From NCBI GenBank assembly GCA_012026655.1, contig JAAILG010000643.1, positions 1 to 64,000 of the forward strand: a DNA stretch of 64,000 bases. The letters run 5' to 3'. Source of the stretch: Hydrolagus affinis (lineage: Eukaryota). Shown here piece after piece: positions 1-64,000 of the stretch; position 1 is the stretch's first letter, and the number at the start of each line of letters is the position of its first letter. The notes below the pieces were generated by a model that had not been told where the DNA came from, did no database searches, and saw only the letters and a program-made list of their open reading frames with translations. A program made the translations under genes and the position numbers.

Positions 1-556
1 GGGGGGGGGGATTTAGGATTTGTCTCGATATTAAAACCGATTGTTTTTTAAACCCCACCAACAGGTTCCTGGCACACTCGGGTGGCATTATTGTGTGCGG
101 TTATCTGAGAGATTTCCACTCTCTCTCTCTCATTCTCTCTCCATTACTGATGGCATTGAATTTCTGGCAAGCTGGTATTTGGTGTGACAAGGCTATTGGG
201 TGTTGCGGTGTACATTGCTACAGTACTACAGATATATGGTTCAGTTCTATGATTTAAAAAAAAAATATGTTGTATCTCATCTGCCGATCAGTGATTCTCG
301 ATACAGACCTTTCCTGTTCCTCTCCCGGGATGTTATCCTTTATAGTTCCTATTGTAACCGGTGTCTTCAACCCTGGATCACGATTGCCCTCCAGTTATCT
401 TTAGCACTGAGCTCCCAAACAGCGCCCAACTGGGACTAACTCAAGGCTCAGATACAGTAGCTGCTTCCGAGCCTGTCTTACAATTTGCCTATTTTGAATG
501 GGGAAGAAAGTATTGCCACAAACAGGTGTGTTACTTCTTTGTTGCAAACATTTTTT

Positions 557-593
557 AATACATATATATATAGATATATATGTATATATATAT
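557..593. repeat. Imperfect (TA)n microsatellite
   Basis: Directly visible; similar tracts near 3255-3272 and 46845-46880. Confidence 0.85.
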
Positions 594-652
594 GCATTCT
601 AATTTATTAACCACAATGACATGTGATGGTGAAATGAGTGTTTTCTTAATAG

Positions 653-793
653 ATGGCTGTCCGGATAAAGCGTCACATTTGTCTCCCTGGAATCCTGGAC
701 ACAATGAGAAGAGGAAAGTTAAAATTGGACGTGGAGTATTCCTCCGATTGGAGTCTTCAGCCTCAATGCATTCCATTATTATAGAGCATGGAG
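653..793 (+). CDS. Gene 1 exon (G8 start)
   Basis: ttaatag|AT..GAG|gtgag; [27 protein letters not shown]. Confidence 0.92.
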
Positions 794-3700
794 GTGAGCT
801 TTAGGCTACTGTGCTAGTCATTCTTTGAAACAAACAAGTAAGTCTTCCCCTCACTCCCCCCCCCCCCTCCTCTCGTCCCTTCCCCCCATCTCTAAGTACT
901 ATACTTGGCTTAGCGTTTTAAGTAGCTGTACATAGCATCACTTTGCAATTGGAGTAAATTTCACACTTTCCATGAATATATTGGATCATATCATTTACCT
1001 TCACTCACCCTACCCTTCACCGTTCCACTGATAAGCTATGTATAGATCTGATAAAATTCCAGGGAAGATGATCTGAACACGTCTGGCATTTTATCTACTG
1101 TACTTGAAGGCTGGAGGTATTAGTCAGGACGTTATTACTAAACTGAAACAAACAATATTTACATAGATCTTTTGTTAGAATATAAATGATTATGATAAAG
1201 GGGGACTTATCCATCACTTAACAATTAATTGTTGTATGTTATCAATGGTTTTTTTTCCTCCCCCTCTCCCACAGGAAAGTTAGTATTTGCAGACAATCCA
1301 AAATCTGCCATCACTTTAAGAGCCAAATATATTCTGATTAGGAATAGAGGGGAGTTGCACATTGGCTCAGAAGGTTGTCCATACAGTTCTCTTGCTATAG
1401 TCACTCTTTATGGCAAGTCAACAGAGGGATGGAATGTGGAGAATTTTGGTAAGAAATTCATTGGCGTGGACAAAGGGGGAGTTTTAGAGTTACACGGTAA
1501 AAAAAGCATGTCTTGGACATTTTTAGCCAAAACCTTGTACCCCGGAGGTTTGCAACATGGCGCTTATCGTTTTGAGAAGCAATGGGGCACTAGAGGCATC
1601 AATGCTAGGATTATAGACCAAGGCACGGGTCAAGTCCTGGCAACTGAACGTTTCGATACCCACCTCTGGGTGAACGAGAGCAAACGTTTGCAGCAGTTTC
1701 TGCTACGTCAAGCATACGGGCGAATTGTAGCTCTGGCTGTTGGCGATTCTGCAGCAAGACATTTGACTTCACAAGCTAGAACCATCATCAACGAACTACT
1801 TGGGAGCAACCAAGTGAAATCTCTTAGTTACAGGTAAGATGCGTGCAAGCTTTTCATACACAAAGTACAAAAATAATCCTCCATTATTACAACAACAACA
1901 GAAAAATTACAGTTGTCCTCCCTTTCACGTTGGGAGGACGCCCCAAGGCGCTGGATAGTCAGTGCTTCATACATAGTAATGCACAACACTGCCAAATACC
2001 ATTTTGCACATACAATGCTTATATAAAGTTATTTTTATCAGCAATTTTCTGCCTCTATTTATACCTCATTGAGTGCGCTTTACCAGTATCTGTTTCATTC
2101 TGTCTCCTTATAATCTCTTGATGCAATTCAGAATGAGCCTATTCCACTACCATTTACACATTGTTATCTACCGATCTTGGTTTCGCCAATGGAGAACAAG
2201 TACTGTAGTAGAATACTAGTGGTTGATGGGAGCATCCAAGCACCTTTACCCACTCCCTGGCCTCCTTCAAGTCCTGCCTCAAGACCCTCCTCTTTGACAG
2301 TCCCATTGGTCACCCCAAATCCCCCCCTTTCCCTCCATCCTCCATGTCCCCGACTCCAGCTTGCTTCTGAAATAATGACTGTCCAGCGCCTTGGGAATGT
2401 CCTCTTGACGTGAAAGGCGCTATCCACGTGTAATTTTGTTGTTTTTGTTTAGAATTAAGTTCACGTAGTAAAAATAGTTATTTTTAAAGAGTATGGGAGA
2501 CTATCTTTCCCACATATACTAATGATATTTAAAGCACAATCATATTGAGTGGAAGAGGGGAGAGTCTGAGCATTGAAGAGTTGATCAAAGGCAAACTCAG
2601 AGAGGTGTTGGTGGTGTAGAGAGGATGTGAACAGAAGGCTATATTTCATTCTTAGGTTTTGGTTAATTGGGAGCAAATATTAATTTCAATTTGGCAAGAC
2701 AAGTGTTTAAATCAGGAATATAATAGTACTACTAATAATAATATGGGTAGCAGAGCACATCGAGCATCTTTTCATAGTGTGCTTAAACAAAAATCATTTG
2801 GAGCATTGTACATAAACAGTTGACACAATTTTCAGTATTTATTGTTTTCTGCTGGCCTTGTTCCATGTTAATAGTGGGGCTAAAGTATTAGACGGCTTTT
2901 TATAAAACACACACTATATTGTTCACGTGTATACAAATGCAACAATGTTTTGTACAGTATTCGTAAGCTAACATAACATTTTTTTTGCAGAGAAACATTT
3001 TAACCTTAACGGGGCCACAATGTTTTCATTGAATACTTTTGGTTTTAGGCCAAAGACTTCTAAATATTACAAAGGCATATTTTTTTAGACATTACAATTG
3101 GAGCCACCATGGACAGTTCCCAATGCCCTTATCGGGCAGTTTGCCAGGTTTATTCAAAGAAATGGTTATGTAGCAAAATAAAGACTCATGATAAATAATC
3201 AACCAAATCTAATTTATGTTTACTTTCAAAAGTACGGTGTTTGCGTGTGTGGGTATATATATATATATATATCTGCATTAAATACATAACCACACATTTA
3301 ATCTTGCTGGAGATGGAAAGTAATACCAAAACTCTAAATGCAAAAAAACCTTCAGTATTCATTGGTGACCTCTTATAATCTATGTTGTGGATTTTGGTGT
3401 TCTTCAGACAACCATGGGCACTTGTCGGAGTCATTGGCGTGCACACATTATTTGTTGTGGAAGATAAACGATCCTATCAACCTAATGGGTCAACAGGCAT
3501 GGCTCTGGCAAGAAGAGACTTTCAGACACATGATGGGATTCATTTTACAGTCACCGCCTTCAGTGAGTGGCTAAAAGGTAAATTCACATCATGTTGCAAT
3601 ATTTCAACTGTACAGTTTACTATGAAGTACAACAACAACAATAACAACTGAATTACATTTATAGAACGCCTTTCACGTCGGGAGGACGTCCCAAGGCGCT

Positions 3701-6700
3701 GAACACTTAGGACCGGACCCGAGCGGGTGTGGGGAGGCCGGGGTAGGGGGAAGGAGAGTAGGAGAGGGGGTAGAGTTAGGAGGGGAGCAGAAGGCATGGT
3801 CGAAGAGGAAGGTCTTGAGACCGGCCTTAAAGGAGGAAAGGGAGGAAGCGAGGCAAAGGGATTGCGGGATGGAGTTCCAGAGTGTGGGGGCAGAGAGGTT
3901 GATAGCCCGGCCACCAATGGTAGGGCGGTTCGGGCGGGGAACATGGAGCAGGCCAATGCCCGCTGAACAGAGGGGACGGGTAGGCTGATAGGGAGACAGC
4001 AGGTCGGAGAGATAGACGGGGGCAAGGCCATGAATGGCCTAGAAAGTGAGAACAAGGATCTTGAATTCAGTCCTCTGGGGGATGGGGAGCCAGTGGAGTC
4101 GGGCGAGGGTGGGAGTGATGTAGTCGCGAAGCCTGGTACGGGAGAGAACACGAGCTGCAGAGTTCTGAATAATCTGCAGCCTGTGAAGGGAGGAGCTGGG
4201 GAGGCCGACGAGGAGTACTCCCAACAGCAGCAACAACAACCACTTGCATTTGTGCAGTGCGCTTCACGTAGGATGCTGCATTGGTGCACTTTACAAAGGT
4301 GTAGTTGGACAAGGGGGAAGAGGAAGGTGCAGGTTGGAAATCATGACTCTGCAGCTTTCCTTTTCCATTAGCAGGTGTGCCTCACTGTGGATTCCGTGTC
4401 GAAGTGTCAAATGGCATAATTCTTGATTTGATGGACAAAGCTTCAAGCTGGTTGGCTGGTGGCCGCATAGTGATCGCTAGCACGGACTATTCCATGTATC
4501 AGGCAGAAGAATTTAATCTTATTCCCTGTCCCGAATGCAACATGAACCAGGTTAAAATTGATGGTATGCAATATTAAAATTCAAATTTCTGTTGTCTTTT
4601 TTCCACAAATAATTTTAGAAATTATTTTAATTATATTATTAATTTGTTTTATTGGAAGTATGGATTTTAATAATAGACTATTTAATAGTTTTACGTCCAT
4701 AGGAAGGACCAACTGGCATGTACTATATTTTCTTCCTTACCTATGGCTTGCCTTAGGATGTCCCAACATGAAAGGCGTTATACAAATGTTGTTGTTGTAA
4801 AACAATCAATTTGTTCTTTAATACATGCAGGTAAACCTCAGTATCTTCATATGGGTGAAGTTATAGATGGAGTAGATATGAGAGCAGAAGTTGGACTGTT
4901 GAATAGAAAAATAATTATTAAAGGAGAAATGGAGGACTCGTGTTATGGACAAAACCATTGCCATTTTTTCAGCTATGATACTTTTGGAGGGCAGATAAGG
5001 GTAAGTGTTTTGCAAAGCAAATTTTTCTTTAAAGTTTTATTCCCTTTTGTTCCAATGAGTTTTACCATGTAATTAAGCTTTCCCGTTTTTTGGTTAATGG
5101 GGATAATCCTTTATAAAGAAACATTTGTTTCTGAAGGGATATCTCAATGCACAACCTCATTATTTGAATATAAAGGGAACTTGTGTTGAAAGTATGACAT
5201 TCGTAGGCCATAGTTTGAATATTTTGTTTAGTTTGAGACTGCTCATTAAAGATTATGTGTGTTTACAACAACAACAACAAAATTGTACTTATATAGCACC
5301 TTTCACGTCCGGAGGACGTCCCAAAGCGCTGAACAGTCAGGTCGGGACCCGAGCGGGGGTGGGGGAGGGTTGGGGTAGGGGGAAGAGGAAGGAGAGTGGG
5401 AAGAGTTAGTGGGGCAGCCGAAGGTAGGATCGAAGAGGAAAGTGTTGAGACTGGCCTTGAAGGAGGAAAGGGAGGAAGCAAGATGGAGGGCCTGCGGGAT
5501 GAGCTGCGTGAATGGCCTAGAAAGTGAGAACAAGGATCTTGAATTCGATCCTCTGGGTGACGGGGAGCCAGTGGAGACGGGCGAGGATGGGAGTGATGTG
5601 GTCGCGAAGCCTGGTGCGGGAGAGTACATGTGTATTGTGTATGTATTGAGTGGGTGGTTGGAATCACCAAGATGTATTGACATATCAGACATACATTTCT
5701 CATGTATTGGCACAAACTGAATAGAATGGGAATCAAACTCCCAACTCTCAAGCCTTTCCTGTTATATTTTTAGCGAGCACAATTCAGCAGTGCAAGAACA
5801 ATTCAGTATGAATGTATTGTTGGTATTTATGCCAAGTACAGTAATATGGACTTTAATGACCACAATGCTTGCCCAAATCTTACTGCCATATTATATTTAT
5901 CCAGCAGATGTCAATGTTCTGAATTTCTAACTTAAAATATTAGATTTACAGTACTTTCATTCATCACCTCAATTTCAAACACTCTTCTTGCCACTCTAGA
6001 TCCTGAGAAATTTTACCTCAGTTCACTTATCTGGTGTAGAGGTTACGAACATGGGACAACAGATCCTGGGGAGTTACCCTGTACATTTTCACCTGGCTGG
6101 AGATGTGGATCAAAGAGGTGGATATTATCCACGTACATATGTTGACAATTTAGCCATTCACCACTGCTTCTCCCGATGTGTTGCTATACACGGAACTAAT
6201 GGTTTACTGGTATGTTTTTTAAAAAAAATCTTAATAATGTTTTAAGTTTCAATGACATTTCCTTCATTTTTAATGATCCGTGTATTTGATACAGCGCTTT
6301 TCACATCTTCTAGACATCTCAAATCGCTTCACAGATTATCCTGTAATGTGAATTGACTATATTTGTGGGCAAAATTTGGCAGCCAATTACACACAGCAGT
6401 GTCCCACAAACAGTCGATTGAGTGACCAAATTATTTTTTTTTTTTTAGGGATTATTATTAGGCGTGTGGAGTAAGGAAACTTGCCCAAGGGTTCACCCTA
6501 CCGGGAATTGAACCCAAGTCTCTCGCTCCAACGACTGAGCTATAGGACTGCATTTTGGACTCCCTATGGAAGAGTAGGGATGAAACCTAAATAGAAGTTA
6601 AATCTATCTAAATTGGGGAATACAATAGAATAGTCCCATGTTTGGAATCGGCAAAATATCTTCCAGAATTTCTGTCTGTAATTTACTGTAATATCTCTTA

Positions 6701-9700
6701 CAGTAAATTACATTCTACCATCTATTTAACTGTTTATCCAGTTATTTAATGTTTATCTAGATCCTAACAGGGTGACCATTAATTATAATATAGTGACATC
6801 TTCCAGATTTAATAGAAGGGTAAAAATAATTCCAACATTCAAATGGGAAAAATTCAACAAATCTGTTGTAAGAAACGATAATTATATGCAATTCTATATG
6901 GTATCTTAAAGGTTGATTTGATATTCTCATTTGTGATTTTAAAATGTCTATAGGGTAAATGGCAGGACTCATTCTTTGAATAATTTAGCATTCTCTAAAC
7001 TAAATGTAAAACATAACTAACGTAGTAAGAAATATCAACATTTGTTTTTCATTGGAAATATTTGTGTTTGAAGTTTATTGTAAAGTAAACTCCATTTAGC
7101 CAGATCTCAAAGTTGTTTGTAATCTACACCAGTCAATCGCCACTTTTAGGAATTATCTGTTAATAATATGCCTGAATATTGAAAGATTACATTTAAGTAT
7201 AATAAATACATGTTTTATAAGGTTTTTTGAAACAAATGTAATCCATTAGTGTTAATTAGAATTAATGGTATTTACCAAGTTTTTAAGAATTTCAGTAATT
7301 TGCATGCGTCAATGGCAACTGGCAAGTTAATTTTAATTTGCAAACAATTGGAAATTAGATTCATTCTCTATCTAGGAAGCGCTCAGCTTTTTGATTAGTC
7401 TTGAATTTTTCCTTATAATCTTATTTTTAAGGTCAAAGATACAATAGGGTATGACACTTTGGGTCACTGTTTTTTCCTGGAAGATGGTGTGGAGGAGAGA
7501 AACACGCTATACCATAATCTGGGGCTTCTTACAAAGGCTGGAACAATTCTGCCTTCTGATCGCAATGAAGTTATGTGTCTAACTATTCGTGAACAAGTAT
7601 ATGGAAATTATATCCCAATACCAAGTACTGATTGCATGTAAGTTGACCATAAATTATTATTGCATTAACATCTGCTTACACAAAGGAGACAGATCTTAAG
7701 ATCTTCTACACTTGAGAAGGAAACTAGGTACAGTACTCTAGTGTTAGTTATTTATGCAAGAGGAATGGGGATTTTATATTACACTTAATGATCAAATATT
7801 ATTTTGCCACAAATGTTTTGTCCACCAGTTTTCTTCCATTGATGCTTTCCTGAAAGTATTGACACGAGCTTAGAATTTAGTTCAGAGATAGACACATCGA
7901 AGGAATCTTAAGGGAAATTAAATGGGTAATTTAAATGGACCAATGGTCAACTCCTGTCTACCATTATTACTATATATACATGCATTACTCTAAACTGAAG
8001 AGATTGATGGTTTACTTCAACCTGACATCTGCTTCCCATTTATGTTTCCTGTATGCAGTACTTCACATTTATCTCCATTTAAGTTTATTTTCTAGTGATT
8101 ACTTCAGAGGTATAACCTGTTTAAGATATTTAAGATCATGATTACCTCAGCTGATTCCTCCCCCACCATAAGTTTACACCAGAGATGTTGCAATTTATCA
8201 GTTATACAGTATAAGCCAGTCAGTTTCAACTGCAATAGCAGTGCATTGATAATAAATACAAATGACTTAAAAACTAAAAGTTCTTAAATTGCTATTTGCA
8301 GGGCTGTCACAACCTTTTGGATTGCAAATCCAAATAACAACCTAATCAATAATGCTGCAGCCGGAGCTCAGGTACAACATGTTTTACTGACTTTAAACAT
8401 GTAAAAATAATGTACCCGTTTATACGTACAGTATTAAGATATTTTTAAAAATTAAATGAGGAGGGTGGTGTGACACCTCCAACGTTTCTCACCAATTAAA
8501 TTCAAGTTGTAGACAAAAATGTGCTTTTCAGCCCTGGCCTCACCAGTCATCTCTACACGGTTAGAAACCTGTCTTTTTAATTGTTATCAAATGCCCTCGA
8601 GATGCAAGCTAATATTTGATTAGCTTTGTTGATAATAGCTTCACATTGACGGTGAGCATAATGTAGATGTTCAACAGTCACACCGAAATCCTTCTCTTAA
8701 CGACTTAATCTGTGTTGTACAGTTTAGATTTCATTATCTATCCTTATGTTTTCCCCTTCCGACCCCATCCCCAGGACGTGGGCATTTGGTACATCTTCCA
8801 CCGAGTTCCCACTGGAGATTCTGTCAACCAATATCCAGAGGGACAGACTGAGTTTACTCCCCTGGGAATATTTTATAATAACCGGGCACATTCCAATTTT
8901 AAGGCGAGTAAAGCTTTGGTACTGTGCACTCCGCGTATTCAGTTACAAAGCCTTGATGTACATTGCGGTTGAACTCGTTTAAAAAGTGATTTTAGATATG
9001 ATTGGACGGGTTGTGACAAGTTAAAATTCTTGAGAAATGGCTCATGCAAAGGAGGTAATCAGTTGTTAGTTTCACTGTTAACTGACATCATATTTATTCC
9101 TTTGTTAATCGGTGGTGTGACATTGGTAATGTTATTATTATTATTATTATATGGCAAATGTACAAAGAATGAAGCACTTTCCCAAGCTAATGTATCATTG
9201 TTCAGCCAAAGATGTCCATTGCGGAGGACCAACCAACACTGTCACAAAGCACTGAATAAGCTGCCTTCTGTGCTGTAAATTTGTATAATTCGACGTGAAA
9301 ACTTTAAAGGTAGCAAAAGAGCTGGCAAATCATTAAAATCTAGGGGTTCGAGGTGGGGGGTGGGGAGAGCAGAGATGAGGAAGTACAAAAAATAAATCTG
9401 ATCCAAGTAATGAGTAATTTCTTTAGAAGAGAAGAGGGTGGAAGAAAATTAGGGCAGAAATGATTTGGCTGGGAGTGGATTGGGGTGTTGCAATGTGTTT
9501 AAACTGTATCACGAGTGTTACATACAGTTGTGAAATTATTTGAGTTGAAGAATGCAGCCATGGGACACAGCAACCGCGCTGCCTTGCAGTGCTTTTTTTG
9601 ATACAAGAAATACACTATTTTGCAATTACCACACCCAAATTGAGATTATATGGCACTAAATCCAACTTGCTGTCAGGTGAAATTTATCTGTTAAACAAAC

Positions 9701-12700
9701 TTGCTGTGAGCTAGGCAGCTTTTAGCCGAGGAAAATGAAGCAGAAACAATAGCAGTAATTCCTGAGCACCAACAATACAGTAAATGAGCTCAGTGGGACA
9801 TCAATTTGTAGATAATAACGCAAAAAAGCAGGATTTATGTGCAAACACCTACGGTCAACTAATGCTTATTGTTACTGACATCTATTTTCTGTCTGGGTTA
9901 ACAATACTTTGGAAACGAAGAAATGGATAGTAAAACATTTTTTCTGACTGACTGCCTTTCCAGTTAGATCACAAAAAGTTGTACAGTATATAGGAAACAT
10001 TTGGGATTAAATTAGCTAATGCATTTTGCATTCGTTCATACTTTACCAAGGTGAAACATGTATGCAATAATAGCATAAGTTTGTTTCTTTAAATTAAAAA
10101 ATCTATTCTTACTGGTCAACTAGTGTTTAATTATCTTCTGACTTGTCAATTTTGGGAGGACATGTGAATACTGGAATGTTTTTTCTATGATTATTATGAT
10201 TTATTTAAACAATTGCTTATTCTTTCTCCTCTCTTTCCCCCTGCCATCCTCTAGGCTGGACTTTTTATTGGGAATGGAGTGAAAACAACAAAATCCGATG
10301 CTGAGAATCCAAGAGAGGTTTTTGCAATAGACATTGCAAGGTAATTGTAGACAATATGTTGTATTGAAACATCCCAAACAATTTCTCTTAATTTCACAAT
10401 CCGTTGGTACAGTGTTCATGAATTTTTAACATGGGTTTGGTTCATCATAAACATCTTCACCTCTTTAAGGAATGTTGCAGAGAGTAATTCAAAGATACCA
10501 TTGGAAACATTGCTACATAACAGCAAAAGACATTAAATTGTTATAGGTGTTACAATGTCCCATTCTATGTGTAAAGTTCCTGTGAAATTGATAGCCGGTC
10601 ATGACTGCCATCACAAAGGAGAGTACCAGTGGGTATGTAGCCTCAGCATGAGTTTTCACTGAGGAAAGACCACGTCGATCTCTCTGCCCCTACACTCTGG
10701 AACTCCATCCCACAGTCCCTTTGCCTTGCTTCCTCCCTTGTCTCCTTCAAGGCCAGTCTCAAGACCCTCCTCTTCAATCGTGGCTTCTGCTGCCCTCCCA
10801 ACTCTCTCCCTCCCCTCCTAGCTCTTTCCCTCCCCTCCCCCTAACCTGCCCCTCCCCCTTGCTCGGGTTCCGACCTGACTGTTCAGCGCCTTGGGACATC
10901 CTCCCAACGTGAAAGACGCTCTATAAATGTAACTGATTGTTGCTGTGTGCATACACTGGCAAATGATAGCATTGTAGGAACACGCTAAACTGACTAATTT
11001 ATTCTATTTTTGTGACACTTCTGGACTTGTAAATGAGTCAGCTCCTGAACAGGTAAGACAAACATTTGGTAACAAGTACTGGAGAAAATCCCAAACCCTT
11101 CCTCCCACGGACCTCTAAACATATTATTCTCATTTGATCTTGAGTTCAATTGCTTTTAGTAGCGCAAAATACTTGAGATCTCTGTGTGTTTTCATAGATT
11201 TTAAAACTGTCCATATCTGTGGAATAAAATGAAAGGTGTAATGTTATTTAATTCACAAAACACAAGGTAGATTCACTCAATTCTTTAATGCAAACTTTAC
11301 AAGGCACATTCTTTCAAATCAACTTCTTTCACACTCTCCTTCAAATCTGCAAGGCACTCTTTCCAGAATCCTTTTATACTTGCACATTCCATAATCACTT
11401 ATGTCGTTAAAGCAAATACGCAACAAAAGATGGGAGCAAGTGTTTAGTGTGTCATAATCTGGCCTCTCGCCCCTGAGATCTGGATTGATGTTAAGCTCAC
11501 ACTAATGAGTCCAATGCAAATGGATTTCAATACAGTTTCTTGTTCCAATATATGCAAATACTGTATTACCACTAAATTGTCAATCTGCTACAGAATGATG
11601 GCATGGGAACAGAATATATCACACGCACCCGATGTTGTGCCCTAGTTTACGCAGTTACTCTGCCTCTCATTCTAGTCTCTCTAACCAGGAAGTACTGCAA
11701 ACTGACACCACATCCCTGAAATAGGAAAGCACACCTTGTCCATTTGCGAAAAGCTTATTCAGCCGTACATTTAAAGCAGATTTTACATTTATAAAGCTCC
11801 TTTCACATTGGGTGGGATATCCCAAGGCGATGGTCAGTCAGGGATTTGGACCAGACATCATTTAAGATACTGAAAATTGTATATTAATGCATCAGATTGT
11901 AATATTTAGCTGTCTGCTCCTGCTGCGGTTTGGGTTCTTATGTTATTAAATGCTTAAGGGATTAGACGAGAACCTTGGAGTTTTGTTTGACCCTCAACTG
12001 CCCTTTCTACCCCATATCAACTGCTTGTCTGCCTCCCCAATTCTCCCTCCATAGGTTGCAGATCATCCAGTACTCTACAGCCTGTGTCTTCTCCCACACC
12101 AGGCTCTGCAACCTCATACCCCATCCTCGCTCAACTCCCCTGGCTTCCCATCATAAAGAGGATACAGTTCCTGTTATTCATGATCAAAGCTCTCCTTGGC
12201 TTTGTTCCCTTCTACCTCTGTGACATACTAACCCCCCCGTCCCACCATCCTGCCTGCTCTCTCCGCTCAGTGGACTCTGGCATGCCTTAATATCTCCTGC
12301 CTCGTCCGCCCCACCATTGGCAGGTGGGCTTTCAACCACTCTGCCCCACCTTCTGGAACTCCATCCCACAGTCTCTCCACTTCATCCTCTCCCTTGCCTC
12401 CTCCAAAAAGCATCTCAAGGACCCACTCTTCAATGGTGCCTTCGGTTTCCACCCTCTCTGATCCCAATTCTCAGCTCGAGTCCGAAACCCTGATTGTCCA
12501 GTACCTTGGGACATTATCCCAGCTTGAAAGGCACTGTACAAATATAATTGTTGTTGAAAGTACATGCTATTGACCGCCGGGTCTGTTTCCAAGATAAATC
12601 TTTCATATGACTGCAAGAGAACTAACCATCTGGTTTGTATCTTTGACATAGGTTTCGTCCACATCAGGATGCTGATCCAAGAAAGCCTCGAGTTCCTGCC

Positions 12701-15700
12701 AATATTGATGGTCTTGTAGCCTTTAAAAATAATGATCATGGTGCCTGGGCTAGAGGGGGTGACATTATATTCAGCAACTCAGGGTATGTTCTCTCTATGC
12801 TTCAGCTGCTATTGTGGTATAGCAAACTGGTTATTATAATAGATTACTAGTTACTTTAAATTATATATTGTTTCTGGAATTCAAAAGTGGCTTTCTTTGT
12901 GTTTTTACAGGTTCTCAGACAATGGAATTGGTTTGACTCTAGCAAGGTAACTTTATTGAAATTATGTTTCTAGCGTTATAAGTGCAGTACTGTAATCCAT
13001 GTCATTATGCAGCCAATCCCCTGAATCAAATCATTGAACATGTATTTAAAGTTCAACCCAGATCTTCAACTGGCAGAAATAATTTGACAATAATCTCAAG
13101 AGACAAATGTGGTCAATTTGTTTAGTTTTTTTTCAATAATTCTAAATATTTCTTGCCATCAAAGTGAAGCTGCGTTGTACAGTGCCCCACAATGGACTCA
13201 CATTGCTAAAGAACAAACTAAACTCTGAAGAGGCACTCACCTTTCCCACACTTGTTCCTTTTTATTTGTTGCCTTGCATAATGCTCTGTACAAAATGATT
13301 GTGGAATTAGGGACTTTGTTATCCATTCTCAGGATCCTCACATAGGTTTCACACTGGTTCCAAAATATCCACTGACTCGAAGCATTAAGACAGGCCCCCA
13401 CACTCTCAATTTCTCAGCTGTATGTAAGAGCTTTTTAATAGCTCCTAGACTCCCAGACTGCATATTAGGCTTTCCAATGGTTTCCAGAATCCTGCGAAAT
13501 AAATTGTTCTCGTATGGCTCTCTTTGTTTGCTGCCGAGTCACAATGCTAGGCAAATACATACAAATTTCAAGTATGGCATTCCTATCCTCTGAGATGCAG
13601 CTACCTGTGTTAACTCTGGGTTTAGCCTGACGATCCAGGCAATGATAGACAATTGCCGGTTCACGAGCCCCATATTAAATTTTTAAGAAAGTGAATTGCA
13701 CATCTCTATCTGAATTAAGTCACTGGAACTTCGTGGTATCCTTTTATGCTGAAAACAAAAATTTGAAGGGAACTTTTATAATGTGAGTCATTAGATACCC
13801 TGGGATTTGGGGCAAACATGAAGGGTATGAATTAACAATTCAGAAAGCTTAACGATGGTTGTCGTTTGTGTGAGATAACTGTTTGGCAACGGTACCATTG
13901 GTTGACTTGTGGTTAGAAGTTTTTTTTAACTTTTGACTTTTAAATTAAACAAATTTTAAATTGAAAGAATTTGGAGTACTAGGGCCTGATGTGTTAATTA
14001 TTGCAATTCACTCTAGTTCCACGATGTCCATATACAGTTGTTTTGATTGTATGAATGTTTTATTTAATAAGCAGCAAAGCTAAAGTGGCTCTAGTGATAA
14101 AGGGCTTTTTGTAAGTGTTGCAGTTTATTGTCATGGTAGCTGATTGCTTGTGGGCATTGAGAGACAGTATGAGGTCTGTTTTTTTGTTCATGGGTATCAC
14201 GATGGTGCTTTGTTTGTGATACTGACCACAGGAAACAGAATAGCAATTATAGTGCAAGTTGCTTGGGGCACAAATGACACTTGGTTCATATTGTAGTAGT
14301 TCTGGTTGGGATTGTTATCTCGTGTACGTGGAAATAATTCAATTTTCCATGTACAGGAAACCAATTATTTAGAACATAGTGTTATTGGCCACATATATAT
14401 TTTACTAAGCCTTTGCTTATCTACTTATAACCAGGTCCTCAAGGGTTTAAATGTGCAATGTTCCTCTCTTTTTTGATTTTAATTGTTTGAAAGTTTGTCA
14501 TGTGTTTTGCATCAAAAATTGTCTTCATTTTAAAATGGTTATTCTCTTGTGTACCATTCTCAGGGCAATCAGACACAGAATCATCCTTAATAAATGTGTA
14601 TTCAAAACGAAACTCTTTCTTTTCTCTCTGCCTGGCAATTGCTCAGCCGCAACTGACAAGTGAAGGTACTCAATAGTAGCAATTAATTGTTCGTTTTTGT
14701 TTCCATAGTGACGGAACTTTCCCGACAGATGACGGATCGAGCTTGGAAGTGAGCAAATCAATCTTTGTTGGGGAAAGTAGTAATGTGGGCTTCAATGGAG
14801 GAAAAAACAGATACTGGGGAAAGGGAGCACATGGTGAATACAGGACACTTCCCAGAAACAGGTAGACAACGAGAGCTTGAGTGGATGAGGCATTTTTTTT
14901 GGACTTGATGTTGCAAGAAGCAACAAGTGCTGAAAGGCTTAGCTGTTAAGTGATGATTTTCATTTCCCTCCGTCTTGTGTTTTATAGAACCTTTCCCATT
15001 CGGGGATTCCAAATCTACGATGGTCCGATCCGACTAAAACAATGCACGTTTAAGAAATACCAACCCACCCATGAAAGATATTCTAGTGCTCTTGCATTTT
15101 TTATGAGGAATTCCTGGCAAGTCAGCCCTCAGAACAATGTGTCTCAGCTGATGATGGAGAGGAGTGTAAGTTGCAGAACTGTTCTTTGTTGTGAATCCAA
15201 GCATAGCCAGAAGTCGGTTACCATGACTGATCACTGTTTGAAGGTTTTCTAGACTTCGAATGAAAATTTGATTAAGTTCTGTTTATGTTGCGGGATGCTA
15301 TACAGTTGTTTGAAATAAACATGACTTTGAATTACCCTGAGGTTGCCGGTGCTGTGAAATTCTCTCCATTACATCTGTTAAGTGGAATCTGCAAATCTAG
15401 CAGAAACCACTGAATGGGTTAGGGAAAGGAAAACACATGAGCCCAGAATAATATGTTCAGTTATATTAAGACAGCAGGGCAAGAGTTTTAGGTCAATTTT
15501 AGGACAGAAACCATGAGATATTTCTGTACACAAGAAAGTAATAAACCAGTGTAACAGATCACCAGGAAAAGTAGTCAAGGCAAGGGACAGTGGGCTCTTT
15601 TATAAACAGCTCGAAGAAGTAGTTGGAAGATGTTAAGATTGACATTCAGGAAGAAGAAGGCCAATTGAATCAAGTGCCTTCATGTTCTCCAAAGAAAAAA

Positions 15701-18700
15701 ATTAACACTTTAATAATTATTTCATAAATCTTCTCCTTTTTATCTGAAGGTTTGTGTGTTGAATGTAATGATTTACAATACGTACCCTGCAATGGCACCT
15801 GTTAGTACTCTGTTCAGTTGGTCCTGAAATGGCTTTTTGAGTTGACTAGCCATTTGAGGTCACAACTGAGCCTGTCTTCATCTGTGTGATTTCCAGCAAA
15901 GGCATAACATTGGGGTGTGGCGATCCTGTTTAATTTGATGCCTCTTCCCAGTTGCTCCTTAGTTGAGTTCAGCAACTTAGCATAAGATGAAGGGAATTGA
16001 ACATATCTTGTGTCAGTTTCACACGAGGCGTAAAAATGGTTGTCCTATAAGGTAGTTTACCAACCGAGCAATCAAATCTTGTATTTGAAATGTGATAAAC
16101 ATCATTCAGATTTTTTTTGGGAAAACATACAATATGGCTCATATTTCTGGGTTTGAACTCAAATCTCTGGTTGGCTTCGAAAGGTTGAACAAATTGTTAA
16201 ACACAGTCCTGAAGTGCGTGACTTACTCCTGTGTTATGCAACCAATATTCCAGCAAACCAACAATCGCAAGACATTTCAAAATACATTAAATCCTAATTA
16301 TTTGGCCTAAGTTACTTTTTAGATGGAAGAATGCTTATTTGGCAGCATTTAACACATAACCAATTAAACCAATTAGGTTTAACAAATTCAAGCACTGTAG
16401 GCATCTGCATAACAAATAATACCTGCATATTTTGGAAAAAAAAATGACTGCAGTCAAGATCAGTGGACTTTGAAAGATTGAATTGGAAACGTCTGGCTTT
16501 TTTTTAACAATGAAAATTTAATGACATATTTTGACTGTAATGACAAAAAATATTAATTTAAAACAGTGGAACATTTTTCAGTTCATATTCCAAATTGTCT
16601 GGAGTTTTCATAGGTAAATAGTGGATTGTTTAGAATTGTACTTTAAATTACTGTGGTGTTAATATACAAAATGTGCAGGCATAGGCTATTATATTGTCTC
16701 ATATGTTATTTTTGTCCTGGGTTTCAATTCAATACTTGAATTGAAAAGCAGATGGCCTCTGTTTGGAGCATTCCCTTCCAGTACCTCATTTTCCTTCCTT
16801 GTTTGTAGGTGGGACTTAAAGTATTCTTTGGCAAAGCAGGACAGTGGTTTGGAGATATTAACCTTGATGGTGACAAAGCTTCTATTTTCCACGACTTGGA
16901 TGGTTCAGTAACTGGATTTCCAGACACATTTGTCGCCAGAGCTGACAACTATCTGATTCGTCATCCAGGCTGTCTTAGTGTGCCAAAATGGAACGGAGTC
17001 ATATGTAGTGGAAAATATGCTCAGGTAGTGTTTACTAAAATTGCATAACTTTTGGGAGTCCAGATTGTATATTGATAACTTTGTTGATCTATTTTTCTGG
17101 GAATACTAGCATTTTGTTTTGTACGATTTTTAATCTCCAATGGACAACACTAGTAAAAGAATTAAGGTGAAAAGGATTGAAGGATCGAAATTCAATTCAG
17201 TTTTGAAATTCCTTTTTGATTTTCACAGATTGAGGTTTTTGAAACATTTTGAGCCTTGCCCTCAACACAAAAGTTGAAGCCCAATAATTTCCATGCTCCA
17301 TTTTGCTCCAATTGATGGGAAATCAATGTTTTAGTGCAGCTACAAATTGGACATCGATTTAATGCAATCAAGTATCCTTTGAAGCAGTAATGAAATCCTA
17401 GCTCCAGGCATTGAAAGGCAAATTAAGTGTATTTTCACCATTTTGCGCGCTTAGATTTCTGGCGAACTTGTGACTTCTGTTTACAGCCGTCTTTTTGTTA
17501 GGTTTTCACCAAGTTCATAAATAGGTCAATCTGATCTTAATACAATACCCCAACCTTTGAATTGATTTTCCATTTCTCAGTGTTTGCAACATTCAGTACA
17601 AGTGCTCACCTATAGCTACAAAACTTTTCATCTCCATGATAATTCTTAAACATAAGCCATTTCTGTTTACATTTTCATAAGCTGTTCACACTTTCTATGT
17701 TAACATTCAGACTGATTTGTATTCTTTAGTTTTTATCTGTAAATTGCCACAATTTCCTTTGCTCTTTATGAACCCTGGTTAGTTTACCACTGCCATACTC
17801 CTCTGCTGGATTTGAACATTGCCAAGTATCCTTGCTTGTCCCCTCAAGTAATTAAGTTCTGGTGGGAGAGTATCTATTTCCGAACATTTATTTCTTCTTT
17901 CCAATGGAAAAAAAACACGAGCACATCTGCCAAATCTCCTCTCTAGAGAATGTAATTTTGAGGGATGTGTACTGTAACCTTCTTAGAATATTCTTTAAAT
18001 CCTCTGCGTCTCTGGCCCGCAATAGATATTCTAGCTTTCCGAGATATTAACCAAAATTGTTTTTGAAGGATTCCCCCGAAATGGATGGAAAAATATTTGT
18101 AAAGCCACTTTGGCTTTTCTATATTGTTATTGGCTAGTAGCCACATTGTCCTACCCAGAAAAAGAAGAATGTGTAACCTAACAAACAAAATTCTTAAAAA
18201 TGTCTGAAATTACCCTTTTAATGTCAGAACTAATAGAACACAACTTCTTGGATATTTGCAAGAGCTGTTTATTTCAGTCATGCAAAGTTGGATTTTTTTT
18301 TAGTTTTCAACACTTGCTTTAGTTTAATTTTAACAGATTGTTGAATTATTCAAGTTGGTGCAAGCCAGGCAGGTCTTAGTGTCAGCTCTGAGCAAAGTGG
18401 ATGATTGTTAATCATCACAATCTGAAAAGAGGCACAAAGCAGCAGAGTAGTTCCAAAAGTCTTAAAATAGCATGAACCAAAACTGGTAGAACAAGAGAGT
18501 ACTAGAGACAGCAAACAGTTTTTTTAAATAAAGTGGTTCCTTGCCACATATCTTCAGAATCTGGAATGCTGATGTTTCGTGCAAAACGGCGAATGCATTG
18601 TTAAGGTACAATAGTCATTCACAATTGATAACTATTGTTAATATTCTCAAGACCCCCGTTCTTGAGTCCCGACCTTGACTGTTCAGTGCCTTGGGATGTC

Positions 18701-21700
18701 CTTCCGACGTGAAAGGCGCACAATAAATGTAATTTTGTTGTTGTTAATTTGGCTAAAATAAATATTGCAACCAAACCTCTCCTCTAATTGGATGGAACTC
18801 GATATTTCCATAGCCTTTTATGACTTACCGGTTTTGATCTCCAAAGTACATTTGTAAGAATGTGTGACTTTAATGTGGATTAATGCCTGCTGGCTGTTCG
18901 CTTAAAGAGATTAATAAAAGAATGCAATCTGCTAATAATCCTTGACTAATTACCAGGTTACATAGAAACTAGCACCAGTGTTAATTTTCGAAAGTGCTTC
19001 TCTCTGCATGTGTCGGCTGGTGGTGTGGAGTTTGTGTTTGTTCAGTAGGCCAAAGATTAAATGAAAAACAATGGGGTTACCAAAAACTGCTGGATTAATA
19101 AATGTGCTGAAACATCATCAATGGAATAGTTTTGGCAGTGCAACATTTGCAACAGAATATTTTGAATAATCCTCTGACTGCAATTCTTGCACCATATTTA
19201 ATGCACAAACGTGTATCAAAAATATACTAGTCTATATTAATCTCAAAAGTCTTGAAACATACTTAGTACAGTATATTGCTGAAATAAGATGAACATCGAA
19301 AGGTTAGTGTGTGGCACATCTTGTACAATACAATTTGCAATTATTAATGCCTTTCATGCTGGACACGCAAGTCCAGGTTAGGGTCAATCGAGTTAAAGAA
19401 TATGGGTGGTGGGGGGGGGGGAACGGAGCTTGGGTAAATGACCAAAAGGACAGTCAGTGGGGTAAGTCTCGAGTCTGGCTTTGAAAGTTGGAAGTTGGGA
19501 GGGTGGAGGTGAGTCTGAGAGGCTCTGAGATGGAGTTCCAAAGAATGGAGGCAGAATGGCTGAAACCCTGCCCAAATAGGATGGAGGAATAATGTAGTAG
19601 ACGAGTATTTGTTGAGTGAAGCGAGTGGCTGGGTTGGAGAGGTGGAGGGGCAGGGGGAGGAAGTTAGATCATGGATTTACAACACATTTGAAACATTTTA
19701 CCTTTTCAATTTAAGCAGTTTTTAAAAAATATTATTTGACTATTCGTGTGTAGCAATAAATGCAAAATCCTAAGTTAATTAGGAAAATGATGGATTTTAA
19801 ACATCTTATTGTAGAATTGTGTTGAAGCTCTCAGCTTTGTTTGTAAAATCCCATTGTCTCCCAAAGCATCAAGCAGCATCTTCTCTGATCAGAAACTTAT
19901 CATTGTCACTTCATTCTACTTAGCTCTATGTGCAGGCAAGACGCCCAGAGAACCTCTCACTACTGATTACAAGGGATCCATATCCGCACCAAACTCTGAC
20001 GCTGCAAGGTGTGAATCGTAGAGCGCCATATCAACAGTATCAGGCTGTGGTGTTGTTGCAACAGGCCTACACTCTGTGCTGGAATGGCAGAGCCCCCAAG
20101 GAAATCGTCCTCTACCCAATTAATTTTAACAGGTACCTTTATATAAGAGTTGTGATTTGTTTGTTGGTGTCATTATCATTCACCATCCATCCAAAGCTTG
20201 AGTCAGGTTTTCTTCTCTACTTTCACTTCTCAGAATATTGCTGTTTATAATAATAATATGTATTTTATAACGATTGCTTAATTCTTTCCCCCCCACCTCC
20301 CCATGGCTCAGGCTTCTAATCAGCTGTGGGAAGTGTTCTGATGCAAAAGGAGGTATACAAATGTATATTGTAAATTATTGTTGATTGCAATAATTCTAGA
20401 TGGGCAAATACATTTATGCATAATTCTTAGTAGACAGTATTTTCTCAGAGAATATGAATTACTTGTTTAAAAGGCTACACAGCTTGTTTTGAGGCAAAGA
20501 GACCGAGTCTCATGCTTTATGCTAAAATAGCTGCTCTAGCCCAGCTCTAAGATACGATTGTTGATGTTCACTGAACGTATTTCAATCTACTTTATTGATG
20601 GTAAGACAGCTTCAGTATTCCAAATACATGCTCTCCTATTTCCGACAAAAGATTGGAATGATCTCTCAATTTTTTTACATAATGCTCTCAGGTTACAATC
20701 TTTTCTGACAACAAGAGAAGCAATTTTCGTTCCTAAAACCTCAATTGAAGCAAAGATAGTTCTGACCTGCTGTGCCTCCAAACCCACTGTTCTCTATCAG
20801 GGATGATTTAATATTCACAAAAGAACACAGATTTTGTTTTATAATTTAATACAAAATAATGACTTGAGATTTATAGATGATTGTTTCTTGTGTGGATATG
20901 TGAAATGTGTTTAATTTTCCTAATACGCAAGTGTGATTTATTGTCACTAGACAGCTTGACAAAAAAGAAACATTCAGCAATGAAGGAAAACTTGTTGAGA
21001 CAGGAACTCACTTGGTGTGGATGAAGTAAGGAATGGATTGTGAGCCATAAGTCAAGATAAATTGAAGGATACACAGAAAGATAGTTGAGTTGACTAAAAG
21101 CAGCTGTTTTTTAAAAAAAAGTAAATTGCTTTTCTTTGGTAAAGAAGTCTTTCCAATAACTAGACTTCAACATTGTACACCATTTCAGTCAAGAATGCAA
21201 GCTTTAACTTGGTAACCTGTAGAAAGTAATTACTGGTGTTAGTCAAGTGTTTGTTTGAATGTAGATGTTCAGAAGACTGCATAGTCTATTTTTGACACAA
21301 CACAAAATACTACAGATGCTGGGAATCTGAAACAAAACAGAAGTTGCTGGGGAAACTCAGCAGGTCAGACAGCATCCATGGAGAAAGGAAAATGAGTCAA
21401 CGTTTTGGGTCTACAACCCTTCGTCAGAACTAGACCCTAGTCTATTTTCGGTTTTGATGTTTTAGATGTGTGCCATTGTTGTTCCACAAACAGCCATCAA
21501 GTGAGTGACCAATTTTATCTGAGGGTTTGTTGGACAGGACGTTGGAAGAAATCCCCTTTTCTTTTTGAATACTGCAATTCATAAACTACCTGAACTGGCA
21601 AATGGTTCCGCAGTTTAACATCACATCTGATGAATGCCAGCTCCCAACAATACATTGCTCCCTCAGTACTGCAGTGGAGTCTAGACTATGAGTTCAAAGT

Positions 21701-24700
21701 CCTGAAGTAAACAACTTCTGATTCACAGTCAAAGAGCACAACCACCTGTGCCAGGCTGACACAATACTAATGTCTCTTTCATGGACTAGGGTTTGGACAT
21801 TCATCAATCACACTCTTGCTGTCATTTATAACCATAGCTTCCTATATTTATGGAGAATACCTGGGAGATAAAAGAAGTGATTAAAGTCTTAAATGACTAC
21901 TCTTGTGCTGATTTTAACACCATAAATACTGAAAAGTAGGATTTTGAGGCATTCTTGTTTCCTCTATACTTACAAATTTCTTTTCACCACATTGATAATA
22001 TGTGATTTGAAGCTAGACATATATTCCATTGGGACTAAATATTGTTTTTAAAAATAATTTCTCAAATCTAATTTAGTTCTACAATGAGCCAGACAGTTCT
22101 CAAGGAGAGTTCAATTTGAAGTTCTATGTGACTTATATTTATATATATTTTTAAAGAATCACGTTTGCTGTTCAAAATCACTCTGGATACTTCAGTGAAG
22201 AAACAAAAATGAACAATGCATTTTGAACTCTTTGCGTCTGCCAAGGTTTTGCACACAGATTAGGAGTTGCATACTAATTCAGTAGTGAACTGCTCAGGTG
22301 TCACCAAAAAAACTTTATAACATTAAAACTTTCTAAAAGTAGAATAAACTGGTTGCTCTGTGCAAAACTTTGATAACCAGAGCTAAACAGTAGGAAAAAT
22401 TGACTGCGTTGGTCATTCTTGTTTCTAAGCTAAAATCTCCACCCCTGATTCAATAACACAATATTACCTTGGCGAAACCATATAGTTAAATTCATTAGCA
22501 TTATTTTTTTTCTATCTTTCTTGGATATACAGTACTGTATGAAGATAAATTCTTATGAGGCAAAGTGAATGAATTTTACTAACTTAAACAGTTATGATTC
22601 AATTTTAATAATTTTATTTTTGTTGATTTTACAAATATTCAGTGGGCTATTTTAAAGTATAGCATTACAGATGTTCGGTTAACCCACCATATGCTTTTCA
22701 TTCAACAATCTGTCAGGGTGAATGCAGCATTCAGATGGGTTACAGATGTCAGTGTGGAGCAATAATGCACTTAAACTTTCAATGTTTAGAGCTGTAATGG
22801 AAAAAAAAATGAGTCCAATGAAAAATCATAATATGTTTTTGATGACAGACTAAAATGTTGCTAAAGGTGCTGTCTGTCTCTGCTTCTGTTTCAGCAGAAG
22901 GTGCAAGAAAAAACAGAAGACACAATAATAATAATCCTTGCATTTGATATTTCATGTATAATTAGTGTGCAAATTACAGTGGAGTCATCCAAACGAGAGA
23001 ATTGGCCATACTTTAGCTTCTTTAGGGGAGAAGAGGAAGCCAGTACCTGTCACGATAATTGAAAAATTACTTGCACAGAAAAGTAGCTTCTGTGTATCTT
23101 TTAGTAAACTTATGTGCACAGCTCACAAAATACCATACATCTGCCAAGTACAGTATTATGAAATGATTGATGTCATGTCCTCTGTCTGTGCTATGTAACA
23201 CAAATGTAGCCTGGAACTATTGGAAAGCTATGTTTCACTTTTACACAATAAGGACACAGGTCATTTTCCCTTCCTACCATTCCCTGGTCTTCAAATAGAT
23301 GGACTTTCCCAATTGGAGATGTATTTTGGATCCATTCTCCATGTATGTAATGCCTTTCACTTTGGGAAGATGTTTCAAAGTACTGTACTTCACAAGGATG
23401 TTGTGTCTTGGTGCACTGAAATGGTAACATAGAAATGCTGCTTCATGGAATAATAAATACTGGTGGGCTAAATTCCAATCATCTTTAATGTGTAGTGCCT
23501 CTGGTGATGTGAGATTCATAATGGCAAAATCTCCTTGGCAACCAACACGCCCAAAGGTGCTGTGCTTAACGCCAACCGGAATTTTAGGTCATGGGTTCTC
23601 TACAATTTCACATGGTTCTGGGTAAGGATAAACCTAAACTTAAATCAACTTGCACCACTGGGTCATGTTTATTACTGTGTGTTGCATGGATGGACCTAAA
23701 GCAGTGAAAGGAAACTATTCACAAACCATTCACACACCTGTAAGACTATCAGTATTACAGTGTCTCGAATATTTAATCTTGACGTGTAGTGTTTTAAATG
23801 ATTAGTCTAATTTATGACTACTGTATTTGTAAGTTAGACTTCAGCTAATAATAATCCTTGCATTTGATATAGCACTTTTCACGTCTTCTAGACGTCGCAA
23901 AGTGCTTCGCAGAAAATATACTGTAAAGTGAATTGACTGTTTATAATGAAGAAAGAAAACCTCAGAGAGACTGTGAGGCATTTCAGCTAGATGGGTTTCA
24001 TCTTCACTTCTGAAAGGAAATGAGAGAGACAATAGACATGGTTCTGGTTCATATTTTCAGAAGAGCGAGTATGTGTTAAATAGGAACAGTCATTGTATGG
24101 TACGAGTTGCCAAAGAATGTCATTGAAGCAGGCTATATAAAATTCCTAATGGATTTGTTTCGGGAAAGAGAAAGGATTGAGAGATGTGCTGAGAAGGAGC
24201 TGACGTTGAGAAGTATCAAACTGAACAATCATGTTGGGCCGATTTGCCTTTTCCTACCCTTAACTAATTTTATGTTTTAAGGTCTAAACATTAGAGACTG
24301 GAGGATTAAAAAAACACACACAAAAATGTTTTCTGAGTAAATGAGACATCATGCCCGGAAATTGTAGACTAGTTAGTCTGATGGGGGAAATATGTCAGGA
24401 AGCATTATACTGAATGCTCTCAATGTTCAGACAACCATGAAGCCATAAAGAGGACATTGGATTAAATCTCAAGTACAGACTTGAAGGGTTGAATGGTTAT
24501 TTCTTCTGTGCTGTAACTTTCAAAATTATTTTAGATGGATTTAGTAAAAAGAAAAACATCATGTCTCACAAGACTGCTAGATGGATACCAAGGAAGGACC
24601 TGAACTAGCACAGGAGACTACACATAGTTTTATTAATACAGAAACTCTTGCAATACAACAAAGAGTCTCAAACGCTATAGGTTTTTGGAAGGAATAGTGA

Positions 24701-27700
24701 CTATTTGTGGCAGCCAATTTCTGCAAAATGGTGTCCCACAAAGAGTCATGAAGTGAATGACCAATTTTTGATTGTTGACCAGAACAACAGGAGAAACTCC
24801 CTTCTCAAAATCTACTTGATTTTCAGAAGACATTTGATAGTTTCATTTTACTTTGAATAAGAAAAACACTTTGGCAATTATTAAGCTTGATTTGCTTTTT
24901 AATCCTGTGTTTTTTGCCTCCCAACATTGCTCAAAAGATCTTCGGGGAATTTACTTTCCAAACCTTAAGTCTTTACTTGCCAGCAAAATGTACAGTCTAA
25001 TACTTAACACAAAATTGCAATGTAAATGCGTTGTGATGGGTGATATTTTGGTCACCGGGAAAATATGAACTGTAATGTGTTCAGCCAAGTTAAGTACATT
25101 CAGTTTTAAAGATTTTAAAAATGTGAAACTACTGTAGCTCACCTAAGTATTTTTTAAAAAAGCAAATCAAGAAATGTGGCAGTACTATCACAAACAACAG
25201 CATTTTTCAATGCATATAATAATAATCCTTGCATTTGATATATAGTGCATTTCACATCTTATCAATGTCTCAAAGTGCTTCACAGAATATACTGTAAAGT
25301 GAATTGACTGTATATTTGTGGGTGAAACGTGGCAGCAAATTGCACACAGCGGTGTTCCATAAACAGTCGTGAATTGAAGTGACCAATTTTATTATAATAT
25401 AGAATTTTCTCACAAGCCAACCTCCCGAAACTGTTTCGTGCGGTTTCCTCACAAAAATTCAGTTTGTTTCTAACCATACAATTGTATGGAAGTCAATTAT
25501 TTGTTTTTTTTAAACTCGGAGGGAGGTCTGTTTTTGTTACTTTGTCAAGTTTGTGCAGTATTTGTGTAGAGTGTTTGTTCAGGAAAAGTTGATAATGGAT
25601 ATTTGACTGGCTGGAACACTTCACCAAAACAATATAACATCCAGTCTTATTTTCCCTGTTTTTATTATTGTGAGGGGTGTGGGGAACTAGAAGGAAAGCT
25701 TAATGGGCTGGTGGCCTTTACTCTTAAGAGATTTATTTAAAGCAATTCATCTGATGACTGAAATATTACAGAAAATGTGCTAATTATTTGGAGTTCTGTA
25801 GCTCAGTGGTTAGAGCACTCACTCTGGGTTACATTCCAGACAGGGCGAAACCTTGGGCAAGTTTCCCTACTCCACACGCCTGATAATGCCTTGAAAAAAA
25901 CAATAATAAATTGGTCACTTCAATCCACGACTGTTTGTGGGACACTGCTGTGCGCAATTGGCTGCCGCATTTCACCCACAAAGTATGCAGTCAATTCACT
26001 TTACAGTATATTCTGTGAAGGGCTTCTAGACATCTAGAAGATGTGAAAAGTGTTGTATCAAATCAAGGATTAATTATAAAATAAGAAAACCAGTTCATAC
26101 CTTAAACAATTTGATGTACAAGCCATCTAAAATGAAGCAAAATTATGGATAATGTAAACCTGAAATTGCAGAAAATGTTTATAAAAATGATTGGCTAGGA
26201 TTCTAACTGGCCTCCAATTAATTTTACTGCACTATATTCAGTCAGGTAGTGTTAGTAGCCTAATTGGAAATTATAACCTCAATTTGATTTAACATTAAAT
26301 TCATAGTTTTTTTGTGTGTTTTACTAAATTTTAATACAGTTCAGAAATACTGAGGAATGCGAATTCATCCCCCAAATATACACCGTGTATTGGAAAGTCG
26401 GAAACTTAAGGAATGTTTCAAACATGTCTCTAGAAAAGACACTTCATTCCTTGGCTACTTTTTTACATTTGCATTACTGTATTTAATATTGCATTTAAGC
26501 AAATGTATCATTGCAAGGCAGTCACAAACATACCTTGCTGGGAAGTTAACATTTGCTCCTTGTTGACCAAAAGCTGCAAAAAGAATGTTAAATGTTTCAC
26601 TTGCCTTAGCAGAGTTCTTCGAGATTTCTCATGAGGTGTCGAATGCTGTTGTCGATGCTAATCTCAAGATGTCGAGCTGGACTTTGTCATTGACGCGAAT
26701 TTAGTTTTTTGCAGTTTGTGTCAGTGATGACTAATTCCGACAAGTCTGAAAGAAAGGCTTCTATTGCACTCAGCTATGATACTCACCAGGTTACAATTTT
26801 ACTAGCAAGTGGGAAGTTTTAAGTGCATTTTTAGAACGCTGGCAAACACAGTGAGTACACAGTTGCTCCCCATGTCCCCCTTAACTTGATTTCTCTGGAT
26901 TCAGGGATACATGGTTTATGTAGACGTGAGAAGGATATTTGACTTAAGCCATTATGGATTTGCTTCTTGATGCTTTCCATTGAGTTCCATTACAGGAAAC
27001 AACGTGTAATGTAAGATGATCAGTTTTCTCAATTCCAGAAACGTCCAGTGCCAAAGCAACCTCACCCAATGATCTTTTACACTTGGGCAATAGCCTTCAT
27101 GTTATTAAGCAGTATCCATTGCCATCATACTTTCGCACAAATGTGAAGTGTCATTAGAAATTAATTTGGGGATCTCTATTGCCCAAATAATTATAGGGAA
27201 AGACCTGGAGAGAATTTGACTGAATATTTGACTGACTATTTGGGTGCATTTCTTACCCTTCATTACGGTTATCTGAATGGCGGAGATCACAAAATGATTA
27301 TTTAATGGCTTTTCATGAATCGGCATAAGTTACCTGTCATTGCAACGCTTGCATGATGACATCAAGACTTTTGTGTCTATGCGCAGAACACATGCTGAAT
27401 GTGCCATCGGACATGTTCTCTCTCAGATCCAGCTTCCCGGGATAGGTGTGAGTGAAGATGATCTCAATCTCTGGGGGTGGGACTAGGAATGTATGTGAAG
27501 TGGTACTAAATCAGGGGTGATCAGAAGAAATGTGGACAGGTGAAAGATCAAGTTTTGCTTGATTTGTCTTTAGGCATCGGGCAGTTTTTATTCAGGACTT
27601 TCCCCTTGAGATTAAATGGACGAGTGAAGTTTACAATAAGAGTGGTGTTGTGTAGCAGTTGAGGGAGTATGGCTGATGAGCCAAATAGCCTTTTCTTTGT

Positions 27701-30700
27701 CCTTTCATTTGTTCTTGTAAATATATAAATTACTGGAATGATTATATGCTGAGACGCGTGCATGATCTCTGTTGTCTGAATTTATCTGAAGCTGAATTAT
27801 CCTTCAGACTGTCTTGACATACGGTGTTTTACCTGTTGTTGACATGATTTGATCCCAGGAGTGGGTTGTACTAAGTCAACTCTGCTACATTATTGAAATT
27901 CTTTTCATTGTTGATGCATGCATGGGAAATTACAAAAACATTAAGCATATCCCGTGGGATAAAACCATACTGCAAAACAATTGATTTATTACTCTCTGCA
28001 TTTGTCAGATTAAGCCAGTGTTTTTCCAATTACTCTGGAGATTAAACTGCTCTTTAATTGTTCCTAGCCGCAGCTCAACTTCTAATCGTTAAATCGTACT
28101 GTATACAAGGAGACCATTCTAGTGTGCTTATTAATTGAGTGTAATATATAGTTTATATATATTGTCAACATATCTTGTTATGTTTGAGTTGGATTGCTAA
28201 ATGGCAAATTTGTGGGCATTTGGATTTGTGACTTGTTTTCCAAATGGCCTCATCTCCAGTATTCAATCATAGAACTGAATTGATTTTTCTGCAGAGCCAC
28301 GTGAATTGATACATGGTTGATTTGAATTGAAATGTAAACTGTGCTTTAAATCTAACATCAGTGCATGTTCACTAAATCAATGGAATAGTGGAATTTTGTC
28401 AACTACCACAGAAATAGCTAATTTCAAGAGGTCATTTCTCGTACTATGGCAATAAATCAGCTGAAAAACTTAACTATCTGGCAACTCTCTCCCCTTGAAC
28501 TTCGTGTTGGTTATCAACATTTTTGGAATAGCACCTCTGCAAGCTATCAAACTTTCACATTTGACACTGTTTGCTAAATTGCTTTGGTGAAGAGTTGCCT
28601 CAAATCTGTACTTATAGGGTATCAAATAACCAACTAGTGACTATTCTCCCTCAAGAGGGAGAGGTGGGGCAGATGTAAGCAGCATTTCCTTGAGAGGAGC
28701 AAGACAAATCTGGCACAATGAAGGGGTGGGGGAACAAAGGTAAGAAGGGTCTTGAACGAAGGTGCGTTAAAAGAGGAAGGCTTTGAGGCTGAAAGCCTAA
28801 CTGCTAATAGTTGATTAAGCATGATGATGGATTTCCTCATGTCAGATATTTTTTGACAGACAAAAAAAAATGATATAATGTTTAATCATATAATTCATCA
28901 AGCAGATTTTGTTTTAGTTTGGAGGGCTTTGCAATATGTTCTAATAAACCTACTCTCTTACAGAGGGGACTGGATCCAAGTTGGTCTCTGCTATCCCAGA
29001 GGAACAGTTTTTAAAATCATGTGTGATATAAACAAGCGACAGACTGGAAGAGTACACAGTGTGCAACGATACAAAGCAGCACTGTCAATCAGCACCTTGC
29101 AGAAAAACCCAGACAAGAATTTGTATTATTTCGACAGTGATATGGGGTAGGTACTGTTTGTATTTTTGAAAGGAAAGTGTCAATTGCTAATTGTTTAAAT
29201 TTGTTTCATGAGGCTAGTTGGCATAATGAGAACTGAAACTTTGATTTATTTGTTGAAGTATCATCCAACAAATGGCCTTTCCACTGCTAGCAACCTTTTG
29301 GATATATGCAATTGTGACATTTTCAATGCACGTGTACAAGCTGATCGATTGAAAGATAAGTAAAAGTACTTATACTTTGCTAGATGGAAAAGTAAGTGTT
29401 TTCCGTTATGTAGATAGCATAGGTAGCAAAAGTTGCACATGGAAACTGTCAATCAACTGTTGCTTTCAATTTCAGTAGTTGAAAAATATTTGCATTTCTA
29501 ATAAGAATTCCTCTCATTCGAAGAAAAACCCATTAATTTATTTTAGTAATAGTTTGCCCTTCAGCATATTAGGCCTTTTAACGGATTGTAGCTTTATTTT
29601 ATATAAGGAAACATGTTGATGTATTTTTGTTTGCTTAAATATTTGCCATGCCCATTCTGGCATAAATAAAAATGCATCTTTTGTTCTGTCAATGGATTAT
29701 AAATGAAACTTGTAACATGCCCCATTCAGGGTTTATATATGGGAAGAGTTAAACCATACAAAATAATTACATTCAGGTCAAGCTGAATGACATTCCAGTT
29801 CTCCCTATAAACACAGTTATAGTTATTGAAGCGGGCTGGAATAAATTTATGTTGTGAACAGTATTGTATGTTTGAAATAATTGAGCTGCTTGGCAAAGAC
29901 TGAACCTAATGAACTTCCAAGATGCTTTTGAGTGCCAGGACGTATAACCTGGGCAGTGCAATATATGGTGTTACATATTTTGGGGGGAGTTTTTTTTCCG
30001 TTACAATCACCTCTTGTAACAGTTTAACCAACAAGCATTGTGTCTGCATTGCCTTCAGTGCATGTGGAAATGTGTGACTGTCTCACAAATGATTTTGTTG
30101 AAGTCACCTAAAACATTCATTTTACTTCACCATATTATGTTAATTGAGCAAACGTAAGATAAATCTGAAAAAAATCAATGTTATTTATATGCTGCACTAT
30201 ATTTGGATTATTAGATCCATTCACATAAAAAAGATATGATTTATATCAACTGATAAGTACCAAATCACAGGTTGAATATGCATAGCAAAGGCTCTTCATC
30301 GGTTATTCTCTTTACACCACAAGGCAAGCTACCTTCTCCCATAAGAAGATATGAATTTGATTGGACCATGAACTGGTCTCCCTTCATCTGTTTTCAATTG
30401 TGATCTCATTTCCATTAAATATTAAATATTTTACCAAGATTATGTCATTATGTCTGGTATAAATTTAGTCGATCCTATAAGACCCTCACCCCTTAAAAGT
30501 TTCAGCGTTGTGGAGCGTTTTCAGAAATGCAATCCACTCTTTATTATAGTATTCCCAAAGAGAAGCTTTTTAATTTATCTTGAAGCTGGACGCATTTCAT
30601 TTCTACTGTGGGTTGGCTTCAGTTCATATCACAGTAGAAAGGTCCCAGAGTACATCTGAACAAAAGAAGAGTCTGATCTAGATGTATTCAAATATTAACA

Positions 30701-33700
30701 CATTTGGGGTTCTGCTTACTATCTAAAATAATTTCCCAATAATATTATTCAAGTTGCTTCAGCTCTAATATACCAAGTTGCAGAAATAAAATTGCATTTG
30801 AAAACAAATTGATGATATTACTGTATATAATTATATACAGGTAGACCCCGCTGAATGTTGCCTCGCTTGACGTTGTTTTGTTATCACGTTGCTGATACAT
30901 TGGGAACTTATATTCATTTAATGTTGCGATGTTCGCTATTACGTTGTTTGCGCGGGTGGAAAGGGGGCCCGACAGCGCTAGGACCAGCGAGAGAGAGAGA
31001 CAGCCAGCAGCGAGTGAAACCAGCCAGGCCAGCAGCGAGTGAGGCCGGCAGCGAGTGAGTGAGCCAGGCAGGAAGTCAGGGAGCGATTATATGTGTTTTT
31101 TCGAAAAGTTTGACAACAAATGGCCAAAAGAACCTAACTCCAGTTTTTACATTCATTCCTATGGGAGACCTGTATTCGCTTAACGTCTTTTCGCTTAAAG
31201 TCTCGCTTTGCAAGAACCAAACTATGACGTTAAGCGGGATCTACCTATATATCAAATTCTATTTATTAGCTTGCAAAGCACCTTTTCTACCTGTAGCAGG
31301 AAGGGATACTGGTTACCTATCCGTTTCAGAATTTTTGAAGCAGACTGCTCAGATACACTGATTAAACTTTTGAACTGAACAGTGAAATGGGAAACGTGAT
31401 AATTTCCTTGTTGTACTATTTGTTCTGCCTGGGAGTTCATGGTTGATATTCTCCATGAGGTGCACTTGTGAGATATAAATTCAATTTTTTGTTCCTGTCA
31501 GAATCCTCTTTATTATTCTTCAAACAAAGCACATTCGGAAAGGTCACAGTTATTGCTCCAAATATGGCTGTGAACGGGTCAAAATATCAGCACACATGAT
31601 GTCCTGGGGAGTGAATGACTACTTTCAGAAATTATACCCAGTGAAGTACCCAAATATGCCATCTTATCTGTTGCCTCTGACTCAGCAAACAACTGCACCT
31701 TGTAACCAGTGTGGTGCCCCACAGGTATGTCTTCAACAATCAGTCTTAAAATACTGTGTACATACACGTGCACACTCTTCGCTGTATAGGACTGTGTATT
31801 GCCAATTACTGCACCAATTACTGCAGGCAGTCATTGGCAAATCGCACTAAGTGATCCACTGAATAAAAATGGAAGTTATTGCTTGTGTTAACAGTTCTTC
31901 AACTTTTATTATTGTAATACTTGTTTTTAATTGACAACACAGAAGATAGAATCATAGAATTTTACGGCACAAAAGGAGGCCATTTGGCCCATCTAGTCTG
32001 TGCCGGCTCTTTGAAAAGAGCAACTCAATGCTTGATATAATGTATGTTGCACTTAAAAATGTTAGGCAACAACCTGTTTAGGTCCCTATAATGGGGTTGG
32101 AAGTTGGTATGAATTGTATACTTTCTGAAACCTCGTTCCTCAGAGTTTGGGCTAAAGTATAATTCCTCCTGTCTGAGTCTGGTTATCCCATGTGTTTCAC
32201 TGTCAATTTCAGACTAAATGTACAATATAATGAGTATATTATTCTGAATCAACTTGCATTGAATAAAGTACTGTACTTTCCTTTGTATGGTATTCCAGGT
32301 TGCTATCACCAGTGATCCACATAGAAAGTATGTCAGGATTCAGATACAATCACAGAGTAGAGCTGATATTCAGAATGGACAAAGACTTGCCTTCATCAAG
32401 GTAAAATGTAATGAGCCATGGAATTTATGTTCAACAGATTCCAACTACCATATGATGTAGGTATGGGCTCAAATGGCTGCTGTGTTTAACCTACCATACA
32501 CAGTAAACATTACAGTACATCCTGTGAAGCACTTTTAGGTGTCCAAAACTCTGCCGCCCACATCCTCACCCACTCCAAGCTTCGCTCCCCCATTACCCCA
32601 GTCCTTGCCAGACTTCACTGGCTCCCTATCCCAGAGAGGATCGACTTCAAGATCCTCACTCTTTTTTTCAAATCCCTCTGCACCCCCCTATCTCTCTGAT
32701 CTCCTCTCCCCCCAACCCAGCACCCGCTGCCTTCGCTCCTCTGGGTCTGGCCTCCTCCATGTCCCCCCGAATCCTCTGCTCCACCCTTGGCGGCCGTGCC
32801 TTCAGCCACTACGCCCTGAACCTCTGGAACTCACTTCCTTCACCTCGCCCCCTCTCTTCCCAGTTTCAGGTCACAGCTGAAGACCTTTCTCTTCGACCGC
32901 GCTTTTGGTCACCTTTCTGCCCCTGCCCCTGTCTCGGTCCCGGGATCCGCTATTGTAAAGTGCTCTGAGACGCCGTCCGGCGTGGAGGGCGCTATATAAA
33001 TTGAAGTTGTTGTTGTTGTCTTAAGTGAATAAATAATTCCAGAAAGTATTCACGCAGGTTTGCGAGAGCCAAGGCTTGCAGATCTCACAGTCTGTTTCGG
33101 GGTACTGCTGGACTTTAACAAGCTAAAAATACTTTGCTTGCCATTGTTTGGTAAGATCTCTGTTGCTGAGCAAGCTTCTTGCTGCTTGTCCAGCTTGCCT
33201 GTTAAGATTTTGGATGGTAGGATTTTGGATAACAGGAGCCAGGTGGGAAGAATCCCTATAAGAAAGTAAAATCAGAATAGAAAGTGAGGGAAAAGAGCGA
33301 CAGAAGTATGAAGTGTATCTATTTGCAGTTTAGTTAGTTGATCATTTCCAACAACATAAATCATAGTCGATTTTCTTCAACCCTGCAGAAAAACAAATAG
33401 ATTAAAGGTGCAGGATCGAGGTGCTATATGACGAACATTGTTTGTGTAATCCAATGTATACGGAGCCACTGATCTGAATTGTAGCTTTATAGAGGGCGCA
33501 GTGAAGGGAAAAAATAATTAACAGAGCCTTCCCTTGTCGGAAATCGGAGGAACAGTTGGGCAGACAATTCTCATGGCCTTGTGAGCCAGCGACCAGTCAC
33601 AGCGTGACTTTGGTAGAAAAGTAAATGTTGCCTATGCACCCTGATAAACAGAAGATGAAGAAGAAGAACAGTAAGCTAGGGACGTCCTCCTGACATGGAA

Positions 33701-36700
33701 GGCACTATACAAATGTAATTTTGTTGTAAGAGAGAGAGAGCTCTGTTCTTCCAGTTTTGACTTAATTTTAATTTCACCAACATTTCTCCAGTGCCAAAGT
33801 GGAACTCGGATTCTAAGGGAGGGCGTGGAGGGCAGGGAGGGACTCACTGTTGTAATTTTAGTCCATTGTTGGGTGTCCTTACTCTGTTATGTGCTCGGAC
33901 ACAATTGATGCTAATAATCAAGAAATGATGTGTAGAAATCCTAGATCCATAACGGAGTCGCTAGGCTGGAGTACCGAACAGACTCCACATTCCTTTCAAA
34001 CAAAACTCTTAGTTTTACCAAGTTGAATTATGTGCTGTACAGAATTACGAGGTAGGGGAACCAGCTGTATGCTAAATTATCAGTTTACGTGGCTGACTCT
34101 TTTGCCATCAGCAGCAATGCAATTCCTCACTGGTCATGGCATAAATCAACTCATCACAAAATACATAGGAACTTTCCTGATGGAGGGTGCGGGGGAGGGG
34201 GAAGGGAGTTTGGATGTTCTGACAAATCATGAATAAAAGCTGAAATTTTAGGCTTCTTTTGTTGTTGCAATGAATCATTCATGTGTTCCAAAAGAATAAG
34301 ATCAGATTTCGTATACTGGTTTTGTTTACATGGTTTCTATGCTAAATTTAATTTAACAGTTCAGTACAAGCCCAATGTCTGACAAAATCACTTCATTTCT
34401 AATCAGTTATATTTTGTAAAGTGCTTTATTTTTAGAACCACAGAGATTTACAGCACAGAAGAACTTGTTTTGTGTGGAAGTTTCAAGTTATAGTTATTAA
34501 ACATATACCATTAACTCTTGGTCAATGTATGTATTTTGTTCCAATAAGTATTTGACCTAAATTAATTGAGTAGCTGCTCTGAGAAGAACGTGAAGGGTGG
34601 TTGAATAGATAGTTTAGATTTAACTTCTATACATAGAAGATAGTTGAGGTGTTAATTGCTTTGCCTGTAGCTTCAACAAAAAAATTGGTCAGGATTTTGA
34701 GGTCGAACGGAATTGGTGGAGACAGGGAGTGATGATATTTGAAATGAAGCTGGCCAGATGGCCTGTAATGGCCTTTTCCAGTCCTGCTTATTGCCATTTT
34801 CCTAGGCCTCTGAGCCACATTATAGGACTCAAAGACTACATTTCATAGCATTTTACAATCGGCATTCTGGCATCTCCACAATGCTCTTTTCCTATTTGAG
34901 TCCATTTGGAGAAAGTTAACACAACCCTAGATGCTTTATCGATTCATTCGCTTCCTCAAAACAAAAATAACGTCTTTCTCTTTTGTTCCTGTAGGTAAAT
35001 GATGAAGTTTTCCTGTTTGAGAAGCCAGGGCTGTTTTTCATTGTGATGGATGCATGTTCTGGAGACATTGTAAGCAGGCAGCATTTTGATACTGTCCTTG
35101 TTCCCCGGGTGGTTGATGTCATTGCTAATTACATCAAGATAACTATACAAGATAGGTGAGCAGATGGACCATTAAACACATTTCAAATGTTGCCAACTAA
35201 CACTGTGAAAACAGCTGTAGTGGCTGCCGTAAATGGATGATCACTGTAATTCAAATAAAGGGATTTAATATAAACCTTCCGCTGGAATATAATACTTTTC
35301 AAGATCACACATTTTTTTAAAAAAAATTAAGATACTTGAATACATGTGGATAGTGAACAGAGCGCTGAGTGGAAGGGAGGGAGGTAAATTGAGGGGGGAT
35401 TACCTTTGCCCTTCAAGGTCTTTCACAAATGGTTTAACGTCAAACTGCTCTCAGTTCTTAGTTTCACCCGAGTGTATTCTTGCTAATCATTTCCTGCCTC
35501 CGTTGCTTGCAGGTCAATTGTTATGGTTTGTTCAAGAGATGATGCTGCATGGCAGCTGACCTCCAGGTCTTCGGCTTTCCTCAGGCTTGGTGCTGCACAG
35601 CCAGTAGGATTATTCATGAAAGGTGATGGGTAACTTTTTGCACGCTCACATTTAGCTCGTTTTGTGACTCAAAGGCATCTTTAAACGTATCAATCAATCC
35701 TTTCTGTCAGGTGCAGGGGGAGGGAAATGTTGGACACAAATAGATTATTTGCTGAAATAGAATGCACAGAATCCAGGCCATCAATTTAAAGAGATGTTAA
35801 ATATCAGTTGTTTACAGCATGAAAGATTCATGAGTGTCTTCCTTTTGGGGGGGAAAAAAAACTGAAATAATCCTGGAGCACAATGTTCTTGCTATTTTTG
35901 TGCTGAAGAATTTGCATGGTTTTGTGTTTGAGTTTTAGAACAGTGAACCAAAGAGCAAGTTTGCAATATCTGTACAATTTACAAACTATGTCACACAAGC
36001 CCCACTTTGCTTTGGTCTCTTACCTTGGAGCCTTTATTTTGTGGCTAGGTTTTATTTTCACCCATGTGAATTGTTTTTATTTTTGTTGCATGCAATATCC
36101 TGTGAGCAATAAAATGATCAGGTCAGCCCACAGAATGAAAAATGAGACAGTAAACCTAAGAAGCAAATTCCAGATGTATATAAATGTTTGCCAATTCTTA
36201 ATTTGTTCCTGACTTGTTAGATACTGGTACAGTTCTTTTTGTTATATCAAAGTTGCTGAAAAACTTATTTTCGTCTGTCAAAGGCTATGCATTGTACAAT
36301 GGGAATCCATTGCAATGTTTTGGAGGGAGCAATCTTGTTAAGTGGTCTGCATATTATTGCAACACATTTTAACTTGGTAAATTTAACCAAAGAAATAAAA
36401 TTTCGAGATGCAATGTTTAGTTTGGGACATGGCAAGTCAGGCGACTGCCAGGATGGTGTAAGGCGAACCTTAGTCTTCATTCACTTAGCAAATTATGATG
36501 TTCTTAATGGTTACAAGTTTTGACAGATCATCAGGTAATGTATGCAAAAATAATTGCAGGTGTTGTGTTGTCTGCGTTATTCCCATTATGAGAGCATCTC
36601 TAATGCTTGGTTATTGCTCTTTCTTGAAAGTCAAATATTTTGGAATCTCACCAGTAACCACCATATTGTTACCTCTGGAGCTTTTGCATCAGTATTTTCA

Positions 36701-37065
36701 CATCTCGGTTGAGACAGTTTTAATGCATACTTTTTATCTGTACAGGTTCAGACTATTAAGAACCGCCAATTTTCCCATGGACTTCATTCTGTAGCCTAAA
36801 ATGATTTATGAAAATAACGAGAGCACAGAAAATAATCATTAGCTCTTTTTTTTGTCTCTTCTTTTTCTTACATTCAGGAAGTTTTGCTATGCTAGGATTC
36901 AAAGGGCAGATGAAGCCAGAGTGGATTAAAGTTGTAACCCACAGTGCCAGGCAGAAGGCAGCTTCTCTCCAGCATTATGTCCCGTTGAAATTGAACAAAT
37001 ATGGCTGTTCAGAAAACGCAAAGGAAACTCGGAAAGATGTAAAGTTGTACCACAATCTCATATAG
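653..37065 (+). CDS. Gene 1 (whole span, 5' partial): CEMIP2/TMEM2-like cell-surface hyaluronidase family paralog, 22 coding exons
   Basis: 22 exons join in frame (3821 nt, phases consistent) from GCPDK..WNPGH through G8, GG, PbH1 repeats and the second GG domain to ..KLYHNLI*. It lacks the WxxW insert and has a single large G8/GG exon, as recalled for CEMIP2. Orthology to CEMIP2 itself is uncertain, so no symbol is given. Confidence 0.93.
1275..1833 (+). CDS. Gene 1 exon (G8 + GG1)
   Basis: cacag|GA..CAG|gtaag; [37 protein letters not shown]. Confidence 0.95.
2245..2448 (+). mobile_element. L2-clade LINE 3' fragment
   Basis: Ends in the family tail ..cagcgccttggga..acgtgaaaggcgcta..gtaattttgttgtt. 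Confidence 0.75.
3408..3577 (+). CDS. Gene 1 exon
   Basis: ttcag|A..AAG|gtaaa; [21 protein letters not shown]. Confidence 0.93.
3628..4222 (-). mobile_element. L2-clade LINE 3' end with ORF2 C-terminus
   Basis: Minus-strand [44 protein letters not shown], typical of the L2 ORF2 C-terminus; (CAA)n tail at the left. Confidence 0.88.
4375..4563 (+). CDS. Gene 1 exon
   Basis: gcag|GT..ATG|gtatg; [27 protein letters not shown]. Confidence 0.93.
4831..5000 (+). CDS. Gene 1 exon
   Basis: tgcag|GT..AGG|gtaagt; [27 protein letters not shown]. Confidence 0.94.
5265..5625 (-). mobile_element. L2-clade LINE 3' fragment with internal deletion
   Basis: Highly similar to 3628-4150 but lacks about 170 nt of the middle; (CAA)n tail. 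Confidence 0.85.
6000..6209 (+). CDS. Gene 1 exon (PbH1)
   Basis: ctctag|ATC..CTG|gtatg; [31 protein letters not shown]. Confidence 0.94.
6271..6551 (-). mobile_element. tRNA-headed Deu-core SINE
   Basis: Reverse copy of the family at 56047 (head, ..gtgggacactgctgtg..aattggctgcc core, tail). Confidence 0.8.
7432..7637 (+). CDS. Gene 1 exon (PbH1)
   Basis: tttaag|GTC..CAT|gtaag; [23 protein letters not shown]. Confidence 0.94.
8302..8371 (+). CDS. Gene 1 exon
   Basis: tgcag|G..CAG|gtaca; [23 protein letters not shown]. Confidence 0.93.
8775..8903 (+). CDS. Gene 1 exon (followed by GC donor)
   Basis: cccag|GAC..AAG|gcgagt; [25 protein letters not shown]. Confidence 0.9.
10255..10340 (+). 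CDS. Gene 1 exon
   Basis: ctctag|GCT..AAG|gtaat; [23 protein letters not shown]. Confidence 0.9.
10680..10945 (+). mobile_element. L2-clade LINE 3' fragment
   Basis: ctctggaactccatccc..ttcaaggccagtctcaagacc..gtgaaagacgctctataaatgt. Confidence 0.82.
12030..12557 (+). mobile_element. L2-clade LINE 3' fragment
   Basis: Frameshifted LHRLQIIQ / [14 protein letters not shown] remnants; (TTG)n tail. Confidence 0.82.
12652..12783 (+). CDS. Gene 1 exon
   Basis: catag|G..AGG|gtatg; [28 protein letters not shown]. Confidence 0.93.
12911..12946 (+). CDS. Gene 1 36-nt microexon
   Basis: ttacag|G..AAG|gtaac; [12 protein letters not shown]. Confidence 0.92.
14709..14861 (+). CDS. Gene 1 exon
   Basis: ccatag|T..CAG|gtaga; [22 protein letters not shown]. 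Confidence 0.93.
14988..15165 (+). CDS. Gene 1 exon
   Basis: ttatag|A..AGT|gtaag; [25 protein letters not shown]. Confidence 0.94.
15780..16010 (-). mobile_element. Ancient, degraded LF-SINE-like element
   Basis: agttgagttcagcaacttagcat..gggaattgaac resembles the reverse of a recalled LF-SINE head; heavily diverged. Confidence 0.35.
16809..17024 (+). CDS. Gene 1 exon
   Basis: ttgtag|GTG..CAG|gtagt; [34 protein letters not shown]. Confidence 0.94.
18645..18745 (+). mobile_element. L2 3' tail
   Basis: gactgttcagtgccttgggatgtcc..acgtgaaaggcgca..ttgttgttg. Confidence 0.78.
19340..19660 (-). mobile_element. Older L2 3' fragment
   Basis: Minus strand shows WNSI / TFKARLETY remnants of the L2 ORF2 end. 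Confidence 0.65.
19924..20132 (+). CDS. Gene 1 exon
   Basis: cttag|CTC..CAG|gtacc; LYVQA..ITRD.YP..QQYQAVV..WNGRAP..INFN. Confidence 0.92.
21297..21431 (-). mobile_element. Penelope-associated short repeat carrying a decayed minimal hammerhead motif
   Basis: Near-identical to 49606-49708; the minus strand begins AGTT-CTGACGA-A-GGGTT-GTA-GACCC-AAAACGTT-GACT. Confidence 0.7.
23826..23945 (-). mobile_element. SINE 3' tail fragment
   Basis: aataataatccttgcatttgatatagcacttttcacgtc..gtaaagtgaattgactgt. Confidence 0.8.
25217..25395 (-). mobile_element. Deu-core SINE 3' half
   Basis: Tail plus core, reverse of 25900-26076. Confidence 0.82.
25790..26076 (+). mobile_element. tRNA-headed Deu-core SINE, near full length
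   Basis: ggagttctgtagctcagtggttagagcac head (A box), core and aaggattaattat tail. Confidence 0.85.
28964..29146 (+). CDS. Gene 1 exon
   Basis: ttacag|A..TGG|gtagg; [22 protein letters not shown]. Confidence 0.92.
30838..31247. mobile_element. Non-autonomous Tigger/pogo-type (Tc1-mariner) MITE
   Basis: TA|CAGGTAGACCCCGCTGAATGT..ACGTTAAGCGGGATCTACCTA|TA: imperfect TIRs of about 21 nt and a TA target-site duplication. Confidence 0.8.
31502..31724 (+). CDS. Gene 1 exon
   Basis: tgtcag|A..CAG|gtatg; [30 protein letters not shown]. Confidence 0.92.
31946..32022 (-). mobile_element. CR1 LINE 3' tail
   Basis: atagaatcatagaat..ggaggccatttggcccatc..gctctttgaaaagagc; the reverse copy is at 53500-53642. 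Confidence 0.75.
32299..32400 (+). CDS. Gene 1 exon
   Basis: ttccag|GTT..AAG|gtaaa; [21 protein letters not shown]. Confidence 0.88.
32545..33020 (+). mobile_element. L2-clade LINE 3' end (second subfamily)
   Basis: [20 protein letters not shown] and [17 protein letters not shown] remnants; gcgctatataaattgaagttgttgttg tail. Confidence 0.87.
34995..35155 (+). CDS. Gene 1 exon (GG2)
   Basis: ctgtag|GTA..TAG|gtgag; [19 protein letters not shown].. Confidence 0.88.
35513..35622 (+). CDS. Gene 1 exon (GG2)
   Basis: ttgcag|G..AAG|gtgat; [21 protein letters not shown]; phase fits both neighbouring exons. Confidence 0.85.
36878..37065 (+). CDS. Gene 1 last coding exon
   Basis: attcag|GA; [33 protein letters not shown] at 37063-37065. 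Confidence 0.92.
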
Positions 37066-37193
37066 GTCACCTAAGCTATAACATTAGAAACAAGATGACG
37101 ACGGAATACATTCTACTGGATTTCCCTAATTATCAAATGTATAAAAGTGCTGAATCTCTGTCACATTACTTGTATTTTTGTATCACTGGTTTA

Positions 37194-37199
37194 AATAAA
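37194..37199 (+). terminator. Candidate polyadenylation signal of gene 1
   Basis: AATAAA about 130 nt after the stop codon; usage not proven. Confidence 0.55.
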
Positions 37200-38379
37200 T
37201 ATGTTGCATACAAAAAGCTTCATCTGTTCCATCTTTGAATAATTTGCAACACGAAGAGTTATTTTTCCCACTGCCTAACAATGCGGAACAAATTCTCTCT
37301 GTTATTTATTTTTGCTAACAAATTGTCCATTGCACTTGTCAAATTGTAACTGAATGATCAGTCCACCGATCTTTGGCATAACTGATGTTGTATAAATCAG
37401 AGAACACTATATATTTTTTCACTTGCGCTGAAGAACTGAACAATATTCAAGAACTGAACAATATTCATGTACTCTTAATTGCAAAATGTTTGTTCCAGTT
37501 TTTGAAATGTGTACGGATTTATAACCAAAGATGTCTGCAAAGCATTTATTCTGAATTATAATCACAATATATTGGAATGAGTCTCAGCATGTTATATAAT
37601 TTGTGGCTTTTTTTTTAATATCATAATATGGCTAATGCTAACCCAGTCCTCAAGCAGTTTCTTACATTAAACTTGTGCCGTGTTTCTGCTCTGTGATGTC
37701 TGAAGTATGTTTCCAATGACTGAATTATACAGTTTTATTCAATTTAGGTTTATTTTGGGCTCTGGAGAGTATGTGTATCTCGTTGTTAAAAATAGAAATA
37801 TGTTTTCAAAACAGTTTGTTTAAAAGTATTGCAGTGAATTATAATCATGGAATGCAAATGGCACAGCATCCAGTAATGCAATACAACATACAATTTGTCT
37901 GTGCAACTTTACATGCAATGCCACTATTAACTCTTTGAACACCAGGCTTCGTTTGGAACTTTCCAATACTTAATATGTTGGGTTCAATGTCTTTACCTCA
38001 ATGTTAACTCAATTAACCAGCAAATTTAATCAGAAAAAATGAACTTCTTGAATGGACAATTTGCATGTTACTGTACTATGGTTTATAATTTCACACCTGC
38101 TGTACTTTAGTAATTGTATTACAATCTGCTAAAGGTTAAAAGCAGTAGTAGCGATTATGACACAACACATGTTTGATTTACAGTAGTGGTGCTACCACTG
38201 TGTTAAACCACCTTAAGAACTTCTGAAGGGAAAACTGAGCTGTTTCTCTTTGGAGGCGAGGTGGCTCCAGGTTGACTAGTCTGACTGAGGGAGACAAGAG
38301 GGAACTCTGGTGGACTCAGTGATCTGATATCTGAGTGAGGCAGGTCTGCAGTGGTTTGAGGCACTTAATCATTGACCAA

Positions 38380-38508
38380 TCTGCCCTGTTTACCAGTTTG
38401 ACTTTGAAGGATAGATATGGCACTGGGAGTCAATCTTTCCAGCCAGTTGCCCTGCAAGCTATGGTCCTAGCTAGACAGGCTAGGAAAACTTCTGAGTGCC
38501 TCAAACAG
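38380..38508 (+). other. Candidate non-coding 5' exon of gene 2 (start uncertain)
   Basis: Perfect donor CAG|GTAAGT at 38508/9 ends a locally more GC-rich stretch with a CCAAT near 38375. The ATG exon has an acceptor at 39585 that needs an upstream exon. Confidence 0.4.
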
Positions 38509-39677
38509 GTAAGTTTCAAGGTTTTCGCTACTTTGCCTTGGAGTCTTCCCTTGCCCTTCGGCGAAGAGATTTTGTGCTACAGAACTCTAGTCCTGTGAAT
38601 TCTAGAGATGCAAAAGGTTTATGTATGTGTCAGACTCTAGGCTGATCAAAAAGTATAATTATGCCATTGAAAGAGGAGCATTTTGTTAATATTGAAGACC
38701 TTTGAAATCTGGCTACTTAAAATCCTCAATATAATATGTGGAGGCAGAAAAGAGGTTTGCTGCTGAAAAAGATAGCATATTAAAACTATGACATATACAA
38801 ATGCTTATGGAAATCTATTGACAAAACATAAGAACTGTTTGAAATTCATACTGTTAAGCTCTGAAGGGGTTTATGATGAGTTGTTATGCATTTTCAACAG
38901 TTGAATAATCAGATTGATATTCATGGTGCCTCTAGCTTTTCCATATCCGCTTTTCAATTGCACAATTCTCCCAATTTAAAGTGGAAGAATTATCTAATAG
39001 TTTCAAGTTCAGCAAACAAAAGAGCCCGTTGGAGATATTTCCATGGAAGTTTATTTTTGCCAAGTTTTTAAAAGTATGTGAATTTTGTCCAAAAAATGAT
39101 AACTTCAAATATGAAATGCTACACTCTCTGGAGACTCAGTTAACAGGGTTTACCAAATACTGTAGTATGAGATAAAATTGGCCTCAATCAGCACTTTTTA
39201 AAAAAGATAGTTTTGAAGGTAAATTGAACCAGTCTCCAAGCAACTGCTGGAGTTTAGGATGGTAGTTTATGGTCCCTGTATTCCCTTCCCCGTTACGTAT
39301 GTATTCATGTGTCCACTGATGCAATTACTATCTGTAATATTGGTTTAGAATCACGAGACGGACTTCAATCAATACTTGAATCCAGTTGCTGGTGAAGATG
39401 GCTGATTAAGATTTTCAATTTGCCACTGACTTTTTTTTAACATATACTTTCTTAAACAGTCAATTATAAAAAGGGAGTTGCACAGACATTCTATCTTCTG
39501 AATATAACATTAGCATAGAAATCAAGTTTAAAGTCTTGTTTTAAATATATAAATGGCATTTTCTTTTTTATATATCTATATGCAGATGCTTAAAGTTGGC
39601 TCAATTGACCTGCAAAAGAAAGCACCGGTGATCAAACACTCTCCACTTTACTTATTATCTGCTGCATACTAAGTACA

Positions 39678-39744
39678 ATGAAGGCAATACTCCTCCTTTG
39701 CAATGTTGGCTGGTTACTGACAGAAGCATTTGCTCAATTTGGAG
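39678..39744 (+). CDS. CEMIP: CEMIP first coding exon (signal peptide); exon acceptor at 39585
   Basis: acaATG; [22 protein letters not shown] with an AFA cleavage motif; phase-1 donor GAG|gtaaa matches the next exon. Confidence 0.8.
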
Positions 39745-42700
39745 GTAAATATGAAAATTAAACTACTTGAAAATAAATTGTGGGATTCATATACAAATAC
39801 AATGTGCAAAAAAATGCTATAACTTGGCTTTGTTTGAAGAGCTCTCACCAATTTTTGCAGAATTGAGCATTTATTTCCTCACAAACTCCTTAGTCCCATT
39901 CTCTCGAGTGCAAAATACCTGACTTCCATTGACATGGGATTGTGACTGATTTCAAATTTAGTTAACCTGCTTACAACTACACAGTCACTACATTTCACTG
40001 TAAACTCCTATGAAAAGTTTCGAGTTTTCTCAACGACATACGGCACTATATCAAATGCAAGGAATATTATTGTTCTAATCTCTATCAGTGACATACAAGG
40101 TTGCTTGTCCACCCGGAGATCAGTGCTTGGTACAAGGTGGGTAAAGGATAGAGAGAATGCTTTTGTTTAAAAGTTAGTGTGAACCAAAAATGTAAATATA
40201 TAAACAGAATTTTTCCACCAAAGTCAGACTACTGATTTCTACATTGATTTCCATATAATTAAACTTGATCGACTCCAAAATGGAACTTAATGCTTGTCTA
40301 AGTTTACTCCAGCACACCCAGTTGTGGAATACGACAAGTAGCTTCACTGGAGAAAATTGGGAATAGGATGGAAGGGAAAAAAATCTGTTGCATAAATTGT
40401 GTGGTTTCTTAATAGTTTTACAACAACTGTCTGCCTTGTTTAGCCCATGAAAGGTTGGCAAAACTTTCCTCTTGTATCGTTAATTAATTCTCCCCACTTT
40501 ACGCTTGCTCATTCAATAGTGATGAAGAATGGAGACACTTGATATTAATGTCTCCACCACAAACTGCTTAATTAAGTAACCATGGTTCAGCCATCAAGCC
40601 TGTGACTATCCTAAGTTTCACTCTGGGCTTTAACTCTATTACTGGCTCATTGAGGAGGCTGGCTGTTTTCCCATGTAGTTTTTCCAATTCAAATTTCCAT
40701 GTGATTGCCTCAACAATTAACATTGTGATTTAATTTGAGGTTTGTGTAAATCACAAGTAAACGCATGAAATTAAAAAACAATGGAAAATTACAGAGGCTC
40801 TTGTGATCCTTTTTGATGCTTGTAAATTACCAAACTGAGGGCAGTTCCCTTCTTTTCGCCGTTAAGGGAATTTTACAATTAAATATAATTTGTAAAATAA
40901 TTCATGCTAGTATCATGTTGTAGTTTACCCCAGAACATATACAGTCAATTCACTTTATAGTATATTCTTTAAAGCACTTTTAGACATTTCCAAGCCTTAA
41001 AGATAAGGCTCTATATCAAATGCAAGGATTATTATAATGATTTTTATCCCAAAACATCTTATTCCGTGTTTTTTTTCAAATGCTGTAATATGAAATGCTG
41101 ATGATTTTCATGTTCTAATAAAAAAAATTAAGGTTTCTCTGTTGTAACCTTGCATGTTTTCTATCACACAAGCTTGTCCAGATCAGGATCCTGACCTCCG
41201 CCATTGGAATCCTGGCCACGATAAGGAACACCATGTTAAAATTGGTCAGGATCGGAAGCTGCTCCTTGTATCTTCAGCCACAGTTCATTCTATTCATATT
41301 TTTGATGGAGGTATTTTATTTTCCAAGTTCATTATTTTTCTTAAACAAGCTAACTGCCCCCAAAGTGTACAGTAAATTCACTGTACAGCGTATTCTGTGA
41401 AACACTTTGTACGTCTCAAAGTTGTGATGAGGTGCTATATGAAATGCAAGGATTATTATTATTGCACATTTAAGGCCTCGCTTTTAAATTTGTCCTAGCC
41501 ATTTCTTTTTCTGAAATAGACTAGGTGTTAGTGTAACAATAGCACACATCACATTTTTGAGTGACAGTTTATTGAAATAAACCTTTGTGCAACCAAATGG
41601 GCATTGGAGAGTAGGGCAAAAGTATAATGTACAATTCTGTACCTTTGGCAGATTAGATGTTCTGTACTTATTCATTGTTCCCTTTTGCAGGCAGACTTGT
41701 CATTTCAGACAGCGGAAAACAACCTATTGTGCTACGCACACGAAACATTCTGATTGAAGTTGGTGGGGAGCTGCATATTGGCAGTGAAGTTTGCCCATTT
41801 CAAAGTAACTTCACCATTATTTTATACGGAAGGTAAATACAGAAAAAAATATTTTTTGGGGGAGGAAAGAAAGTCTAAAGTCACAGATGTTAATAGAGCA
41901 CCATCTAACTACAGTTTTACTTCTGATCTTTCATTCGTAGATCTGATGAGAAAACCGAAACGCTGCACAGCTACTTTGGCTTGAAATACATTGGTGTTAG
42001 TCGAGGTGGAACACTTGAAATTCACGGAACTCACAAACTGTCCTGGACATTCCTGAACAAAACTCTTCACCCTGGTGGTATGCGTGAGGGTGGCTACTAC
42101 TTTGAAAAGAGTTGGGGTCATCGTGGCATCATCGTCCATGTCATTAATAATATTGGAGAGGTGGTCCATTCCGACAAGTGAGTTTGAAGCCTGCCTTTTG
42201 AGTCTAGTTTAATTTGGCTTAGTTCAGGTTAGCACAAAACCATGTACGTTTTCTCAGTTGTATTGTGGAACAGAATATGTGTGTTTATTGTGGTAGCTAC
42301 ACCAGTTTGCAGAGCTTATGTCCTCCCATCATTTATCTAAATTTTTCATGGGCTGCTCATTGTACAAGTTGCTTGTTTCTTGTTGCGGTTGAATCCTGTT
42401 TGTTCTGGCTATTATTGCTAAAAAGGTTCTTTTTTTTAACATAAAGGTTTGATACTTATAAAAGCAAAGATGAGAGTAAACGTCTCGCTGACTACTTGAA
42501 TGGCGTTGAAGAAGGCATGATATTATCAGTCGCTGTGAATGATGAGGGATCAGCCAAGTTGGAGGACTTTGCCAAGACTGTTCTGATGAAGCTGGGCAGT
42601 AAGCATTTCAGACAGCTAGGATTCAGGTACGCAGTTGTTGCAGGTGTGTTTCCCTAGCAGGGCGAAACCTTAGGCTAGTTTCCTTAATCCACATAATTCT

Positions 42701-45700
42701 GTTTACCTGCAGCAAGTAACAGCCAGGTTGTTAGTCAATTGGCGGATTGCTTTTCAGGGGGTAATAACACCTTTTGATTGTGCTTTGTCAAATGCATGGA
42801 TCAATTTGGCTGCCGTGTTTCGCCCACAAATATACAGTCAATCTTCCTACTCTCCTTCCCCACCCACCCCCCCCCCTCCCCACCCCACTCTGGTCCCTAC
42901 CTTTTTTTCCCCCTTCCCTCTTTTCTTTTCCCTACTCTGAGAAGTAGTAGGGAGAAGACATGTGTGTTCTTGTTCATAACTACCTTGGAACGTTGCTATA
43001 TTCTGCGAAGCGCTTTGAGACGTCAATAAGATGTGGAAAGTGCTATATAAATGTAAGGATTATTATTCTTATTATTACAGGAGATGGATGTTTTGTATCC
43101 CATGAATTGCCGTAGGGTTGTTAGCTCTCTGGATTTCACATTCCGTAAGAAAGAATTTGGACAGCAACAGAAGGAAAATATTGAGTGGGATAGGTAGATT
43201 ATTCTGGGAGTGAACTTGGATAGATCTCTGGGTTCTCTTCAGATTTTTGCTTTCGTTGTATCTTTTAGGGAACCAGTTCATTTGGCAACACTAAAACTTC
43301 TTCATACTGCCAGAAATATCATTTTGCGATCCAGTAACATGACATGGAGCATTATTTGCTAGTTCTGTGCCAATCAGACAATAACAGACTTCCTTTTGAA
43401 CCTTATCTAGACATGTTTAATCACCAATAAGCTTGTAATTATTAGTCCCACTTCCTGTATAAAGCCACATTTGGACTAAGCAACATCACCTCAGGACTAA
43501 ATTCTATTAAATGAATATAGATAACTTAATTGCAATTGCATTCTCATCTATTGAGCTGAGTAGGAACAGGACAAAGCAGGACTACAGTGGAAGTAAAACT
43601 TTCTACTGGTTATACACTCAATTAGAATCTACCAAACCACACATGAAGAGATTCAGACTGAATAATATGTTTACCTCTTCTGGTACTCTTTAAGTAATTC
43701 TGATCGTGTTCGTTTCTTCCACTTTGTGGTTTTGCTTCCCAGATAATGCTCTAGAGGTCCTCTTGAAGCTCTAATATTTGCATCTCTAAAGGAAAACTCA
43801 CGTTTTTAGCAAATGCTTTGTAGTGGTAAAAATTTAAATTATTCATAAGAGAAGCTATAGCTACACAAAAAAACACATCAAACTTTTATTTCTTCATGGA
43901 TTGGGATTCTGATATTAATAACAATTTGGAGTCCTGTTTACTTCCAGGATTGTGAGGATTGTGTAGCGTTTGAATATATTCTAAAGTTGTAAGAGCTAGT
44001 GTATTTTCACACTGTTGAATTTTTGACTAATTGGGAACATTCAACATTGCTCTAAGTTTGGAAGTTGTTTAAACATATAGGAACAGATGGCTGTCAGATG
44101 GTGTCCAAAATTAAAAATATTTGGTGAAACAACACCGTATTATCATGTAATTGAAATTAAATCCATCAATTTAAGGGTTCAGGAGCTTAACATTTTTAAA
44201 ATCAAAATCAGATGTTATGACCTTTGAACCTGCTATGATTCTTTAAAAAGTATAAACATTTGCAATTTCATTATTTTAATGATAACTAGTGAAATGGTTT
44301 GTGTTCAGCACCAGTTATGTTACTTCTGTGGCTCAGTTATGCTAGATCCACTGCATTGAAGGAATGCATGTGACAGAATGATAAGTCATATTGCTGAGTA
44401 CAGAGTATTTGAAATCATCTCGTATTCCTTCTTGGTCTGTTCTCTTACTGCGCTGGATCATTCCCTTCTTTCGAGTACTTTACCACTCTTCCCAACTTTT
44501 CTTTTGAGGTCTTTGATATATTGATTGATCTCCAAAATCTCTAGGTTTCTAAATCTCTCAACAAGTCCATGTTGGTGTTTTATACTCCACATGAACCCCT
44601 CTTAGTCTTTTCGCTCTTTTTGCTTTGCTTTTTGCTTTGACCACAGCTTTGAGCAGTGATATTGTTTTAGCTATGGCAGTGGTGGATGGCATGTTGAAAA
44701 CCAAACGGGTCCTTTCAGGGGAAGAGATATTATATATGAGGAAATGTGTTACAAAGCTGTTTCGCAAATGAATGGTCTAATTTCACATCCAATTATTTTG
44801 CCTTGGGAATTTTATATACAAGTCGATAGTTGAGCACATGCCATGAAGAAACTAAAACAATATATATCTCCGCCATACAGGATGCACCCTTGAACCCTTG
44901 GGGAAATAAGGAAGGAAATTGATTCCCCTCTGGTTATTGTCATTTTCCTGCCAACAATTTGTCTTCCCTTCCTCTCTTAAAGACATTTGACTCCTTTGCT
45001 TTTTTTACTGGGGTGTGGTTCCAATAATTAGTCCAGCAATTTGGTTAAATACATTGCATTGAATACATGATGCACATGTATGGTGTATTACAAGGTTAAT
45101 CTGCACATCTTTCAACACCATCATTCATATTATGTCACTTGTCATACACCGTAACTTTGAGATTCCATATTATCAGTAATAATGGAACCCAACAATAAAG
45201 TATTTATACTGTATTATCCTTGGCACCTGGCTAAGCCCATTGAGGTAATGTTTATGTATTATTTTATACAGAACAGTGGTCCAATTTTTAAACTTGGAAT
45301 GTAAAGTTTTTCTTAAAGAAAAGTTTGCAATCCATCTGCATTTATACTTTAAAATCTAGATTATCTATTCAAAATCAAAGGCGGGACTTTTGGAAACGTT
45401 CCCAAAATCCTTCCACCTTGCATGCATCTCCCTCTCTCTCCTTTAAAATTCCTTCCAAGACCCCCACCTTGTTGCCTGTGCCTTTGGTTACCTCCCTCTT
45501 ACACTCCAGCTCCATTCTACTCAAGCTTCTATTATGTCTCTATGACATGCTTCTCTTATTTGAAATAGTGTGTGCAATGGTGTTGTTGATTTCCATAGGA
45601 TAATTTTGAAAAGGTTCAATAAACTTAGATTAATGTAGAATATGAGGACATTTTATTTTTAGGATAGTTGGCTGTTTATCTCATATCTCATTCTTCTAAT

Positions 45701-48700
45701 AATCTGCTGGTTATATACGAGATCCAGAGAGATTTCAAAGAACATCGTTGCTAGCTTGATTACTGCGTTGGTATTTTCACTAACCTAAAGATTAATTATT
45801 ATTCCATAATTGACTGCGCTGTTTGGGTTATCCTTTATATTTCAAATTGTATGGCTGCATTTCTATTATAAAACAATATTTGACAGCTTCTTCTGCTATT
45901 AAAGTTCTTCATTTTCTTTAATTTTGTAATTATTTTTTTCTCGGCTTCAATGAAGACCTTAATAGAGTAATTAGAATGCTTTTCCGTTTCCTTTTTGAAG
46001 GCATCCTTGGAGCTTCATCACAATAAAGGGACATCCCGAAACTTCTGTGGAGGATCACATTATCTATCAAGGTAACACCATCCCCAATTTGGCGTAACTA
46101 ACTTGTTGCATTGTTTATTTAAAATGATAAAAAAAATGAGATTATGGATGCACACACAGTTTGTACAAATCTGACATTAATCTCTTTGCCAGTCATTGCT
46201 TATGCATCCAGGGATATGCTCAGCAAACACTGGCCTGCTTCATGTCCCCCGCTCTAACATTTCCGACCTCGATGGATGGGTTTTCAGCTATATTAACCCT
46301 GCTTTCTGTAACTCCATCCCCAGTCCAACTGACTCGCTCATTCCCTTTCAAGGCCCATTTCAAAACATACCTTGTTTTTAGTACTCTATCCACTTCCACC
46401 CTCAGATCAGGAGCCCAACCAACATTGTCAAGTGAGGGAGTTTCTGACAACAACATGATTTTGTTTTAAGCATTCATTGGAAAAATAATGCGATTGAAAG
46501 TCTTGCTTTACCTTTTGAAAGACCACAAGTGTAAATTTGAGCCAATTTTAGATTTTTTTTTGTTCACGGATGATGAAACAGGTACCGAAGCATCAGCTGT
46601 GGCGAAAGTGTTTAAACTTTTCCAGTCGCCTTACGGAGATCACTTCACTGTTGCCTCAACCAGCGAGTGGGTGCAAGGTAAGATCTAAATTTTTGCCAAG
46701 GCAATTTTTTTTCATGGCTGTTCAAGCATGTGGTTAATAGTCTTCATACCCCTATTAGAAATTCCTTGGTATTTTGCAGAATGTTAACCATTCCGAGTAT
46801 TTTTTGTTTAAAGAAACATATATTATGTTTGAAATTATGTACTGTGTGTGTATATATATGTATATATATATATATATATATCCTATTAGAATTATTCTGA
46901 ACATTAAGTGAAATTTTACTGTTGGCTAGATTATTTTCTAACACTTTAATTTATTTTCAATTTAATTGCAGACGTGGAGTGGACTGAGTGGTTCGATAGG
47001 GATGATGAGAGAGGGTCAGGAGATTGGGAAAAATTGTCAGATCTTAGAGCAGCTTTTCCTGGAAAAATCTGTGCCAGTCCAGTTGACATACAGGTAAACA
47101 TTACATTCTTTGGTTTGACACCTGAATACATATAAAAAGTATAACAATATAAAACAACAGGAGAAAAAAATGAAAAGGAGGAACTTGCACAGCTCAGGAA
47201 AAAACTGCCTATTTTTGCATTCAAATGTCTCCAATATTAAGTTTCACATATAAAGTGGAACAATTTGGATGTGTTGTAATTAAGTGAAAGAAAAACACTC
47301 ATTCAATGTAATTATAACTTTGATCCATAATATTCCAACTTCCCTCCAATTTTAGGCATCGACTGTTAATGAAATCCCAGCCAACTTCACAACCCAGGTA
47401 TTCCATAAACATGATCGAGAGTATGGGTTTGTTTGCCGTAATCAGGACCAGGTTGATGGAATCTGCCACAACTACAAAGTCCGCTTCCTTTGTGGTACAC
47501 CAGGTTTGTAACAACCAAAGACACACACAGTTGTACAGATAAGTTTGACGATTGATGCCTGAAAGCGAAATCAATCTGAAACAACATTGACTGTTGATGG
47601 AATCCCAACCAATTTGACAACCGAGGTATTTCATAAACATGATCACTGTTCCAAGCTAAAACAGAAAGTGGAGATCCATGTGATTTTGGCTCGACAGTAC
47701 ATATTAAATCATTGTCAATCCTTTAAAAATTGTAACTTTTCTTCAACATTTCAAACTGAAGTTTGGTGCATCCAATGACTATTGTCTGCAGCCATCATTA
47801 TTATACCATCCAGATACCTGCAATTCAGATCAACAATGCTCATTCAAGCACTAGAATACCCTTCAGTCAAATTGCTTTCAATTTGCTAGTGATTGACTGC
47901 ATTTTGCACTATTACCCTTTGATAATTGAAGAACTTGTAAAATAATTACAAACTTTAAATTGCATGCTCACCTTTAAGGTTCTCTGGGAAACAAAATCTA
48001 GTAATGGTATAATTATGTCGTAGGATCACTGAGAAAATAGCATTTATTTTAATGCTACTCTCACTGCCCGCTGATACCTCTTTTATCTATTGTACTCGGT
48101 GCACTTGCACATAATTGTGAATGTCAAATACAAACCATTAAATATGAAGATTAGACAAGCCAGGTAGCAGAATAACTTGCATAATTTCCTTCCAACCTAT
48201 GTTCCCTGAGTTTCAAACCCAAGGAATTCCTCTCTTTGTTAATCCTTTGAGTTGTCTTAACTCAGTACCTTATGAACACAGGACAACACTATGAAACATC
48301 CCATAATTTTGCACCAATTTGGAAATCTTATATAGATCGGCAACAAGAATCCTGATGAGGAAAATGTAATAGGTTCACATTATAGATGTGTCTGGCCTGC
48401 TTTACCCCCATACTTCAAGCTTTGAATATTTTTTATCTTCCCTCTCGAAACCCACAATATCATCCGTAATACAAAATGATCACGCTGGTTAATGAATTAA
48501 ATACCGTTCCCACAGGTTTAGTGAGCGATAAAAAAAAAACTGTTGATATCTGGGAAATTACTTTCTTCTTACAGTTTATGATGTAATTAAAACAACATGA
48601 TTGAACTCAATGGTTTATGGGGTCTTTAGTGCGAAGGAGGTATTTGCAAAAAACATCTTGTTGACTGCACAGTATGCATGTTAACCTTAAAAAAAAATAA

Positions 48701-51700
48701 TGATTTCCAGGTCTTTCGATGTTGTTGTTAAGGAATTGTTTTTAAGGAATTGTTATAAAAGAGAACGTGCTTTGGCTAAATGTAGTTCAACCATTCATTC
48801 CATATATACAGCAATATATATAGTTTTAAAAATCTAGGTTTATTCAATTCTATTATAAATGTATTGAGAATAAAATGCTTGTGCATATGGGTTTTCCGAA
48901 TCCAGCCATTTTGACGAATGTATTGAAAATAATTTGCATGGGATTATATATTCGGACATTTAGCTAAAACACTACCTGGCAGGCGTGTTTAATTATTTTA
49001 TTTCTGCTCTGCAGTGTGGCCCAAGGTGACCGTTACCATAGATACACATATTAATAGCAGTATTCTGGAGCTAGCAGACGATGCCAGGACGTGGAAGGCT
49101 GGCGATGTCATCCTTGTTTCGAGTACTGACTATTCCATGTACCAAACAGAAGAATTTCAGCTGTTGCCTTGCCCAGAATGCAGACCAAACCAGATCAAAA
49201 TCCGTGGTACGAACTCCAGTGTCCTTTACCTTTTTGCTTTTTCAAAATTATCTTGGTTGAAACAAAGTATTATTGATTGTTCAGTACAGGCATTCTTTTC
49301 CTTGGTGTGTGTAGTGGGGGGTGGGGGGTGGGAAGCTGACCACCTAACACATGTGGATACCTATCACTGGGTAAAAGTGTGCAAACTAGACTTACAGTAA
49401 ACGAAAATCTTCTATTATGTCTGGAATGGAATGCGTGTTCTTTCCCTGGCACCCTGTTACCTAATTCTCACAGTTGTGCGTTTGGGGGTGCTGCTGGACT
49501 TTAACCAGCTAAACCTGTGCAGCTTGCTATCGTGAGCACTGTCCGACAAGCTTCCCACTTCTTGTTAAGCTGGGAACACCTAGATACAGGCATGAAAAGA
49601 CGAGGAACAAAAACAAGAAGTTGCTGAGAAAACTCAGCAGGTCAGGCAGCATCCATGGAGAAAGGAAAGTGAGTCAACATTTCGGGTCCACGACCCTTCA
49701 TCAGAACAGAGAATGAAACGACAAGGACTGAGTGGTTGTGAGCCATTTATTCTGTCAATGCCATCTTGAGTAACATTACAAGATGAAAAGTCCGCTCACA
49801 TACATTGTATTAGGATGACATTGTTGGGGTGGGTTGGGAAAGAGAATTCTAAATGAGTTGTAACTTGTATTTTTATAATGGGGGAAGCACAGACTTAGAT
49901 TCCAGACTCGCGAATGTCAGCACCAGCAGCTGCCTCTCCACTGTCACTGTCACCCATTCAAGTCTCTTTGTGTGTAATTCCTCTCGTTTTTCCTTCTGTC
50001 CTTCCCTACAGTTATTTCCCATCTGGTACCCATTCTGTCTCCTTCAAAGACAATGAACAGCAACCATAATACACTCTTACCATGATCATTATAATCTTCT
50101 TGATGTAATGTGCTTTCTCACCATACATACTGTACTCCTTTTTATTGCGTTAGCATTTTGTGTTTTAGTCACTGTCTTCTTTCAGATGAAACCCAGCAAC
50201 TAGACTCGTTTAAGAAATAGCTGGTTGCTGTAATGGTAGGGTGAGTGTTCTGGAAGATGAGATCAAATGATCTGAAGGGCCATCAAAACCTTTCTTGTGA
50301 AATTCCTGCATAATTTCATGTACATTTCTCAGATATTTCAGCCTTTTAGGCCTGAGGCAAACAAATCCAGAAATGGACAAATATTGTTAAATACAAATAA
50401 ATATTTGACGCAACACAATCTCTGAATACTACCCAGCTGAATTTGAAGGAAAATCTAGCCCATTTTGTAGTTCAGATTAGAAACTGATTAGAAACCAATG
50501 GCGTTGATGTAAACCCTGCAAGTTTTTTTTTGAAAAAGAGGTCAATCGTAAATAATTCTCAGTTGACAGTTTTCATAATTATCACATGTTCTGTTACCAT
50601 TTCCTTCCATAGCCATAATTATTTTCCCAAAGGCTTCCTTTCAGTTGAGACATTATATCAAAAATAAGTTGCAGTTGTATAGTGTCCTTCAGGCAGGGTA
50701 ACATCTTGGAGCACTTGATCGTGGCGTAGTTCGTTGCCAAGCCAGGAGCAAGGGGACATGACTGTAGACAAGTTGAAGAGGAAAGTCTTCAGGTGTGCTG
50801 GGCAAAGCCAGAGGGAGTTCCAGGGGAAGTCTGGTTATAACAGTGACTGAACACACGACCTCCAAAGGTAGAGAGGTTGAGGGACATGGGGAAGGCCCAA
50901 GGGTTACAAGGGGTAGCAGGTCCCTGGGTAGTATATCTTGCATCTGAGAATTAGATAGCAGTAGTTGAACCTGCAACTAGAAGAGGTGTGAAGTGAGTGA
51001 CCTAACAAGCTGCAAGGCTTTTGAATTTGTTCTGCAGACATTGTTATTGCAATGGTTTTCTATTTCTGGTTAAAATGTAGAAATTCGGATTGCTAACATC
51101 TGGTGGGGGGTGGGGGGAAAACAATATAAAGATAATAATAATCCTTGCATTTGTTATAGCGCTTTTCACATCTTATCGATGTCCCAAAGCGCTTCACAGA
51201 ATATACTGTAAAGTGAATTGACTGTATGTATATTTGTGGGCAAATTGCGACAGCCAATTGCGCACAGCAGTGTCCCACAAGCAGTCGTGGATTGAAATGA
51301 CCAACTTTATTATTGTGGGTTTTTTGACGGATTATTTTTAGGCATGTGGAGTAAGGAAACTTGCCCAAGGTTTCGCCCTGACCTGCCTGGATTCGAACAC
51401 AGGTCTCCCCAGCTTGCAAGACAAGTGCTCTAACCACTAAGCCACAGGAGCTCCATAATAGCTGAAACTGGAAATCAGGAGAGGGCATGAAACAATTTCA
51501 CGTGCTTATAATTTTCTTCTATTTTTACTGAAGTTACTGGTGAACCCCCTGCTTTACATGACCCTGCTCCATTCCTCAAAGTAGAGTCAATTCATTTGCA
51601 AGACTGTCAAAACACTTATCTGTGTTCAGGATTTATAAATGTGGTTTAGTTCACCCGAAATATTGTCCTTTTGTTTTGGTCCACGTAGCATCGCTTTCCT

Positions 51701-54700
51701 TTTTTTTTTTTAAAAAGCGGTTATATAAAAAAAATGAAATGATTAAACCCAGAAATGCCAATGAGAGGTTCCAAAGATGTTATATAAATTTCACATGAAC
51801 TCTCCACTGCTTTCATTACTGTCCTGAAATTGTTCCATTTTTCCTACTTGGGCTGTGCAGCTGTTGAAACAGTTTTATTTCTTATTTTATAAGGTGGTAG
51901 TTGAATTATTGCAAGCGTTAAATTGGAGGATATGCTATTGCAGTTGATACATGCACACATACATCTTCACTGAAAAGCTAATACAGTACTGTAATTGGTG
52001 TATGTTTTCCAAGCGTATTGAGTGATTATCTGCAATTGATTGTTAGAAAATGAGCGCTAATCTGTACAGTAAATATATTGATGCTAAAGCTATTGATTTT
52101 TAAAGCAGTAAATCTTTACAGCAGAAGAATTTAATTTACATTTAAAATACGTCCTGACGACTGATCTTCACCATTTACCAAAGTGGCTGCAGCCTGTTAT
52201 GTAAAGTGGCCGGCTTCAGATTGTTGATATATCCCTGTTATTGTATAATTCTTGGCATGTGCGCTATTGTGAGGAGAATTCTCCTATGGCCTTAGATCTA
52301 ACAGTTTAGAACTGTCATTTTGGCAACCATTGCAGTATTAGATGCTGAGCACTTTATTCTGTCCCCCGTTTTTAATGCTGGTGGGTTGGTTTCTGAGAAT
52401 GTGTTATGTTAGCATTGGAAGTGGTATTCAGACAGCTTAGGAATTTCAATGTGGTTTAGTTTGCCAGAGGCATCCCTCTGCATTTGCTTGTGCATGAGCT
52501 AAAAATAAGGAATCATTTCCTATATTTTGCCGGGCCATTAGGGATTAGGTAACGCATGCTTTCTGAACCACTAAATTTACAATGCTGGGAAACATTACCC
52601 ACCAGTTGTGAAGTCTGTGGGTTTGAAGGTCATATTCTGTCTGCCATGACAAAACGCAATGAAAATTGGTGGTATAGTGTTATAATTTTAAGTTTTTAAG
52701 TAATCGAGAAAATTCTATTAATCTTACCGTTTGGAGTTATGATGTTATGAGCTGCATCATTTTCTTTTTCCATGATGTGATGTGCTTCAGAGAGATTGTG
52801 ATTTCAACTTACATTGTGCCAGCTCATACACTGCAGATTAGTACACGCATTCATGATGGGAGATATTAATATAGAGCCCAAGGTCCAAATAGGGAACCCA
52901 GCCTTTAAGAATCAGAGTGCATCACACAGACACAAGTAAACTACACAAACCTCTTCCTGGCTTATCAGAAAAAGATTATTGCAGGCTGGTATGATGCCTT
53001 TCTAATTATCTGCATGATTTCCTTTTGTGACTCAGTTCCTACTCTATTAACAATTCTTATTACAAATCACTGCAAATCCGATCACTTTATTTGAGCTCGA
53101 TGTTAAGGCTGGTGTTTCAGTGCACTGCAGGGAGAGCGTCCTCGGGACGAGATGTTAAACAAGGTCTCTATGGCTATCTGTTCAGCTGGACATCCTCCCC
53201 AGGTGAAAGGCGCTCTATAAATGTAATTTTCTTGTTGTTGGACGTTAAGACCCCCGTGATCAAAAAGAACAAAAAGTTTCCTTTCGATAAAAGTTGGATG
53301 TTAACATCATGGCTGTTTGTGTAACATTGCTGTGTATAGGTTGACTCATAAGTATACAGTAACTACACTCTATAGAAGTATTGTGGAGCTATTTGAGACA
53401 TACTCAATGTTTTAAACACTGTATTAAATGCAAAGATAACTTATTACTGATAATACGCTATTATGTACGCTTATAGCATCAAATCTAATAATTCTGATAA
53501 AGGTATTTAAAAATGGAAAATGTGCAGAGCTATGGAGTAAGGGCGGAGGAGAAGGACTGGTTGATAGCTCTTTCAAAGAGCCAGCAAAGACATGATGGGC
53601 CGAATGGCCTCCTTCCCTGCTGTAAAATTCTATCATTCTATGAATTCACCTGAGAATAAGATTTCTGTTCAGGCCTTTGTATTATCTGTAGAGTGCTTGA
53701 CTCTGCTGGTGTCCAATAATGATGATCTCCTTTTAATCTTACAGGAAAGGCAAAGTATCTACATATTGGAGAGGAGGTTGATGGCATTGACATGCGTGCA
53801 GAAGTAGGAATGTTGTCCAAGAACATATTAATTATGGGGGAAATGGAGGATCGGTGCTATGGTGATAATGCCTGCAAATTTTTTAAGTTTGATACTGTTG
53901 GAGGACACATTAAGGTACAGCATTTTCATCATGTACATCTCATTTCAAAGAACTAATGGGTTACTATGAAAGACTGTAAGGTCTATAAGGAAATTGCAAT
54001 TATTTTATGGAAATAGTCATATGTATCCTTAAATGTTCTTGTTTTCACCAGATGGGAATAGGTTTCAAGGCGACTCACATTGAAGGCGCTGAGCTGAAAC
54101 ACATGGGTCAGCAGTCCATGGGCCATTATCCCATTCATTTTCACATGGCTGGAGATGTGGATGAAAAAGGTGGCTACAACCCTCCAACGTATGTGAAGGG
54201 GGTCTCCATACATGAGTCTTTCTCCCGGTGTGTGACTATCCACGGTTCAAATGGACTACTGGTGAGTAGTGGCATTCATCGAGGCGACAAACAAGACTAG
54301 CAAAAATTGCAGTTTATGTTTACATGCAGTTTCACCCACAAAATATACAGTGAATTCACTTTACAGTATATTCCCTGAAGCATTTTAAGACGTTTTGAAG
54401 ATGCGATACGGCGCTATATTAAATGCAAGGATTATTGTTATTACATTTGCATTATTTTGTGATGGATGTTTTTATAGATAAAACCCCCTGTAATACTCGG
54501 TGTTCTTAAACGAAGATGTGTAAAACGTCTTTTACTGTTTGAAATAATGAATGAACAAGGACTTGATTTGGTTCTAGGAATGTCTCTGGGATTTTACATC
54601 TAAAATAGTTTCCTTTATATCTGTCATTGACGTTTTTAACGCAACCCTCCCATAATTTTCTCTAAATGCATTAATTCTTCACTAATTCAACGAGTGATAA

Positions 54701-57700
54701 TGCACCATGCAATTGCTCTCTTGTTATAGTGTTTTTATGGGTAAAATTCTTTGCATTTTCTGCAGCACTAAAACTGTAAGGGAGTGATGTGATGATCCCA
54801 TCTCTTCGTCTAAAAGCAAATTCCCTGATTGAAAAATGATTCAAACCAAACTCCACTGGTTTTCCTCTAACAAATGCTAGGCTTTCTTCGTCAGTGAAGA
54901 ATTCAGCATGTGTATACTCAAACATCGATAAATACTGAGCTTCCACATCAAATTCATGCGCTATAAACTTCTAAAGCAATTGAATACATTCAGGAGATAA
55001 CTTTATACTGCCTGAGAATCAGTGGCATGTGGTGTAATGAAAAATACATGGGGTTAGGTCACCTGATGGTGTGCCAATAGCCAGAGATTCAGTCAGGCCA
55101 AATCAAAGTGTCCATCGAGAGACAACTAGTGTAGTTAGGGAGCGGGTGTTTGTGAAACGGTACTGTACCTTGTTTTTAAACTCTTCAATTGAAAACATGT
55201 TTCACAAGTAATTTCCTGTTATCAGCCACTGGAAAAACTTACATTTAGTCCTGTACCACATCATCAAATTTCTCCTGACAGCACATTGACTGGGGATTGA
55301 GTGTGTTTTTTTTAAGGTTCACATTTATGTATCTGTGATTTTTTTTTCAAAAAAAGAGGAGGTTAGGGAGTTTCGACCAATTCATTACAGTCTTTCTTTT
55401 TCAATTCCAGCTAACAAACTGATCTGCAAAATTATTTACATTTTTGTGGGTTTCAAAACCGAGAATATAAAGCTTTTGCCGAAACCTTCAGTGTACTATT
55501 ATATTTCTGATTACATTTCCAAGAGCTATCATCACATTTTAACTTTTTCGTTTCCCCTTGGAGAATTTCCACAACTTTCTCAAACTCTTCACTGGGGAAA
55601 TTACCCCATTGATTCCTCCAGTTCAGAGGAAACTTAAGTTTCCCTCACATCTTTCAAATAACGTTCACTTTGTTTTAAAACAAAAGTGCTGGACGCAGAG
55701 AAAACATAGTGTAGAATAGTTTGGGCGTATTTCATCTTTCATGCCCATGGTCGAAAATAAAAATATTTGTATTGCACTAATTGTCCATAATATCTTGTTC
55801 AGAAAGATTATTTTTAATGCAGAACATGTTCTCACGTTACTGTATTGGCTGCTGCCACCTGCTGATTTACAGAGGTCAGTGCCAGGCTTCCAATTCCAGA
55901 CCTGCTATTATGTTGTTTTCTGATTAGTCCTGTGCTGGCTGTTTTTCTTTAAAAAATTCCTTAAGGATTCTTTTCCCTTTAGGTGTGAGCATTGAATTGC
56001 ATCTTAAAAAAAATTACTCCCGTCAATTGTTTTTCTCATTCCATCTGGAGTCCTGTAGCTGAGTGGTTAGAGCACTCGCCTCGCAAGTGAGAGGACCCAG
56101 GTTCGTTTCCTGGGTGGGGTGAAACGTTAGGCAAGTTTCCTTACGCCACAACTTACTGTTTACCGAACAGTAAATAGGAACCCAGTTGTGAGTTGAATAG
56201 CAGATCGCTTTTCCGTGGGTAATAATTCCTTTTAAAAAAAAATAATATTTTGGTCACTCAATCTACTACCATTTGTGGGACAATGCTGTGCGCAATTGGC
56301 TGCCGTATTTCACCCACAAAATATACAGTTGTTTCACTTTACAGTATAGTGTGTGAAGCGCTTTGAGATGTCTCAAAGACGTGTTAAGACACTATTTCAA
56401 ATGCAAGGATTATTGTTTTTTTAAAAAAAAACCTTTCCCATTTTCTGACTCGTCCGTTTTGTTTCCCTCAACTGTATTTCAAAGCATGTCCATGGATCTC
56501 AACTGCCTCTTAGTATAATCACTGACACGTTCACCCAGTGCCATTCTTTTTTTATTAACTTTCCATCCTCCACTCAGCAGAGATCACCAGCTCCCAATGG
56601 CTGCCGGTTCAGTTCTGACGAAAGGTCATGTCCAGGATGATAAGTGCTGACAGACTGACCTTACTGTAGATTTGCAGTATTTTTGTTTTTTTCCCCTTAT
56701 TTCCAGCGTTCTCAGAAGTGTTTTTGTCCCACTTTTTTTTAATATGACTGTAGCTGCCACGTTTAAGGCCAATTTTCAACATTCCAAGCATGTCTGTTGT
56801 ACGTGGAGTGAATTGTATCAGTCCACACCGTGCATCCATTAATACAATCCAGACGGAGAGAAAAGTGACATGCTGGCTTCCGGCCATTGTTGAGCAATCT
56901 GAATTCATTTCATCCTACTTGGGATTTAATTCTCTTCACACCAGTAATCCTGATACAATTCTAAAACGACTCTGAAGCTTTGCTATGTTTATTATTCCCC
57001 ATGCAAAGACTAATGCTCACACACGGTAACTTTAAATTAGAATTCTGTGCAAAACTTCGGTCAGGCGGTTCCTTGGCACCATCACATCAGCAGAATAAGT
57101 TAGATTTATTGCAACAATACAGCAAATATTGTCAATTCAGAAATTGAAGGTGTGATCTGAACAAGGGGAAGGAGGAGGCAAGGTGGAGGGATTGAGCAGG
57201 AGAATTCCATAGTTTTCAGAGGTTGGGGCTGAAAGCACAGCTCAGTAAAAGCTGAGTAAAATGAGTTACAATTAAGTACCGTAATGCTAAAGGCACTGAT
57301 AACAGTAACCTGCACAGAAAACCCGATGCACTGCGTGAATATTGGAAGAGAAAGTAAGGATGGAACACCTTGTTGCTCATTCACTTGTGCATCGGGATTT
57401 TCTCAGTCATGCAACAAAATGTATTGCTCAGTTTACATTGTTTATTCACCCCAAACCACAAGTATATTTTGTTTCAAATTGAGAAAATGTAATAAACATT
57501 ATTTATAACTTGAACTGTGGGTTTGAACGCAGGATTCCTTCTGCTGTTCAGCGGGTCATGTCACCACTAGTCGCCAATGGCCATTAGTTTGAAAATTCCC
57601 TTGGCGGCATAGTGATGAAAGTATAAATTCATAAAGCTTCTTGGCCCAACATGATTTATGTAACCACCAGTGTAGGCCACAGAGACAGGGAGAAGTTTTC

Positions 57701-60700
57701 AGTCTGTGATTTTATACAGTTTCAAGACAAAAAGCTGAATTATTTCTTTTCGAAATTGTGTGTCTGGTGTCTGGAATTAGATCATTATAACTTCAATTCT
57801 GTACTGTGGCCAGTGTTTACATGTTATTACCAAGTCACAAATATGTATTATACCAGCCTACGTAGCCGCCATCTGTGGGCGAGAGACGACCACAAACGAT
57901 CAATCTCTTTAGATCTCCATATCCTCTCTAACTCCCACCCTCCCCTCGTTTAAGACACCATCTCAAAACATGCCTCTTTGAGTACACTTTTGGTCAACTT
58001 TCCCCTCCCCACCCACCTCGGCCCTCACCTGCATCTGATGTGGCCAGCGAGCAGTGTCAAGTGCTTTGCGACATCCTCCTGACATGAAAGGCATTATATA
58101 CAGTATTTACAGTATCTACATTGTCAAAGGCATCATCATCATATTCATTGAATGCGAGTGTGTATACTATCGGAAACATGAATTACCTGCAAATGGAGAG
58201 GTCGCTGCCCGCAATGGGTTTAATTAACTGAAGACAGTTTCAATGCCAAGGCTGGAAGATCACCATCTAAAATTTCATTTAATTCCATTCTAATGGACCA
58301 GTCTGCAAGCTTTTTCTGTTACAATTAATGTAACAACATATTATAAATTCAAGTGAAATTTTTTTACCATGACTGGTATTACATTTTGAAAGCTTATCCT
58401 GCAATCTTGAGTGATTAAACTCACTGAATGATATGTGGTGTGCCTTGCTGAAACGTGACTAATTATTATTGGCATCGCCTTTCAGGTTGCACGTATATAT
58501 TTGCTTATTTCAAATACAAAGCATGTTGATCTGTTTGGCTGCTTAAGGTGTGGCACACAGCCAATGATAATTGTTGATTGTCACCATGCCAGCAGCAAGC
58601 AGTAAAGACACTAATGAGAAAGCAGAGCGGAGATGATTGCACCCGATGCCATAAATAAATAAAGCATAAACAATTTCTCTCGCTATCTCTATCTAGGTGA
58701 AAGATGTCATTGGCTACAATACCCTGGGGCATTGCTTCTTTACTGAAGATGGGGCTGAGGAACGAAACACATTTGATCATTGCCTGGGACTGCTGGTCAA
58801 GGCAGGGACCTTGTTGCCTTCAGATCGGAACAACAAGATGTGCAGTTTCATAACAGAGGGAGCCTACCCGGGATACATCCCAAAGCCCAGGCAGGACTGC
58901 AAGTAAGGAGTAACTTGCGTGCCTTTTAAACACGTATTTCCCAAGTCATTGTTAATTTAATGTGGTTTGAAAACAAGGAGGGCCTAGAAAAATTGTAGTC
59001 CAGCATAATGTCTTTCCCATTTGTGCATGTTGCATTTTACATTTACAGATACTCGTGAATTTGTGGGTTTCCACTAGCCAGTGAAGTTTTCCAACTTTTG
59101 TTAATGTCCTATAGCTTATAATGGGATCGCTTTATATAGTATTATTTGTCATATATATTATTTCTTGTTGTTATACCCAAGGTCAGTAATTTCACAGAGC
59201 GGCCAAATAATTTGTTCAAACACATGAATGCATTATTTCTCAATGTTCAGGTATGATCAAAACTGAGCTACACTGACCAGAAAGTTTACAATAGGCTGCC
59301 TGATTGCAAATCAGTATCCTGGATCATGTATATGCCTCAGATGTATAGCCATATTGAGCATATTATGGTCATAAAGTTGCATCCATAAAACTGATATCCT
59401 TAGGAGGTTCCATCTGGAATGTATCCCTATTTATAAGTTAAGACATGGAGCCTCACTACATTTCTGGAGTCAATCCAGGCTCGGTAGCCCTAAGCCTTCA
59501 ACCCTAGCAAAGTGATTTGTAGAGAACTGCTAGTTACATTAAAAAAACGAGTACATTCTGCATAGTTATATTACCCAGAGCAATGTAGATTGTGGGTACA
59601 GGATACTGACAACGCACCACAAATCATATACAGAGCCATCAAACTAATTACACTTGACATTTTTTTGATAGTGGGCACTTATTTCCAATGCCAAGTATTT
59701 TCAGTTCATGCCTAGTAATGGATTTGTTGTTGTTTTGACATTGAATTCCTAACAGTAACCCACACATTTCTACATGGTAAAAAGGCTACATGTTTAGCTA
59801 AACAAGTAGCTAATGGGAACACGCTTCAAGAGGAAGCTGGAGGATCTGTACAGCAGATGGTTGGATTCAGATGGCTATGGGTCCTGGCACACAGAAGACG
59901 TCCATATGGAACCTACCCAGGGCGTTTGTTTTATAGGACTCAAATTCCCAAGTAACCCTATAAAATGGATAGCCTGGGAAAGCTCCACCTGGAAGGTCCT
60001 TGTTTGTTGGACGTCTCCATCCATTTGAGCAAGAAATCAATGATTCCATTGCTCAGCAAGGCATTCGAATGTGAATATTTGAAAAGTGCTTCTATTGCAG
60101 TAAGCAGCTACTGTATTTAGATATCATGAATATGCATGGCTTTTAGTGTCCTCTAAAACTGCTGCCACACTGATCATATGTTTATGATGGAACTTATTTA
60201 GGGTAGCTATAAGATCCAGGAAGTGGACTTGTAAAGGATAGCTCTACACTGCATCTTTTCCTTGCTCCTATTGCTTCAATATTGTCTTTCTCACTGTCTA
60301 CTGTCAATCCAAGGAGCTCATATTTTGCTGCAATCGAGGTTCAAAGCAGCTTGTTTGTCAATAATTCATGTGCAGTCAATTCACTGTGTCATGAATAAAC
60401 AACATCACATCACTGAATATCTAGAACAACTGCAAGGGCAAAATTTGTTGCAATGTTCCCTTTATGTCACTTGCATCAGTGCCCAATAACAAAAACAACA
60501 ACTTGGATTTATATAGCACCCTCCACGCCGAACGGAGTCTCAGAGTGCAAATTATGGCAATATCCCAGAACCGAAAAAGCAGGAATGTTAGCGAGAGAAA
60601 AGGAGATTGAGAATAGTTACATATAGAAGTTATCTCACAACCCAATATATTTCTGATATGGTTTTCGGTATTCAGACACATGTGGAATCCATCCCCCAGG

Positions 60701-63700
60701 ATATCAAAACCATACTAGGATGTCCAAGCGCCCACCTTCACATGGAAACTCCCATGTTTTGGAATGAAAATGCACGCTTTCTCCCTGGACTGATGCATTC
60801 TGTTTGCCCAATTCTGGAGAATATCGGGCACAGGTTGGCAAGACCCCAGGTTGGGAAACTCAGGTTGTACATTGAGGTACTGCAGGGATTTAACAGGCTA
60901 AAACCATATAGCTTGCCCTTGAAAGCATTGTCTGGCACGCCATTCCATTGCTTGTCTCTATATAACAGTTAGGCATCAGGGGACCAAAACATATTAAAGT
61001 TTGGAATTAATCCATCGAATCTAGTTATTATTCCATTTTATTTGCTAACAGCAGTAAATTTGCCTGTACGTGGGACTATTTTGATTTATTTGCCAAGGTC
61101 AATTTCCTGACGTGTATAAAATCCCCAATAGAATTTTAAATGAGAAATAACTAATTGCAACATTTAATTTAACCACAGAATTCATGCAACACATTTGTTT
61201 ATAAGTGCAACACCAAAAGTTCATCTGCTTTGGGAAAGACGTAATGGAAAGCTAGGAGATTCCATTCCTAATTTTTTGATCTTCCTCTCAGAAGCAAGAA
61301 TATAAACTTGTTATTACAATGAGTAATGCAAACATATACCCTTTTATTTGGAGCTTTAAAAAAAAGTTTATAGTTGAACTTGTGACGTTAGTTGTTAAAG
61401 AAATATTACAGTTGTGCGCAAATATAAACGCCAGCTTTAATTAAACTCAAAGCCGCTGCAATTATTCTGGGTATATTTTGACTTTAATTTTGCATATCAT
61501 TTGGATGCAGATTAGAGAAAGCACAATTCAGATTATATTGCCATTGTAAGAATCTTCTGCTGTAAATTGTATTTATAGCATATGTTAGTATTTCATTACA
61601 GATTTCACGAACAATCAGCTGGCAGGGATATTAAGCCATTGCAGAATGATGTACAGTACCTTAATTCCTCTTTTCCCTGGTGATATTTATTTGGTACTTA
61701 AAACCAGGAGGTTCTGCACTAAATATTGGAGGTCTCTGGTACATAGCTCTTGCAAATTGAAAAGTGCCTTGTTTGGCGAAACGGGTTTAAAAATAATTGT
61801 CGTATCATCCCAAATGCTGAACACGATGAAATCTATCACCTTGGGTGTTTCACTGAGGCTTCCCTTGATGATAATGATCCTTACATTTGATATAGCGCCT
61901 TATCACATCGTTGAGATGTCTCAAAGCGCTTTTACAGAATGTACTGTAAAGTGAATTCACTGTGTATTTTGTGGGTGAAATGCAAAATCCCTTGCTCTTA
62001 GAAATAATAAAACGAATGCTGTGAAGGCTGACTGTTCAGCGCCTTGGGAGGTCCTCCCAACATGAAAGGCGCTCCATTGAGATGCTGATTACACTGATGG
62101 CAAATTTATGTGGAAGAATTCATGAGCTGCAGAAATTAGTTCCCCATTCGTCAAACCATCCTGTTTGATGATCCATGGTTCTGAGCTAAAAAGGCTAAGC
62201 AAGGTTTCAGTTGGATGCATCAGTATAGCCCTTTGCTTTAAGTCCCAACACTAACTGAGCTAGGAATTATAGAATTATTTGGCAAGAAGAGCTTTAAAAA
62301 TAAAAGAAAGGACCACTGCTCTAATTATTTTGTGGCCAAAAAAACAATATGAAATTGATCGGGCTCTTAATAAACCAGTTAAACTCGCATTCTCTGAGCA
62401 CAAATTTTCCTTTCATCAACCTTAACAAACAAGCTCTGAATTGGGGTTAGAAACTCAGTGTTCTTATGCCTTGTGAATCGTTTCTTTATTTTGTTATTTA
62501 ATGGCTTCCAACAAGGGATTGACTAGCTTGATAGGAATGTCATCTGCTTTTATTAAGGACTATATTCTACCTCCTCCCCCACCCCCTCCGCCACCCACCT
62601 CAACCAGAGTACAAAAGGTTGAAATATTGAGAGTAAAACCTTATGAGCCAGTACCCCATGCAAAGGGTCCGAAATAAATGCAAGTTGTTATATTAACATG
62701 AACTGATAATCCATTAATTTACCACAACAGGGTTGACAAACTTAACAAATGAGAAATACCTCACCTTAACATACTAGTTGTGAAGATGCAATGTAAAATT
62801 GGGCTTTCGTTATCAATTCCATTCTGCGACACAATTAGACTTGTTGCCTCCGGCTCAATCTCAATGTCTTTAGTTCTGGTGGCACAGAAGAGGGAATCCT
62901 GCAAAGAGCATCAGGTTTAAAGCATTAAAAACAAGGAGAAAGGGGCGTTTAGGAATAGTTGGCAATTCAGATGTAAAAACAAATTCCCTTTTAGTAGTTG
63001 CCATGACATGAACTCACTAATGCAAGTGATTCTTACAAACCCTGGGATATTGGGTTCCCTTTGAGTGTTTGTGTAAAGTGTAAAATATGAATAGTGTAAC
63101 ATTTACTTTGCAACAGGGAGACGTACAGGAAGAGAAAAATGAAAGGCGTAGAATGAGCTAACTAGTTTCCATTAATACCTCAATCTGTAAATTCACAAGG
63201 CTAGGTTACATATTGTGCACCGTAATGAAATGTTCTGATTAAACAGTTTATCAAATGCAAGTACAGTATTATTATTATTTACCCCTCATTGTGAAAATTG
63301 ATCTTATTAAAAATGATATCCACACAGAATTCCCTATTGGTGTTTATTAACCTATGCCTTGTTTAACTTTACCTGGCTAATAATATGGTAACGGGTCGGG
63401 CATTATGAAATGATTAATGAAACATTCTTGGTTTTGTTACAGTGCTGTTTCCACGTTTTGGATAGCTAACCCAAACAACAACCTCATCAACTCTGCAGCT
63501 TCAGGCTCTGAAGTATGTAAAGCAATCTTCTATCCCACATGTTACCATTTATTGTTCCGCTCGAGTCACGTGGCAGTATTTTAATCTGTGTATCTAATCC
63601 AAAGGAAAAATACCTTTTGAAGTTTTGAAGTCATAAGAATTTTTATGTTGCAGGAAACCGGTTTCTGGTTCATTTTTCACCACGTGCCTACTGGGCCCTC

Positions 63701-63782
63701 GGAAGGAATGTATTCCCCTGGTTATTCCGAACACATGCCACTGGGAAAGTTCGATAACAACAGAGCTCATTCCAACTTCAGG
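39678..63782 (+). CDS. CEMIP: Gene 2 (3' partial): cell migration-inducing hyaluronan-binding protein CEMIP/KIAA1199/HYBID, first 15 coding exons
   Basis: 15 exons join in frame (2178 nt, 726 codons): signal peptide, [36 protein letters not shown], WxxW domain, PKPRQDC and [16 protein letters not shown], all recalled as CEMIP-diagnostic. The gene continues beyond the window. Confidence 0.93.
40925..41037 (+). mobile_element. SINE 3' tail fragment
   Basis: tatacagtcaattcacttta..tatatcaaatgcaaggattatta; another copy at 41360-41463. Confidence 0.75.
41173..41310 (+). CDS. CEMIP: CEMIP exon
   Basis: acaag|CT..GAG|gtatt; [29 protein letters not shown]. Confidence 0.9.
41691..41832 (+). CDS. CEMIP: CEMIP exon (G8)
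   Basis: ttgcag|GC..AAG|gtaaa; [33 protein letters not shown]. Confidence 0.93.
41941..42177 (+). CDS. CEMIP: CEMIP exon
   Basis: cgtag|A..CAA|gtgag; [33 protein letters not shown]. Confidence 0.94.
42447..42626 (+). CDS. CEMIP: CEMIP exon (GG1)
   Basis: ataaag|G..CAG|gtacg; [31 protein letters not shown]. Confidence 0.93.
42657..43076 (+). mobile_element. Deu-core SINE (headless) interrupted by a C/T-rich insert of about 150 nt
   Basis: SINE body continues on both sides of 42843-42996. Confidence 0.75.
46001..46071 (+). CDS. CEMIP: CEMIP exon
   Basis: ttgaag|G..AAG|gtaac; [20 protein letters not shown]. Confidence 0.92.
46200..46430 (+). mobile_element. Degraded L2 3' fragment
   Basis: GLLHVPR..FSY..CNSIP and FKAHFKTYL remnants. 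Confidence 0.6.
46582..46677 (+). CDS. CEMIP: CEMIP exon
   Basis: aacag|GT..AAG|gtaag; [16 protein letters not shown]. Confidence 0.9.
46972..47093 (+). CDS. CEMIP: CEMIP exon (WxxW/CysD domain, first half)
   Basis: ttgcag|AC..CAG|gtaaa; [31 protein letters not shown]. Confidence 0.93.
47356..47503 (+). CDS. CEMIP: CEMIP exon (WxxW/CysD domain, second half)
   Basis: tttag|GCA..CAG|gtttg; ..[22 protein letters not shown]. Confidence 0.92.
49015..49206 (+). CDS. CEMIP: CEMIP exon
   Basis: tgcag|TG..GTG|gtacg; [26 protein letters not shown]. Confidence 0.93.
49606..49708 (-). mobile_element. Penelope-associated short repeat carrying a minimal hammerhead motif
   Basis: The minus strand begins TGTT-CTGATGA-A-GGGTC-GTG-GACCC-GAAATGTT-GACT; body shared with 21297-21431. 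Confidence 0.72.
51132..51454 (-). mobile_element. Full-length tRNA-headed Deu-core SINE
   Basis: Minus strand: GGAGCTCCTGTGGCTTAGTGGTTAGAGCAC..TGCAAG..GTTCGAATCC (A and B boxes, Ala-like TGC loop), core, (TTA)n tail. Confidence 0.9.
53095..53405 (+). mobile_element. Old DeuSINE remnant containing a nested L2 tail (53192-53238)
   Basis: gagatgttaaac..cagctggac/gttaagacccc DeuSINE-like body split by an L2 tail flanked by TGGAC repeats. Confidence 0.6.
53500..53642 (+). mobile_element. CR1 LINE 3' tail
   Basis: gctctttcaaagagcc..gatgggccgaatggcctcc..attctatcattctatg. Confidence 0.78.
53745..53914 (+). CDS. CEMIP: CEMIP exon
   Basis: ttacag|GA..AAG|gtaca; [23 protein letters not shown]. Confidence 0.93.
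54052..54261 (+). CDS. CEMIP: CEMIP exon (PbH1)
   Basis: accag|ATG..CTG|gtgag; [28 protein letters not shown]. Confidence 0.94.
54325..54443 (+). mobile_element. SINE 3' tail fragment
   Basis: tttcacccacaaaatatacagtgaattcac..aaatgcaaggattatt; a reverse copy is at 61868-61985. Confidence 0.78.
56047..56416 (+). mobile_element. Full-length tRNA-headed Deu-core SINE
   Basis: GGAGTCCTGTAGCTGAGTGGTTAGAGCAC..GGTTCGTTTCC head, gtgggacaatgctgtgcgcaattggctgcc core, aaatgcaaggattatt tail. Confidence 0.9.
57870..58100 (+). mobile_element. Degraded L2 3' fragment
   Basis: ctcaaaacatgcctctttg..gacatcctcctgacatgaaaggcattata. Confidence 0.65.
58697..58902 (+). CDS. CEMIP: CEMIP exon (PbH1)
   Basis: atctag|GTG..CAA|gtaag; [31 protein letters not shown]. 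Confidence 0.95.
61868..61985 (-). mobile_element. SINE 3' tail fragment
   Basis: ataatgatccttacatttgatatagcgcc..ctcaaagcgctt..gtgggtgaaa. Confidence 0.78.
63443..63512 (+). CDS. CEMIP: CEMIP exon
   Basis: ttacag|T..GAA|gtatg; [23 protein letters not shown]. Confidence 0.93.
63654..63782 (+). CDS. CEMIP: CEMIP exon (last in window)
   Basis: ttgcag|GAA..AGG|gtagg; [25 protein letters not shown]. Confidence 0.94.
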
Positions 63783-64000
63783 GTAGGTTTGCACGCAATG
63801 GCTGTAACTGAAAAAAAAAGGCGGTGGAGAAGGGGGGGTAAACAACTTTGATTTGAGCTTTACAGTCAGAGTCAGCTGGTATTTATTAGAAAACCTGTAT
63901 CATTTGGGTATTTACAAGCACATTCCTTGCATCTGTGATTCGTACTAAGAGTCTGGTTCACAGAGGCAAAAATATCCATTTTCAGTCTCTTTTGCTCACC

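Follow-up and report, generated by a model that had tools for sequence, protein, structure and literature searches.

A CEMIP2-like gene beside CEMIP in the chimaera Hydrolagus affinis, a probable third member of the CEMIP/TMEM2 family

Results

Two genes of the CEMIP/TMEM2 family in tandem

The window analysed here is the whole 64,000-nt stretch (positions 1 to 64,000, forward strand, of contig JAAILG010000643.1; Hydrolagus affinis assembly GCA_012026655.1). It carries two paralogs on the same strand, a CEMIP2-like gene (gene 1) followed by the CEMIP ortholog (gene 2; Table 1). The first-pass annotation had placed them about 2.6 kb apart, and the distance from stop to ATG is indeed 2,612 nt. 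It had also called both genes intact-looking; this holds for their open frames and splice sites, but both run off the window and neither is complete. With the family queries used, only these two genes were found in the window.

Table 1. Features of the two-gene locus (positions in the window)
Feature	Position	Strand	Description
Gene 1, CEMIP2-like, almost certainly a third paralog	653..37065	+	Identified by open frame, splice sites, C. milii identity and tree position
Gene 1 coding exons 1-8 in window	653-793, 1275-1833, 3408-3577, 4375-4563, 4831-5000, 6000-6209, 7432-7637, 8302-8371	+	
Gene 1 coding exons 9-16 in window	8775-8903, 10255-10340, 12652-12783, 12911-12946, 14709-14861, 14988-15165, 16809-17024, 19924-20132	+	
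Gene 1 coding exons 17-22 in window	28964-29146, 31502-31724, 32299-32400, 34995-35155, 35513-35622, 36878-37065	+	
Gene 1 first exon in window	653..793	+	Internal phase-1 exon; opens the G8 part of the beta-helix
Gene 1 559-nt exon	1275..1833	+	Remainder of G8, then the first half of lectin-like (ILEI/GG) domain 1
Gene 1 GC-AG intron	8904..10254	+	Sole non-GT donor among modelled introns of both genes
Gene 1 stop codon TAG	37063..37065	+	Shark and ray relatives terminate in the same region
Intergenic stretch, 2,612 nt	37066..39677	+	AT-rich
Candidate polyadenylation signal of gene 1, AATAAA	37194..37199	+	No other AATAAA lies between the genes
Pyrimidine tract and AG at 39584-39585	within 39556..39677	+	Probable splice acceptor, ~92 nt before the CEMIP ATG
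Gene 2, CEMIP (KIAA1199/HYBID) ortholog	39678..63782	+	92.5% identity to C. milii P0104; continues beyond the window
Gene 2 coding exons 1-8	39678-39744, 41173-41310, 41691-41832, 41941-42177, 42447-42626, 46001-46071, 46582-46677, 46972-47093	+	
Gene 2 coding exons 9-15	47356-47503, 49015-49206, 53745-53914, 54052-54261, 58697-58902, 63443-63512, 63654-63782	+	
CEMIP first coding exon	39678..39744	+	Short hydrophobic, signal-peptide-like N-terminus, judged from translation; nearly the same in P0104
Two CEMIP-specific exons, 122 and 148 nt	46972..47503	+	Code for the WxxW insert absent from gene 1

The 22 coding exons of gene 1 form a single open frame (1,272 whole codons), whose product shows 91.0% identity to Callorhinchus milii P0001 across 1,237 aa. 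All 21 internal introns have an AG acceptor and 20 have a GT donor; the remaining intron, with a GC donor after position 8903, was modelled because frame and homology require it. The first exon in the window matches residues 312-360 of P0001, and the ATG at 653 was ruled out as a start codon, being out of frame and directly after an AG acceptor. Relatives extend about 300 residues further N-terminally, and a tblastn search of the window with their N-terminal 315 residues gave no credible match (best E 0.17). Gene 1 is incomplete in the window: about 300 N-terminal codons are missing, and its 5' exons lie upstream.

The 559-nt exon of gene 1 encodes the equivalents of TMEM2 residues R265, D273, D286 and D316 and matches the TMEM2 structure PDB 8C6I (E 3.6e-57), while the equivalent of these 559 nt in CEMIP is split into three exons (142+237+180). 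G8, ILEI/GG lectin, CEMIP beta-helix and domain X all scored above the Pfam cut-off in P0001 and four other relatives, the queries being P0001 (91% identical to gene 1) and relatives rather than the spliced gene 1 product.

The 15 coding exons of gene 2 run from the ATG through to 63782, giving 726 codons without a stop, and the window end truncates the gene at about 53% of full CEMIP. A search with its exon 4 returned CEMIP in all 105 named rows. Besides its signal-peptide-like N-terminus and its likeness to P0104, which falls inside the CEMIP clade, gene 2 has the WxxW insert, which we take to be PF13330; this family is precomputed on most full-length CEMIP rows and on 0/103 rows of the CEMIP2-type search. 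Gene 2 itself was left out of the trees because it is partial.

The intergenic stretch has no CpG island (CpG observed/expected 0.14-0.55 over six 500-nt windows). The probable acceptor at its end implies that a non-coding first exon of CEMIP lies still further upstream. Residues 1548-1579 of P0001 match 39583-39678 (tblastn, E 8e-5), and this Callorhinchus model of gene 1 terminates in a reading of the stretch just before the CEMIP ATG.

The two genes are old homologs and almost certainly not an assembly product

Exon lengths of 170, 210, 206, 70 and 129 nt are identical in both genes, just as the initial annotation had listed them. These five exons share 57-70% DNA identity, and eight of nine testable gene 1 introns have a gene 2 counterpart with identical aligned codon and phase. 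Apart from interspersed repeats, the window showed no repeated segment but a single 94-nt exon match at 76%. The likeness of the two genes is old homology, neither chance nor a duplicated assembly segment. We consider the chance that the junction is an assembly artefact to be negligible: the window is without any N, homologous exons are too far diverged, P0001 continues past gene 1 into the same pre-CEMIP stretch, and the pair recurs in other species (see below).

A third clade, sister to CEMIP2, includes gene 1

A maximum-likelihood tree (IQ-TREE, LG+F+G4; 39 rows x 1,192 columns) resolved three clades, CEMIP (100/100), CEMIP2 (99.8/100) and CEMIP2-like (100/100). The last unites gene 1 with CEMIP2-like proteins of sharks, gar, coelacanth, amphibians and sauropsids, and is sister to CEMIP2 (100/100). 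The same topology was recovered by FastTree with 58 rows and with 4/4 outgroup sets. Gene 1 is 63-68% identical to CEMIP2-like proteins versus 55-57% to CEMIP2 in 6/6 species or group comparisons, and 46-48% identical to CEMIP.

One alternative is that gene 1 is the plain chimaera CEMIP2 ortholog left beside CEMIP, with no third gene. Its architecture is of CEMIP2 type (no WxxW insert, large second exon), it is nearer to CEMIP2 than to CEMIP, no cartilaginous-fish CEMIP2 occurs among the best 120 of 654 matches, and the SH test, which is more conservative than the AU test, does not reject gene 1 and sharks with CEMIP2 under PMSF (p 0.079). Nevertheless, gene 1 falls outside the mammalian and sauropsid CEMIP2 clade in the trees and with every outgroup set, and the AU test rejects gene 1 and sharks inside CEMIP2 (p 1e-6; 3e-6 under C20/PMSF) as well as amniote CEMIP2-like with mammal CEMIP2 (p 6e-56; 1e-57). 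Pogona, Rhea, Hemicordylus and Coturnix carry both types, Pogona having all three genes, and the C. milii counterpart has a clade-specific N-terminal domain (E 2.7e-30) seen in no CEMIP2. We therefore judge this alternative to be very improbable.

Also at odds with the tree is a local tandem duplication of CEMIP, in which the CEMIP2 likeness of gene 1 would consist of retained ancestral states. Adjacency and common introns would suit it, the root of the tree depends on distant outgroups, and SH fails to reject CEMIP2-like with CEMIP (p 0.11; 0.13). However, the AU test does reject this grouping (p 1e-86; 1e-7 under C20/PMSF), the sister relation to CEMIP2 holds at full support with all outgroup sets, and gene 1 is closer in identity to CEMIP2. 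This origin is quite improbable. Nor is gene 1 a CEMIP ortholog: it lies outside the CEMIP clade and lacks the WxxW insert.

Taken together, gene 1 is, with little room for doubt, a distinct third paralog of the CEMIP/TMEM2 family, and the earlier proposal of a CEMIP-linked gene distinct from CEMIP2 stands. The accompanying claim that the family arose by a tandem duplication still preserved here can be refined: a tandem is kept, but because gene 1 is sister to CEMIP2 and not to its neighbour, the pair most plausibly dates back to an older split between CEMIP and proto-CEMIP2.

Distribution and linkage of the third gene

The CEMIP2-like clade comprises 83 named rows from chimaera to birds, including sharks, gar, eels, amphibians, lizards, crocodilians and birds. 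No mammal is among them, in line with the earlier suggestion of a possible loss, and 17/17 mammal rows in the same family search are CEMIP2. The absence rests on one word-filtered protein search, which may miss members, as turtle, snake and non-elopomorph teleost rows are also lacking from CEMIP2-like. A separate CEMIP2 in the chimaera genome is to be expected from the tree. Also as foreseen, database records of these proteins bear automated labels of the 'cell surface hyaluronidase-like' kind.

CEMIP2-like and CEMIP share the same listed contig size in 6/6 species giving both (Hypanus, Discoglossus, Mixophyes, Hyperolius, Ambystoma and Pogona), which indicates the same chromosome, not adjacency. 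In Bufo bufo, model P0027 (1/83 rows) is CEMIP2-like in its 5' part and CEMIP in its 3' part, with the join at a homologous exon border; this implies that the toad has the two genes in the same order and on the same strand. Linkage to CEMIP thus extends beyond this genome. CEMIP2-like and CEMIP2, on the other hand, differ in contig size in both testable species (Rhea 25.5 vs 82.5 Mb; Hemicordylus 30.4 vs 429 Mb).

Published gene lists place CEMIP on chicken GGA10 with TMC3...MESDC2, ABHD17C and ARNT2 (PMC10035218), and CEMIP2 in a horse window with ABHD17B and TMC1 (PMC8532986). Paired neighbours of this sort, ABHD17C/TMC3 for CEMIP and ABHD17B/TMC1 for CEMIP2, are expected from block duplication. 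Gene 1 is not located as a CEMIP2 ortholog is, beside ABHD17B and unlinked to CEMIP; it is 2.6 kb from CEMIP, its other flank lying outside the window. We hypothesize that an early tandem duplication placed CEMIP and proto-CEMIP2 side by side, and that a later chromosome-scale, probably whole-genome, duplication copied this block. The ABHD17C copy would have retained both genes, giving the present locus, and the ABHD17B copy CEMIP2 only; absence from mammalian protein sets suggests later loss of the third gene there. We hold such a genome-duplication origin of gene 1 versus CEMIP2 to be likely. A single-gene duplication of CEMIP2 that moved beside CEMIP is unlikely: the tree by itself cannot separate the two modes, and the family queries found no flanking gene in the window, but the paired neighbours speak against it, and a chance landing beside a relative on the same strand would be improbable.

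N-terminal anatomy and predicted secretion

Secretion and cleavage are read from relatives, as the gene 1 N-terminus is outside the window. In full-length relatives there is a signal-like segment, in many cases a furin-type site as well, and a two-cysteine domain of about 90 residues that has no family match. An HMM of this domain matches 40/455 proteins, all CEMIP2-like, amounting to 40 of the 83 named rows; many other models begin at G8 or have odd 5' ends, and in Aldrovandia and Megalops models the hydrophobic segment leads directly into G8. The segment, judged from hydropathy only, lies about 150-250 residues ahead of G8, whereas a CEMIP2 ortholog is expected to carry a type II transmembrane anchor immediately in front of G8. 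Its best 21-residue hydropathy is 1.22-2.20 in 27 relatives versus 2.21-2.77 in 115 CEMIP2, with cartilaginous-fish values approaching the CEMIP2 range. A dibasic motif, picked after viewing the sequences, occurs in 19/27 linkers versus 1.4 expected by shuffling; it stands 33-34 residues before the N-terminal domain in all 10 cartilaginous fishes and is mostly absent in birds and gar.

Unlike membrane-anchored CEMIP2, the protein would most likely enter the secretory route via the short hydrophobic segment. In sharks and frogs it would then be trimmed at the dibasic furin-type site, and the released protein would carry the small two-cysteine domain ahead of an intact TMEM2-type ectodomain. Judging from these sequence features, the CEMIP2-like protein is likely to be secreted or shed.

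Residues implicated in hyaluronan turnover

Mutation of R265, D273 and D286 abolishes mouse TMEM2 activity (PMC10276149, PMC10206443). These residues are kept in gene 1 (R, D, D) and in 82, 81 and 82 of 83 relatives, and the D316 and R345 equivalents are also retained. H248 and A303, jointly needed in mouse TMEM2 (PMC10276149), correspond to Y and R in gene 1; they are not diagnostic, because H and A occur in only 33/116 and 11/116 CEMIP2 rows, and both positions also vary in CEMIP.

The gene 1 product probably acts in hyaluronan turnover. Hyaluronan, or a similar glycosaminoglycan, would be held by lectin domain 1 and cleaved either by the beta-helix or by a partner protein. Catalysis by the family is disputed, with PMC10206443 and PMC10276149 against it and PMC10474455 in favour. 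It is possible, if less probable, that the third paralog is non-enzymatic, a lectin-like hyaluronan adaptor or CEMIP regulator as proposed for human TMEM2. The purified human ectodomain was without activity (PMC10206443), the Y/R pair departs from the mouse requirement (PMC10276149), and the retained residues sit in a lectin domain thought to bind rather than cut. [quoted passage not shown]

Possible co-regulation with CEMIP

In chicken shell gland, log2 changes are +7.56 for CEMIP, +6.06 for LOC415478 'transmembrane protein 2-like' and -3.56 for HAS2 (PMC6347800). Chicken GeneIDs of MESDC2 (415475) and KIAA1199 (415476; PMC3999959 supplements) suggest LOC415478 as a close neighbour, and it is a probable ortholog of gene 1, assigned by name and GeneID, not sequence; the name 'TMEM2L' is used for CEMIP as well (PMC10883155). 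Joint regulation of the third gene and CEMIP is probable.

A bolder and rather doubtful extension would make the third gene product a secreted, furin-matured hyaluronan-degrading protein with a domain of no known family, encoded in one regulated transcription unit with CEMIP. The gene would be nested in the CEMIP first intron or joined to CEMIP by read-through splicing, for which the acceptor at 39585, the Callorhinchus model and the Bufo chimera give some hint. On this view it would be CEMIP's ancestral partner or its soluble counterpart, at work in tissues such as the bird shell gland, and its loss would have altered mammalian hyaluronan turnover. If true, it would provide a natural soluble enzyme for settling whether the fold is catalytic.

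Discussion

The best overall explanation, to which we assign a probability of roughly 75%, is a jawed-vertebrate-wide third CEMIP/TMEM2 member that arose by block duplication and encodes a secreted TMEM2-type protein. The proteins are already in databases under automatic names; the literature searched gave no description of a third gene, and the records searched only automatic 'CEMIP2-like' labels. The field counts the family as two genes, and reviews (e.g. PMC11275217) mention no third. A third gene conserved from chimaeras to birds alters the history of the family. Work in chicken, frog, gar and shark may confuse three genes named TMEM2, TMEM2-like and CEMIP, or overlook redundancy after knockdown. 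There is no direct bearing on human biology, as no mammalian copy was found. For the dispute over TMEM2 as an enzyme, the gene would supply a TMEM2-type ectodomain that is unanchored by nature and probably secreted; it also brings a new small domain for study and a starting point for work on eggshell formation.

Among known systems, CEMIP2/TMEM2 (PDB 8C6I) is the closest. As its sister clade, CEMIP2-like shares the order G8, lectin 1, beta-helix, domain X, lectin 2; gene 1 keeps R265, D273, D286, D316 and R345 and 21/25 ectodomain cysteines of Rhea CEMIP2, and neither has the WxxW insert. CEMIP2-like differs in forming a separate clade (53-58% identity within species), in lying on another chromosome in 2/2 testable species, in not being found in mammals, and, in full-length relatives, in a shorter hydrophobic segment (versus a 21-residue anchor), a dibasic site and the extra ~90-aa domain. 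With CEMIP/KIAA1199/HYBID, gene 1 has in common the fold, the locus, 8/9 testable introns and probably the secreted mode; it is however only 46-48% identical, without the two WxxW exons and three introns of the G8/lectin region, and not its sister. Records auto-annotated 'cell surface hyaluronidase (CEMIP2)-like' or 'transmembrane protein 2-like' (RefSeq, UniRef) are orthologs of gene 1, although 'CEMIP2-like' is a similarity label only and some are misnamed TMEM2 or CEMIP. The classical HYAL clusters (GH56; HYAL1-2-3 and HYAL4-HYAL6P-SPAM1) are unrelated to CEMIP/TMEM2 in fold and family, but offer a parallel in history: a tandem cluster came first and its duplication later (PMC11275217).

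Structure of the tandem

The tandem is a real feature of the window, and the main inference of the first-pass annotation, which had seen a head-to-tail CEMIP2-like gene (gene 1) and CEMIP (gene 2) and a candidate third family member, is supported and sharpened. The two genes lie 2,612 nt apart, in agreement with the initial estimate of about 2.6 kb. They had been called intact-looking, but both are incomplete in the window: gene 1 enters it with an internal exon at 653, and CEMIP ends at about 53% of its full length. A start codon at 653 was rejected, being out of frame and directly preceded by an acceptor, and no 5' exons of gene 1 were found within positions 1-652.

All five exon lengths originally noted as shared are equal in both genes, with 57–70% DNA identity. 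Introns coincide in codon and phase at 8 of the 9 testable positions, and the 559-nt exon of gene 1 equals three CEMIP exons (142+237+180). The whole window is free of N and of long duplications of near-identical sequence. Identity is 91.0% between gene 1 and its Callorhinchus milii counterpart (P0001) and 92.5% between gene 2 and C. milii CEMIP (P0104), which makes another chimaera the most likely source of the DNA; the latter value is for the model with the exon 7 acceptor still at 46552; after comparison with P0104, this acceptor was set at 46582.

Features of the window
Feature	Position	Strand	Description
Gene 1	653-37065	+	22 coding exons, 1,272 whole codons in one open frame, TAG stop
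Gene 2 (CEMIP)	ATG 39678 to 63782	+	15 coding exons, 726 codons, without stop
GC donor	8904-8905		After gene-1 exon 9 (GC-AG intron); GT donor in the homologous CEMIP intron, after 63782
Acceptor-like site	about 92 nt before CEMIP ATG, within 39556-39677	+	From sequence
Short upstream ORF	within 39556-39677		ATG near 39586, stop before CEMIP ATG
Partial exon duplication, small	47585-47645		60 nt from the beginning of CEMIP exon 47356-47503, repeated in the next intron; 87% identical, E 3e-18
tRNA-like Rfam match	56056-56113	+	Inside interspersed repeat; read as tRNA-derived SINE, unrelated to the tandem
tRNA-like Rfam match	51382-51448	-	As preceding
Copies of related repeats	6271, 23849, 25222, 25920, 40924, 51136, 54330, 56258
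GC-richer repeat with (CAA)n ends	3635-4260, 5265-5630		Two copies, 82–93% alike; presumably resembles the 3' end of a LINE2-type element
Further copies of (CAA)n-ended repeat	about 10650-10930, 12000-12550, 32500-33020

Gene 1 belongs to a third clade

Trees were built from proteins picked for taxon spread out of 475, namely 57 for FastTree and 38 for IQ-TREE (LG+F+G4, 1,192 columns), each with gene 1 added and with unnamed distant records as outgroups. Both methods recovered three clades; in the IQ-TREE analysis, SH-aLRT/UFBoot support was 100/100 for CEMIP, 99.8/100 for CEMIP2, 100/100 for the gene-1 clade and 100/100 for CEMIP2 plus the gene-1 clade; the topology was unchanged in all four alternative outgroup sets. 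The maximum-likelihood tree places gene 1 outside CEMIP2, in its sister clade, and upholds the initial claim of a paralog distinct from CEMIP2.

Three other arrangements were compared using constrained trees under LG and LG+C20 PMSF. The AU test rejects the placement of gene 1 and sharks inside CEMIP2, the grouping of the third clade with CEMIP, and the grouping of amniote third-clade members with mammalian CEMIP2. The SH test is less decisive: the tree with CEMIP as sister has p values of 0.11 and 0.13, and the tree with nesting in CEMIP2 has 0.043 and 0.079. All three genes are present in Pogona, and the third gene and CEMIP2 are both present in Rhea, Hemicordylus and Coturnix; the two share 53–58% identity in six comparisons. 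Judged from the trees, gene 1 is neither a CEMIP2 nor a CEMIP ortholog; judged from its architecture and key residues, it is a member of the CEMIP/TMEM2 family. Because third-clade members of chimaeras and bony vertebrates form one group that leaves out bony-vertebrate CEMIP2, the separation of the third gene from CEMIP2 is older than living jawed vertebrates. One long-branched protein, P0225, is sister to all jawed-vertebrate CEMIP (100/100). It is possibly the CEMIP of a cyclostome, in which case the split between CEMIP and the CEMIP2 type would be earlier.

Taxonomic distribution

A query with gene-1 exon 2 returned 103 proteins, the upper rows of which come from sharks, rays, coelacanth, lungfish, gar, bowfin, sturgeon, eel and tarpon, and from frogs, salamanders, lizards, crocodilians and birds. 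All upper rows but one outscore mammalian CEMIP2. The gene-2 exon query returned only CEMIP. A snake CEMIP2 query returned named CEMIP2 of reptiles, birds, a frog and mammals, and no cartilaginous-fish CEMIP2, among the best 120 of 654 matches; placing eight unnamed fragments yielded neither a cartilaginous-fish CEMIP2 nor a clear extra lineage. Over the three queries, the 309 named rows comprise 83 CEMIP2-like, 121 CEMIP2 and 105 CEMIP proteins, with 20 unnamed rows left out of this classification.

No mammal occurs among the 83 named third-clade members, and all 17 mammalian rows from the gene-1 exon 2 query are CEMIP2. These protein rows suggest that the third gene was possibly lost in mammals, although the same list likewise lacks turtles, snakes and most teleosts. 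Outside the eel group no teleost member was retrieved, and none came from turtles or snakes; further losses are possible. Many more distant proteins (P0226-P0370; 30–47% identity) have the same beta-helix and varied N-termini, and genes called ‘cell surface hyaluronidase-like’ or ‘transmembrane protein 2-like’ appear in papers on oyster and coral; the family therefore extends beyond vertebrates.

Linkage to CEMIP and origin of the tandem

The linkage of gene 1 to CEMIP, first read from this contig, is borne out elsewhere. In all six species giving both, the third gene and CEMIP lie on contigs of the same listed size, which shows a shared chromosome rather than adjacency; the third gene and CEMIP2 lie on contigs of different listed size in 2 of 2 species. 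One of the 83 rows, a Bufo bufo model named CEMIP (P0027), switches from third-gene to CEMIP sequence around residue 1059, at a homologous phase-0 exon border. Whether an annotation join, read-through or a real fusion, this model implies the same gene order and strand in the toad. In P0001 of C. milii, the normal C-terminus is replaced by a translation of the stretch just before the CEMIP ATG, so that the close spacing holds there too.

The CEMIP and CEMIP2 regions presumably arose by vertebrate genome duplication, with human ABHD17B and ABHD17C directly upstream of CEMIP2 and CEMIP, respectively. Published lists of genes place chicken CEMIP in the vicinity of TMC3, with MESDC2 on one side and ABHD17C on the other (PMC10035218), human CEMIP and ABHD17C at 15q25.1 (PMC9836357), and horse CEMIP2, ABHD17B and TMC1 in one window (PMC8532986). 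The simplest history would begin with a tandem CEMIP/proto-CEMIP2 pair, subsequently copied as a block, after which the CEMIP copy beside CEMIP2 would have been lost.

Regulation and expression

Because an acceptor-like site precedes the CEMIP ATG and the 2,612-nt intergenic DNA contains no CpG island, the first exon of CEMIP is expected elsewhere, possibly upstream of gene 1. Human CEMIP has a distant non-coding exon 1.

In chicken shell gland, CEMIP (log2 +7.56) and LOC415478 (‘transmembrane protein 2-like’; +6.06) both increase and HAS2 (-3.56) decreases (PMC6347800), and LOC415478 reappears in a second uterus study (PMC10398974). Chicken MESDC2 and KIAA1199 carry the GeneIDs 415475 and 415476 (PMC3999959), which suggests, without proving, that LOC415478 is the neighbouring third gene.

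Previous descriptions

RefSeq and UniRef already hold the third-clade proteins, with names assigned automatically; as the first-pass annotation anticipated, the upper rows of the exon 2 query read ‘CEMIP2-like’, ‘cell surface hyaluronidase-like’ or similar. Full-text literature, a coverage outside which most subscription journals fall, yielded no description of a third member and no paper on ‘CEMIP2-like’. The names CEMIP3, tmem2b, cemip2b, cemip2l and cemip-like do not occur in the two works matched, where ‘TMEM2-like’ is used in the context of PKHD1L1. The name ‘TMEM2L’ doubles as an alias for CEMIP (PMC10883155). Two reviews, scanned by term, name no further paralog (PMC11275217, PMC12423501). 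No tie to the third clade was found for a tortoise ‘cell surface hyaluronidase-like’ (PMC7449761) or Xenopus LOC100491930 (PMC5035141), and PMC9897032 was rejected as a lead since it concerns TMEM263. We provisionally regard the third clade as undescribed, although it may already be visible in the gene trees of Ensembl or OMA.

Protein anatomy and predicted function

The ectodomain of the third gene has the same domain order as TMEM2. Mutating R265, D273 or D286 is described as abolishing mouse TMEM2 activity in PMC10276149 and PMC10206443. Gene 1 retains each of these residues (TMEM2 numbering); among 83 relatives they are conserved in 82, 81 and 82, respectively. Gene 1 also keeps D316 and R345, which by likeness to POMGNT1 would be lectin site residues, and has Y for H248 and R for A303, two positions that vary across all three clades. 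In CEMIP exon 4 (41941-42177), chimaera CEMIP has N at the D273 position and a one-residue gap nearby; N stands there in 15 of 91 CEMIP rows, and mouse TMEM2 is reportedly inactivated by D273N. The third-gene protein may cut hyaluronan by itself; for TMEM2, intrinsic catalysis is disputed, with PMC10206443 and PMC10276149 against it and PMC10474455 in favour.

Full-length relatives begin with a short hydrophobic segment, a linker and a roughly 90-residue domain in which two cysteines are invariant, followed by G8. When 455 proteins are compared with a profile of this N-terminal domain, 40 match, every one a third-clade member; the other 43 named third-clade rows, mostly partial or odd 5' models, do not have it. 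In P0035 (Aldrovandia) and P0046 (Megalops), the hydrophobic segment leads directly to G8. The domain had no Pfam match (five relatives), no NCBIfam match (four), no usable ESM Atlas match (two queries) and a single chance-level PDB match (E 0.093). By eye, small residues often follow the hydrophobic segment in bony-vertebrate relatives, as in signal peptides. A dibasic motif, chosen after viewing the data, follows the segment in 19 of 27 linkers, where 1.4 would be expected, and lies at a fixed distance in 10 of 10 cartilaginous fishes; it is a putative furin site.

Given this N-terminal anatomy, the dibasic motif and the kept lectin residues, we predict that the protein is secreted or shed, binds hyaluronan by lectin 1 and takes part in its breakdown. 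Gene 1 probably works like CEMIP/TMEM2. In full-length relatives the N-terminus is unlike those of CEMIP2 and CEMIP, and the hydrophobic segment is weaker than the CEMIP2 anchor.
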